Shown in pieces: positions 1 through 64,000 of a stretch of 64,000 bases of DNA. Origin of the DNA: Ruditapes philippinarum (Eukaryota). The notes under the pieces were generated by a model, which did no database searches, was not told the DNA's origin, and saw only the letters and a program-made list of their open reading frames with translations. The translations under genes and the position numbers were made by a program. The stretch lies in contig NW_026860356.1 in NCBI RefSeq assembly GCF_026571515.1, positions 124,001 through 188,000 of the forward strand, written 5' to 3'. How positions within the stretch are numbered: the stretch's first letter is position 1; every line of letters starts with the position of its first letter.

Positions 1-1002
1 GTAGTCAGCAGTTAAATTGCGAAATATGAAGCCCGTTTAAAAATTAGAAATTCTCACTTTCGGAAAGTTTTGCCATCACATTGCGGAATCTACTTAATTT
101 CCATATAAGGTAGTTTAATAAACAAAGGGCAATGAGTGGGCGAACAAGTCATTCAGTTTCAGCTGGTGCAAGCGATTCAAAAACGGCGAAAACAGGATCA
201 CAGACAAACAGGGGCGATGAAGAAAGCGGCGAATGGTCAGGAATTTTGTACCGTCAATTAAAAAGAACTAGAAGGGGATGGCCATTATGAAAGTTTGCGA
301 GCTCTCCGTCATGTTTAATTTCTGCATCGGGTCTACATATTCTATTCTAAACAATTAAGTTTAAACAATATTTTATTTTATTCATCAGGATATATGAGTA
401 TTTACAATAAATAAATATAGTTACTATTTGTATTACATGTTTTTGATTGATAATAAATGGTAGACGGTGTTCAGTAGATTTACCGCATATAATAATTGTT
501 TATAAAATATTTTTCTTTACTAATAATTTTGTTAAAAGATTGGATGATGGTGATTTTAAGCTTACACTATAAAATCATCAATAAAATCAACTTGATTACA
601 TTGTCTGTTAAGAGTTGAGATAACTAAAAAAATGTGACAAAGAGGTCTCAGACCCTAAGACCGAAAATGGAGCGAAAATGTGACCGCTTCCTTTCTCGCA
701 TAACAAACAGAAAAAAATGGTTACGGTTATAAGAGACGGATATACGGAACACTCGAAATGTACTTTTGCGCTCAATGTCGCTGATGACATATTTAATTTT
801 AAATTTTGACGTCACGAACGTCATTTTTGTTTATCATGAGCGTGCACTGAGTCGCGTACCCCTTGGTATTTGTAATATTTACGGAAAAGTTATGTGTTAA
901 CAAATTGTATTGATTTGTACACTATATATTTAGTACATATTCCAATAATTGTCGCTTGTAAAATCGTGTACGCAAATTGAAAGATAAAAACAGTAGAGCT
1001 GC

Positions 1003-1032
1003 AGTCAACGAATTTTTTGTACAGCCCTCGTA
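1003..1032. mobile_element. Terminal inverted repeat of a mariner-type (MITE-like) element
   Basis: ...TTTTTTGTACAGCCCTCG-TA, a mariner-like end with TA; partner end not seen in the window. Confidence 0.45.
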
Positions 1033-1199
1033 CATTATTGTAGCTCACGTCTATTGAACATTGCATGTTTTTTCATTCAGAGGATTTAAATCAAGTCATA
1101 TCAATTCATTTTTAATATCACGGATGCTAACGACGTATGCCGAATTTAGATACACATTTAAATTTTCTTGTTTCATTTAAGAAATATAAATAACGTTAC

Positions 1200-1379
1200 C
1201 AATAACTCTTTGGCCAGATTCAAAATAGCCTTTGCGCCACCACTTCTCGCACGATGATTCATCGTCAGTCGTGCAATCACTTTCATCACTACCATCTTCA
1301 CAGTCACGCACTTTGTCACAAACCAGTTTATTATCTATACATCTATCACCATCACAGTGAAAAGAATCCCGACATTCCA
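1200..1379 (-). CDS. Exon, LDLa module + fibrinogen-like N-terminal motif
   Basis: [30 protein letters not shown], then [14 protein letters not shown]; gtaacg donor, so the gene continues. Confidence 0.9.
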
Positions 1380-4300
1380 CTTTAAAAAGGGAAAATGACT
1401 TGTTATATAATAAGCAATCCTTTAGTATATTTGTACATGTGCTGAAGCAAAAGAATGCGTTATGTGTACGCCGCAATGCATATGAGTTTAAAGAATGTGA
1501 ATAAATTTCGTTCGGAATGATGAAAGTGCAAAACGTTTAACTTACAACATTCAATTTCATCACTACCATCTATACAGTGCGGGATAGAGTCGCATCTTTT
1601 ACTGTCCTGTATACACTGTTTATTACCACAAACATATTCATTGAGACCGCAGTTTCGAAGTTCTGCAAAGTAACAAAGGAACCTAATACTATTTAAACAA
1701 GCATTTATCATAGTGTTGCAAGTAATCCATAAGTCCTCTACAGGTTAGAACCCAAGCATCATTCTGATGGGCCATTGGTCATTGAATTATGCCATAAAAT
1801 GAATGACATACAATAATGAGCTTAAATCTTTTGAGCTCTTAGTTTGTCTGTAATGTGTTACGTTTTCCTGCCTAATAATGAAATTATGTTTATACAAACA
1901 AATAATTAGCGGATCCAATTTTCTCAGGATGAATGTTTCAACTTTTCTCTATTTTAAGTAAATTTGTTGGAAAAATTCTGACTTAAAAGAGACCTCGGGA
2001 AACAGTTTTAAGGGACGACAGAGACACGAACATACGGACTTTCTGACGGTTATCTTTATGGACGCTAGATTTAAAACACTTGTCATAGTAGTATGATGTT
2101 GGATTTTTAAGTAAATGCTATAAAAATGAGGAAGTTTTAGTAAAAAATAGTTTCTAGAACAAAGTTTCAAGGGGGAGTAAATTCTGGAATTAGTTAAGCT
2201 AGAGTATTGAGACTTCTCCCAAATGATATGAGTGACACAATAAGACACATACATATGAAGTTTGAAGTAGATACATGAAGAAATAAAGAAATTATAAAAG
2301 AAACATCATTATTTTTCATGAAAATTGTCAGTTCAAGGGGCTAATTCTGATATTTTTATGATGTGATTGATAATCAGATTATTTGAAGTAAATACCTTAA
2401 GAAATAAAGAACTTCTAATGAAAAAGCATAAAAACTTGAAGATATCGCCGAAAGTTAGCGTGAAGGATAGTTTTCAATATTGTCCAAACATTTGCCATGG
2501 CAAATTGAAAAAAAAATAGAGATTGTACCCGTACCTATATTTTAAGTTTAATAAAAATATGTTCAGTATTTGTTGCGTTATCACGGGATCCAGTCTATGT
2601 GTATATTTGCCATATTTAAAAGCTTTTTGTTGCCAAAGCAAAAAAGACTAAAATAAATCCAAAATAGGAAGATAAAAAAGTTCATAATCTCCAGACTGCC
2701 ATCTACCCATATTTCAAGTTTAAATAGAAATATTTTCAGTACTTTTTGCATTATCAATGGATTTACTATATGTGTGAAATCAGCCACATTTTCAGTTTAT
2801 TTTTTCCATGGCAACACCATAGTTTTCAACTTAGGAAGAAAAGAACAAGACGTGCATAATTTCTAGACTGCAATTTATCCACATATCAAATTTCTTGCAA
2901 ATATTTTCAGCACTTTTTGCGTTATCGTGGGGTCCAGTTTTGTGGACAGACGGATGGTAAACCTTTTTTCCGGTAAACTCGGTAGGGGACTAATGAAAGT
3001 GTTAAATATAAAGTTATATACATGTATGAATATTTACATTCAGATTTCTCCAGAGAGTGAGTCGTTATTCAAATATATTTCATGAAACATAACTTTGTTC
3101 GATTGTCCCAGCACACTATTTGTTTCTTTTCAAAAAATCCTTGTGTTTCATAGCATTGTCTTTAAAACGTCACCAATTTTTATTTTATAAGCAATCATCT
3201 TAACATATAATACAATAAAAATTATTAAATAAATAAGGTAATTATAATTTTTAACGTTTCAACTAAACTCCTTTTAATTTTAACTACCTGCTTCATCGCA
3301 TTTATATTTCGTGTTATTTTGACACACTCGCACTCAATTAAAAATGATTCTTTTACAAATTTAATAATTTCATATTCTTACAAATGATAATCATGCATTG
3401 GACCAACCACATTTTTAACAATGTGACAATTTAATTTGTTTGAGACATGTTTTATCATAAAATATCGTACCACAAAATTCATCCTCTGCATTTGTGCAAT
3501 CTGGTTTGAAATCGCAGACCTGACCTAGTTTTATACAGCTTCCATCAGCACAAGCAAATTCGTTCGCATTGCAGTCTAGCGTAATGATTGAATGATTACA
3601 TATTAGTTAAGAAACAAAAAAAAACCAAACAAACAAAACCAAAAAATAACAACATTCAAATACTAGTTATGATTATTGAATATCGTGCACTATCTCCTTT
3701 TCAATAAAATACTAAGCTATGTATTGCATATACTATGCAATAAAATTGCAGCTACTAATAAAAGTTTGAACATTTGAAAAGGTTATATATCGTATTTTTT
3801 GTGGGGTAAAGACAAAAGTTTTAAGTGAGTCTTGATAGGCATATTTTCAATCATTCTTTTCCTATGAGAATTTTAGAATACAATTTTTGTCACTTTATGT
3901 CAGATGTACCGCTTCCCTAGAACAGATCGGATAGGAAAATCTTGGTACACACGGTATGTATCCGGATCATAAGAGCTTGATGATATGCAAGGCTCTGATG
4001 ATGAAAACAGACTCGAAGTCTCAAGGATAGTTCAAACATTGAATGCTGTCCTTTTTTCTTTTTTTCATCCCGTTTTTTTACTGACATTTTTCGAAGCGAA
4101 CATAAGCAACATGAACTTGTTTTTGATTTTTGCAGAGAGCAAAAAGATGCAAAAGCGAGAAGGATACTTGCTGGCTGAATTGAAATTGAAAAGTTAAGAG
4201 GTGGATTAAACTGAATAATTATGATTTTTTTAATATAGCCTTCAAGAAAATATATTAATAAATGATTTTTAATCAATTCTTATCTTGTTCTCAACCTTTT

Positions 4301-7300
4301 GGCTGTCGTCTGTACGTGCAGAAGTAGAGTTCATTCCATTCATGAACCAATTGAAAGAAAAAAGCAAATCATAAGGTGGGGATTCACATGTGTAAAAGTT
4401 CTTTGCTTGTAAACTTCCGGTTTAAATTTCAAGCTGAATCAATTTCGAATTGAAATTTAAACGGGACATGAAGTATATTGGATAACAAACTTTATACATG
4501 ATAGTTTAAAAATCAACATAAGAAATAATGCCGTAAATCAAAAACCACTGAGGCCCCATAAAATGCATAATGAAATGTTATAATGTACATATTAGCCTGT
4601 GTATTCTGTTTGGACGCCCTTCATAATATTTAGGTAGTCCTCTTTTCACATGCAGAATTGCAACACTTGTGGTAACCAATGTATTAAGAGACCTTGTTTA
4701 TAATATATAGACTACCCCCTCGCATTTTATTAGATGTAAAATGAATTGACTCGACTCCTTACAAAACGAAATAACCTGTGCCTTAAAGTATATTTACTTG
4801 ATAGATAGAATGAGTGAAAGAAATAACAGCTGAAACAAAATGAATATATCATAAAAAATTTCCTATATAATTATATATTTAAGTATGATCATGGTTTTAG
4901 ATAGGTCCCACGTAATTTATGCATATTTAGAGTTCACACATCTAGCCATCTTTTTATAAATAAGATCCTAAATATATATAAATGGGAAGGTGGATACTTT
5001 TAGAAAGATTAACAAAATGCGTCTAAGAGACTCTGAACATAACGATAAAAAGCTATCCTAGTCATTACCCAAAGACTTTCAAATGTAGCCAGCTTTTATC
5101 TTCGCTAAAGCCATCGATTATCCATCTCACATAGAGAAAATTTAAAATAAAGTAGTTTTACAGAACAGTTTTACCATAACGTGATTGTTAAATAACCAAT
5201 GAACTACTTTGTGGATTCAAAATTTCCACATTCTCTAGTTATTTTTACCATGATGCCGAGGCTTTCTGCAAAAATCCATGGCAGTTTTATTTTGCTAATA
5301 TTTGATACGAAAAATGTCAATCATAAACGAGATGAAAATCAGGTTAGTCCGCGACACAAAACATGATGCCCCTTTGAGGATCCCTTTCTTTATCCCAACT
5401 ATCACGGTTATCTCGGTAATTCATGTGAAAACTATGAACAGCCTAACTAAGACAAGAAGGCAAGGATGAGGAACGGAAAGGACAAAATCCATCTTGCGCA
5501 GAACGCTTTGGAAATAAAACCGGGCAGACAATATAGTATAACATAGCATTAGATGCTTTATACTTTTTAACTTTATGCTACTGTTCATGCAAACTCTAAA
5601 TAGTACTTTATTGCATATATGTCCTGAGTCTGAGTATAAATATAGAAAATACATGGTTGATGTCGGGATGGAGAAAGTTTATCCGGTGTTGGCGAGCTTT
5701 CGCAGCGAGCCGGATAAACCTTCTCCATCCAAACATCAACCATGTATTTGATTTATCCTGCTTTTTATCATGTTTTTAGAATTTAGACGTGTTCATATGG
5801 CGGTTATCATGGAATCTTCAATGTGACACTAAGTGCCATTCCATGAAAAGCGGCAAATGGTCCCCAAGTAAAAAAAATGCGTGTGCCCTAAACGAGAAAA
5901 CAATGGGCGGAACTAATTAAAAGGGAATTTTGAAAAGATATCAGAGGTTATGAAGCATATGCTATTTTATCGGGGAAAAAGAAGAATTAAACTATTTAAT
6001 TATTCTAAAAACATGATAAAAAGCAGGATAAAGATACTATAGTAGTTTAACAAATATTTCTAATATATAAAAAGTCATGAACAAGTTAAAAAAAGGTGAT
6101 TTAATAAATAAATCGAGTATCTCATCTATTAGGTTAACTCAAGGTATTCAAGTGAACATAAAAAACGTTACTGGTATCTAAAACTGTTTAGCCATAACCT
6201 TCTATTTCAACGCGATAACGTCAATTCTTCAAATGTTTAACTCACAATGCTTCCACTTTATCATTCTAAACTTATTAAAAAATAAACTATCTACAGAATA
6301 GACAAATTAAAATAGTACAATAAAAAGCCTTTGTCACCTGTACTTTGTCGTATACAATCGATTTCATCAGATGCATCTAAACAGTCTATTACAGTATCAC
6401 ATTTTGCAGCCATTGAAATCCATTCCTTACTACCACATTGATAATAGTTTCCTCCTTCATCGACCGATACGTTTAGAATAGTGGAGCTTAATTCAACGTC
6501 TCCTGCAAGCTCGTGATCTAAATAGTACAGAAAATATTAGTGTTACTATAAAGAAATTGGATGACACTTTTTTTCTCTACTATCCCAAAGTTTCATCGTA
6601 AAACAAGTGTCGTAAAATAGCTTCTATGCCAGTATTACTTATTATTGTAAAATAGATAAATACAAAATCCCTAAAGAAAGCCCAACACGGCAAAATTGAA
6701 AATGTTGCAGGCTCGGTTTGATTGAGCCTGTTCATGGACGGTACTGGAAAGTGCAAATTACCGTCCACGCCCCCTAGCACCGGCTTAAGCAGAATTCAAC
6801 ATTTAAACGTGAAATAGTAAAATTTTGAATTTAGAAACATCCGCAGATGTGTTCATACGGCGGTTATCATGGACATCCATGGACAGAATTCTTCAACAAA
6901 GTCGAGCATATCACGAAACTTAACAATATGCATAAGCGTACCTATTGTCAAAGGGTTTTGTATTTTTTTGCACGCGAAGTTACGCTTAGAATGTTTATGC
7001 ACGCCCACAAAAAGCCGGGCGATAAACAGACATCTACATATCATCTTTTTCCTTTTTGAAAAGCTGGTTAAAATCATTTATTTAGTCCATATTACGGGAA
7101 TGTGTATGACTCGCCAATACAGTTGTAAGGATATCTTTTATGTATATCTGTTATAGTGTTATTATTTTATATTGATGAATTATACAATATATTATATCGT
7201 AAATATATATAATTAACTGAAATATCAAAATAATTATCTCCTTTTTCTTATATAAGATTGCTAAAAAGTTAAACCATGTCTGAAGAATATTTTCGTATGC

Positions 7301-10300
7301 CGTTTTGGACGTTTATTTGGATCTCCTTTTCTATTTCTATTTTAACACACAATATTAGTCCTCTTAAATATTATGCACGGCTAATTTTATTCACTTTACA
7401 TGTATTTAGTACATAATATATTAATTACACTATCTTTTTAAATATAACTGAAGCATGACATTATATAAATAGAAATGTGTCGTCACGCCACGGATGCCCC
7501 CGGATGCAGCAAAAACTTCAGATATTATAATATTTAGTTCCAAATTTGTTTGCACAAGTTATTTTTTTTCATTTTAAGTTCAAAGCCCTTAAAACTATTC
7601 AATGTAAACACAAACCATTTTTAAACAAAGTTCAAGGCACTGAAACTATTCAGTGTTAACCTTTTGTAAATTACATATTGCATATTTGTAGCCAAAATAA
7701 TAATAGCTATATACATTATCACAAAAGTATGAGTGCTGAAACTGAAAATTCCAATTTTTTTTTAACATTCAAGAAAGATAACTTTGTCCAAAATCATTCT
7801 AAAGATGTATCTATATGTCAAATTTGAGTTGAATGTGTACAACCATTGGGGAGATAATGACCGGATAATTAAAATTTAAAAATTTCAAGAGGGATAACTC
7901 TGTCAGCTATCATCAAACCATGACCAAATTGGAAGTCGACCAAATCATTCTTATGACATATCCATATGGTGATGTTTCTGTGGAAGGAAAGATAGCCGTT
8001 GTTCTAACCTAGAGGGAAACTCCGACCTGTGGGTGCCTTGATAGAATAATTTCAGATAAACTATAAAGAGCTTGTTTTAAGAAGAAAAATTATTTATTTT
8101 ATTAAGATATCCAAGGATGTGTAGTAAGATGAAGTAGAAAATTATCAAAAAATAATTCAAATTTGAGTTGAATGTGTAATACCCTAGAGGAGATAATGAA
8201 CGGAAACTGAAAATTTCACATTTTTTTCAAAATATAACTCTGTCAAAAATAATCGAACCATGACCAAATTCGAACTTGAACTGCGCATTCCTTTGACATA
8301 TCCATTTGTCAAATTTGAGTTGAAATTGTAACACTGTTGGGAAGATAATGAACAGAAACTGAAAATTTCAAATTATTTTAAAAGTAAAAGGGGCATAACT
8401 CTGCCATAAATCATTGAACCATGACCAAATTCGAACTTGGCCTGCGCATTCCTTTAACGTATCCATATGTCAAATTTGACGCCGGAACCCGGTATAGCAA
8501 AAACTAGTATTTTCTTGGTGTGATAAAAAGCGAAGAAGAACAAGCAAATTCGTTGAAATTTATAGCCCCCGCCGAGTACTGGATATTATTAACACAACAA
8601 CTGAAGACATAAGGCTTTATTTATATATTAATCATGGCATAAACAGTAATATTCTTTGAACTTGATACATATTCAGGGCAATAACAGAGCCATAACTTTG
8701 TGTTAAATAGTAAAATCTGGAAATGCCAATGAGATGTATGCATACTACATAACTAATGAAGGGCCATAAATCTGAGTTATAAGTATCTGACTGGAACAAG
8801 GCGACTAGTAAAATCTGGAAATGCCAATGAGATGTATGCATACTACATAACTAATCAAGGGCCATAAATTTGAGTTATAAGTATCTGACAGGAACAAGGC
8901 GACTATATGCACATCTCCTCTTAGTATCCCATAAAGTTTCATTAAATTCCAGCCAGTAGTAGCAGAGAAGCAGCGAGGAAACAAATATTTTTCTATATGG
9001 ATACTGCATAACTAATCAAGGGCCATAACTCTGAGTTAAAGTGTCTGACCGGAACAAGCCGACGATATGCGCATCTCCTCTTGGTATTGAAGGTTCCCAT
9101 AAAGATTCGTTGAATTCCAGCCAGTAGTTGCAGAGAAGTAGTGCGGAAACGATTTTTACTCCATATGCATACTACATAACTAATCAAGGGCCATTACTCT
9201 GAGTTAAAGTGTCTGACCGGAACAAGCCGGCGATATGCGCATCTCCTCTTGATATTGATGATTCCCATAAAGTTTCGTTGAATTCCAGCCAGTAGTTGCA
9301 GAGAAGTAGTGCGGAAACGATTTTTACTCCATATGCATACTACATAACTAATCAAGGGCCATTACTCTGAGTTAAAGTGTCTGACCGGAACAAGCCGACG
9401 ATATGCGCATCTCCTCTTGATATTGATGATTCCCATAAAGTTTCGTTGAATTCCAGCCAGTAGTTGCAGAGAACTACTCCGGAAACGATTTTTACTCCAT
9501 ATGCATATTGAATAACTAATCAAGGGCCATAACTCTGAGTTAAAGTGTGTCTGACCAGAACAAGCCGACGATATACACATCTCCTCTTGGTATTGAAGGT
9601 TCCCATAAAGTGTCGTTGAATTCCAGCCAGTAGTTGCAGAGAAGTAGCGCGGTAACGATTTTTACTCCATATGCATACTGCATATCTAATCAAAGGCCAT
9701 TACTCTGAGTTAAAGTGTCTGACCGGAACAAGCCGACGACATGCGCATCTCCTCTTGGTATTGATGATTCCCATAAAGTTTCGTTGAATTCCAGTCAGTA
9801 GTTGCAGAGAAGTAGTGCGGAAACGATTTTTACTCTATATGCATACTACATAACTAATCAAGGGCCATAACTCTGAGTTAAAGTGTCTGGCCGGAACAAG
9901 CCGACGATATGCGCATCTCCTCTATATATTGATGATTCCCATAAAGTTTCGTTGAATTCCAGCCAGTAGTTGCAGAGAACTACTCCGGAAACGATTTTTA
10001 CTCCATATGCATATTGCATAACTAATCAAGGGCCATAACTCTGAGTTAAAGTGTGTCTGACCAGAACAAGCCGACGATATGCGCATCTCCTCTTGGTATT
10101 GAAGGTTCCCATAAAGTTTCGTTGAATTCCAGCCAGTAGTTGCAGAGAAGTAGCGCGGTAACGATTTTTACTCCATATGCATACTGCATATCTAATCAAG
10201 GGCCATTACTCTGAGTTAAAGTGTCTGACCGGAACAAGCCGACGACATGCGCATCTCCTCTTTGTATTGATGATTCCCATTAAGTTTCGTTGAATTCCAG

Positions 10301-13300
10301 CCAGTAGTTGCAGAGAAGTAGTGCGGAAACGATTTTTACTCTATATTCATACTACATAACTAATCAAGGGCCATAACTCTGAGTTAAAGTGTCTGGCCGG
10401 AACAAGCCGACGATATGTGCATCTCCTCTTGATATTGATGATTCCCATAAAGTTTCGTTGAATTCCAGCCAGTAGTTGCAGAGAACTTCTCCGGAAACGA
10501 AATTCGGACGGACGGGGACGGACGGACAACGCCAAAACTATATCCCCCTCCCGATTCCATCGGCGGGGGATAAAAAGTATGTGCTGTGCTTCTGTGGAAG
10601 GGAATTAATTATTATGAATACATTAATAATATTCACGTTACAAATAGGAGCTTGTATAAGGAAAAGGTATGTATTAAAATTTGCAAATTTATGGAGATGA
10701 ACGAGTTGTATTGTGTTTAAAGTAACTAAAGTCAAAGTTGGGACAGAGTTAAATATTATGTATAAGTAAAAGTGTATACAGCAATACGAGTTCATTTGAA
10801 TATTTTGAAAAATTTCGGACAAAGAGTGCATTATCAAAGATGGAAAAAGTAAACGTAAACATTAAGGTTATAAAGGGTGTGCGTACACGGTATATTAATG
10901 TACTTGAAAAAGATATTAAAATTGGTTTGGACTAGAGTATAAAACTTACAAGAACAGGTTAGTGAATTTAGAAATAAAATTAAAACTTATGTCTTCTCAC
11001 TTATGTCGAAAAGTTGAGTGCTCAGTCAGAAAAATTAGCTTATGCCTTGCGGGGCTTAGATGACGATACAACTCAAACAATTATCGAAGATGATTCTGCT
11101 TTGACTGAAAGTGCTTTGACATTATCGCATAAGCTGCAGTTGTGTAAAGATGATCTTAAGGCATGAATAAAACGTAGAGAAACTGGACATTCTGTCAGTG
11201 ATAAGGCATTTCAAAGGATGTTTGATTTGCAGATAGAAATGCAACGAGACTTTTTCATTCAACAACAGGAAAAAGGTGAACGACAGTTTGAAATTCAAAC
11301 AAAACTAATGGATAAGCAAATATCACAAAGGAAAGAAACATCAGTCAAACTTTCAAAGCCACACATAGCATCGTTAAATAGAAATCGCTTACTTTGGATT
11401 GAGTTCTGGGACTCCTTTGAAAGTGCCGTTCACAAGAATGAAAGGTTATCTACAATAGATAAGTTTAATTACCTGAAGGAAAATGTTACTGGCGAAGCGA
11501 GAATTGCCATTGCGGGATTGACTCTTTCAAACGAAAATTATCAGGTTGCTATTAAAATACTTAGTGAGCGATTTGGAGACAAAAAAGAAATAATTTATCT
11601 CCACTATAACAGCTTGGCCTGCACATTCCTTTAACGTATCCACATGCCAAATTTGAGTTGATGTGTAATACCGTTGGGGAGAAAATGAACGGAAACTGAA
11701 AGTTTCATATTATTTTCAAAGTAAAAGGGGCATAACTCTGCCAATAATCATCAAACCATGCTTAAATTCGAACTTGACCTGTATTTTCTCATAACATATC
11801 CATATGTAAAGTTTGAGTTGAATGTGTAGTACCGTTTGGGAGATAATGAACGGAAACTGAAAAATTCATATTATTTTCATAGTGAAAGGGGCATAACTCT
11901 GCCAAAAATTATCGAACCATGATCAAATTCGAATTTGACCTGTATTTTCTCATGACATATCCATATGTCAAGTTTGAGTTGAATGTGTAATACCGTTGGG
12001 GAGATAATGAACGGAAACTGAAAATTTCATATTATTTTTTAAGTAAAAGGGGCATAACTCTGCCAAAAATCATCGAATCATGACCAAATTCCAAGTTGAC
12101 CTGTATTTTCTCATGACATATCTATATGCCAAATTTGACGGGAGGACGGAAGGACGGAACAGGGTAACACTATATACCACAGCCATTATATGGTGGGGGG
12201 CACAAAAATACTAAATTATAGCGTAGTTCCTACCTTCCAATGTGCAATTAACTTCGTCAGTTTTGTCTTCACAATGGAACGTTTTATCACATTTATTTAC
12301 CCATGGTATACGGCGACTGGTAGAGCTGCATACAAAAAAAACATCAGGAATGGCCATGGTCATGGAATCAGAACCAGAGGGTCCTCCTCGGCTCCTTGCC
12401 ACTGGCTCTTGTTGCTGGGTCGGGTGGGGGCTGCGTTCATTGAGCGCCGCCTTTCCTTGATGATCTTGTTTATCATATACTATATTGGGGGGAAAAGTTC
12501 TTGTTGAGTAAACATGTGTAAAATAAAGTTACTGATTAATGTGAAGAAAACACAACCCGATAAAAATGGTTTTGATTCAAAAGAAATGTACATGAAAATC
12601 ACAGACTCGAGATTGAGTTTTAATATGTATAACAAAATCTTCCAAATAAAATGGGTAAAATAGAAATAAAATGGAAACGTGATTTTCATTGTTGATTGTT
12701 ACTGAAATTTAAGCCAAAATCAAACTCATTTTAAACACCATTTAACAACAACAAAGGCGTACGTGAAAAGAAACATGGCTCCCAAGTCGACACGCTGTCA
12801 TTCACGTAACAACCCATTATTCCAGAGCGATAAGGGTCTTGACATAATGTAGAATTCTTCTTTAAGACTTCTTTTCGTCTGTCAAATGTTTTATTGAAAT
12901 GTATCAAAGCATTGTTCGTTAGATTACTCCAATTCTGGCACAACTTCCCGGAGTAGGAGTAATTTATTTTTGTTTTATTTCCTTCAGACAAAGTATTACA
13001 CTTGCTTTTCTTTGAGGCAACTGAAAATGAAAATGTTACAATATATTTATTTAAAAATCAGGTACGCCATGTCAAATTTGTACTTTTACTACAAATAGCA
13101 AATAGAGTGTTTTTAATTACTTCTGAAACAATATATACCAAAACATGTTTATAATATGCTTCCTTCATACTCAAACATATAAACAAAATAGGAACAATAA
13201 CCTATTTCGAAACGATAATGAAAGAGTTACATGTGTATAATAAAATTTTCAATGAAATTTATGTGATTTGCTGAAATACATTCAAATGTTCAAATGCGAA

Positions 13301-16300
13301 AAAATCATACACATATATTTTCCTTTAAACCTTTCCTATACTTTTTTTTTGGCGTTCAAAGTACGTAATTGTTCGTTCAATTTAAACATTTAAACATTAA
13401 ATGACTCAATAAGAGTAAGAGAAAAGTCGAAGGCAAAAATACATAATGAGAATATGTTCTTTTGTCCCATATACCACATACAAATTCTAACATATGATTT
13501 CTGATAAGATATAATCATATTAGACGTAAATGTATAAAGCAACAACGTAAAATGCTCGTTTTGTTCGGAAGCTTGCATATAACCCCTGAAAATAGCATAG
13601 GTGTTATAATAGGTAAACTTCAAACTCAATTTAACTTAACCAACACGAAAACATTTCTGTTGGAGTATGAACAAAAATAAATTACATTTTTCTTTCCCCT
13701 TTTCATTATAATCCGACTGACAGATGAAATAATCTGCATTATGTTCATTGTTACAATATTCTGATTCCAATGTTCTGTCTATAATAAATGACCGGAAGTT
13801 TGTGCAAGTACAGTCCCCAACTGTTGGCTCACCAATTGCCCTGAAATTTGTGAACGAGGAAATTTTCAATCAAAACATGATAAGCCAAAGTTAATTGAAA
13901 CGAATATACATCTAACACAAAATGAAACATGAATGGAAGAAAACGTGTCAATTGTTAAGTTTAAACGATATAGTTTTTATTGTTCTTAAAACTTTAATAA
14001 ACATTTAGCATAAATACGTGCAACATATGTGTATTGTCGTGTTGTTGTTGTAGCTGCTGATTTTTCTAGGTTTATCTCTATTTTTTTAAATGGACTCCAT
14101 TTGTCTGTCTGTTTATTTTTCGTTTTTCTGTGTAAAAAAACTAAAACATTTTCAGCTACATTTATTGAATAGAAATATCTTAAACATGACCAAACATGAA
14201 GGTGAAAAAGTTAATTATCAGATTTAGTTTAACTAGATATTGTATGTAATGATACTACAACAACATCTACTAAATCTGTTAAATATTTAAGTACTGACCT
14301 AGATCAAAGTATATCTTGTGGGTCTATAGCCAATCGGGTTATTAAGAAGGCCGGTGTAAAACGTAAGATTTTATATAGGAAAACTTAATGTTTAAATATG
14401 TATACTAAACAGCTTTTAGTTTCCTCATTGAAACAATGTCTTTTTTGATTATGCGTGTGCGTCCTTGTATTTGGGGTTGAGTCAAAATCTGAAAAATAGA
14501 CTTCAGGCCTCACAGAATAAAATGGTGAGATTTATACTTAAACTCAGTCCCCGTACTCAAAGGTTGGTTACCAGTACAATTGAATTTCGTTATCCTTGGT
14601 CGTGTACATAAGACACACAATAATAATGCACCTAGTTATTCATATTACCACTTTCAACCTGCAAATGAGGTACACTTTTACTCAACTCGATTTAGAGATA
14701 GTTACAGTCATTCTATTCCCAGAGTTAAGGGTTTCGGAATGAAAACTTTGTATTAAATGGTTATCAGGACTGGAACAGGTAACCAATACAACTTAGATCC
14801 ATAATAAGTCGTAATCGCTTTAAAACAATTTCAAACGGAACATTTATGCATTCAGTATCTGTCTAGTATTTTTAATTCAGTCATTTTACTATAATTGTTT
14901 TACTTATTTTTGTGTTCAGTGTATGAATTTAGTGGTATCTATTCATAGTCAGACATTTTCTGTCATACCTATGACGATAATACATAACATAGTTACCATG
15001 GCGAAAAAATTACTTCATAATTGTTCAACCAAACATAATTTTCTTTCCTATCTGTGACCATTTTGCGCTTCAATCCTGAAATGTGAATACATCAATCCCC
15101 ATAACAGCAAACATCAATATAACTATTTCACTATATATTCAATATATCACTCAAATACAATTTGCGACTACTTACGCACTGATTGCTCGTTACATTAGGC
15201 GGATGTCTTTAGATAGTAAAGTGGTGCTCAACTCAAAAGTAAATGTATAAAAATCATTGCCTAAACTGACAAAACGTTAGAACTTTAAAAATTGTTTCAT
15301 AATAATCCCAATTGCATAAAACTCAGTAAAAGAAGCCAGTTACAAAAAATTGTGTCATATCTTCAAAAGCCAACTCACCTATATGTGCTTTATAGCTTGA
15401 GCCTTTTGAATCACTAATCTCAGCTCTTCGATCAACGTACCTCTGGTCACGAAGTAGGTAATTAATGTACTGTAATTCTTTTGGTGACTGTATTGTTACA
15501 AGACATTGGTCATATTTCCCACAAACAGAACCAGCTTTACTCCAGGACATCGATGACGAAAATATTTTGTAACACTTTTTGAATTTCTGCGAGCAAACTG
15601 CAAAAGTAAAATGATTTTTCATTTCGTGTTCTTAAAACGTTTTGTAAATGTTGAGAATTAAGCTGTATATATAAGCTACTATTACACTGTTCCTTCGTTA
15701 TTATCACATTACTACGTTACGAGATATACACGATGTCAAATGACTTCATTAAACTATTGCCTTGCGCCCTTGATTTATTTTACAAGAATGTTTTTTTATT
15801 CTTTATTAAATTTTAATTTTACTTATTTTGCTTATTCCCGTTTTCAATACTTGTATACAAATAACAATCTTTAAAAAAACTTAATAAGAAATGGTTCCCA
15901 TTTAATGGCGTATTTCAGTAAAACAATGTAACATGTATATTCAATATCATATGCGCTAATATTTACAGTGAAAACAATATGCATCGAACAAATTCTCCAA
16001 AGAATGAAATAAATATAGTTTACATTATTTACAGCTTAAATGGTTTTAAATGGTGATAATTACACACCGGGCATTTCGGACGATCATTTATTTATTTTGT
16101 TGGCATTTAGTTACGACACTGCAAGGTATAATGACAACTCTTTAGCTTTTCCGTTGAAGGAACATGTTATGTATTCATGTCCGACCTTTTCGAAAGCAAG
16201 CTAAATGATTTCCTCACATGACAATGTCCAAAGTCCCCTGGTTCAAAATCACACAGTGAGTTGTTGATTAGACAAATTGAGATTAAAGAAAGAAATAGGA

Positions 16301-19300
16301 CTATATGGATCTTAAAAATAAGTAAGTACCTGTTGTCATAGTTGAGCCCTTCATGTCGCCATCTAAAATGTGAAGTAAAAGTAATATCTTAGTGACTTAA
16401 TAAATCATTGTGTTAGACAAACATTGCAATAACTTCTTACGTAACGATGCATCAGCTGTATTTGCGTGATGCATATTTAGGAATACATGTATATTAGTCG
16501 CATTGTATAATTATACAAGACTGCCTCCGTGGTCGAGGTGTTAGAGTCGATGACTTCTAATCCAGTTACCTCTCTGGCGTGGGTTCGATCCCCGGGAGAT
16601 GCTTTGGTAGTTTAGCGCGGAGGAATGTAGTCTAGTACTGGTGTAACTCTCATGGAACGATGGTTAGGAAACTACCCGCCTATATGACTGAAATACTGTT
16701 GGGAAAAGGCGTAAAATGAAACAAACAATATACAAGAAGTTCATTATCGAATATAGAATTTACTAGCATAATATCAGTATCGTTTAAATAAAATTAAGAA
16801 TGCCATCAATGTAAGTGCTAGATGGTGAGTCCCTAACTTCTTTTGTACCAAAGTGAAGTGATCTCAAAATAATTGGACCCAGCAATACTGTATTGTATAA
16901 TAAACATTCTTTAAATGTGGTTAACAACGAGATAAAAGTAAAATGATAGATTATATCATTTAATGTCTTAAAGATATTGAATAAGTGTATTCAAGTTCAA
17001 TACTTAATTTATTGAAGACTTGGATTAAATTGTTTTATGCGACCTTCTCTCATTCAAAGAGTTCAATAGATTTAAAGTGGCATTATGTTCCTTTTATGCA
17101 TTGTCATGTTGAGCTGAATTAACAATATACTTCAAAAGAGTTACAGATAAAATGGTGATTGACCAACACTTGATCTTAGAAAATGTAAAGGGTAAAAAAT
17201 AAATCTGCCTTAAATATCAAAAAGACTGCCCCCACTATTTTTATCAATTAAATGTTACAAGTTTACGAGAATTGATCAACAAGTTCTTGGTCCGATGTAC
17301 ATCCGGTAGTCAGAGAACCCAAGTAAAAGTCCTACTTTTCAATATAATCGCCCTCTACATCAATGCACTTTGCACCACCTGTGATTCAACGTGTTTAACC
17401 CTTCAAAATAGAACTCTCAATTTTGGTCCTCAAAGAATACATTGCATTGACCGCCTCCATGGCACCTTCATTACTTCCAAAACGTCTACCACGAACTTGT
17501 TTTCTAGTTTGGAAACAGGTAGAAGTCAGAGGGCGCCAAGTCCGGAGGATATGGCGGATGGGGAAGAATTTTAAAGCCACAGTCAGTTGCAGTAGCCATC
17601 GCAACGTTTGGATGTGTGAGCTGGCGCATTGCCGTGCAGGAGCAGAACGCCTTGAGTCAGTTTGCCCCCACCCCCCATTTTACGCGCGATTTCTTAAGGC
17701 AGACGTCTCAATTGGTCTGCATAGTACGTACCGTTTATGGTACCACCTTGCTCGGGATAGTCAATCATGATTATTTCCTGACTATCCCAAAAGATTGAAT
17801 CTTCCCATCTTCTTCCCTGCTGATGACACAGTCTTGAATTACTTCGGAGGGAGTGAGCCGTTTGCTTCTTCTGCTTTTTTGGATTCTCGATCGAAGTGAT
17901 GAATCCATGTTTCTTCTGAGTAACGACCCGGTAGATTAAGTTAGCTTCATCTTCGTTGCGAGGCAAAGGTTATCTTGAAATGTCAAGCCTGGTCTGTTTC
18001 TGGTCGTCAGTCAACTGTCTGGGGACCCATCCAGAGGAAATCTTTGACATGCCATAGACTTCAGTCTGAACCAAAGTTTCATCGTTGGTGGCCTCTTTTG
18101 GCCGCCCAGGCCGCTTTCTCATCTCAAATGCTCTCACTGCCCCTCTTAAATTCAGCAGCCCATTTTTTCACAGTTCTATAGGAAGGGGACTGATATTAAC
18201 TTACTCTATTTGATCTTAATGACACAGGCCTCTACTGATCAAAGTGTGTTTTACGTTACTTAATATGTGTACAACCGGTCAGTAATCTTCAATAAGATAT
18301 CGGTATCGACATAAGATATCGGTATCGACGTATCGTGTGTAAATGTCAGTGTGGTGGCTAGAAGTATATCTGGCCTAGAACGTTTTGATCATTCCTCGTA
18401 TTCCGCTTCATAATTTCAGAAATTCCCTTGGGTCATGTTTACCGATCATGAGAATTTATTCATAAAAATGAAAGGAGTTATGATAAAATGTAAACTTATT
18501 TTGACTTTCATCTGTTCACTCATTATATACCCTTGGGCTTAAAGTAAAACGCTAACATTAAGTGCGTCTTTTACACTTTGTTGGCGAAACGTAAATGATG
18601 GCGCGTCATAATACAAGCACAACCGTTCAACACTGATGTTTAGGAGTTGCAAAAGTGGTACGGGGTGTAAATTAAAGTGAATAGAAGTAACTTTACTTGA
18701 ATATATATTAGATAAGTCATTTCAAATAAATCTACCTGTTTTTGAGGAAATTTCGGTCCAGTTGGCTAAAGAGTAGTTTTTTGTCCTGTAATGTAATCGA
18801 AATCCCTCCTTTCCTATAAAGGCTTTAGTTGGGTCTTCGTATTTACGAAATACAATCAACAAAGTTTCTTCTTCGGAACTGATTTTTTCCGGAGGTTTAT
18901 TTGTGTTGCAGTATGTATTTTCTTTGTCGCCATTTCTTTCAATTATTTTGAAGCGAGAGCGACTCTCAGTTATTTCTAAAAAATATAGGACGTTCATAGT
19001 TTTCAATAATCAAACGATTACATAGATGATGTATTGACAATAGTAACTCAAGTGAAACCTAAAACGTAGAATTCAGTGTTTTTATTGTATTCTATGTGTT
19101 TAAAATAGATTTTTAAATCTATAACGCAGATATTTAATTACTTTTCTCCGAAGATTACTGAAAATTGTATGACGCATCTTTTCAGAAGAACAGGAAATTC
19201 TTTTCGATTTCTACAAACAAAGTCTTTATTAGTTTGACAACTGAATTGTTTGCGGTCCAGTACTTTAATATCACGAATTTTCAAATGCCATTCATTGTAA

Positions 19301-22300
19301 AGCTGTGAACATCACCAGGAGAAGAAAATTTAGTCAGTGAAATGTTGCAAGTAATAAGATTTAGGAAAACGATGCTTACCTATCGGGCATACGATATAAA
19401 AGTCTATAAACTCAATCTCGATGCCGTGATGATTTTTAGCCCGGATCCTAAACCTTTCTTCAAAATTGTCAAACGGATTATTCAAAATCGACATTGACGT
19501 GAGTATCATTTCTGGATTTATGCAAAACTCTTTCCTTCCATTGCTCCAATTCACGTTTGGACCGATGGATAAACAAGCTGGAATATCTAAAACACCAATT
19601 CACATCATCCTTTAAAACCAGTTTTTGCATGAAGAATTAAGGTTATAGGTATTAAGTAACTTTGTTTGATATATGTTTGAATGATATACCTGTTTTATAA
19701 AAATTAAGTCACATACTTATATTACTTATATAGAAGAGCGAACGTAAATGTGGCTGAAAATCCCATTTCATTTTGATTATAACTTACCTTCTTTCGTTAC
19801 AACTGCACGAAACCTACTTCCTTTGAATTTATGAAAACACAGTTGAAATGTTATAACTAAAAAAGTCTTGTTTGTTTCAATAATAAATACTCTTTCGTTA
19901 AAATTGTTATCAATTTCAGTCCCATTTAATTGCTCCTGTAAATCTGTTCCTAGAATGAGTTTGTCGTCACAGCCATCATCATCATTAAGCACCTGAAGTG
20001 AAAAGATAATGATAATTGAGCGTGATAATATATTCATTTTATATATAACACTTTTATTAATGTATATAATTATATATTTATTTTACACTTTTAGCATATC
20101 TAATGTTCAATACTCATTCGCCGGGTTACCTCAAGAGGGATATCATCGGATTTGTAATTTAGGGGTCGCCGACATGGTCTTTAATTTTGCAGTAATCTTT
20201 CAGATAGCATGGGGGACCAGGACTACTAGTCGGTACTTTGCAGAGTAATTCTTAATTATTGATCACCTTCCCAGGAGAGCAGGTTAGGTGGACAAACCGC
20301 CATGATATCACCAAAAAGATGTCAAATCAGCGTAATAAAGCAGACAAAGAAATACGCAGACTTACAAGGTCATCTCTTAAGCATTTTTAACACAAAACAC
20401 ATTTTGATTTTCAAAAAATTTATACTTCTTTTGTACAACAAAAATGTTGCTGTTGTCAAAACAACACATTCGTTTTATGATTTTTAGATTATGCTCAAGG
20501 AAAGATATAAAACACAATAACAGACTGACAATAATGTGTCACAAATTTTGGTGTTTGTGAAATGTTTTCTAGAATTTAGTGCTCAGCAAAATAAAATGAG
20601 CAGCCCAAATAAAAGGTGGTAAGATGTATTTGCTTGCGGACATAAAACAGTAAACTCACTAGTGTCTAGGATTTTATTTTCGAAAAGCCTCCTTACACCA
20701 AAGCAAAAACCATTAACATCATCTTGTGCATTCTTGAGATTTTAGGAGGATTCGTCATCATTATTTAAATTTCGTTATACATAGACGGTGGTTATCGTAT
20801 TGCGATTGCCAATCGAAAAGCCTTTCGTTTAACTGACGCAAAAGATCGCAACTGGCAACTGTCGGCTCATGATTGGCTAATTTATATAACCGAAGATTCT
20901 AACCGATACCATGAAAACTTGTGCGAATTGTAGCTATTTAAAACACGACATTCATGACGGACAAAAGCAAATGAGTTTAGAAAATTAACAGAACAAGCTG
21001 AAAAGCGAATAATTACAAAACTGTGACATGAGCATACACGTACAAGCTAATCATAACTTATTTAAATTTCATACGTAATTTAACGCTCTTTAAGAGTACA
21101 CTTTTGCGTTTTGTTTTTCATGATTTCTTTAGTTGGTTTTAATGTTTAAAAGCAAAAACATGTTCAGATGATAAATGTGCATATTTAACTTAAACTGATA
21201 TTTATGCATAAGAATTGTATATGTCTTAAGATAGCTTAATAACATAACATTGTATATTTACTTAAAATTTCTCTATTTAAAATCATTCTCTATTATCGTT
21301 GCCAAAACAGGTGTAAGTCTTGGAGCGCGTTGCTTTAATATTAACCAGTTTAAGTACATGTTTGTAATGAAATTGAGACATAGCACATCATATGTAGAGG
21401 AAAAGATAGCTGCATCAGTGCAAAAATGGCATGTTTGAAAAGTTCATGGTAGAGCTCAGGAAAAATCGTATAAAGAAATATTCGAAATATTTAAGAATAT
21501 TTGAAAGGGTTAGTCATAACAACTGTTACGGATTGCCTTAGATTCAAGTAATAAGTTAGCTGTCACACATTGTATTCTGGTGTACTTGTTTAATATATAA
21601 GCAGTACGCCGGAATACACTCTTTGTAACAGTCAAAGAACACAATGTTTGAAATGGGTAGAGAATTCGTTCTCAGTAATGACAAATGTTCAAAAACACTA
21701 GGACCGACTTAAGCGGTAAACATTTGCTGCTGTAATTATAAAATAATAAGTTAGTTATGTTAATGTTTATGAGAATGAATAACGTGTTGAAAATGTTATT
21801 CCGGAAGAATATAAAGAGACACAAGACCATAGTTTTATTTAAACAAATCTGAACATTTATGACTACACATCTGAAATGTTTGGCAAATCTGGTTTCTTCT
21901 GTCATAACTGTAAAGTTGCAAACAAGTTTGTACGGAACGACCTCTTAAATGGTAATTGTAAGTCCATATAGATTCTACTATTTTCAACATTTACTATAAC
22001 CGCTGCAGAACAGCCAACGGTAGAGCAATAACAACAACAATTTACAATAAATTAACCTGTTTAAAGCAACACTTTTCAGGGGCAACTAAAATGTTTGTCT
22101 TCCAGAGAATGTTGCTCTGCAGAGGTTTTAATGTATTTACTTTACGGCAAAAATGCATATGGCTTTTCACTTCAGAATATTTAATGCATTATATTTCCTG
22201 TAGATAGAATATAGCAATTATATTCTTCAGACCTACAACCCTTTATCAAAATAATCGAAAGTATCAGAGAATATTTCGTGCACCTTCGTAAATATTCCCA

Positions 22301-25300
22301 AATAATAACAAAAGATTTGTGTATGGTCACATTCGTGTATTTACGCTACTAATGAATGTTCACGAGACAATACGCTTTCTGATAACGCTTTGAGTTTGAA
22401 ACACTTCGGTAAATACTTGTAATAGATAATTCAAACAAACTTACCGTTCGTTAAATTTCAATTGTCATTGTAAACTTCGGTCAATATTTACAAATTTTAC
22501 AATTACATCAAATTTGCAAAGCTTCGTTTAATCAAATTGCTCAAAAGAACACTGTAAAAGTCCAAAAAGTGTATAGTCTTACCATTTGGTTCAACGTGAT
22601 GTTTGTGAAGATTAATTTCACATAGTGCTGATGATTAAAATCTATTATCCATGAATAACAGTAGTCACTTCCTGTCAGAAAAGGATAGCCTATAGACATT
22701 ATTATTGAAGACTTTTGAACATATAATGCGTTCGTTATTATCGTTGCATGGTCCTCTTTAAAACTTGGAAACAGGTCAACAGCATCTGAAGGAAACGTAT
22801 ATTATCCAATATTAGGTTACTTTTTATGTTTTTTTCTTTTTTTTCTGTTTATTATTTCCATAGTCAATAAACGTAAAAGATATTTGATATTAACTAGAAA
22901 TGTGTCGTTACGCCACGGATGCCCCCGTATGCAGCCACAATTTTAAATGTTATAATAATATTTGCTCCAAATTTGTTTGCAAAAACTTTTTTTTGTTCAT
23001 TCTAAGTTCAAACCACTTAAACCATCCAATGTTTACACAAACCATTTTATACAAAGTTAAAGGCCATGAAACTATTCAGTGTCAACCTTGCAAATTGCAT
23101 TTTGCATATTTGTAGCCGAGATAATGACTACATACATTTCCACAAATGGGTGCGGAAACATAAAAATTCATTTTTTTCCAACTTTCAAGAGAGATAACTT
23201 TGTCCAAAATCATCGAACTAGGACCATTTTCAAATTTGGCCTGCTAATTTCTAAGTTGTCTATATGACAAATTCCAGTTGAAAGTGTACAACTGTTGGGG
23301 AGATAATGAACGGAAACCAAAAAACTATTTTTCGTCAAAGAGCGATAATACTGACAGAAATCAGCAAACCAACACCAACATTTTAACTTGAACTGTGCAT
23401 TCCTTTGACGTATCGATACATTCAATTTGAGTTGGGTTCAACTGTTGGGAAGATAATGAACGGAACATTTTATGGCGGGGGCATAAAAAGAAAGTGTCTT
23501 TACGCTTGCACTTGTACTGTGAACGTTTGCTTGTAAATGTATCATAGCAATATAGTTATATGTCAATTAATAGGGTGTTCGTGGGACAAGAAAACAATAT
23601 TGTATTATCTAAAATGTTTCAAGTGATTAATATAAGGACTGAAACTACCAGTTAATCAGCCGAAGACATACTATATGTTTAACATCATTTAATGTTTATA
23701 CGGTTTCTGTTCAGGTTGGTTGTATATTGAGCCTTATACATTTCTTACCAATTCTTAGCTGTGAGTATGAAGTTTCGTGCTAAATTAAACAACGTCTTTT
23801 TAAGTAAAATCAGGAATTTAAGATAAAATATCAAGCTAGGATCTGATTTCAATTGTCTATATGAAAACTGAATGTCAAACACAGAATTAAGGAATCTAAA
23901 ATGGTGAAAACTCTGGAAAACAGAAGAATTTTCGAGAGCAATGAAACAAAATATCAATGATGAATATTGCAGACTCAGTTGGTTTGTGTCGGATAATGAG
24001 TTGTCGTGAAAGGTGTTATATCTCTCAGGGCACAAGCAATGACTTCACAGTTTTTTTATTCTAAGCTATAAACTTATTGGGGTCAATGATACCGAGGGAC
24101 GACAAAAATAGAACAATACTTAGATGCAAGAATAACACTTTTAAAAGCTGCAACACATCCGGTACGTCCTTTATAAAAGTGATAACAATTGCTTAAACTG
24201 GTGTTTATTGCTTCCACGAGGTGTCAGTATTCAATATAAGGTATACGGTATGTCCAGAATGCTAATGGCATAAAGATGCCAAAGCTGTTTATTTTTTTAA
24301 TTAAGTATCACTATTTATATCCTATTTTTTGTTGGAAAATATCTCACCTATCGTACACGTTTTAGCTGTTAAATGTTTAAAGTCAATCTGAATCTGTGGC
24401 CTGTCATTGTTGCCAATGTCGTCATAATCCGATGTGTAATCTATGGTCATATCATCTTTATGTTCGTTAAAATAGTTACTAGACGCATAATCACTTGATG
24501 AAGTGAGATGTGCACCGTCCCCCGAGCTTTCGTCGGTGTGATCAACACTAAAATCTTTATCAGGTGTTTTTATGTTGTGGACACATTCCAGCGAGATTGG
24601 CATTCCTGTAATATTAAAATGGCACTGATTGCGAAGCGAATGAATGGCCGACAGCCTATACCCCTGTGTTTAAATAGTCTCGTTAAACTTTTGTAAGAGT
24701 AAAAGACATATTATTAGTTTTTTGTTGTTGTTTTCTGTATTTTTGTTGTTGTTTTTTTTATGTTTGTTTATTTGTGTTTTTTATGTTTGTTTATTTGATT
24801 AGGTTTTGTTAATGTTACATTTTGATTTGGTTTGGTTAATGTCATATTCACTTCTAAGACATACAGTCCTCTTATCTTTCCTTATATTTACTCGAGTATA
24901 CCAACCAAATGTTGGTACGTCCTAAATATCTCAATAAAGCACTTGCTCAACAGCTTTATTTAGTATCAGAGCAGATGTATTCGTACTAAATGTGAGTCAA
25001 CCGAATTGGGAAAAGAGTATTGTGTACAGTACCGGTCTACTTATTATGGATTAACAGTTGATTGAAAAATATAAGAAAAAGAATATGAATACCTGAACGT
25101 TTACACCCATGAATTTCAAATTGAAGACATATTTCTTCCGCCTCGCCACTTTCATTTAATTCCAACTTGATCAAACGTGCAGTAATTGAGGTTTGAAGCA
25201 AAAATGATCTATGCTTGCGAGACGTTGATTGGTCAAAATCAGTTTTCAACTATAACATAAAGCAAACAATGCGAAGCAATAATGCATACTTAGACACATG

Positions 25301-28300
25301 GATACATGTGCACGTAATTAGATTTTCCATCAGAACTATTATAAAATACTTGCTTCTGAAAGAAAATCATCACTGCTGTTTTTCATACGAGGAATGTTTA
25401 AAAATGAATGCATCTTAGCACTTAAAACTTGACTCTTCATAGGTTCCATTGATTTTTTATTTTGTTCTCTCAACGGATTCACCTCTAGCATATGTACAAA
25501 GTTTCAGACTCCAGATTCAATCTTTGAAGGCAATTGCATAGTCTTCTTAGGTATAATATGAAGATGTCACAGGTCTTGAAATATATCTATAGTATCCTTA
25601 TATTCCCAAAATACTGATACCAACATTTAAGCAGTACGCCATAAAATTGTAAATCGAATACTCAACGTGATTAATAATAGCACTGTCTTTTCACCTTTCC
25701 TCTTTACTTATCTTGTTATTAAAATGGTTTTCTTCGATGCACACATGTTGACCAGTAGGATGAAATCAATAAATTAACTATGATAGAATAATATGATTTG
25801 CTACAGTTTAAAGTTGATTTGATCTGTCATGCCATGGCCCCAGTGTCCTAGTCGTGAGAGGAAAGTGTGGCGCCTCGGCAACAAAGACACAGGAAACTTG
25901 CATAACTGAGGTGTTTGCACTTAACAATGTAAACCGGAAAACTTATGTTTTAGCTTCGGAGACAGAAAAGAAATCATGGTCAGGTGAATACAGTTAATGG
26001 GGAGAGCATAACTGCATTTGTTTCCTTCAGAAAGTATTGCACTTTAAACGTCTTATGCGATGCCGCGTTACCATGCAGCAATTTGACAATGGCCAAACCT
26101 GTCGCGCGTCTTCGTTTTCGAAATCATTTGTTTAGTTTGCGAAGTTTCGTTTTGTCTTGAAAAATTTCGAATTAACAGATTCGCCTTTTGGGAACATCAA
26201 CTTGAATGAGGGACCATGAGTTGTAAAGAAAATGGCGTACATTACCTTCTTTATACTGATGTCGTATTTGCAATGCATGGTTCTTAGCCAAACTTTATAG
26301 CCCAAATCTTTTTTTATTTTATCGAAATAAACACATGTTTGTCAACAATGTTCGCATTTTTAAAAGACCGTACATTGTAGTTTGGAAACTGTTTAAGCAA
26401 CACCTTAGCGAATTGTACGCGATTCTTTTTCTGCTCATCGTTCAGCAAATTCATTTATCATAGATCTTTCTTAATAAAAAACATAATTTTAAGTAACGTT
26501 TGAGAATTGTATAAGCTACTACTATTAAGATTTCAACGATACAATTTGCCTTGTGGTGTATCGTACATCGATATTTACTATTTCTTTCACTTGAGCAAAC
26601 ATCTTGACAAACGTTGCTTGGGGGGGGGGGCAACAGTCATGGGGTGTATGTTCTGTCTAAATTAACCCAGATTTAAATTCATTAAACCAACGAATAACTG
26701 ATAAAAAAGGCTTTCATTTTGTCGACATACAGAGCACATTTCACCCTATGCCAAGGAGGCAACGATTTTTAAATTAAGACCGTGTTAAAATGGCAAACTT
26801 TGATCTTTTACCAACCATTTTTGTATTATACTACACGAGTAGTCAATGTAAAACGAGTATAAATATAGCAGAAGTAAACGGATTTTATGAATGTGATATC
26901 GATGTATACCTGGCATGTATTTTTATGAAATAAACTTCATGTTCTTGTGTTTATCGCAAAATAACAATAAAACGTCCTGGAGGTCCAGGCATTCATATAT
27001 GAACTCTCTTCGAAGACAGGTCTGGGTTACCTTAAGTTTATGCGGCAATCATGAACAAAAACGAAACAGTGGCATGACATAGTTAATGTAGGTAATCCTG
27101 AATCACTTGCATCAATGCGTTACTTAGTAATTGTATTTCATCATAATTGTATTGTGTTGTATTAACTTTTCGCAAATAATACTTTTGAAGAAGACCGCAA
27201 TTTGTCTATTTAATGAAAAAAGGGGATATGTCACATTTTCTAAATATATGAACGCCGTAATAAATGCTTAAATTTAAGTATTTTCAGAACCAAATACACT
27301 TTACAAAAATGGTAGATGCTGCATATGAATTCGATACAATTGATATAATAAGATATTAATTTTATAGTTGACGGTCAAATTTGGTTAGACTGTTTCCAAA
27401 ACCCAAGTGATGCATGTGTTTGTTTGACATAAATGTGAAACAGTTCATTATAATCTAATACATTACCTTTTCGCTACAAATTTTTAAGTTATTTGTCTGA
27501 TTCCCATACAGAAGACGGAATGAGTTCCAGCTTCCTCTTGAATGAATATTTGCTCCATTTGAAGCATATATTGTAACCCCTTCAATTTTCGTTACTACCA
27601 TTAAATCAACCTAAAATCAAATATTCACTTAAAATAATCTGTTCATTTAAATTACTGAACACATGACAAAATGTTTAAACGTTAAGTTTAATAAACAGCT
27701 GTTAAACAAAACGTGGGAGAACTGTTTAGATCTTTCTGTATACAAACAGCGAAATGTTGCAGCTTTTATTTGTTTATCTTTGGTTAAAAATACTGTTCGT
27801 CTTAAAAATTACATTCTACAACAGCTTTATGATATTAGCAAGTATAACATATCTATATAAGTATGGCTTTTGATTTTCAAAATATTTCTTTTAAAAATGA
27901 CGCTGTACATATATCAAGAAAAACGCTTATTTTGAGTGATATGATGGAATTTTGATTTTCAAACCATAATCCACGGATTTGCATCCTTCACTTTGATATG
28001 GCACCAACCAGTTGAGGAAGGTCTTGAAGCAAACGGTTGATAAAGTTCTGACCGTGATGAGGCAAATATTTGATTATTTTGAATACTCCCATCACTCATT
28101 CCAAGATCTTCATTACATAATTCTCCATTCACTGTAAAAAATGTTACAATGTTTTGTTATTTATTTTATCTACCACTTTAATATACTCTTATTACTGTAA
28201 AATACGTATGCATTTCGTTTTAATACTTAATATATTGAACGAATTTGGATAAATTATATTACGCGAATCACTGACCAGTTCAATAAAATTTGTAATGTAA

Positions 28301-31300
28301 ACGAAGTCAACGTTCTATTCTGTAAATTACTCGTACATACCAAAAAGGAACGATTTCAACAGTTGTTTTTGTTGGGTGTGTTTTTTTTTTCATTTATACG
28401 CATGTAGTGAAACAACAGCTATTTCTATTTCACGCAAGTGGCGTCTTGTTGCATTGATATTAATTTATTAAATTTATGTACAAGTATTGACATATCCAAA
28501 ATAATAGGACTTGCCGTTCAGTCGGATATTATTTTTTTTATCATATAGATTACTGAGCAATAAAGCTCCAAATACTGTTTACCCTTCAGGTGTCTACACA
28601 CTAGTTTCGAGCTTCGCACATGAGGATAGTCAATAAAAAAACGACAAAAAGTTATGACAGAAAGCATGCCCTATAGTTGCCCCTTTTCAAGGTCTTGTTG
28701 TCTATTTTGTTATCATAAAGTATTAAATTTTCTATTCTGGTTGGCTTAAAGGAATAGGAATGGATAGAGTGATGTCTGTCTTATATAAATATTTATCATT
28801 TAAAAAAAGGTACCATAACAGTTTTTCTGTTGAAATCAACCGTATAACTGAGAAATTCGTGTTTTAAGACACTATTTTTTACTTGAGAAATAAGTTCATG
28901 GGCGCCGCCATTTTGGCGTTCTTTCACTCTCGCGAGACAGACGATACCGAAATTATGACGTGTTACACCCACCTACAGTATAGGTGTACACGCTGGTACA
29001 ACAAAAATATATCTTGATGAAGAACTTATTAATCCTATTACGTACATTAAAATCACATTCATGCATGTATTAAAATGATTTTACAAAAATGCATTGACAA
29101 AAGTATAAATTATGTAAATATCAATATTGAAATTATTGCAGGTTTCGGACTTTGTCACACTGAATGTTTTCTCCGATAATGGATGGTTGTTACATGTCCG
29201 TTAACTTAATAATTATCATCATCTTCAATTCAAGTTTTTATTTATATGTTATAATCGATCAAGTTTATAAAAACATCGTATTGAATTGAATTGCTTTAAT
29301 ACGCCGCGACATTAATTAACATTTGTTCGATGATCAAGCTTGCTGGTGATCCCTGACCACATGATTTAAGCAATGACTGCTTAATGTTCAAAGATAAACC
29401 ATTTAATTTATTTGGTCAATTTAATTTGAATGAGAAGCTCCTTCAAATTGCCGATAAATTCTTTTATTTTGTACTTAATTTTCGCCAGACAAGCTGTCCT
29501 TTCTATGTGTGAATCGGGTACTTCGCCGGTCATGTCTCTTTTTTTCAGTAAAATCCAATATGCAGAGATCTGATGAGGACGCGATTTTGCGCCATTGGCG
29601 CTAAAAAAAAAGAGAATGGCGCAGGAGAATCGGCAGCCAGACTAATATCGTATGAAAACAAAACTGTCCGTTGGGTTAGTCATCCAGTCAAAACTGGTAC
29701 CAATAGATTCCCCTGTAATTACGCATATTCTCGAATTTATCCATTTCTGTATAGCTTTTTTCAACGTAATCCCTTTCCCACACAGATACGCACTTCTATT
29801 ACCGTAAATTTAATCCAATAAAACAAAAAAATCATAAATCTACTTAATATTTAAAACTGAAAAAATGTGCTATTTTAAGAAATGCTGTAATTTACAGTAT
29901 AATATGACAGGACTGGTGTGCAGCTTCCCCCTAAGGTCACTCAAATCACTGATGAAGTGTAAAAAAAATAGATGTCTATTTCGTCATCAGAATATTTGAC
30001 AGGTTGATTAACCAATCAGGGAAACATTGTGCATGGCTTTTTTCATGATCAAAAGGTCTGTCTGTGTATGCTTTCTCCACAGAGGCATACACGGAGCAAT
30101 AAAAATCGTCAGTATAGAGTGTGACATGGACATTTGTTGCAAATTAGGAACAATTAAAATGGATAGTGCACAGTATGAGACACCAGCAATTGAATAAATT
30201 ATGCAAATTAGATTTTTGAGCAGCCAATAAAAATGTTTTGCCTGCAGTTAATATTAGGCTACGATAATGATGTAAATAAATAACACGCAGCAACATACGT
30301 TGACATTTGATTTCAAAAGATATGCTTATATTTTTTAAATGTAAGTATAATCAAGTATAATCTATGTTAACACCTTTTTATTTGAAAGTCAGAATCAAAC
30401 TGCAAACATACACATATACAAATACTATTCAGAACACGTTTAAGTAGGTTTCTATAAAAGTGATAATTATCGCCGTTCAATTATTAACAGCCAATATTAT
30501 GCGTTGGTGTGTTTGTTTCTTTAATTGCATAATTGTGAAACTTTGTACAATAATAACATGTGTACTTATTAAATCTGTGAAATATTGTTTTATCACATTA
30601 AGATGAGACTTTAATAACGTAGCATTGTTTGGAGTAAAAGGCTTCGCTGGTCTGAAGTGGTGCGACTTAATTGTAGACAGTTGTTTTTTTTTATTTTTTT
30701 TATTTTTTTCTTTGTTTTTTATTTTTGAATATTATTCGCATTTTGAACAAAAAAATATTCTCTAAGCATCCTGTTAAAATAAATTTGTCTGGTCAATTCT
30801 TTATATTTCGCTACGATTCTACTAGATTTATCATAAATCTACAGATGTGGGGAAATGACGTCACAAGCACCTGCTTTTATTCGGCCAATATACAAACAAG
30901 GCCGCACCTACTGATTTGTAGAAATCGGTGATTGAGCGATTTGAATTTTGTTATCATTCGTTTAATGTTACTATTTAAAGGCAGAAAATTTGCAGATTAA
31001 CTATTTGTAGTATTCTATTTCTGATATCAAGTTTTTATTCTAACATTGTCTTTCCCTTTAAAAAAACGATGATCGGGTTGAAATGGTCAAATCTAGCTAA
31101 TTGTTTATGTCCAGGAACGGCAACAATTATCGTTTGTATTTAAAGGATTAACTACACTCTCGCCGTTGCATGGTTTGTGTGATAAAACTTAATCGATAAT
31201 ATAACGAGACAATATGATTATTTTATAAACATAACCAACAACCATTTTGTAAATACTTTTAGAGTGAATTCAGCATTTTATCCTGACAAAGATTAAGTTT

Positions 31301-34300
31301 TAACAACTTCATAAAGAATGACGACCTTACGCTTTTACTTAGTGGTCGTCTTGATGAAATTGTATGTCAAAGAAAAAGTGAATCAACTGATGTAAGTATA
31401 CCGGTATTTGAAAAAAAATAAGCAAATTATTTTATGCTTCTCAGTGGATCACTGATTTATCAGTGAAAATTATATTTGATAATTTCACAGTGAAAATTAT
31501 CAAAATCTTATTTCACACTTTTCAATGACGAAACTACTTTTAAGTTTTTCCCCATTGTCAGGGCTGTTTAGAGAAAAGCAAATCTAAACTTGATAAATAA
31601 CTTGAATTTCAAAAGTAATAAAACTTACTTCAATTTTTTCAAATTACCAATTACGAAATATCGTCTCTAAATTTTTGTTTCATTTTCTTCAGTCTGAAAA
31701 AAATACAATTCCTTCCACATGCAAAACTGCTCATGGTGACATTTGGGCATATTTCAGTATCCAACGAGCAATAACTGCCTTATGCAATATGAAAAGCAAT
31801 GGCAGCCATCAGCCCGAAGAATAAATAAACAACCTAGCGTTCGTAAGGTAGTCTTTCAGCAATTCCATGTTTTCAAATTTCCTAGCCGCTTTTTGAATGT
31901 TTACTCATCTGTCAACACTTATTTATTGTCTGTGACAATCCTCAAATAATTTTATTGTCTTCTAAAAAGATGTATGACTAACATAATTATCCCAATTATA
32001 TCCCTCTAAATCAAACATAATTTTTTTCCTCCCGTCAAATACACAACTTTTAAAAATGGCGGCCGCTTACATTTCACAAAGCCAGGTCTAGTATAAATTC
32101 GCAGTAAGTAACGGAAATAAGGTCGGATGGTGTGACTTTTTCTTCTACTAGAATTGTTTGTTTTTTATTATTAAAACAAACAATCATTCATATCTTTTTT
32201 TTTAATAAATTAAAATGAACAGTATCACCGCCATTTAACGTTAATTGTCGAACTTATTTTTCGGCCAAGACTTCTAGTATTTTATGAGAAATTCGACTTA
32301 TAGACTTATAGTCTTATAGTCTTATAGACTTATGACTTTTTCCAGTGGGAAAAACAAATTTAATATATAAGGTAAAATTAAGTAAAAATTTCGTTTCAAC
32401 TTGTTTTAAAGCATAAAATAAAAAGGAAACTTGTTTGTTTGTTGTAAACGATGTAATTTATTTCATCTCGTGAACTTTAAAAACAGTATTCTCACTCGTG
32501 GCTACGTCACAACATTCTATAAATCCGTTATTCATTTAATACTTAACAGTTGTTTATTCTTTCTAAAGACGGAATATGTATTCATTTTAAAGGATAAATG
32601 AACCTTTAATTTATGTACGTTATTATCCAATACATGTACATGATAATATTATAAAGGACAGCTTACTAGATTCCAAATCCGTTGTAAAGATCTTAAATGA
32701 TGTTTGATTCATCAGTTGCGATTTCGATGCCTTCAATGATGAAGTAATGACTTCAAAATCCAAGGTGATGTAACGGGCACGAACGTGTCTGAAATAGAAG
32801 TATATTGTTTATCCTTAATGGTGTATTATTTTACGTGGAGTGGTTTATAAACGGTAAAAACTTATGTAACTAATATAAAAAAAAACTCTTTTTCTGAAAT
32901 GTAAAAGAAAAATTCTTAAACAGAGAGAGATAAATATAAGATAAAAATCAACTTTTGTTTAGACTCTTATTAGGGTGATCCATGAACAATCTACACTTTA
33001 TGTGTTAACTGTACTTTCGGAGGCTATTGTAAATTGCATTATAACTATCAATATAACACATTTTAATTGTCATGGACTTTCGGGAATGTATTGCAAATTG
33101 CGTATTATAAGTGCTGATATTACAAAAGCTACCATTACATAGGGTGGGCCTAGAAAAATTAAAGCCAAACATAAAGATGAAACTAGTTATTTTAAGAAAG
33201 TCTTGTTCAACCGTTTACCTGCTAAAACCGAAAAGAGACTATACTTTGCCATCATTATAAAGCCTACATGCAGTAAAGAAAGTAAAAACTGTATTTATTT
33301 ATAATAATTAATCTTCCTTTCATAAAATTTATAATAGAGATACGATACTCGGTGAATGATGGTTTTTCACTTTTATTCCCGTGGTACAAAAATATTTACA
33401 GTTAAAAGTTGGTAAATATATTCAGTTATCAGTATATATTGATAATAAGCGAAAAGACAAATTGCTACCGTAAACTGCTTTATGGCGAACTTCCGCTAAA
33501 TTTAAAGGTGTAACTGTAAATGTTTGTTTGTACACTCATTTTAGCTGTGAAAAATCTTTATTCCACAATATGTCTATACAGTACCTTAACAGCAAGCGAC
33601 CATTCTTGTCTGTATGATTGCACTTCAGTGCTTCACCATAAAGAAATCCAGCATTCATCTCACTATACCAGCATTGCTTAAACGTCTGATTTATCTGAAA
33701 CGAGAAAATAAAAAGTAAGCTTCTTGATACAGAATATGACAAGAAAGTTTTTTATGTTAAGGTACAATTGTAATCATAGAATCCAGAGCAACAGATAATC
33801 TTTAAAAGTGAATTTGGTATTACTCCATCATTTCCTTTGGAATTGGGTATTGGCTCCATTTAATTGGGTATTCCAAAACTCAATACCCTATGATTTCAAG
33901 ATCAATTGGGTATTCAATTATGAAGATCTATATGAATTTTTATGGTTTCAATATCAAAAAAATTTAAACGGTTTAAAAAAAAATAGGATTAACAATTTAC
34001 TAGAACTTTTCACAATTGTTTTATTTTTATATAAAATGCTCATGTTATATTTCATAATATTTTTTTCCAAATTCGTTTTCTGACTGATTGTTGACGGCTC
34101 GCCACGGCGAGCCGGTATTACGTTAGGATTTTACTGAGAAACAACCTAAAACTCCGAATCCATCCAAAAATTTAATCGAAGCTTGGCTTCCAGCTTTCTA
34201 CAAAATTTATCTATCAGGGTTAGGATCCAAAATTATTTAGCCAATTAGTTTAATAATATTTTATTGCAACTATATAATACATGTTAGATATGAATAACAC

Positions 34301-37300
34301 ACAAAGAAACAAAAACAAATGTACATATAAGTATAGTGCAAATGGGTTGGGCTACAAGTTATTACAACATTAGCAACAGCCCTTCCCACAAAGTCAAACT
34401 TTATAATACATATATTCCGGATAGTTGCATAAGAATAGTTACACAAGTGGAAGTGAGAAAAAAATCAAAACGCGCACGCATGCACGCACGCACGCACACA
34501 CACACACGTGTATTTACATATTTATTATAAATTATCAATTAAAATGCTCCATAGAATTAAGATAGAACAGGGTCTTTCAAAAGAAATTTTAGACCCTGGA
34601 TAGAATGGGGAATTACTTAGCTTAACAAAATTGAAAAAAAAAATAAATAAATTAAACAGCCCTTAACAGAGAGAGAAGAAAAAACCCTACGTTGCCTGAC
34701 CTATGAAATTGACAGAGATGATGTGTGTTAATGTCGACAGCGATAATTTGAAATCAAATTCGGCAATTGTTTTACGTCATATGTCTAATTTACGTACACG
34801 TGTGTCAACAAGGAAACGACATATTTGTAAACACATTTCAAGGTCTACATTATGTTTTACAATTTTATAATCATTGACAGATGGAAATAGCGGTCAGTTG
34901 AAGTAAGTAAAGTATTTACATGTATATTTATCGGTACCACTTTAGAATGGGAATAAAAGCGGAACATAAGACTGTCTATGACTGTATGAGTGACCTGGAT
35001 TTTGTATTGTAGATACTGTACAAAAATTGTAGAAAGTGGATAAATTAAGGAAAAAAAAACATATACCATTACAAGATAACCAGATAGCTCAGCCGGTAGA
35101 GCAGCCTAGACTTTGTGTGGACATGGTTATAGGAAGGTCTCAGGTCTGATCTCAAGTCCTGATCTGGTTTTTTTTGTATAGATCAATTTTGAATTTATCA
35201 AAATCTTTTAGAATGTTTAATAAATTTTTGTACTTCAGAAAAAACAAATTCATTTTCGACATCATTAAGTAATGGGTTTCCAAATAAGAGTTTTTCTGTA
35301 TTTATGGGGTGAAAAGGTCTAGTAGCTAAAAATAAGTTAAGTCTTTGTTCGGTAAAAAGTTTGCATTTAAATAAATAGTGCTCTGCATCTTCTTCTCCAC
35401 TACCACAGTCACAGATAGGATTTTGTCGTAAGTAGTTCCTAAACAAATCTGCATTTAAATTACTGCATTGATTTCTTATTCTAGCATGATGAACAGAAGA
35501 AATACGATCCCCACTTAAAAAGAATTTAGAAACAACAGGCGGTTTAAAATGATTTTTCATTAAATTTTTGAAGTTTGAAAGATTTGGAGCATCACGAATG
35601 GATTGTGAAATTTCGTTCCATAGTTTAACACATGCTGGTATTACAGATCTAGAATAAATTTCTGTACGTCTTTGTACAGTTAAATAGTTTGAGTTACTTC
35701 TCAGATCATAATGATTATTTTCATTGACCATAGGAGGGAATAGTTCAGAAATATATGTTGGTAAAAACCCATGTTTTTCTTTATAAACTAGTACTAATTT
35801 TTGAATTTTCCGCCTGTCTGATAAAGAGACCCAACCGATTTCTTTTAATAATTTATCAATAGAAACAGAGCGTGTAAGACCAGTTACTATTCTTGCAGCT
35901 TCATATTGCATTTTTTCAAGGGTTTCTTTCTCAACATTAGTACAGCTATCCCATAAGACTGAGACATATTCCAAAATAGGTCTGAGATAAGAAATGTAAA
36001 TTTGATTAAGTGTTGTACGTTTTAATTTAAATTTTAGCATTTTCATTGACCCTAGGACTTTTGAAGCAGAGGAAGTTTTTGTTTGTTATATGCTCATGCC
36101 AACTTCCATTGTTATTTAAAATGACTCCAAGATGTTTGTGATCTTGAACTTGTGTTAATGTAGTATTGTTGAAAATAAGTTTTGGTTGCTCACGGTCTGC
36201 CAAAGAGAAAGTAACAACTTCAGTTTTTAATGGATTAAAATTTACCAGCCATTGTTGGGACCATGAAGAAATTTTTTGTAGATCAGAGTTTAACACATCT
36301 TGTATTGTATTTATATTAGTTGATGTAACTGCAAGAGAGCTATCATCTGCAAAAAGTCTTGCAGTACTTTCTAAAGACTCGGCTATATCATTGACATATA
36401 TGAGAAATAAAAGTGGGCCAAGAACTGAGCCTTGAGGAACACCGGCATTTAAATATTTAGTTTCTGAAAATGAAGATCCTACAAAAACTCTTTGCATTCC
36501 TATACTTAAATAATTTTCAATCCATTTATTAAATTTCCCTATAATTCCATATTGTTTTAACTTGAATAATAAACCCGAATGCCAAACCCTGTCAAATGCT
36601 TTAGAGATATCACAAAAAACTATACAAGTAGATTTTTTTTCATCAAATCCTTTACAAATTTGATGGTACATATCAATAAGTTGATAGACTGTTGAGTGTC
36701 CCGGAAGAAAGCCTGACTGATATTTATAGATAAGATCATTTGAATGTAAATAATTGTATAAATGTTAAAATATTACTCTCTCCATTACTTTACCAAGACA
36801 TCTGATTAATGATATAGGCCTATAGTTAGATGGAATTTCCTTGTCTCCTTTTTTAAAAAGTGGCACTACATTAGCTAATTTTAAGCAATTGGGAAAGGAT
36901 CCCTCTTGAAAAGACCTATTAAAAATAATACAAAGGGGTCGACATATTGTTTTTGAGGTTTCTTTGAGCATGCGATGGCTAATTTCATCTGGACCACTAG
37001 CTTTTTTGATAACTAAATTTAAGAGAATATCAGAGATTTCATGTTCTGAAATTTGAATATTGTCAATAAAAGAATCAGTTTTTAACGAAAAGTTTGGAAG
37101 ATTTGAATTAGTGTCATCAATTGTGGAGATTGAAACAAAATAATTATTTAAAGTATTAGCAATTTCTTCATCAGATACTGAATAACTGTTGTTTTCACTT
37201 TTTAGGGGTGGTATTTTGTCACATTTACATGTAGTAGAATTATCTTTAATAAGCATTTTAACAAGTTTCCAATATTGAGATGGGTTTGTGTTATTTAGAT

Positions 37301-40300
37301 CATGTAATGAATATTCTATATTGTTGAAAAAAGTTTCTTGAGCATATTTTTTCATGTTGTTGACTTTCTTTCTTATTTGTTTATATTTGTCCCAGTCTGA
37401 AGTTTTATTAGAATTCACTGCTTTTTTTTTAATCTGTCACGTTTTCTTGATGTTCTACGAATTTCGTTATTATACCAGGGCTTATCATTAGTACGTACAG
37501 TTACGAAATATGTGGGTATACATGTTTTTGCAATATCAAGAAATTTAGTAATAAAATAGTTACATGCTGTATCAACTGAATTATCATGTAGAAAAGACTA
37601 ATCTGTTGTTTGTATACAAGTATTCAGTTTATTAAAATCAGCTTTTTTGTAATTCCACACACGACGTTTAAAGGGGGCATCAAATTTGAAATTAATTTTA
37701 ATATAAGCATATGTAGCATAATGGTCACTTATAGTATTGTCCGTTTTAAAAACTCCAGAGTCATGCAATAAAATATTATTAGAAATGGCAATGGGATCAA
37801 TTAAAGTACTTGAATGATCACTTACACGAGTTGGCTGAGTTATTATATTTGACATGTTGTTAAGATTAAGAATATCCTTAAATTTTCTATTGTTTGAGTT
37901 AAGTTGATCTTCATTTACATCCCCTACCAGAATAATATAATTACCTATTTCTGATGCCTTCTCAATGCATATGTTTAGTTTATCCCAAAAATCTACCCTG
38001 TAGTGAGGGGGTCTATATACAGTACATATTAGATATGATTTACTTTTGTCTTTTATTTTGAGCCAAATAGTTTCTGGGAGAAGAAATTCTAGATCAAATA
38101 ATCTTTCAGGTCTTAAGTGGGCTGAAGCATATAAAAGAAATCCACCAGAATGCGCAGTATTATCTTTTCTAAACATATAATCATAACCTTCAAGTAATAG
38201 AGTACTGTTATTTATATCTGTATAAAGGTGTGTCTCAGTAAAGCATAGCATATCAAAATCTAGAAAATTTTCCTTAATATATTGCATTTTATTTCTAATA
38301 CTGCGAATATTTTGATGTATAATAGAAAAGCAGTGGTCTGTATTATTTTCGGGGCCTGGATTAAGCTCAATATCCCCAGATAACAATAACAATCTAAGTA
38401 AAAAAACATTAATAATATATAGGATCATGTGATCAATACTTTGATATGAGTGATAGTTTAAGAAATTACAACTTAGGATGTTACTGTGGTAGTAAGTGGA
38501 GAATGTACATAGCAAGATAGTTATGATAAGAACACACATAATAGAATGAAAAATATCTTGCATATACACATTATAATTATGAATTTGTTTTAAAAAGTAA
38601 TTTTTTATCCGTATGTACTTATACATCTTGATTAAATATTGGTATGATTCAAAACAACTTGAATTTAGTACTCTCTGTCTGCAGTTATAATAAAGCCCTA
38701 TTGTTACTCTCCATAAAGTTATATCATTACCTATTAGGTAAAAGGTTTATATCAATAATTACTGAGAGCAAACAAAGGGCTTTATTACTTAGTGTATTTA
38801 TATCTAACATAGGGGACAGGCAACAAGGGAAACTATTTTGATTACTCATACAGAATAAGTTTACTAGAAATAGGATGAGTATTAACATATTGAAAAAGAG
38901 GGAAGATAATAAATGTTAATATATATATTATTTATAAAAAAAAATAAACTTAATAGATAGAGACTTCACAGTATTATACTGTGAATGGAATACAGATACA
39001 AATCAAATTTATTCAGGAAAATTTGGCAAGAGTATGGAAAAAGTACACAAGACTTAAGTTAAATGTATAAAATAAACAAAAACATTAACAAAGACAGTCA
39101 GGTAATATATACTAATAGTAGTACAGGCAGGTTAGACAGGCGGACGAACAGACATAAATATACACTCTACATGTACACAATTACAAAAAATTTACAACAG
39201 TCAGGTTAAATATACAGGTAGTAGTGCAGGCAGGAAAAACAGACAGACAGACGGACAGACACCAACAAACAGGTATGAGCTTAGAAATAACGGTATCGTA
39301 TAAAACATTTACGAAAAAACAGTGGGATAGCAAATCATGTTTTGATACTTGGAGCTAACAAAAACAAAAATATATTAACTTGTTAAATCTGAANNNNNNN
39401 NNNNNNNNNNNNNNNNNNNNNNNNNNNNNNNNNNNNNNNNNNNNNNNNNNNNNNNNNNNNNNNNNNNNNNNNNNNNNNNNNNNNNNNNNNNNNNNNNNNN
39501 NNNNNNNNNNNNNNNNNNNNNNNNNNNNNNNNNNNNNNNNNNNNNNNNNNNNNNNNNNNNNNNNNNNNNNNNNNNNNNNNNNNNNNAATGTGTTTATGCT
39601 AATGTGATTACTTTTGATAATAAATCGTCTGCTAATAATATAAACAATTACAGGTAAATCTATTTGCATAGTTTACACAGTGTAGAGGCGTGTCTAAAAA
39701 TAGCAGTGTTACTATATATATAAGTATGTATTGATGTCAATATCTAGCGCACTCGATGTCAATAAAAACCTGTCAAAAAGACAGCACTTGTCACAAGGAT
39801 TATAACTTGTTTCGAATTTCTTGAATGTCGTCCATGTGCTTAATAAGGCAACTTTTTGTTGCTCCAGTAACCTGAACATAGACTCTACATCCCGCTATCC
39901 AGGTTTTAGTTATTAATTTGTCTCTTTTTAATTGCCGTGCTTGGAAGGATAGATTTTCTCTCAGCGGTGTCAAGTTTTCTTGGACAAAAATGCCATGGGA
40001 TATCTCTTTCCTAGCGTTATATACCCGCTGTCTTGCTTTCGAATTGGTGAACTTAACGATCACTTTTCTATTATAATTGTCTTTGGGTTTACCTTTTCGG
40101 TGGCACTTATCAATATCGCTGCTACTCAGCTGAATACCTCTTTTCTTGGCCTCTGCAAGAATTTTTGATTCTACATTCTCTTCATTGCTGCCGGTATCTC
40201 CTGGAATGCCCGAAATATCTAAGTTCATACGACGACCGTATTGAGCCAATTCGTCTTGATCCATCTCAGATGTCTTTAAGTCTGATTTTAAAGAGGCTAC

Positions 40301-43300
40301 TTCAGCCCTCAAAGCACTTACTTCATCTTTCAACATTTTTGTCTCTTCCTGTATAATATTGATGAATTCACCCCTTAGCTCTTTAATAATTTCTTCTTGC
40401 AACTGGACTTTAAGTTCTTTAATAAGCTCAGGTGCTAGTTGTGAACTTAGTTCTTTAATGTCTGCTTGACTGAATTTTGACATTTTTGTTTGTGAAGTGG
40501 GTGGGGATACAAGTATATCTGGCTGTTTTTCTACCTCAAAAAATTCACTAAGACCACTCTCTTTTTCTGGCGTAGTTTCAATGTTCAAAAATCTTAAAGG
40601 TTTATGTTTTTGATTGAATTGTCTTGACCAGGTGAAGATTTATTTCTATTTCTTTTCCTATTTCCCATTTATCTTTCTGAGTAGATGTCACAATTGTGGT
40701 GTGTAAATAGTCAGTTATATATCATTTGGTCACTGGGACAACTCATTACATTACATAATCAAGTTCGTTAGGGTTTCTTGTACCTGACACTATAGACTCA
40801 TCTAGAAGTTTAGCCTCCAAACCTTTCAAAAAACTACATTTTCAAAATTTTCTTTGTCTGGGAAAAAAACTCCGACATTTTGTTTTGACCGGAAGTAGCC
40901 AATCAAATTTAATCTTACATAGCGTCAAAAAACCTTCAATTTTCACGCCATTTTTAAAAAGCAGCAAGTTTTATTTTGAGCGCAAAGATATAATGATGAT
41001 TATAATGTTTGTTTTCATGAATTCTTTTCAATAAATCATATTTACACTGACTTTTGATTTAGCGATTTCACCTGTTCCTCTGTAGTAAGTTTTCGTTTGG
41101 TTAATAAACGTAAGTGTACATCTGGTTCTGTGCATTTTTTTCTTTTTCCTTTTTTCCGGTCATTTAATCCTTTCCGGTATTAAGTGTATATATTTACTGG
41201 CCGGGATCCGGGACGCCCCGGATTGGCCGGGATCCGGGATCGTATAAGATATAGAGGAAAAACTAATAAACTATATTTGTGTTGATTATTGTCGTAATGA
41301 AAGGCCATTAAACGTTAAGTTTTTTTATTGTATGTAATAAACGTTAAATTAATTAAGCTTAGGATATAAATATATTAAGAGCTATTTATTAACAAACTTA
41401 AAATGCGGAAATCACAATACTTATAATTATATGCCTAATTAATTGGAAAAATCAAAGACTACATTCTTGAATTAGTCAAATCCCGGGACCCCTTTATGTT
41501 TTAATGCGATCCCAGCTTTTCTGAAAACTATATTCTTGAACTGGCCAATTCCTGGGATCTCTTTATATTTTAATACGATCCCGGCTTTTCTGAAAACTAA
41601 ATTCTTGAACTGGTCAATTCCCGGGATCCCTATATGTTTTAAAAGGATCCCGGCTTATCTGAAAAACATCTTAGACTGGTCAATTTCCGGGGTCCCTATA
41701 TTTTTAATAGGATCCCGGCTTTTCTGGCTGAATTGATAGACAACTTGTGTTTACTTTAGGACTTGTGTCTGTCACTCATTCCAATACTAAATAACATATT
41801 ACGACTTAACTTCGTATAAAGAGACATCTTTATGAATTCTACCTATCTAACATTTATTTGGTCAAGGTCAACAGGCCATACAGTAAATGTGCATAGACAT
41901 AGGGACTTCATTCTATCTGTTTACATGCATCTTCATATATACTCATATTCCTCTTTGTTAAACTGAGAGAACTGGCTTCCATAACTTCATGTCACTTTAT
42001 TTTGATGTTCGCTGAAGTCTCTTCAGCTAACAGAACTGTCATTTTTACATTTAAACGCACCCCTGGAAAAAAATTAAGAAGCGAGTCGCTACTAGCTTTT
42101 TTAAAAACTAACCTTGTGATTATTTACGACTGTTTTGTTTCAAATCATTTTCCCTTTTGCACGACGCCATATTGCTTTCAAAGCGTCTATTGATACAGCT
42201 GGGACCTACTTATTGACGGTCTCCGCAAAATTAACGGTCTCTGCTGGTCTTTAAGTCCGTCGACCTGAGTAGACAAATCGACGGTCTCATGCTGTATTGA
42301 CATGGCTTAGTCGGTCATTGGAGGCCGGGGACCGTCGAAGACCGGAGACCGTTGATTATTTAGCATTGATTTGGAAATATTCGGATAACATGCATATCGA
42401 TATAATTTGTCCAAAACAACGAGCGTACGACTGATAAATTTTGCGATGATGAAAATGACAATTCGCACGGGTTTTTAAGACAATTGCGTATTTTTTTTTT
42501 TTAATGGGTTTTGATACGCATTCTTAAAAAATCAATTGAGTATTTTCTGAAATTAATTGCGTAAATACGCAAATACGCACCTTATCTGTTGCTCTGGAAT
42601 CCATAATTCTTTTATGTAGATGTAATGTTATCTGTCAAAAATCAAGCCAAACATCAATGTAGGAATATCTCTGAAGGTTCTTTTTATGCGCAAACATAAC
42701 ATTTTTACTTTCTTATCAATCAAGTTAAAAATAGTAACGAAGTGTCTAAAGGTCAACCTTAAAAAAATGAAATGTTTAAAGCTGTTTAAAATAACAAACT
42801 GATTAATAAAATGATATAAGATGATCAATATCCTTATGTACATCTTTAAATTTCGAATTAAAATATATTACGAGTTCATACATATTTACCAAAAATATAC
42901 GACTGTTTATTTTAAAAGTACACTTATACTGGGTTATTTTTTGTCGAGCGTTCAGTTGGAACATATACAAATAACGTTGTTATTATAAACCTAATAAACA
43001 TAATTTTATAAGCATTCATTGCCTTTATATGAGTCGATCTTCTGTTATTTGGAGGGGCGTCCGTGGCCGATTTGTTAAGGCCGTTGACTTAAAATCAATT
43101 GCATCTCACCGCTTTGGTTCGAATCCCAACAGGGACTTTTGATTCTTTATTGTCAGGAAGTCATCCAGCTAGCTTACGAAATGTCAGTGGTTCTACCCAG
43201 GTGCCCGTTCGTGCCTGAAATAATTTCTAAAATGCCACCTCAGGTCTTTCTGCACAAGAAAAGCTAGAAAGCCAATATAAAACCTATATTGTGTTGGTGC

Positions 43301-46300
43301 GAAGGTAAACGCCAACGAAAAAATAACAATGGATTAATATTAAGTAGATAAATTGCTGGTATTTAATACAGTGCCTTATCGAGTCTGATTAGCAAGCACA
43401 TTTGGAGCTTGAACTTTATCACAAAGTACAAGGTTTGTGCGGGTCCGTTGGAATAATGATTATAGTTATGGGATTTTAAACACGCTTGCGTATCTTAAGG
43501 GGATATAAAAAGATTCGGTCACATGACGAAAAAGGTCTTATCATTGGTTTAAAAAATTGGCACAAAATTAAAACAATGAATTGTGCACGTGCTAAAAATA
43601 CTAAAATGTATAGAAACATATACTTACTTCTTTTTTCTCATTGAAAACCATTTCAATTATAGACACATGCATAGAACGCCGCAAGTCAATTTGATACCTT
43701 TCAAGGTAAGCGTACTTATCTAAAATTAGTGACATCAAAATTGTTCATCAGCAAAACAGAATGTTTTAATTGTTATATTAATGAAAAAGATGTAATTTTG
43801 TTTACAATAAATAGATATTTAAATATTTCGATGCTGAACTTTGATATATTTAATCCTGGAATCTTTTGTTTAACTGGTATGATATATAACTTAACCTGGA
43901 ATAATTGTTTAAATGGTTTGTTAAAATCATACCGGTACGTTTTGAATCAATATTCCAAACCAAGTCGAAGCCCGATACCAACCCTGTAAAATAAGTCATT
44001 TAAATTACTCACATATTCATAAGAAAAATTATAAAGAAGGCGCTTAACTCCCTTTTAAAAGTGAGATATAAGAAAGACAATACCAAGATACACTTTTGAT
44101 AAGTCAATAAAAATAGCATGGATGAGAAAAGACTGCTAACAAGCCTTGAGTTTGAATGAAAACATTTATTTATCGAAAAATATCTACTAGTTAACTAACT
44201 GACACAAAACGTTTCACTATAGTTATTAAAATAAAGTAAGATGTGTCATATTAGAGAAATAAAGTACAATAATTTCAAGTCAACATCATAACGTTTTATG
44301 TTATTTCCTTTCTTCTACATATTATGAATGACAGCAAGCAATTTAATACATACGTGCCGGACTTCCAGCCTTATCATCAGCAACTGAAACATACAAATGT
44401 TAATGTAGCATAAAGTGTATTCTTTCATACATACAAAGTCTATGAAACAAGAGCATCTCTGAAATCATACTGACGCGATTGTGAATACATTCAACTGCAT
44501 TCAGCATACCAATAGTCTCGACTGTGAATTAATTTAACATTAGATGATGTTACAATCACTTTTTGCTTTATATGTTAAATTGACTGTGAATATTGCATAA
44601 CAAAATCAACATGTCGTCCTAAAACATGTTATTTCGTGCTTTTTTCCACTGAATGTTATGTCAGAAACAGATAAGTCTGTGACAAAGCTTAAGATCAACA
44701 ACAGATAAAATATGTATACTATATATCAACGTGGTGAGGTAGAAGATAAACAGTAATGTAAAGTTTGGAATGTACGAGAAATGTTGTAACCTTGGACAAT
44801 GCCGCAGAAATAGTTTTTCTCTGTAGAAGAAGTGGACATTGGACACATGGTTCCTTTCTGTAAGACAAATATTCATATATCGATCTTTAATATTGATTTA
44901 TACATGACTGTTTTCAATGTTCAAATGCAAATGGTATTCAAAAAATAAAAATAAGATAATATTGTTTATAAAATACTCATGAGTGATTAAATAATGGTTG
45001 TTATTATAAAACGATTAGATCAATTTAAGTCATGAAGTTTTTGATGTAATAAGATGTTAATTACAAGAATAATCAGTGATCACATGTGTCGCCTCATGAT
45101 AGCCATAACTCAGCAAAATATCATTGAACCTAAGAAACTGTGTAATATGCACAAGAACTTGAGCTATCAATCAATCCTGTAAAGTTAAACTGAAATTGCA
45201 TTAGTGGTAAAACAGGAGTAGTCCAGACAAATTTCAAAATTAAAATCATAAAAGGGACAAAACTATCTGACAAAAATTAATGAACCGCAAAATGTTGATG
45301 AGATGCACAACCAGACATGGCATTGATCAGTCCCCTAAAGTTTTATAAAAGTGCACCAGTAGTTTCTGCAGAGTAGTCCAGACAAACTTCTGTGTAGCTG
45401 GCAACAATAGAATATTCAAGAACAATAACTTAAGATCATTCAACTGAAAAGTGAAAACTTGAGTACATGTATTATGCAAAAGTAATTGACCTACCAATAA
45501 ATCATGTAAAGTTTCATTAAATTTGCATATATGGTTATGAGGAGTAGTCCGGACAATCTTAATTTACACCCTTTTTTATTCAAGGGCCATGATTCGGCCA
45601 AATGGTATTCAAAAAAATTAAAAGTAAGATAATACTGTTTATAGGCTACTCATGGGTGATACAATAATACAGAGAACCCGTGTAATATGCGCAAGTACTG
45701 GACCTACCAATTGATCCTGTAAAGTTTTTCGTTGAAATTGCATTAGTGGTATAAGAAAAGTAGTCCGGACAAACTTTAAAAAAATAGAAATAATTAAATG
45801 GCCATAACTCTGACAAATTTCATTGAACCTTTAAAAAGCCGATTACATGCACAACTGGACTTGCTACTGATCATTGTAAAGTTTGAATGAAATTGCACCA
45901 GTAGTTTATTTTTGAGAAGTAGTCCGGACAGCTTCTGTATATCTGGCATCACACAAACTACCTTTTTCTTTCCATAACCCGGTTAAAATCATTCAACCGA
46001 AAACCCCGTGCAATATGCCCAAGAACTCGAGCTAAAGATAAATTCTGTTAAGTTTCATTGACATTGCATCAGTGGTTAAAGAGAAGTAGTCCGGACAATC
46101 TTTATTAATAACAATTATAAAAGGGTCATGACTCTGACAAAAATCATTTAACCGGAAAATGCCGACGATATGCACAACTATACTAGGTACTGATTATTTC
46201 TATAAAGTTTGGATGAAATCGCAATAGCAGTTTATGAGAAGTAGCCCGGACAGGTTTTGTGGTGGACGGACAGACGGACAGACAGACGACGTAGAAGTGA

Positions 46301-49300
46301 TCCATATATGTCACCACTACTCCGTAGAGGCGACACAAAAACAAGCGAGATGCATATCAGCAAACAAGCAGCATGTCTCTAAATCTAAACTGTTCTTTTG
46401 ATGAAACTTATTGGTGAAGTAAGTGTAGCATTTAATTAAGCTTTCCTTTAATTCGAACATACATAACATTTTACCAAAATTTGACATCGTGTGTCAGTGT
46501 TTCTATGGTGCCCGAAAATTGCTTGTTTAAGAGCGCTAAACACTTCTACTTGCAAATAGTGTTTGTATTTCTGAAAGTTTGCCATAGGCGTTACCTTTAT
46601 CAATTTGAAATTTGTTTTCAGCATTCCAAACGTAACATTGCTTTCGATGACATCTGATTCCGTGTAGATTTTGTCACACGTCGCTATACTCAATTTCTTC
46701 CTCTTTGGCTGTGCTGTCATAAAAATCGTTATGATTGAAATATACAAACTAACTTCACAAAATAGCTTTTATCTTAAAGCATACATGTTATCACTTTATG
46801 ACAATTTATCAAATACTGCAGATGTGCTGTTAATGTTACTATACATTTATGTAAAGCTAAATGTGTCATGAAATTATACCTGTCTCGTGAACTGAGATAT
46901 TTGGAATGATTCCGTACGAATCATATTCAAAGAAGGCTGTTTGCTGTTTTCTATCCCGAAAACCTAAAATGATTTACAAGTATAATTAGTAACACAGAAC
47001 ATTACTACATGAGCACCTCAAAGGCGTAGCAATGTGCGCCCAAATGCAATTTGTTTAAAGAAATTAAAATATCAAGTTATCAAGAAAAATTTTTGAAAAT
47101 ATATTGTGGAGACCCATTTATAACATTTGTCCGTAACATGTTTTATATCAATTATTAATATTAAGATCAATATTGATACATGTCAACTTAGATGTATGAT
47201 ATTTTAAAATGAATATTTAGAGATATTTGTACATGGTACAGCTTTCTACGTCGAGTTCCAGTCACGACCTTGAAAGACTAAATTTGAAGTACAGAGTGGT
47301 CATAATTTACAACTATGCAATTGTCACGGAGTATATATACGGACTGAAAACAACAATAATGTTGGTTTTTAAGTGATACAAAATCAAAGAAACATACAAA
47401 TAATATTATACAAGAAATTTCAAGAGCACAAACTATAATGCCTACAAAATAATTGAAAATCAAAATGCTATGCTTACAAATAAATCTTTTTATTACTTCC
47501 CTTTAAATATATAACATCAATTCTCGAACAAACATTCATTTCATTTTCATTATTTCTACATAACTATTGTTAATTAAACTAAAATAAAGCCAACAAAGTG
47601 TTTAAATCTATGATATGCAGGTGTATGTCGGAGGATAAGACGAACTTTAAGACATGTATACCATATGAATATGCGAACGTGTCAATTGTGTATTACAACC
47701 CGGCTCGCCCCAAAAGAAAACCTATTTGGCAAAGCCATTTTTTTTAAATATCAGTGACCACGGCAGGGTATTTTATGTAATAATACATGCCAAATAACTG
47801 AGATCTGGGCATTGTAGCTTAACATAAGTATATGAAAAAAAGTTTTCCTATGTATGTGACCCCTGGGACAGGGCCAATATTGACCTTTAGGAGCATGATT
47901 TATATAACTTTTGTAGATGTCAACAATGCATTGCTAAATGCTCAATATGTTAGCTTTAACATAATTATAAAACTTTTTGCATATGAAAATGTGTTCTTAT
48001 TACCTCCCTTTATTAATAGCTTTTAAAATTCAGTCATTCAAAAATGCAGTGGTAGTAATGAGATAAACTTTTTGCAACCTTTTATATTGGGTTTCCTTCC
48101 TTTGAACATATATCTGTTTTAATGTATTATAAAACAGATACAGCAACTTTATAACAGCCCTTCAGCTCACAACAGTCTTTAAATTAGAGAAATACTGTCC
48201 ACAATATGGCCACAAACAGTGGAAGCATGGTATATTAACAACTGCTAGTACTTAAGACATCAATTATGTCCAAAGTTTTGATAAAGTGCCTTTATCTTTT
48301 ACAATTAATTGTTTTTCTGGGACTTTGCATATCTTAAGTAACATCACTTTAAATAATAAGAATATCTTATTTAAAAATAATTAAATCACATAAACCTATG
48401 ATCCACCCAATAATTTTAATCTTAACAGAACAAAATATAAAACGATTAGATCAATTTAATTCATGAAGTTTTTGATGTTAATTACAAGAATAATCAGTGA
48501 TCACATGTGTCGCCTCATGATAGCCATAACTCAGCAAAATATCATTGAACCTAAGAAACTGTGTAATATGCACAAGAACTTGAGCTATCAATCAATCATG
48601 TAAAGTTAAATTTAAATTGCATTAGTGGTAAAACAGGAGTAGTCCGGACAAATTTCAAAATTAAAATCATAAAAGGGCCAAAACTATCTGACAAAGATTA
48701 ATGAACCGCAAAATGTTGATGAGATGCACAACCAGACATGGCATTGATCAGTCCCCTAAAGTTTCATAAAAATGCACCAGTAGTTTCTGCAGAGTAGTCC
48801 AGACAAACTTCTGTGTAGCTGGCAACAATAAAATATTCAAGGACAATAACTTAAGATCATTCAAGTGAAAAGTGAAAACTTGAGTATTATGCAAAAGTAA
48901 TTGACCTACCAATAAATCATGTAAAGTTTCATTAAATTTGCATATATGGTTATGAGGAGTAGTCCGGACAATCTTAATTTACACCCTTTTTTATTCAAGG
49001 GCCATGATTCGGCCAAATGGTATTCAAAAAAAATAAAAGTAAGATAATACTGTTAATAGGCTACTCATGGGTGATACAATAATACAGAGAACCCGTGTAA
49101 TATGCGCAAGTAGTGGACCTACCAATTGATCCGGTAAAGTTTTTCGTTGAAATTGCATTAGTAGTATAAGAAAAGTAGTCCGGACAAACTTAAAAAAAAT
49201 AGAAATAATTAAATGGCCATAACTCTGACAAATTTCATTGAACCTTTTAAAAAGCCGATTACATGCACAACTGGACTTGCTACTGATCATTGTAAAGTTT

Positions 49301-51310
49301 GAATGAAATTGCACCAGTAGTTTATTTTTGAGAAGTAGTCCGGACAGCTTCTGTATATCTGGCATCACACAAACTACCTTTTTCTTTCATATTTGCATAT
49401 CTTAAGTAACATCACTTTAAATAATAAGAATATCTTATTTAAAAATAATTAAATCACATAAACCTATGATCCACCCACTAATTTTAATCTTAACAGAACA
49501 AAATATAAAAATGTAGTTTGATACATAAAAAAGTATAAAAGGAAAGATGTTTTAAAATAAAGGGAGGTAACATGCATATATATTGTGAGGAAACATATTG
49601 ATAAATTTATACATTGTAATCTCCCTTTGTAAGGAGTGTGACATTGGACATGACCCGAGAAAGTTCACACCTGCGCTCTGCACATCATCTCAGTAATATT
49701 TTTATTTCTGCCAAAATTATTTATTTTCTACAATCGGTTTATAAGATAAAGAATATTGTAATTGATACAAAATAACTAAATGTGACCTTGACCTGAGGAA
49801 GGCCAACCTTCACTCTGCACATGGTCTAATTGTGGTTAGCATTTCTGCAAAGTAGTTTCAATTTTCTTCCACTGGTTCAAAAGATATAGACCAGACACGA
49901 AAACTCCTATGTAAGTATATAAATCAATTAATCCCCGGGACGGGGTCAAATTTGATCTCAGTAAGCCCGAACCTGTGTTCTTCAAACCGTCTCATTATAT
50001 GTATTTTTTCTGCAAAAAGTTTAAATTTCTTTCTATCTGTTCAAAAGTAACAGAGCGGACACAATTGATTTTGAAATTGATACAAAATGACTTAGTTTGA
50101 CCTTAACCTTGACCTTAGAAAGGTCAACTCTGCGCTCTGCACATCGTCTCAATATTGTAAACATTTAGTTTCAATTTCCTTCCACCGTTTCAAAAGTTAC
50201 AGACCGGAACGAAACCAGTAAACAGACGGACGGACAATCAGGTGCACAACATTATACGCCGATATGTTGTTTCAGAGTTATGTCCCGGACAAGAAAAGAC
50301 GAAAATACATCCGGACTGACAAAATGGCGACTGTATGTTCACCCTTCGGGAAGCATAAAAACAGTGTTTTCTATGAACAGAGGTTTTTATTCATTTGAAG
50401 ATATCTTTGTAAAAACCAATTTCATAATATAAGGTGTTTATAACAGAGCGTGTCATATCGTACTGTATGTTATTTGTTATCATAAATAAAATAAAAAAGA
50501 AAACCTGGCGGGCATTTCTCTCCAATCTTGTAAATTGTATATCTTCCAGGAATCCAACTTTCTGTGTCTAGTTTAGTATCATGTCGCACTTTAACACATA
50601 GCTTTATTTGGCTCTTCTTCTGCTTTGCATGTTTATTTTTTTTAATTCTCATATCTAATACGCTCTGTGTCCATCCACGACTCTCAGACTCTGGACACCC
50701 GTATTGTGACATAGGAATTGCAAATGGACCCGGAGGCCATAGACTTGCCTTGTCCTCTGACCCTGTTAAACAAAAGGGTCATTGTATTTTTATTTGTAGA
50801 AGGTTGGGCAACTGGTCAAAACTATTAATCTTTAGTGTTTTTTTTTTCAACCTAGATTTCATTAAAATAACAATAATAATATAGTTTATATTGTACTGCT
50901 AGGGAAATATATTCAAGCCAATGCGGTTCAGATCATTCGTGTCAATAGCACGAGCTTCACCGTGACTATTCAACTTAAGATGTCTTTTAGTTATATGATA
51001 TACCTATATATAATATCTTTATCTATAACGCATATCTTATCCTTTAGTTTTCAAAATCTAATAACACATATTGATTCATCACAATATTATAAAAATAAAA
51101 GATAATTGACGTTGTGTACAAGGTCAAAAACACGCAAAACAAATAAGGAATAATAAAATTGAAATGTACTTTAAATAGATACATGTAAACGTATACATAT
51201 TTATTTTTTACCTTTGCTTATATTAAGCGCCTCGCACAAGACATTGTCCGATATTTGTTTGCATCTAGAATATTGAAAGTTCGTATTTTCCTCAACAAAC
51301 TTCTGCTTTG
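1200..51310 (-). CDS. Multi-exon (29 exons found) mosaic extracellular/receptor-type protein: ApeC-like, 2x F5/8C, 2x CUB, C-type lectin, kringle, 5x LDLa, FReD-like start; partial at both ends
   Basis: Hand-joined exons all have AG/GT boundaries and compatible phases and translate without stops. Domain motifs continue across introns. Small exons may be missed or mis-bounded. Confidence 0.85.
1546..1662 (-). CDS. Exon, LDLa module
   Basis: [35 protein letters not shown]. Confidence 0.92.
1717..2996 (+). mobile_element. Helitron-like non-autonomous element (HINE/pearl type), degenerate
   Basis: Decayed internal tandem units; GGAC/AGAC microsatellite; end CGGTAGGGGACTA, complementary to AGTCCTCTAC near 1732. 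Confidence 0.55.
3471..3575 (-). CDS. Exon, LDLa module
   Basis: [34 protein letters not shown]; not in the ORF track. Confidence 0.9.
5647..6032. repeat. Double-foldback element (Crypton-like non-autonomous candidate)
   Basis: 40-bp near-perfect inverted repeat 5647-5686/5710-5749, then a perfect ~30-bp inverted repeat 5753-5782/6002-6031. Confidence 0.65.
6338..6517 (-). CDS. Exon, LDLa module
   Basis: [30 protein letters not shown]; not in the ORF track. Confidence 0.88.
8538..10576 (+). mobile_element. Nested HINE carrying a 168-bp satellite array
   Basis: About 9 highly similar 168-170 bp units (9010-10500); (GGAC)n; terminal hairpin ATCCCCCTCCGA..TCGGCGGGGGAT; matching subterminal motif near 8560. 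Confidence 0.85.
10840..11610 (+). mobile_element. BEL/Pao LTR retrotransposon gag fragment (DUF1759-like), decayed
   Basis: [13 protein letters not shown]...DKFNYL...GEA...I.GL.LSNENY..A...L.ERFG; stops/frameshifts upstream. Confidence 0.85.
12234..12479 (-). CDS. Exon, low-complexity linker + LDLa module
   Basis: FVC...[18 protein letters not shown]. Confidence 0.87.
12763..13020 (-). CDS. Exon, kringle-like domain
   Basis: SGKLCQNW...CQDP...GCYV...WEPC six-Cys kringle pattern. Confidence 0.87.
13686..13840 (-). CDS. Exon, C-type lectin domain C-part
   Basis: WAIGEP...DC...C...YFICQ. Confidence 0.85.
14997..15075 (-). CDS. Exon, C-type lectin domain middle
   Basis: GL...YVWLN...FSPW; phase 1-2. 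Confidence 0.85.
15379..15597 (-). CDS. Exon, C-type lectin domain N-part
   Basis: CYKIF...SWSKAGSVC...LVTIQSPKE...HIG. Confidence 0.9.
16139..16262 (-). mobile_element. Degenerate SINE fragment related to the 43054 SINE
   Basis: TTCCTCACATGACAATGTCCAAAGTCCC resembles the reverse complement of the 43130-43160 body. Confidence 0.4.
16330..16362 (-). CDS. 33-nt micro-exon ([11 protein letters not shown])
   Basis: ttttag/gtactt boundaries, phase 1-1. Confidence 0.6.
16521..16728 (+). mobile_element. tRNA-derived SINE with 9-bp TSD
   Basis: A-box TGGTCGAGGTG, B-box GGTTCGATCC, (AAAC)n tail; TATACAAGA at 16512-16520 and 16729-16737. Confidence 0.85.
17266..18398 (-). mobile_element. Decayed mariner transposon
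   Basis: Imperfect TIRs CGAG..TGATCAA..GTTCT flanked by TA; transposase remnants [28 protein letters not shown]...[11 protein letters not shown] and [13 protein letters not shown]. Confidence 0.9.
18736..18975 (-). CDS. Exon, CUB-like domain 2 C-half
   Basis: [13 protein letters not shown]...LLIVF...GFRLHY. Confidence 0.87.
19380..19586 (-). CDS. Exon, CUB-like domain 2 N-half
   Basis: FRIRA...[10 protein letters not shown]; ttttag/gtaagc boundaries. Confidence 0.82.
19788..19992 (-). CDS. Exon, CUB-like domain 1 C-half
   Basis: GCDDKL...LVITF...RFRA; ttcag/gtaagt boundaries. Confidence 0.85.
22583..22785 (-). CDS. Exon, CUB-like domain 1 N-half
   Basis: IMSIGYP...CYSWII...[10 protein letters not shown]; ttcag/gtaaga boundaries. 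Confidence 0.85.
22892..23490 (+). mobile_element. Short HINE, same family as the 7468 element
   Basis: Shared 5' end and internal units; ends ATGGCGGGGGCATAAAAA. Confidence 0.75.
24348..24605 (-). CDS. Exon, acidic Ser/Asp/Thr-rich linker
   Basis: tacag/gtgaga boundaries; [15 protein letters not shown]. Confidence 0.8.
25093..25249 (-). CDS. Exon, second F5/8C domain C-part
   Basis: ITARLIKL...CLQFEIHGC canonical end. Confidence 0.88.
27467..27610 (-). CDS. Exon, second F5/8C domain middle
   Basis: [14 protein letters not shown]...SFRLLYG; ttttag/gtaatg boundaries. Confidence 0.85.
27965..28131 (-). CDS. Exon, second F5/8C domain N-part
   Basis: [21 protein letters not shown]...SRPSSTGW...PWI is the canonical discoidin start. 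Confidence 0.88.
32667..32788 (-). CDS. Exon, end of first F5/8C-like domain ([11 protein letters not shown]...)
   Basis: tttcag/gtaagc boundaries; ARYI motif; phase 2-1. Confidence 0.75.
33585..33694 (-). CDS. Exon, F5/8C-like ([12 protein letters not shown]...GRLLLR)
   Basis: tttcag/gtactg boundaries; phase 0-2. Confidence 0.75.
35078..35175 (+). other. tRNA-like Pol III cassette, antisense within the LINE 3' region
   Basis: AACCAGA/TCTGGTT stem, A-box TAGCTCAGCCGGTAGAGC, TCAGG/CCTGA T-stem with an insertion, oligo-T. Confidence 0.6.
35198..38626 (-). pseudogene. LINE ORF2 (2A - AP endonuclease - reverse transcriptase - C-terminal CCHC-like)
   Basis: [48 protein letters not shown]; broken by stops at 37598 and 36765 and frameshifts near 37425 and 36075. 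Confidence 0.93.
38351..38392 (-). other. 2A-like StopGo motif [14 protein letters not shown]
   Basis: Exact D(V/I)ExNPGP consensus immediately before the APE domain. Confidence 0.85.
39394..39586. other. Assembly gap (193 N)
   Basis: N run. Confidence 1.
39800..40668 (-). pseudogene. LINE ORF1 (coiled coil + RRM-type)
   Basis: [30 protein letters not shown] motifs; probable ATG at 40668 with one frameshift before 40588. Confidence 0.85.
41464..41726. repeat. ~68-bp tandem repeat, ~4 copies
   Basis: ATTCTTGAACTGG..ATTCCCGGGATCCC..GATCCCGGCTTTTCTGAAAA recurring. Confidence 0.75.
43054..43329 (+). mobile_element. tRNA-derived SINE (MetaSINE-like bivalve family)
   Basis: A/B boxes (GTGGCCGA..., GGTTCGAATCCC); body GTGGTTCTACCCAGGTGCCCGTTCGTGCCTGAAATAAT; A-rich tail. 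Confidence 0.8.
43628..43719 (-). CDS. Exon, F5/8C-like ([31 protein letters not shown])
   Basis: ttttag/gtaagt boundaries; QIDL motif; phase 1-0. Confidence 0.7.
43933..43983 (-). CDS. Exon, F5/8C-like ([17 protein letters not shown])
   Basis: ttttacag/gtatga boundaries; ARL...W motif. Confidence 0.65.
44354..44383 (-). CDS. 30-nt micro-exon ([10 protein letters not shown])
   Basis: tttcag/gtatgt boundaries, phase 1-1; gives SPARL with the next exon. Confidence 0.65.
44471..44521 (-). CDS. Small exon, start of first F5/8C-like domain ([16 protein letters not shown])
   Basis: ttcacag/gtatga boundaries, phase 1-1; alternative acceptor at 44494 possible. Confidence 0.55.
44776..44857 (-). 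CDS. Exon ([22 protein letters not shown]...)
   Basis: tcttacag acceptor, phase 0 start; donor position uncertain. Confidence 0.5.
45063..46340 (+). mobile_element. HINE with diverged ~160-170 bp tandem units
   Basis: Recurrent GTAGTCCGGACA/CATAACTC units; (GACA/GACG)n; TGTGTCGCC (5') complementary to GGCGACACA (3'). Confidence 0.8.
46595..46713 (-). CDS. Exon, ApeC-like continuation ([15 protein letters not shown]...FKLIK)
   Basis: cag acceptor, gtaacg donor, phase 1-0. Confidence 0.65.
46880..46963 (-). CDS. Exon, ApeC-like continuation ([28 protein letters not shown])
   Basis: ttttag/gtataa boundaries; completes CPPGF. Confidence 0.75.
48324..49510. repeat. Local duplication: copy of ~45005-45972 placed between 119-bp direct repeats
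   Basis: 48324-48442 matches 49392-49510 almost exactly; 48436-49388 matches 45005-45972. Confidence 0.85.
49600..50360 (+). mobile_element. HINE-like remnants (TGACCTTGACCT-type units and Helitron-like 3' ends)
   Basis: Repeated CTCTGCACAT.GTCT units; GACGGACGGAC; CACCCTTCGGGAAGCATAAAAA end. Confidence 0.55.
50505..50762 (-). CDS. Exon, apextrin C-terminal (ApeC)-like domain
   Basis: [16 protein letters not shown]...[18 protein letters not shown] matches the repeated WPxG..Y...CP pattern of ApeC domains; phase 1-1. Confidence 0.8.
51212..51310 (-). CDS. Exon (most 5' one located): [33 protein letters not shown]
   Basis: tttttag acceptor, gtaaaa donor, phase 1-1, open frame joining the next exon. 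Confidence 0.7.
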
Positions 51311-51389
51311 CTAAAAATGGAAAGAAAATCTAAACATTACCGTTGAATGGAATTCGATACGATTAAAATCAAAGGAAACAAAATATATA

Positions 51390-52227
51390 TGTCACAGGGT
51401 TAGAAAAATGTGCAGCCTGACCGGGACTCGAACCCGGGACCCTCGGAATACCGTACCGCGGCTCTACCGACTGAGCTATCCGGCCGCTTACACATTTTCT
51501 CCCCTATATAGTGAACAGCTTTGAACCGTGACATACTCCCCCTGCTATATAGAAATGCGTCCTCGAATTTCACATAGTTACAGAGCAATGTGAATTAAAC
51601 TCTAATCTGTATTCAGTCACGGCCCCACGTTGGGCGCCATTTGTCGCAGTCCACTCTTACGATATGGGAAAGGTGCTGCTAAGAGGTTCTGGGCTTGAGG
51701 GTTGCTATAAAAATACAGAAATACGCTCTCAGAAAATATTTATTATCGATGAATACGAAGTCTGGCTCGCGCCATGAAAATCTTCAGTAGGAGTGCAAAT
51801 ACAAAATAATGACAAATGACATAAAATCATGAATGGCAAAATGTAGAATAACAAGTATGGGATCAATACAGACATTCATATTTACCTATAAAAATACAGA
51901 AATACGCTCTCAGAAAATATTAATTATCGATGAATACGAAATCTGGCTCGCGCCATGAAAATCTTCAGTAGGAGTGCGCATGCGTGAAGGTACTTAGTGC
52001 GGAAATAGAATATTTAAGATTGAGGCCCGTACCAATGGTTAGAACATACTTGTTAATAAATGAATGAATGAAGAAATGAATGAATGAGTAAATGAATAAA
52101 AGGATGAATGTATGGAATATAGGAAAAGGACACAAATATAGGACTTCACATAATCTACGGTGTACAATACGGGACATACATTTACAAATAACATCTAACA
52201 TTAATACATCAATATGACCCTGCGACA
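51390..52227 (-). mobile_element. Miniature LTR element (Helenus-like TRIM) with two different LTRs
   Basis: 5' LTR 52227-51642; PBS-Lys 51639-51622; PPT 51546-51534; 3' LTR 51533-51390 with tRNA-like insert; TATA on both flanks. Confidence 0.85.
51413..51485 (-). other. tRNA-like sequence inside the 144-bp LTR (not a functional tRNA)
   Basis: Intact A box, B box, D- and T-stems; mismatched anticodon stem; followed by T5. Confidence 0.85.
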
Positions 52228-54130
52228 TATACATCTGAACTAATAAGATCTGTGAAAACTATACTGATAGTTATTTTATGATGAACTATATTTTAGGTAG
52301 AACGGAAAAAAATTCTTAAAAACATAATTTTGAATTGATAACCTTTACTTAAAAAGCATGCTCCTTTTTAATAAATGTAATTACCAATTATATGCAAACT
52401 CATTGACTTTCTTAAGTTTTTTTTTCAAAATTAATATTCAGAAGAAGACAAAACTTTGACTGAATTACAGGCAAAAAAAATGCAAAAAAATCAGTAGCTA
52501 CCTTTGAGAATGATTTAATGAATATATCAATATAAAAACGAACTTCTACACCAGGTGTCACAATGCATTCAACATTTAACTTTCAGAAATGTAATTAGCC
52601 TGTACATCTTAAAATTCTGTTCTGGCAAGGTTTGAAATCAGATCGGCACTAATAATATCATTTGACGACTTTTAAGCTTTACTGGTGTAAAAAACCTCGG
52701 TAACCAATTTGTGCATATTGTTATTATTATCAGGAACAAAACGGGTACTTGATTGGAAACACCGATCCCCCGTAAACTTTCTTGATAGCTTCCTAACTGT
52801 AATAGTGGCAGTTTTAAATGAGATTCGTTCGGACATATAGCGATCACAATTTGGCCGTAATAAGGAACATGTATTCTGTGGGTTTGTATAGTTGGGATGT
52901 AAATGTAATAGGATGGGTATTTACGGTAATCTAAGTTAACAGTTAAGAGTTACTATCTTTCTTACTTATTGCATGGTATATACATTATCATTCTCAACCA
53001 ATCAAATTGTTGCAGTGAATACTGAATTGTATAAATAAGCTGACTTTGGCAATGTTAGCTAGGTTAGGTACTGTACCTACTCTGGTCAGTACAACAAGGC
53101 TTAGCCTTGAAACATTAAACTGGACTTAGTCCTAAATACAAACGTTTACGTTTATTATAATCGACCACATATAAAATATATCATAAACATAATCTTAATA
53201 AAATAATAGATATAGTTATTCTTTATATAAAACTAAATATAATTTGATTTGTATACTCATTCAATTTGTTAGGGCTTTTCATATATTAAAAGCATTGATT
53301 GAAATTGTATTTACTAGTTGTTGTTGTTTAGTCCATCATCTTTATAAAGTGACACTTACATATAAATCTACTGAGCCCTGAGAATTTACTCCAGTTATAA
53401 CTTGTGATCGTTTGGTCTCCGTGTAAAGCATTGATTCTCATTAGAACCTGACCACTATTACATTGGTGCCGTGACCATAGAATTCAGTGCTTGCATAGAG
53501 ACCATACATGTATATAAGTCATATATAAATTAATTTTAGTTTGTATTGTATAAATAATACAACTTTTACAGTGATGACATGCCTATATACATGTAGATCT
53601 ACAAAATTTGTGTATTGTTTAGTACATACTTTGTGAATTGTACTAAATATTACTACGTGTAGTAATTTGAGAATCTATCTCATTTTCAATCTATATTGCA
53701 CTATAACATTGGTTTCATAACTGGTGACTTTATATAGTGTGTTCTTTTTCTTGTTATTATTTTCATTGTCTTGTGTACTAGTATAACAAAGTACAGACAT
53801 TGCAAATCTGAAATACATGTATAAATGGAAGAAATTATATAGGGCATTATTCAGAAGATGTGTATAGATGTTGGACTATTCAATACAATAATAATATAAA
53901 TCTGAGATAAAATTAAAATAAGGAATAAAATAGGGTAAATTAAAATTTAGAAGTTTAAAAAAAAAATACATAGGATATATTTGTAATTTAGTAACATAAA
54001 AATAATAAATACATAGTTTAAAGTAAATTAGAAAACTATAAAATAACATACTATGTCTTAAAAAAAAAAATTTTAAACAAAAAAAGAAAATCGGTCAGTA
54101 TTTTTTGTAATTTTGGAAAGCAGTTTTAGG

Positions 54131-55919
54131 ATGGAATATTATGAATTGAACATTAATATTAGCATTCTGACTACACCTAGCACGAGAATTTCAAACACTC
54201 ATTCACCACTTTATGTAGATTCATTTCCTTCTAATACAAGGCAAAGGGACACAGCACATTTACAAAGGTATAGTGAATCTTTTGATGATAAATTAAGGTC
54301 TCCATATTTGAAAGAAAAATTTGTGTTTTCCCCTATCCATAAAACTGAAATTGAGGGACATTTGAATACACCTGAACAAATTATTTATAACAGGTATAAT
54401 TCAGATATGCCTACGCGTACACATGTACAGTCACCGTTAGTTTCTAAGGGTAGTAATGAAGGGTTGTTACGAACCAGTGATGGCTTTGTTTTATCTAATT
54501 CAAACAATGGACCACAACATCAGCGCCTAGGAAGGTTTATCCCACAAATGCGTTCAGTAAATTATGAAAGAGAGGAAGATACAATTTCTCAAAATAAATC
54601 TTACACAGTACCAATAGTTACTATAAGAGAATATAGTGATGTTAAGCATTCACTTCATTTGACTACAGCACCAGGAGATTTACTACACCAATCACCATCA
54701 GCACTTATCAAACACCATTAACGCATACATTACCTCATATGTATAATACAAATATGGGACAGACATCTCAACAGTGTATACAAACAAATGCTGCATACAT
54801 GACACCTCATACACAGTCAAGCTATATGCCCATGCCTAGTAACATGCCAGTATTTAATTATAATACACATGGAATCATACTAGTACTCATTCAAACACAA
54901 ATAGAAACATAAAACCAAACAAATTCGATGATTCTACCACTGAATGAACATATTATATAATTCATTTTGAACGTGTTGCCTCCTGGAATGAATGGAATGA
55001 GCAAAAAAAGGCATGCATGTTATCCATCAATTTAAGGGGGGAAGCCCAACGCTTACTCTCTACATTAAGTTCCCCTCAGTTAACTGATTATAATGAATTA
55101 AAACATTAAAACGAGCCCTGACTCAAAGGTTCAGTCCACAAGAACGGGAATTGGCATATAGGTGTGAATTCCGAAACAGGAAAAGGAATTCTGGGGAGTC
55201 TGTATCAGATTATGGATATGCATTAAGACTTATAGGACAGAAAGCATTTCCTTTAATGCCCCATACGGCACTCGAATCTTGTATCATTGATCAGTACATT
55301 CATGGTTTGGGTAGTTTTGAGTTACAAAAACATGTACAGTTTTTACATCCAACTACTTTAGATCAAGCTATAAGTGCCGCGGTAGAATATGCTGCGTTAC
55401 AGGGGTCACTTGATAAAAGATCAAAACCCGTAGATGACAAGGGGGACTTCTCTTCCATTGAAAGAAAATATAGTTTCTTCCCTTAGGCCATCAAATATGA
55501 AAACTGATTGTAATCTTGAAGATTTACAGCAAATGTTATCTTCTTTGTTAGATCAAAAACTTGAACAAAAGTTTAATGAAAAAATGTCTATGCTTGAAAA
55601 CAAATACTCGGATAATGTTATAAAGAAACAAAACATATCAAGTCAAAATAGCCCTTCACGTAATTCACGTGCAGATTCATCTCCACACAATAACAGACGA
55701 GTAGGAATTCAGAATAGATCCCCAAATCATTCCCCAAATAGGAATTTAAGGAATAATTCTAGGAATATTTCCTGTTCATATTGTAATAAACTGGGACATA
55801 CAGAAAGTCAATGTTTTTTCAAAGAGCGTAGAGATATTTTCTGTATTTTTTGTAAAAGGAAAGGCCATATTGAGAGCCGTTGCTTTCTAAAACAAAATGC
55901 TCCCTTACAGGAAAACTAG
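54131..55919 (+). pseudogene. gag: gag with capsid-like region and two CCHC knuckles, disrupted
   Basis: HFERVASWNEW, LRGEA, RKRNSGESVSDYGYAL, CSYCNKLGHTESQC, CIFCKRKGHIESRC; several stops/frameshifts. Confidence 0.88.
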
Positions 55920-56142
55920 ACCGGACTGGGGTTGTGGCCAAAACTTCAGTCATTTGTAAAAATACTAGGCCAATATGTGACATTACTATGACAAAATGTG
56001 ACACACAGTGTTCACAAATTAGTGAAAACACTGAAAACACAAACCTGATAAATGTTAGTTTACCAGAAATTGAAAACATAAACATTGTTCCGTTAAAAGT
56101 ACTTTAACGTCTGAACATTCAAATACAAATAAACAAAACACT

Positions 56143-57051
56143 TTGTATAGGAAAATCCCGGAAATAACAATTACTCCACCCGAATTAAGTCCTACTCCTA
56201 CTATAACAGAGACGAATGCTCAACGTGACTTATGTCAAAAACTAGGACAAGAGTGGTCGAGAAATGAAGGTCAAAATGTATATTGTGCAAATATAAATGA
56301 ACAAAGTACGAGTACATGTACACCATTAAGTTTGAAATTTAAAGTCACTGATTTAAATCATATTGAGAGTAAGGTTTTACAACAGAATAATGTTGATATA
56401 AAAACACCTCAAAGTTTAGGCCAGGAAAAGGAAAACATTGTTTCTGATATAGACAATAAAAATAAAACATGTTATTATGTAAAAACTGCTATAGGGCAGG
56501 TTAAGGGAGGAATGCTTATAGATTCTGGAAGTCCAGTTTCTATTATTTCCACCAAGTGTTATGATAGACTCAAACATAAGCCTAGGTTAGAACTTGTTAA
56601 AATGCCTTTGTCTACAGCAAATGGAGTCAGGCTGAAAATTGCTGGAAAATGTATGATTACTTTTGAAATTGAACATCTTGTTTTCTGTTTTGAGTTTATA
56701 GTTGCGGATATTGAGGAAACAATAGGCATTTTAGGCATTGATTTCTTCGAAAATTATAATGTCAGCCTGAAAGTACACAAACGCATGCTAAAAACTAGAA
56801 TGGGAAAAGTGAGATTGGATAACTTTATCTCAAGAATGTGTGCAAAGGAACAAATAACAGATATTCCTCATAAAAACAAACCATTGCTACACAACTACGA
56901 TCATGACAATTTGAATAAGTTAAGTGCAACACGAAAGTACTGGTTTATAGATAAAAAAGATAATGGTAAAATGATACTTCAATATACATTTGGCAAGAAT
57001 CAAAGTAAATCTTTTGAAACATTAGACACAAACTCTGCGTCAATATTTTAA
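56143..57051 (+). pseudogene. Retroviral-type aspartic protease
   Basis: LIDSGS, TANG, GILGIDF motifs. Confidence 0.88.
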
Positions 57052-58615
57052 ACATATTTATACTTTGAGAGAAACAAGCAGTTACTTGTCCAAAGCAAAA
57101 TAATTATGCTAGAACTGATGTCATGGATTAAAAGAGTGAAATGTTACTTAAAAATGACCATGTCTAACCAAGACTTAGACTAATGTATGGAATGGAATGT
57201 ACAGAAAAATACCAAGTTTAAATCAACACGACTTTAAAGGAAGATATATGGATATAAATCATTTATCATAAAATGTAATATATAGTTTACATTAAATAAA
57301 TCTTGTGATGATGATAATACATAGTTTGATTTTAAACAGCAATATTCATGTTGACATATGGAATTGAATATATGTTCCACATTGTACGTCTGAAAGATAA
57401 AGAGTTTAGAATTGTCATTTATTTTTTCATTATGTTTATATGAATATTAATTCTTGTTTAATTTTTCAGACTTCATATACATGTACATACTCAAGCCAGT
57501 TGTAACACACAAAACACTGCTAGTAATGGTGAAACATCATTTGGGCTTCACATTGTTTTCCATAATTCCACTACGGCTAGTGGGACCCAAAAATTTAAAG
57601 GTATCTTACAACAGGCTTTACGATTTATCCAAAAATTGGACTGTTTGTTGTTAAAGTTTATGAAATTTAAACTTTCTTAATTGTAAATTCAGACCTAATA
57701 TGTAATGTTTTGTAAGATTACTAGTTAATTTATGTCTTTATTATTCAACCATTTTTATGCTAATAAATTTTTTTTGATTATTTTATCTTATACGACAGGG
57801 AATTTTTAATTTTAAATTGTCATATAAGGGGTTTTTCCCCTTTAAATTAAATGGGAAAAAATCATTCCTTCCCTTTTTTTTAATTTTTCAACAAACATGG
57901 GTTTTTGTTTTATAAGGAGGGACGAGTTAATAGATGGGTATTAGGTAATTATTAAATTAGAAGTGACTATTTCTTTCTTTGATTGCATGGTATTTAAAAC
58001 ATTATCAAATGTCTCAAAAACCAAAAAAATCCAAATTGTTTGGCCCCAGAATGGAACATACTTGAATTGTATTTTAAAAGGCTTTACTTTTGTGCAATGT
58101 TGCCCAGGTGAAGTTTCACTTTTTAATAAACCCGGTTTTAGTTACAACAAAGGTTAAGTTGAAACAATTTTTTAAACTTGACTTAGTTAAAATTTCAAAT
58201 TTTAACGGTTTCTTAAATTTAAATGGGACCCACATTTAATAACATGTTTCTTTTAGAAAGATTAATGTTATTTATAATAATAAATAGAGTATATTTCTTA
58301 ATATAAAACTAAAATAAATTGTTCAGTATACTCATTCAATTTGTTAGGGCTTTTCATATATTAAAAGCATTGATTGAAATTGTATTTACTAGTTGTTGTT
58401 GTTTAGTCCATCATCTTTATAAAGTGACACTTATATATAAATCTACTGAGCCATGAGAATTAAATCCAGTTGTAACTTGTGATCGTTTGATCTCCGTGTA
58501 AAGCATTGATTCTCATTAGAACCTGACCACTATTACATATCAAAAGATTAAATTGGGTTGTATATAAGAGTTGCTTTCTTCCTTTTTTACTTATTCTTTG
58601 AAATACAAAATGGTA

Positions 58616-59352
58616 CAGTAAACTTCACTTATAGCGAACACGGTAATAGCGAATTTCCGGTTATAAGGAACACTTTATTTTTGCCCGTATTTTGCCCTTC
58701 TTTATTTAATATAAAAATATACGGTTATAGCGAACACGGTTTTAAGGAATTATCGCTTATAAGGAACTCATTTTTAGTCCCAATTCTGTTAAAAGTACAG
58801 AAAATTATACTTTTATAGCGAACTCCAAATATCGGCTATCCATAAATATATCCCGCATTTTCAACTTTCTGTGTCATAGGCACGAATTAAAATTCGCCCG
58901 AATGTGACGTTTATTGTTGTCTGTACTTGAATACAGCTATGAAAATTAATTTGTATAGCAGTGGGTAATAGTTTTCTATTTAGGATATTTTAAGAATGAG
59001 TTATTGTCACCAAGATAAAATGGTTATTCCATTAATTGTATTATTTCTTTTCTTTAATAGGTTTGCTCGAGTAAAATAATTATGATCATTTATAATCGGT
59101 TTTCAACATAATCACACATTCTTGCTAATCCATTGAAAACTTCAAAGTACGTTTGATTGAAATAAAAAGAAATCTATATCTTTCATAAGTAATAGTCACC
59201 CTTAAAATATAATAAAAGATATTCAAAATAAAAGGAAGGAAAAAGGAAAACCTTGTTTATTCTTAATCATGGAAGGATAACGAAAAACACTGAGTTTAGA
59301 AACAAAATATAATATTTTATGATGTATTGAAATAGAAAGTAAAACTAAATTT
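58616..59352 (+). mobile_element. Tigger/pogo-type DNA transposon 5' fragment
   Basis: TA-CAGTAAAC end; repeated TTATAGCGAAC subterminal motifs; MEG*RKTLSLETKYNIL*CIE CENP-B-like HTH start near 59269. Confidence 0.8.
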
Positions 59353-60139
59353 ATATATATAGTTTATACTATATCCTATATCAAAAGATTAAATTGGATT
59401 GTATATTAATGTTGCTTTCTTCCTTTTTTACTTCTTCTTTGAAATACATAATGTACAAAAATGGTACACTGTATTTATTTATTATTCATTTTGAAAGAAA
59501 CAAGTTAACACATTCAACCTTCTCTTCAAAAGAATAATTTAAAGTTTTCAAAACTCATTGTCTTCTATTGTTTGAAATTTGAAAAGAAAAATCTTCCAAA
59601 ATACATATGTATGACAGAAATATATGTGATTATTCTGTAGGAGCAAATGAACAAAGCGGCATGCACAAAAGCATTGTTAAACGGTTCGATGCATGTTATT
59701 TCTTATAAATGCCGAATCTTCGTATGGTTTACTTTAAGCAGACTCGATCCTTTGCCCTCTGCTTTATCTTATTTTCATTTACGATATAGACAAATTTTCA
59801 ACCTAATTTAATTAGCACTTTTGTTGATGAAACAATTCTTTATCTAGTTATTGAAAACCGCAAATCGCTGCTTGACAATTACTTTTAGGCATCAAAGTAA
59901 TAACAGCAAGGGGACACAAATGGCTGATAAACTTTCATCTATCTAACTTTAAAGTCAATACAATTAGCATGTAGAAAACTAAACAGTTATCACCAATTGC
60001 TCCAAATACCTAACCAAACTATAGATGTAATCCAGAACTCGGCAAATTTTGAGTTTTTCCAAACTAATCTTCCGGTACTAACAAACTTGTATCGTGCATT
60101 AACGGTCACAATTGATAAGTCAACCCAGAAATGTTAAAC

Positions 60140-60915
60140 AATGAAACGGCATTTCATGAAGTTTTAAAGTTAAAGGATATATAAAAATACTTCTTTGAGA
60201 AAACTTTTTGTTATTTTATGTTTTTGGGAAGTTGGCGGCCTAGCGGCTTAACGGCCCAGCGGCCTAACGACCTGAAATTTCAATGTTGTAGAAGTTTGGG
60301 GAAAAAATGAAAAAGTCTGTCAATTAACTTTTAAAGACATATCTTATTATTTGAAAGCTATATAAAAGAAAAAATATCACATTAAGAAAGTTTTTCTTTT
60401 CTCTAGCAACTGACAGCCGAAAATTTTACAGTTGTAGAAAAGTTATAAACATGATAAAATGGGACTTTATGAAGTTCTTAAGACTATTCTTGATATAAAA
60501 AAGATAATTTTATATAAAAAGAAACACATCTTTTAGAGAACTTTTTTATTGGTTTAATTTTTTTTATTTAATCATTTTGTGACGTTTGCGGCCTGGCGGC
60601 CCAGCGGCCTTGTGACAAATAATTTGAATGTTGAGGAAATGTTATATAATCAATAACTCGGAATTCAATGAAGTTCTAAAGACAATACTTGTTACTCAAA
60701 AGATATATAAAAAGAAAATATCACTTTAAGAAAACCTTTTTATTTTATCATTTTTTGTGAAGTTGGATACCTAGCCGCCCAACGGTGTAAAATTTTACAG
60801 ATATAGAAATGTTATAAAAAATGGTATTAAATGAAATTCTTGTTATTTAAAAGATATAAAAAACAAAGAATCATTTTGAGAGATCTTTTATCATTTTTAG
60901 TGAAGGTAGCGGCCA
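60140..60915. repeat. Degenerate tandem units with GCGGCCTAGCGGC motifs
   Basis: Motif recurs near 60236, 60588, 60770 and 60910 with similar A-rich flanks. Confidence 0.5.
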
Positions 60916-63098
60916 AACTTGTCATATATATCGTTAGCCTAAGATTTAGGCGTTGATATTTTTTGCTTATTCATAACATACGCGTTATTTCAATCTCGTT
61001 CGTGTATTTGATAATATTGAATCAATAATTATTATTATTATTTATTATTTAATACCGATCCCTGGTTGTAACCAGAATATAACATTTATAAAAGTAAAAT
61101 TATTAAACAAAGAGGAGAAAACTCTTGAAATAAAGATGCTAAACTTATGAACATTGTCATACATGATATGAGTGTAACAAAGAACAATTATCTCAAGTTT
61201 AAGGAAGATACCATTTATGGTCACAAAAAAGAAAAATGAATTTTAAAAAAAAAATTAATATATATATACCATTTATAGTAACAAAGAAGAAAATTAAAAG
61301 AAAAATTTAAGTAAATTTCAAATTGAAAATGAAAAAAATCATGGAAACCTTTGTCTTATTAATGTAATCACATATGAAGTAGGTCTTAATAATGAACGCC
61401 TTTTTTAAATTTGAAGTAAATCCATGGAAAAATTTTAAAAAACTAAAAAAAATGAGTAAGAAAATTTAAAATGTTATGGAGGAGATAATTCTGGAAATAT
61501 GAACGCTAGATTTAAAACCCTTGTCACATTATTAAGATATGGCAGTTTGAAGGAAGTGCTTTAAAAGTTTATAAAGAAGTTTCACAAGCTAGCACTGGCA
61601 AATTTTTCCTTTGAGACAATTTTTTCGCGGCGAAAATTGCCTGTCTGTATTTTATTTTCAAATAAGGCAATGGTACTACATGAGATATATAGAAAACATA
61701 AACTATATACAACTTTATTTTGGTAGCTACATTTTTATCACATTGACACATGCAACTTATATAATTTACAGTCAGTAGTTATCATAAAAGCTTGCAGCTC
61801 AGTTACTATAACATTTGCCAGGTTAGGTTGGGCAGCAATGTTCCCATAAAATCTAAGTCAGTTGCATGACAATGACAGCAGAAACACATTCTAATGTGCT
61901 GCTTTAGCTTGCTTGGTAAATGCCGTGATTTGGCTTGAAGACATCTGTATAAAAATAAACATGTTTGAAAGAAAGAAGAATGAAGAAAAGAGTACTAAAG
62001 AACTCTAAACTAAGATAATGCAGCTAAAACTCACATACTTTTCAAGTGTAAAGTAATCAGTATAAGTTACCTAAAGGCATTTTGAATGCTTCTTGACTGA
62101 ATCTTTATTATTTCACAGTCATTTGCAAATTGTAAATGAATGTTTCTGTGAGAGCTTTAGACAAAACTGAAATTTGGTTTTAAGTTTCAGAAATGCCTTA
62201 CCCTGTCAAGCTTCAAATGTCAAATAATTTCCATGTCAATTTTATGTTTTTGGGGCCATAATTAGGTCAGATTTTATTGGCAATAAATCCCCCACCCCCA
62301 AAAAAGCAGCAAAGAACCCTTCACTCTATAACTCACAAATTCCTTGGATCTTTTTTTCTTAACAATAAATACCGGCAAGTCGTCAACTGCAGAACATAAT
62401 TTGTCACTATTTCATACCCAACTGCTGATTTGATTAGCGATAATCTTAAAATGCCGCTATTTATTGTTTCATACTGAATATTAAGACCAATTATCCAGTT
62501 CATATTCAACAAACTGCCAAGTATTATTACACCAATTAGTGTCATATTTATCAGCTGATAAACATGTAAACATACCATGAGGTCAATGTATTAGACTGTG
62601 TTACTGTTCATAACAATATTTTATTCGGATAGGAAGTAACAAATATCAACCAGTCAATGACCCACAAGAAAAAGATTGTGTCGCTGTGTTTTGGGATAAG
62701 AAGCGGTAAAACGGAAGTTGTAGATGGAAAACCAAATGTGTAGTTTTCCATTCTTAATATAGCAAATGCTAAATTTAGACTGGAGATACCAAAAGTCATA
62801 TTTTTCGTAAGTTTGAGCCAATCGTGATTTTCTTGACCCAGTTAAATAATTTTGGAGCCAATTTGCTCATTGGCTCCTGCAAGCGCGAGCTGTTTGAGTA
62901 AAATGTTATAATTTCTAGAAAAAAAATCTAAGTTCAAAGGTAACAAAATTCTGGAAATAGTCAAACTAGAGTATTTAACCTTCTCACAAATGACTTGAGT
63001 AATAGTAAGACACACACACACACATATTATATATAACTTAATAGTAGATACATTATGTACGGTGGCACAAAGGTGACATGTGTGTATTTTTATTTATC

Positions 63099-63397
63099 TC
63101 GTGGCCACGAGTAACTAAGTCGTGGCCACGAGATAGCTTAGTCGTAGCTACGAGATACTATGTCGTGGCCACGAGTAACTAAGTCGTAGCTACGAGATAC
63201 TATGTCGTGGCCACGAGAAACTAAGTCGTGGCCACGAGATAGCTAAGTCGTGGCCACGAGTTACTAATTCGTGGCCACAAGTTACTAAGTCGTGGCCACG
63301 AGATACTATGTCGTGGCCACGAGTTACTAAGTCGTGGCCACGAAATAGCTAAGTTGCGGCCACGAGATACTATGTCGTGGCCACGAGATAGCTAAGT
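63099..63397. repeat. 21-22 bp minisatellite with palindromic core TCGTGGCCACGA, 14 units
   Basis: Directly visible. Confidence 0.95.
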
Positions 63398-63782
63398 GGT
63401 ATCTTATTTGAAATCACAATTACGAGTTCACAGGTTCGAAAACTCCAGCGAACTCCGCCAGGAAACTCAACTCTGCGCGTGTTGAGTACATTGAAGCAGG
63501 ACTGTTTTGAAAACGTTTATGATAAATGGGTTGCCCCACACTGACAGTGCCTCGCGAAAAACGGTGAATACTTTGAAAAACATTTTTAAAAATCTTATAA
63601 CGTCATGACGTTTATGACGGCGTGCGCCGGGTATGTATAGGTAGCATTTTTTAAATTTTGATAACTTGGTCAATTTTGGAGGTATTTTTATTTTATTTCG
63701 CATAGACACACATAAAAGGTGTATTGACTTTTTCCTAGCTGGAGGACTCTATTGTATTATAATTGATTAAGTAACAGACTTT

Positions 63783-63811
63783 GTCTACGATATTTTTGGA
63801 CAACCCTCGTA
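63783..63811. mobile_element. Mariner-type TIR end
   Basis: GTCTACGATATTTTTGGACAACCCTCG-TA, similar to the end at 1003-1032. Confidence 0.45.
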
Positions 63812-64000
63812 TAATGAATTTTTTTAAACTTAACAACTTACTTTTACATGCAACATTAATCTTTGAAAATACTGTAGATATTCACTTTGAACTTGTTAGA
63901 AAGTCACCTTCAAATGCCCATCCGACATTTATTTTGACTGGCAAGTTTGTGATCGAATTGGTCTGTTTGTACATACTACGGCCTGGTAACCTTATTTATA

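Follow-up and report, generated by a model that had tools for sequence, protein, structure and literature searches.

The 64,000-nt stretch of Ruditapes philippinarum DNA analysed here (the window; GC 32%) carries, on the minus strand from position 51310 down to 1200, 27 exons whose translation matches residues 33-1340 of RefSeq LOC132759785 isoform X2 exactly (hereafter P0002, a predicted gene model of 1462 aa). All 27 exons are AG/GT-bounded and phase-compatible, and join into 1308 codons with 0 stops; the ApeC exon is 100% identical to P0002. The multi-exon, phase-compatible gene proposed here by a first-pass annotation is thus confirmed. When an optional symmetric exon missing from RefSeq X2 is added, 28 exons are obtained (4185 nt, 1394 codons), with the frame kept and 0 stops. 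A tblastn search of the window with 16 homologs gave no further credible exon, the few non-exon matches being weak and the best of them corresponding to a LINE (E 0.008). The original count of 29 exons and 1417 codons is therefore reduced to 28 and 1394. A signal-peptide exon was searched for in 51311-64000 and none was found; the first 31 residues, including the hydrophobic signal stretch, are encoded outside the window.

Several exon candidates were rejected. A 66-nt phase-1 candidate (49188-49123) would give 4251 nt, that is 1417 codons, and we guess that it possibly explains the earlier count; it lies within a ~970-nt intronic repeat, duplicated at 96%, which is a source of false exons of this size. 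Other 66-nt candidates (45773-45708, 12059-11994, 11898-11833 and 11737-11672) are all in repeats. The match of the P0005 N-terminus at 20171-20127 (tblastn) is intron sequence common with a paralog and not a conserved exon. Two short fragments, P0043 and P0055 (76-100% identical), considered as splice-junction evidence, are both single-exon read-throughs. The optional exon sits where homologs bear a Cys-rich insert, PAN-like by eye, the core Cys of which it has lost. Its assignment as a PAN domain was discarded, as the family HMM gave no match. In global alignments to four homologs, its score was beaten by 17, 214, 547 and 75 of 1000 shuffles, so that its homology rests on its position and on both exon ends.

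Table 1 Features of the window (positions 1 to 64,000).
Feature	Position	Strand	Evidence or remark
Exon 1 in the window	51212..51310	-	RefSeq residues 33-64; N-terminal Cys-containing segment
ApeC, N-terminal half	50505..50762	-	Pfam PF16977, E 1.2e-12, profile 1-96/208
Rest of shortened, degenerate ApeC	46963-46880, 46713-46595, 44857-44791	-	Homolog alignment
30-nt linker exon	44354..44383	-	Oyster and scallop homologs have a kringle-like stretch at the same place
Discoidin-like 1, first part	43983-43933, 43719-43628	-	ESM Atlas and alignment
9,933-nt intron	33695..43627	-	Inside discoidin-like domain 1
Discoidin-like 1, second part	33694-33585, 32788-32667	-	ESM Atlas and alignment
F5/8 type C (discoidin) 2	28131-27965, 27610-27467, 25249-25093	-	Pfam PF00754, E 7.4e-11
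Optional symmetric exon, 258 nt, phase 1-1	24348..24605	-	Missing from RefSeq X2
CUB-like 1	22785-22583, 19992-19788	-	Aligned to Pfam CUB of P0014 and P0013
CUB-like 2	19586-19380, 18975-18736	-	Aligned to Pfam CUB of P0012, P0010 and P0038
33-nt linker exon	16330..16362	-	RefSeq X2 match
C-type lectin-like domain	15597-15379, 15075-14997, 13840-13686	-	Pfam E 0.003, below gathering cut-off
Degenerate kringle, 5 Cys	12763..13020	-	Pfam E 2.4e-5, below gathering cut-off
Linker and LDLa 1, 4 Cys	12234..12479	-	Pfam and Cys count
LDLa 2, 4 Cys	6338..6517	-	Pfam and Cys count
LDLa 3	3471..3575	-	Pfam
LDLa 4	1546..1662	-	Pfam
LDLa 5 and first residues of fibrinogen/COLFI-like module	1200..1379	-	Module runs past position 1
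21-bp array	63095-63401		Inverted self-similarity
Ty3/gypsy-type fragments	54077-57051	+	Fragmented gag, zinc knuckle and aspartyl protease ORFs, upstream of exon 1
tRNA-like sequence	51412-51485	-	ARAGORN tRNA-Pro; Rfam 44.5 bits
tRNA-like sequence	43059-43137	+	ARAGORN tRNA-Pro; Rfam 31.7 bits
~970-nt intronic repeat	48436-49388, 45005-45972		96% duplicated
Broken LINE	35201-40639	-	In the 9,933-nt intron; ORF1-like, endonuclease, RT; same strand as gene
193-N gap	39394-39586		Interrupts the LINE
Mariner-type transposase remnant	17400-18170	-	Intronic
161-bp repeat	11632-12138		3 copies
DUF1759 fragment	11167-11631	+	Intronic
168-bp satellite	8835-10500		About 10 copies

Repeats and mobile-element remnants are also found in the window (Table 1). 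The Ty3/gypsy-type fragments probably lie inside the first intron of the gene, and the two tRNA-like sequences are possibly SINE heads. The DUF1759 fragment is presumably of BEL/Pao type.

From the N-terminus, the modules are a shortened ApeC (residues 73-231, P0002 numbering), a discoidin-like domain (252-375), an F5/8 domain (~381-530), two CUB (554-667 and 672-805), a C-type lectin (CTL, 829-970), a kringle (986-1063), five LDLa (1113-1316) and the start of a fibrinogen/COLFI-like module (from 1323, leaving the window at 1340). This order was confirmed with Pfam, ESM Atlas and homolog alignment; the mosaic is real and had been correctly read. The folds are assigned from sequence and ESM Atlas evidence; when the whole protein is scanned, the Pfam cut-off is reached by just ApeC, the second F5/8 and LDLa. 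Discoidin-like 1 has no Pfam match; it is linked to F5/8 clusters in ESM Atlas (0.94), with 159-164 shared features, fewer than the 170 typical for true family members, and aligns with a scallop F5/8-like stretch. The family profile of discoidin 2 matches neuropilin and factor VIII in the PDB. Both CUB calls are transferred from homologs whose CUBs pass Pfam, and the CTL shares 75 of 124 residues with the one that Pfam finds in P0006. All five Pfam LDLa stretches of P0002 are encoded in the window, type C2 LGRs being defined by more than one. Regarding the fibrinogen-like module named in the first-pass annotation, its start is present (about 18 residues inside the window), while its identity is a lead from the atlas (0.86 with COLFI/GON/fibrinogen clusters), with no Pfam match in P0008 and a weak family HMM match to a fibrinogen-bearing protein (E 0.1).

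The 9.9-kb intron had been named as the place where a single polypeptide might break into separate genes. This intron splits one domain, discoidin-like 1, which makes such a break unlikely. Moreover, P0007, P0009, P0017 and P0047 align continuously over the junction, and P0020, a full-length, 7TM-bearing protein of the clam type, matches residues 73-666 with a single HSP. A two-gene layout, in which a short secreted ApeC protein would be encoded before the intron and a discoidin-CUB-CTL-LDLa protein by another gene after it, would fit the annotation of a close paralog or allele as two models. The ApeC model of that pair, P0003 (304 aa), stops exactly at the intron junction; its identity is 90% over the ApeC exon and 81% over residues 1-300. 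Such a layout would also fit the assembly gap in the intron and the report that bivalves commonly have ApeC proteins of the short, secreted kind (PMC9585378). However, the ORF1 and EN/RT parts of the intronic LINE flank the gap in proper order, suggesting correct scaffolding, and single ApeC-to-7TM chains are known in oysters and scallop. Two genes are thus very unlikely, and one gene appears much more likely than two, in keeping with the single polypeptide first proposed. Weak Pfam matches on the LINE ORFs (RTX_C, BLYB; below cut-off) were discarded as noise.

A search with residues 240-1110 returned 5 proteins. Two of the 4 non-self matches, P0006 and the Mercenaria homolog P0007, end in LRR and 7tm_1; the other two (P0005, P0008) are Ruditapes models ending early. 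P0006 (R. philippinarum, 1942 aa) is the nearest full-length paralog, 58.8% identical over residues 508-1394. A phmmer search against 1.84 billion representatives gave 158 matches, of which 150 were listed; among the 30 that were Pfam-scanned, 5 family members carry 7tm_1 and 2 proteins combine Pfam ApeC with 7tm_1. One of these two, the oyster protein P0038, served as query for a further search, which retrieved 11 oyster, scallop and mussel proteins. ApeC and 7tm_1 are found in one chain in 9 of these 11 (Ostrea, Saccostrea, Crassostrea, Mizuhopecten), together with F5/8, CUB, CTL and LDLa, and in 8 cases with Pfam LRR too; the exceptions are the Mytilus model P0166, without 7TM, and a Pecten model without ApeC. 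One member, P0164, has its 2377 aa encoded on a contig of 7,353 nt, too short to hold introns as well, and is presumably transcript-derived.

LRR, a type C hinge and a 7TM are present in P0006, P0007, P0010, P0020 and P0069. By regular expressions, the hinge pattern is found in 13 and the ECL2 motif in all 15 of the 15 members that bear a 7TM. Of the family members longer than 1290 aa, a count from which five unrelated F5/8 or CTL proteins were left out, 15/17 show the ECL2 motif, those without it being P0002 itself and the Mytilus model. The resemblance to GRL101-like LDLa-LRR GPCRs seen by the first-pass annotation is therefore supported by the nearest full-length paralog and by the bivalve homologs. 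In contrast, the architecture, for which that annotation knew no described protein, is not unique: it recurs as a bivalve family already in databases, the Mizuhopecten (scallop) member is named “G-protein coupled receptor GRL101” in NCBI, and the clam gene itself is in RefSeq as uncharacterized. A serine protease end, raised at the same time, has general precedent in CUB/LDLa/kringle proteases. However, no protease domain was found in the 47 homolog-search proteins that were Pfam-scanned (4 + 30 + 13) or among the precomputed domains of the 11 proteins of the P0038 search, and the chance of such an end is practically negligible.

For the shared ectodomain, a quick ML tree was built with 21 rows, leaving out P0017, too short in this region, and the 28-exon join. 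P0002 and P0005 are sister to P0006 and P0008 with an SH-aLRT of 100, P0007 joins these four at 97, and oysters and scallops form a distant group beyond a long branch. Mapping the presence of a 7TM gave 6 changes versus 7.1 for shuffled labels; this absence of clustering is uninformative since many rows are fragments. P0003 with P0005 and P0004 with P0008 appear to be split models of at least two more R. philippinarum loci, each pair being on contigs of matching length (206,290 and 515,198 nt), which brings the assembly to about four family copies or alleles. The module content varies across the family. WSC follows the kringle in Mercenaria P0007, P0013 has two kringles, P0044 has TSP1 before the CTL, and oysters have a kringle-like stretch after ApeC (P0038). 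The clam-type P0006, P0007, P0010 and P0020 carry an insert of ~170 aa between the LDLa repeats and the LRRs, vWA-like by eye and with no Pfam match, which is missing from oyster and scallop members. Residues 2281-2323 of P0164, in a conserved cytoplasmic tail after TM7, give a weak protein-kinase-like Pfam match (E 0.045, below cut-off); this may be a degenerate kinase-like tail.

Since its full-length relatives carry LRR-7TM, the gene is likely to specify a bivalve class A GPCR of the GRL101-like kind (type C2 LGR), with the exons in the window covering most of its N-terminal ectodomain. The complete protein, of ~2,300-2,500 aa, would comprise a signal peptide, ApeC, two discoidin-like domains, an optional Cys-rich insert, two CUB, CTL, kringle, the LDLa array, the fibrinogen/COLFI-like module, more LDLa, LRRs, the hinge and the 7TM. 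It is quite likely that the locus retains its own LRR-7TM exons past position 1, where the first-pass annotation expected a 7TM; paralog P0006 and the bivalve homologs support this, but not the model of this locus. RefSeq X2, 1462 aa long, reaches neither LRR nor 7TM, and its homology stops near residue 1402. Its last 60 aa are rich in F/I/L/Y (47% vs 22%), an intron-like composition suggesting that the model is probably incomplete. A truncated paralog with no 7TM of its own, either a secreted ectodomain (decoy/opsonin-like) or a decaying GRL101-like duplicate, is quite unlikely. It would explain why RefSeq X2 stops in the fibrinogen/COLFI-like module, with P0005, P0008 and Mytilus P0166 also stopping before the LRRs; in addition, the recognition motifs are degenerate and snail clusters are described as containing truncated GRL101 genes (PMC12297450). 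However, the three Ruditapes models end at three different intra-module points on contigs of 0.2-0.5 Mb, a pattern of incomplete annotation, the tail of P0002 resembles intron read-through, and no stop or frameshift interrupts the 28 exons.

The recognition modules of the clam copy have diverged. Pfam covers ~1-96/208 of its ApeC, which aligns to full ApeC over 147 positions and is devoid of the C-terminal part. It has 5-6 Cys and no DXED, as compared to 8-10 Cys in the oyster, scallop and mussel homologs, where ApeC is complete (1-208/208) with at most one DXED. By Pfam, alignment and Cys count, the clam domain thus departs from the ApeC hallmark of about 200 aa, eight Cys and three DXED motifs (PMC8361754), although amphioxus ACP5 is reported to bind microbes without intact DXED (PMC8361754). 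P0002 also has no equivalent of the kringle-like stretch that oysters have after ApeC. In the CTL, EPT and LES replace the QPN and WHD of oyster homologs, and no WND-like motif is found. Canonical Ca-dependent sugar binding by CTLs involves EPN/QPD and WND motifs, from which the window CTL differs at both places. With ApeC, CTL and kringle all degenerate, the “multi-lectin sensor” first imagined fits the oyster copies better than clam LOC132759785. Binding of proteins or altered ligands, or a role as spacer, appears more likely for this venerid copy than binding of canonical peptidoglycan or mannose/galactose.

The type C2 LGR class is already known and defined (PMC4079206, PMC8660763), its function being stated as undetermined in PMC8660763, and GRL101 has been reported as expanded in R. 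philippinarum (PMC6831834). Lymnaea stagnalis GRL101 and the clam family homologs share multiple LDLa, LRRs and a relaxin-receptor-like 7TM. In Lymnaea, however, 12 LDLa are described (10.1101/2021.04.15.440029), compared to five here and 6-7 Pfam stretches in full-length clam relatives. In addition, the clam LDLa are preceded by ~1,100 aa of ApeC, discoidin, CUB, CTL and kringle, and the array is interrupted by the fibrinogen/COLFI-like module; for the clam gene, LRR-7TM is known from homologs alone. In the Biomphalaria sudanica schistosome-resistance locus SudRes2, CTL-LDL-LRR GRL101 genes are clustered (PMC12297450). As in the clam family, a lectin fold precedes LDLa-LRR-7TM and the genes are multi-copy, some truncated. 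A role in host-pathogen recognition is proposed for these GPCRs, while the validated variant lies in the neighbouring Zn-RING-IAP gene and not in a GRL101 gene (PMC12297450). In contrast to the clam family, CTL alone is described there, without ApeC, discoidin, CUB or kringle.

The ApeC domain is common to the clam protein, amphioxus ACP1/2/3/5 and oyster CgACP1. The characterised ACPs are, however, described as short and secreted, with a C-terminal ApeC binding peptidoglycan, whereas the clam ApeC is N-terminal, shortened and without DXED. Molluscan ACP groups 8/9, with more than ten extracellular-type domains (PMC9585378), may include the clam family; the text of that paper, Figure 1B apart, mentions no GPCR, 7tm, LDLa or LRR. 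In PMC10140915, CTL proteins of bivalves are mentioned that also contain apextrin, CUB and WSC domains, and lancelet fucolectin-CTL-CUB-ApeC proteins are shown in PMC12373286. No description of an ApeC-headed GPCR was found in the literature texts searched, a set without figures and most subscription journals; the figures of PMC9585378, PMC10140915 and PMC12373286 may already draw this architecture in print.

The best structure match of the paralog 7TM is RXFP1 (E 5e-64), followed by LHCGR (2e-34). The hinge and ECL2 of P0069 align with RXFP1. In this type C1 LGR (PDB 7TMW), a hinge Ser, a hydrophobic pair and a Cys-x-Pro-Leu-type motif of ECL2 are aligned with their clam counterparts; on the other hand, RXFP1 has one LDLa and a known peptide ligand, and two residues are inserted in the clam ECL2 motif. 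In RXFP1, ECL2 is reported to serve as a tethered agonist held in check by the LRRs and the hinge, with LDLa required for activation (10.1101/2022.01.22.477343). As the clam relatives keep the LRR, hinge, ECL2 and LDLa parts, we infer that an RXFP1-type relay could operate. The long stalk would bind a polyvalent extracellular target away from the membrane and move the membrane-proximal LDLa-LRR-hinge unit, so that ECL2 would activate the 7TM as in RXFP1. This relay would be driven by whatever the stalk or the LRRs bind.

A microbial or particle surface glycan, mucus or a matrix protein can be put forward as ligand class, tentatively. Short ApeC proteins bind peptidoglycan (PMC8361754, PMC9585378) and, together with the snail CTL-GRL101 cluster, this makes surface or microbe sensing our best guess for the family, a weaker one for the clam copy. 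In its full form, this idea would make the family a conserved, duplicated set of class A GPCRs acting as pattern-recognition receptors in their own right. Capture of peptidoglycan, or of another glycan on microbes or particles, by the ApeC-discoidin-CUB-CTL stalk would then gate the relaxin-receptor-type 7TM directly. Lineage-specific module swapping (kringle position, WSC, vWA-like insert, optional exon) would tune specificity, with the clam locus as a member of divergent specificity; as a whole, this scheme is somewhat unlikely. A doubtful but plausible alternative is that an insulin/IGF-like peptide or a chemosensory cue acts at the LRR/LDLa of the GRL101-like GPCR, the lectin-like stalk being a spacer or matrix tether. 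GRL101 has indeed been proposed as an IGF receptor (bioRxiv 10.1101/2021.04.15.440029), although as a hypothesis on a single-copy canonical GRL101, whereas the present family is duplicated within species. Sensory expression is reported for expanded GRL101 genes in apple-snail tentacles and palps (PMC6573481) and for a starfish GRL101 gene in sensory tentacles (PMC6267866), the 7TM is nearest to RXFP1, and the lectin motifs are degenerate in the clam copy. However, ApeC is still full-length in the oyster and scallop members, and their CTL retains a QP-/WH- signature.

Overall, LOC132759785 is no isolated case: it belongs, as a divergent clam member, to a family of giant GRL101-like GPCRs in bivalves, and it mainly shows fast ectodomain remodelling. 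The oyster members are better test objects, as their ApeC is intact and a full chain presumably derives from a transcript. The ApeC proteins characterised so far are soluble, and type C2 LGRs are orphan receptors. A family carrying a peptidoglycan-binding fold and several other lectin-type folds on a GPCR offers a direct, testable link from microbe or particle recognition to G-protein signalling in filter feeders. These lectin-fronted receptors echo the lectin-GRL101 cluster of the snail schistosome-resistance region, and the bivalve family is a candidate for direct sensing of microbes or surroundings.

Follow-up and report, generated by a model that had tools for sequence, protein, structure and literature searches.

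A hetero-LTR mini-retrotransposon in a bivalve genome, probably formed by transfer at the primer-binding site between a Helenus-type TRIM and a Ty3/Gypsy-like element

We analyzed a 64-kb stretch of a marine bivalve genome, hereafter the window; the coordinates given without a contig or locus name are positions in it. The source species, which we take to be the Manila clam, is presumably a heterodont; the stretch is also present in marine sediment metagenomes. On the minus strand of the window, at 51390-52227, lies an element of 838 bases with a Gypsy-type LTR on one side and the LTR of a Helenus-type TRIM on the other. In minus-strand order, its parts are:

52231..52228, target-site duplication (TSD) copy TATA, upstream as read on the minus strand, identified from the sequence and the empty allele
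52227..51642, minus, 5' LTR of 586 bp (LTR586; TGTCGCAG...CTGCGACA), of a Ty3/Gypsy-like family
51705..51977, minus, 181-bp tandem duplication in LTR586, with 92-nt copies at 51705-51796 and 51886-51977 that are 98% alike
51744..51739, minus, AATAAA, likely polyadenylation signal of LTR586 judging from sequence, 97 nt from the LTR end
51641..51640, minus, AA between LTR and primer-binding site (PBS), helper type; ordinary TRIMs have TT
51639..51622, minus, PBS TGGCGCCCAACGTGGGGC, 18 nt, complement of the tRNA-Lys 3' end, common to helper and TRIM
51621..51547, minus, TRIM internal non-coding spacer, 75 nt, TRIM-type sequence
51546..51534, minus, TRIM polypurine tract (PPT) AGCAGGGGGAGTA, identified from the sequence
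51533..51390, minus, 3' LTR of 144 bp (LTR144; TGTCAC...CTGTGACA; TGTCAC...GTGACA), Helenus-type TRIM
51485..51412, minus, tRNA-like unit with A and B boxes, a presumed Pol III promoter (ARAGORN and Rfam)
51408..51404, minus, TTTTT, a run of five T after the tRNA-like unit, identified from the sequence
51389..51386, TSD copy TATA, downstream, identified from the sequence and the empty allele

The order LTR586, AA, Lys PBS, 75 nt, PPT and LTR144 had been proposed from the letters of the window, and all of its coordinates check on the minus strand. The original prediction also held that the two LTRs share nothing except their tips, and this is so: their local alignment score is 16, against a mean of 16.4 for shuffled sequences. 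The tRNA-like unit attributed to LTR144 is called by ARAGORN and scores 44.5 bits with the Rfam tRNA model, above the gathering score of 29, with non-standard pairs in two stems. The Lys PBS at 51639..51622 is the sole such site within the window. LTR586 also contains an 8-nt periodic run (AATGAATG-like) at 52050-52114.

An empty allele of this locus is present in public data. A contig in run X1 joins 51384 to 52227 and skips 842 nt, corresponding to the 838-nt element plus one 4-nt TSD; 5 nt at the joint can be assigned to either side, and depth there equals that of the flanks. Such an allele, with a single TATA, had been predicted. It had been cautioned at the same time that TATA in an AT-rich flank could match by chance, a 4-nt match with a probability of about 0.007 at the local composition; the 842-nt difference sets that concern aside and identifies TATA/TATA as a true TSD. 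Since the empty allele removes 838 nt and exactly one TSD, the unit with its two unlike ends entered one TATA in a single event. Neither half of the hybrid has a TSD of its own. The findings that would have told against a single hybrid, a separate duplication around LTR586 or an empty site pointing to two insertions, are absent here. Both outer borders are crossed by contigs in runs X15 and X6, from other samples (flank into LTR144, 51321-51416; LTR586 into flank, 52202-52700). Because both halves are high-copy repeat sequence, no locus-specific read or contig bridging the inner junction at 51640 was found among the raw reads and contigs of the public runs; the same inner arrangement is seen at at least seven other assembled loci. 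The insertion is polymorphic in the species, and the system may therefore still be active.

The 144-bp half belongs to an abundant family. A search of the genome sequence returned dozens of ordinary LTR-interior-LTR copies with two 144-bp LTRs, as had been predicted, and the exact series of ordinary LTR144 end, 2 nt, Lys PBS and TRIM interior occurs 235 times in the 1.4-Gb assembly. An ordinary unit measures about 395 bp (144 + 2 + 106 + 144), and tandem arrays have a period of about 251 bp. Arrays of at least four units lie at C6582:14592-15741, C7059:119827-121895 and C3802:15425-16427, and some units stand side by side in opposite orientation. Three TRIM PBS variants occur genome-wide (...ACGTGGGGC, ...ACGGGGGAC and ...ACGTGGGAC), at least two of them also in the helper family; they could point to two tRNA-Lys isodecoders acting as primers, or to PBS heteroduplexes that were repaired. 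In the window copy, the TRIM half (51390-51641) carries about 8 private changes in 252 nt (about 3-4%), against about 0.5% for the LTR586 half. These changes require a diverged source TRIM, and the source RNA was probably that of a diverged copy, as would be expected if any TRIM copy with a Pol III promoter could be transcribed.

Helenus (TRIMp3) is a published group of non-autonomous LTR retrotransposons (Kojima, 2024; PMC10886601). The window copy shares with it a tRNA-derived sequence inside the LTR, a short, non-coding body with PBS at the 5' LTR and PPT at the 3' LTR, and the 4-bp TSD found in animals (TATA/TATA; ATTG, TATT and CACA in other hybrids), and its tRNA-like unit, with A and B boxes and a T5 run after it, is a presumed Pol III promoter. 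Two like LTRs, a further Helenus feature, are found in ordinary members of the family and are lacking in the window copy. As its 5' LTR586 has no similarity to LTR144, the window copy is best described as a chimeric derivative of a Helenus-type TRIM, not a canonical member. The nearest published families are Helenus-3_CGi and Helenus-3_CVi of oysters (PMC10886601), which like the TRIM here have TT and a tRNA-Lys PBS, the interior motif aaattcgaggacgaatttc, the PPT gggggagta and the tips TGTCAC...CCTGTGACA. The tRNA-like unit in a short LTR, 4-bp TSDs and tandem arrays are likewise common to Helenus and this TRIM, whereas the foreign 586-bp 5' LTR sets the window copy apart (PMC10886601). The family is not biv-TRIM (PMC6934838), which has no canonical PBS. 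Molluscan Helenus elements have been listed from Pteriomorphia only (PMC10886601); if the host is the Manila clam, the range of the group is wider than published and extends outside Pteriomorphia.

The 586-bp half likewise has many relatives. Many other LTRs in the genome, solo and paired, match LTR586 of the window at 98-99% identity. The family is high-copy and most copies are solo, with perfect 4-bp TSDs around 13 of the approximately 18 solo LTRs examined. A variant LTR of 403-406 bp without the 181-bp duplication occurs elsewhere in the genome, also solo with its own TSD. The prediction of Lys-primed elements flanked by two 586-bp LTRs is borne out: paired copies lie at C8033:19475-28461 (9 kb) and C13736:20482-25169 (4.7 kb), with AA and then the Lys PBS of the hybrid next to their 5' LTR. 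Across six copies of the family, the 3' interior is conserved and ends in the PPT GAGGGGGAGGA, similar to the TRIM PPT AGCAGGGGGAGTA.

Part of this conserved interior encodes a Ty3/retroviral-type integrase. In one copy of the family, the frame L074:2684-3091 on the minus strand matches the Pfam domains Integrase_H2C2 (3.4e-16) and rve (1e-05), and its best PDB relatives are PFV integrase and Ty3 Gag-Pol. A 278-aa open frame at L020 resembles an integrase C-terminus in its features only and is a lead. The family thus has the features of a Ty3/Gypsy element at its ends (TG...CA tips, tRNA PBS, PPT, short TSD) and in its pol region (a retroviral-type integrase with H2C2 zinc domain and DDE core). 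Judged from these sequences it evidently descends from an element with an integrase gene; it is at most a candidate autonomous family, the integrase region being the part that is seen. Coding capacity was judged from 1.5-kb flanks, and in two long copies no long open frame occurs within 1.5 kb downstream of the PBS. Other open frames near 586 LTRs mostly gave no Pfam match, and the matches obtained there to RVT_1 (L015), DDE_1 (L035) and, weakly, XG_FTase (L066) were attributed to unrelated neighbors. The original prediction proposed that the 586-bp LTR identifies the autonomous partner of the TRIM. The chimera supports the part of this claim by which both RNAs shared one particle; that the 586 family supplied the proteins does not follow from it.

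The 4.7-kb copy at C13736 is itself an internal-deletion derivative. At its locus (L005, C13736:23065-26669; locus positions 1519-1480, minus), the PBS after TGGCGCCCAAC runs directly into an integrase C-terminal frame that agrees with the L020 frame at 176 of 185 residues, so that this copy contains another aberrant join inside the PBS.

A further LTR element lies 1 kb from the hybrid, at 53217-58538, with direct repeats of at least 247 nt that are 92% alike, stand 5075 bp apart and enclose a gag-type zinc finger and an aspartic protease. We considered it as the helper and ruled it out because the window has no second Lys PBS, and this element accordingly none.

Junctions like that of the window recur across the genome. 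A 586-type LTR is joined to TRIM interior at the PBS at at least eight loci, three of them with perfect TSDs. Besides the window copy, these include:

C8737, TSD ATTG/ATTG, 403-bp LTR without the duplication
C4098, TSD TATT/TATT around 586-int-144-int-144
C10251, TGTA/CGTA, 3 of 4 TSD bases
C2683, CTTA/TTTA, 3 of 4 TSD bases
C910, two hybrid copies, truncated
C10802, an old hybrid copy

At three further loci (C4950, C12446 and C12897) a TRIM unit is preceded by an LTR of another kind; the one at C4950 is a 689-bp LTR, and the joined unit is flanked by the TSD CACA/CACA. The exact series CTGCGACA, 2 nt, PBS and TRIM interior occurs at 13 places genome-wide versus the 235 ordinary junctions, a foreign-LTR share of about 5% of exact 5' junctions. 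Three of the 13 have AA (586 type, window included) and ten have AT. A count of other hetero-LTR copies had been suggested for the window element; with these loci of the 586 type, and more with other LTR families, the hybrid turns out to be recurrent and not unique.

The exchange falls at or next to the PBS. The window copy is helper-type up to AA and TRIM-type from the second base past the PBS (CGTGACTGA versus CTTGAGG in the helper), which places the switch within the PBS plus one base. Apart from the PBS, the TRIM and the large element have no long stretch of identity. The C2683 hybrid (L003/L065, C2683:605-1441) differs slightly: the end of its 586-bp LTR reads CTGTGACA and then TT, as in TRIMs, in place of CTGCGACA and AA. 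The exchange therefore falls a few bases before the PBS, within the similar LTR tip (CTGTGACATT after the 586 LTR). Chimeras on the PPT side were not found in the genome with up to three mismatches, either from TRIM PPT into LTR586 (0) or from helper PPT into LTR144 (0). The reciprocal product, LTR144 followed by PBS and helper interior, was also not found genome-wide with a degenerate pattern 35 positions long, which just two helper junctions matched. Because helper interiors are so rare (two exact junctions), the absence of the reciprocal product is weak evidence.

We consider it probable that the hybrids arose by intermolecular, PBS-mediated strand transfer in a co-packaged particle, followed by one integrase event that left a dead-end hybrid. 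TRIM RNA, made from a tRNA promoter of the Helenus type, and Ty3/Gypsy-like RNA would enter one virus-like particle, where tRNA-Lys would prime both at the same 18-nt PBS. DNA of the large element with the make-up of plus-strand strong-stop DNA, a whole LTR plus a copy of the PBS, would then anneal by its PBS copy to the 3' end of the TRIM minus strand. Extension of both strands would yield LTR586-PBS-TRIM interior-PPT-LTR144. The product could integrate with the usual 4-bp duplication because the integrase would read terminal bases that both LTRs share (TGTC...GACA). Use of one integrase and one reverse transcriptase would be in keeping with the common LTR tips, the PPT similarity and the 4-bp TSDs. 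The original prediction had named plus-strand strong-stop DNA of a helper, annealed through the shared PBS, as the intermediate. Its three predictions of ordinary TRIMs, paired 586 elements and an empty allele came true and support the hybrid model, while the exact step, including which DNA strand switched, is one that we infer. Copy-choice in minus-strand synthesis alone would yield complexes of three LTRs with identical outer LTRs, a structure other than the one observed.

The same product could be made outside reverse transcription, if host enzymes joined finished linear cDNAs of the two elements before integration across the 18-28 nt of PBS and LTR tip that they have in common, either by homologous recombination or by single-strand annealing. 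Such a route predicts the same TSD and the same empty site, and the exchange inside the LTR tip at C2683 fits annealing over the whole similar stretch. It would, however, need processing of double-strand ends that nevertheless leaves ends recognizable to the integrase, and the reciprocal product was not seen. Sequence alone cannot separate the two routes, and we regard recombination of finished cDNAs as unlikely.

A second alternative is that the hybrids descend from one founding hybrid that went on replicating as a hetero-LTR lineage; in its favor, several copies are 95-97% alike over all 838 nt, each with its own TSD. Against it, when 49 TRIM units are placed in a tree, labelling the six hybrids takes six changes, as many as with shuffled labels. 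In a tree of 25 long LTRs, three hybrids are scattered, and the window LTR has a private branch of 0.005 as sister to the solo LTR L007. Both trees are star-like and are therefore weak evidence alone. The pairings also vary: the window combines a duplicated LTR with TRIM subtype 2, C4098 a duplicated LTR with subtype 1, and C8737 the unduplicated 403-bp LTR with subtype 1. Moreover, the TRIM half of the window copy matches ordinary TRIMs at 95-96% and the interiors of other hybrids at only 84-90%. A hybrid transcript that starts in LTR586 has no matching 3' R and cannot reproduce the hybrid. With no matching R regions there is no self-copying, so that each genomic hybrid would represent a separate event. 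The lack of clustering and the varied pairings of LTR and TRIM subtypes argue that the hybrids are independent dead-end products, and we think a replicating lineage very improbable. We give hardly any credence to two separate events (a solo LTR beside a TRIM fragment, or a nested insertion with a deletion) or to an assembly artefact, which the abundance of both families and the AT-rich flanks might suggest, but which is at odds with an empty allele lacking the whole unit and exactly one TSD, with the lack of a separate TSD for either half, with a junction at the PBS in every copy and with outer borders confirmed in two independent runs.

If the hybrids did arise by PBS-mediated transfer between co-packaged molecules, the frequency of that transfer is of interest. 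In retroviruses, plus-strand transfer is reportedly almost always intramolecular, a result said to go back to Panganiban and Fiore in 1988, Hu and Temin in 1990 and Yu and colleagues in 1998. A hybrid share of about 5% would be surprisingly high against retroviral rates, a point against the transfer model that is softened by the longer survival of hybrids, which escape LTR-LTR collapse. Plus-strand transfer relies solely on the short PBS complementarity between strong-stop and minus-strand DNA (PMC3187697). The same PBS stretch joins the two halves here, but the retroviral transfer normally takes place within one DNA complex (PMC3187697), whereas here it would take place between two. The restriction of chimeras to the PBS side also provides a natural read-out of this rarely observed transfer between two DNA complexes.

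The LTRs of the rice elements Dasheng and RIRE2 are said to be similar, so that chimeras between them would not be hetero-LTR in the present sense; these are plant elements with Pol II promoters. Helper/parasite chimeras of this pair have been reported (Jiang, Jordan and Wessler, 2002, as cited in a passage of PMC5473765). The complex elements of Triticeae (Sabot and Schulman, 2007; PMC1950507) resemble the hybrid in being attributed to aberrant transfer between co-packaged RNAs and in forming one unit with one TSD. They differ in having three LTRs with an identical outer pair, joined through R, whereas the hybrid has two unrelated LTRs joined through the PBS. The window element accordingly does not show the pattern by which Sabot and Schulman recognize such complexes (three LTRs, the outer two alike, one TSD). 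Chimeric TRIMs of sugar beet carry an extra LTR from another family, for which the authors consider template switching or recombination (Mob DNA, 2026; PMC13570524). As far as the available portion of that report goes, the donors are other TRIM families in tandem, and no helper LTR, PBS crossover or empty site is described (PMC13570524). We found no earlier report, in the literature searched, of a hetero-LTR, PBS-joined hybrid of helper and Helenus in an animal with an empty site and a genome-wide count.

The mobilizer of most TRIMs, Helenus and Cassandra included, is unknown or guessed from PBS similarity (PMC10886601, PMC6934838). Gypsy partners for Helenus were proposed from PBS similarity alone, with no mention of chimeras (PMC10886601); one candidate of that study, Gypsy-125_CGi, shares with the 586 family the AA in front of its Lys PBS. 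A one-unit hybrid with an LTR from each party is physical evidence of joint reverse transcription, and since hybrids recur genome-wide, they document the large elements in whose company the parasite moves. Such hybrids can be found in any genome by a simple structural search.

It is quite conceivable, and we stop short of calling it likely, that hetero-LTR hybrids are a regular by-product of TRIM mobilization, formed by PBS transfer in a few per cent of integrations and kept since their unlike LTRs cannot collapse to a solo LTR. Having escaped LTR-LTR collapse, hybrids would outlast normal copies. If this is true, they would constitute a genome-wide fossil record of RNAs that shared a particle, one Helenus family would be tied to several related Lys-primed Gypsy-like families, and plus-strand transfer between molecules would be far commoner in these particles than in retroviruses.

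Two other repeats were seen in the window. On the minus strand, 35198-38626 is a LINE-type element whose open frames match an apurinic-type endonuclease (Exo_endo_phos) and a reverse transcriptase (RVT_1), and 63095-63412 is a tandem array with a 21-bp period.
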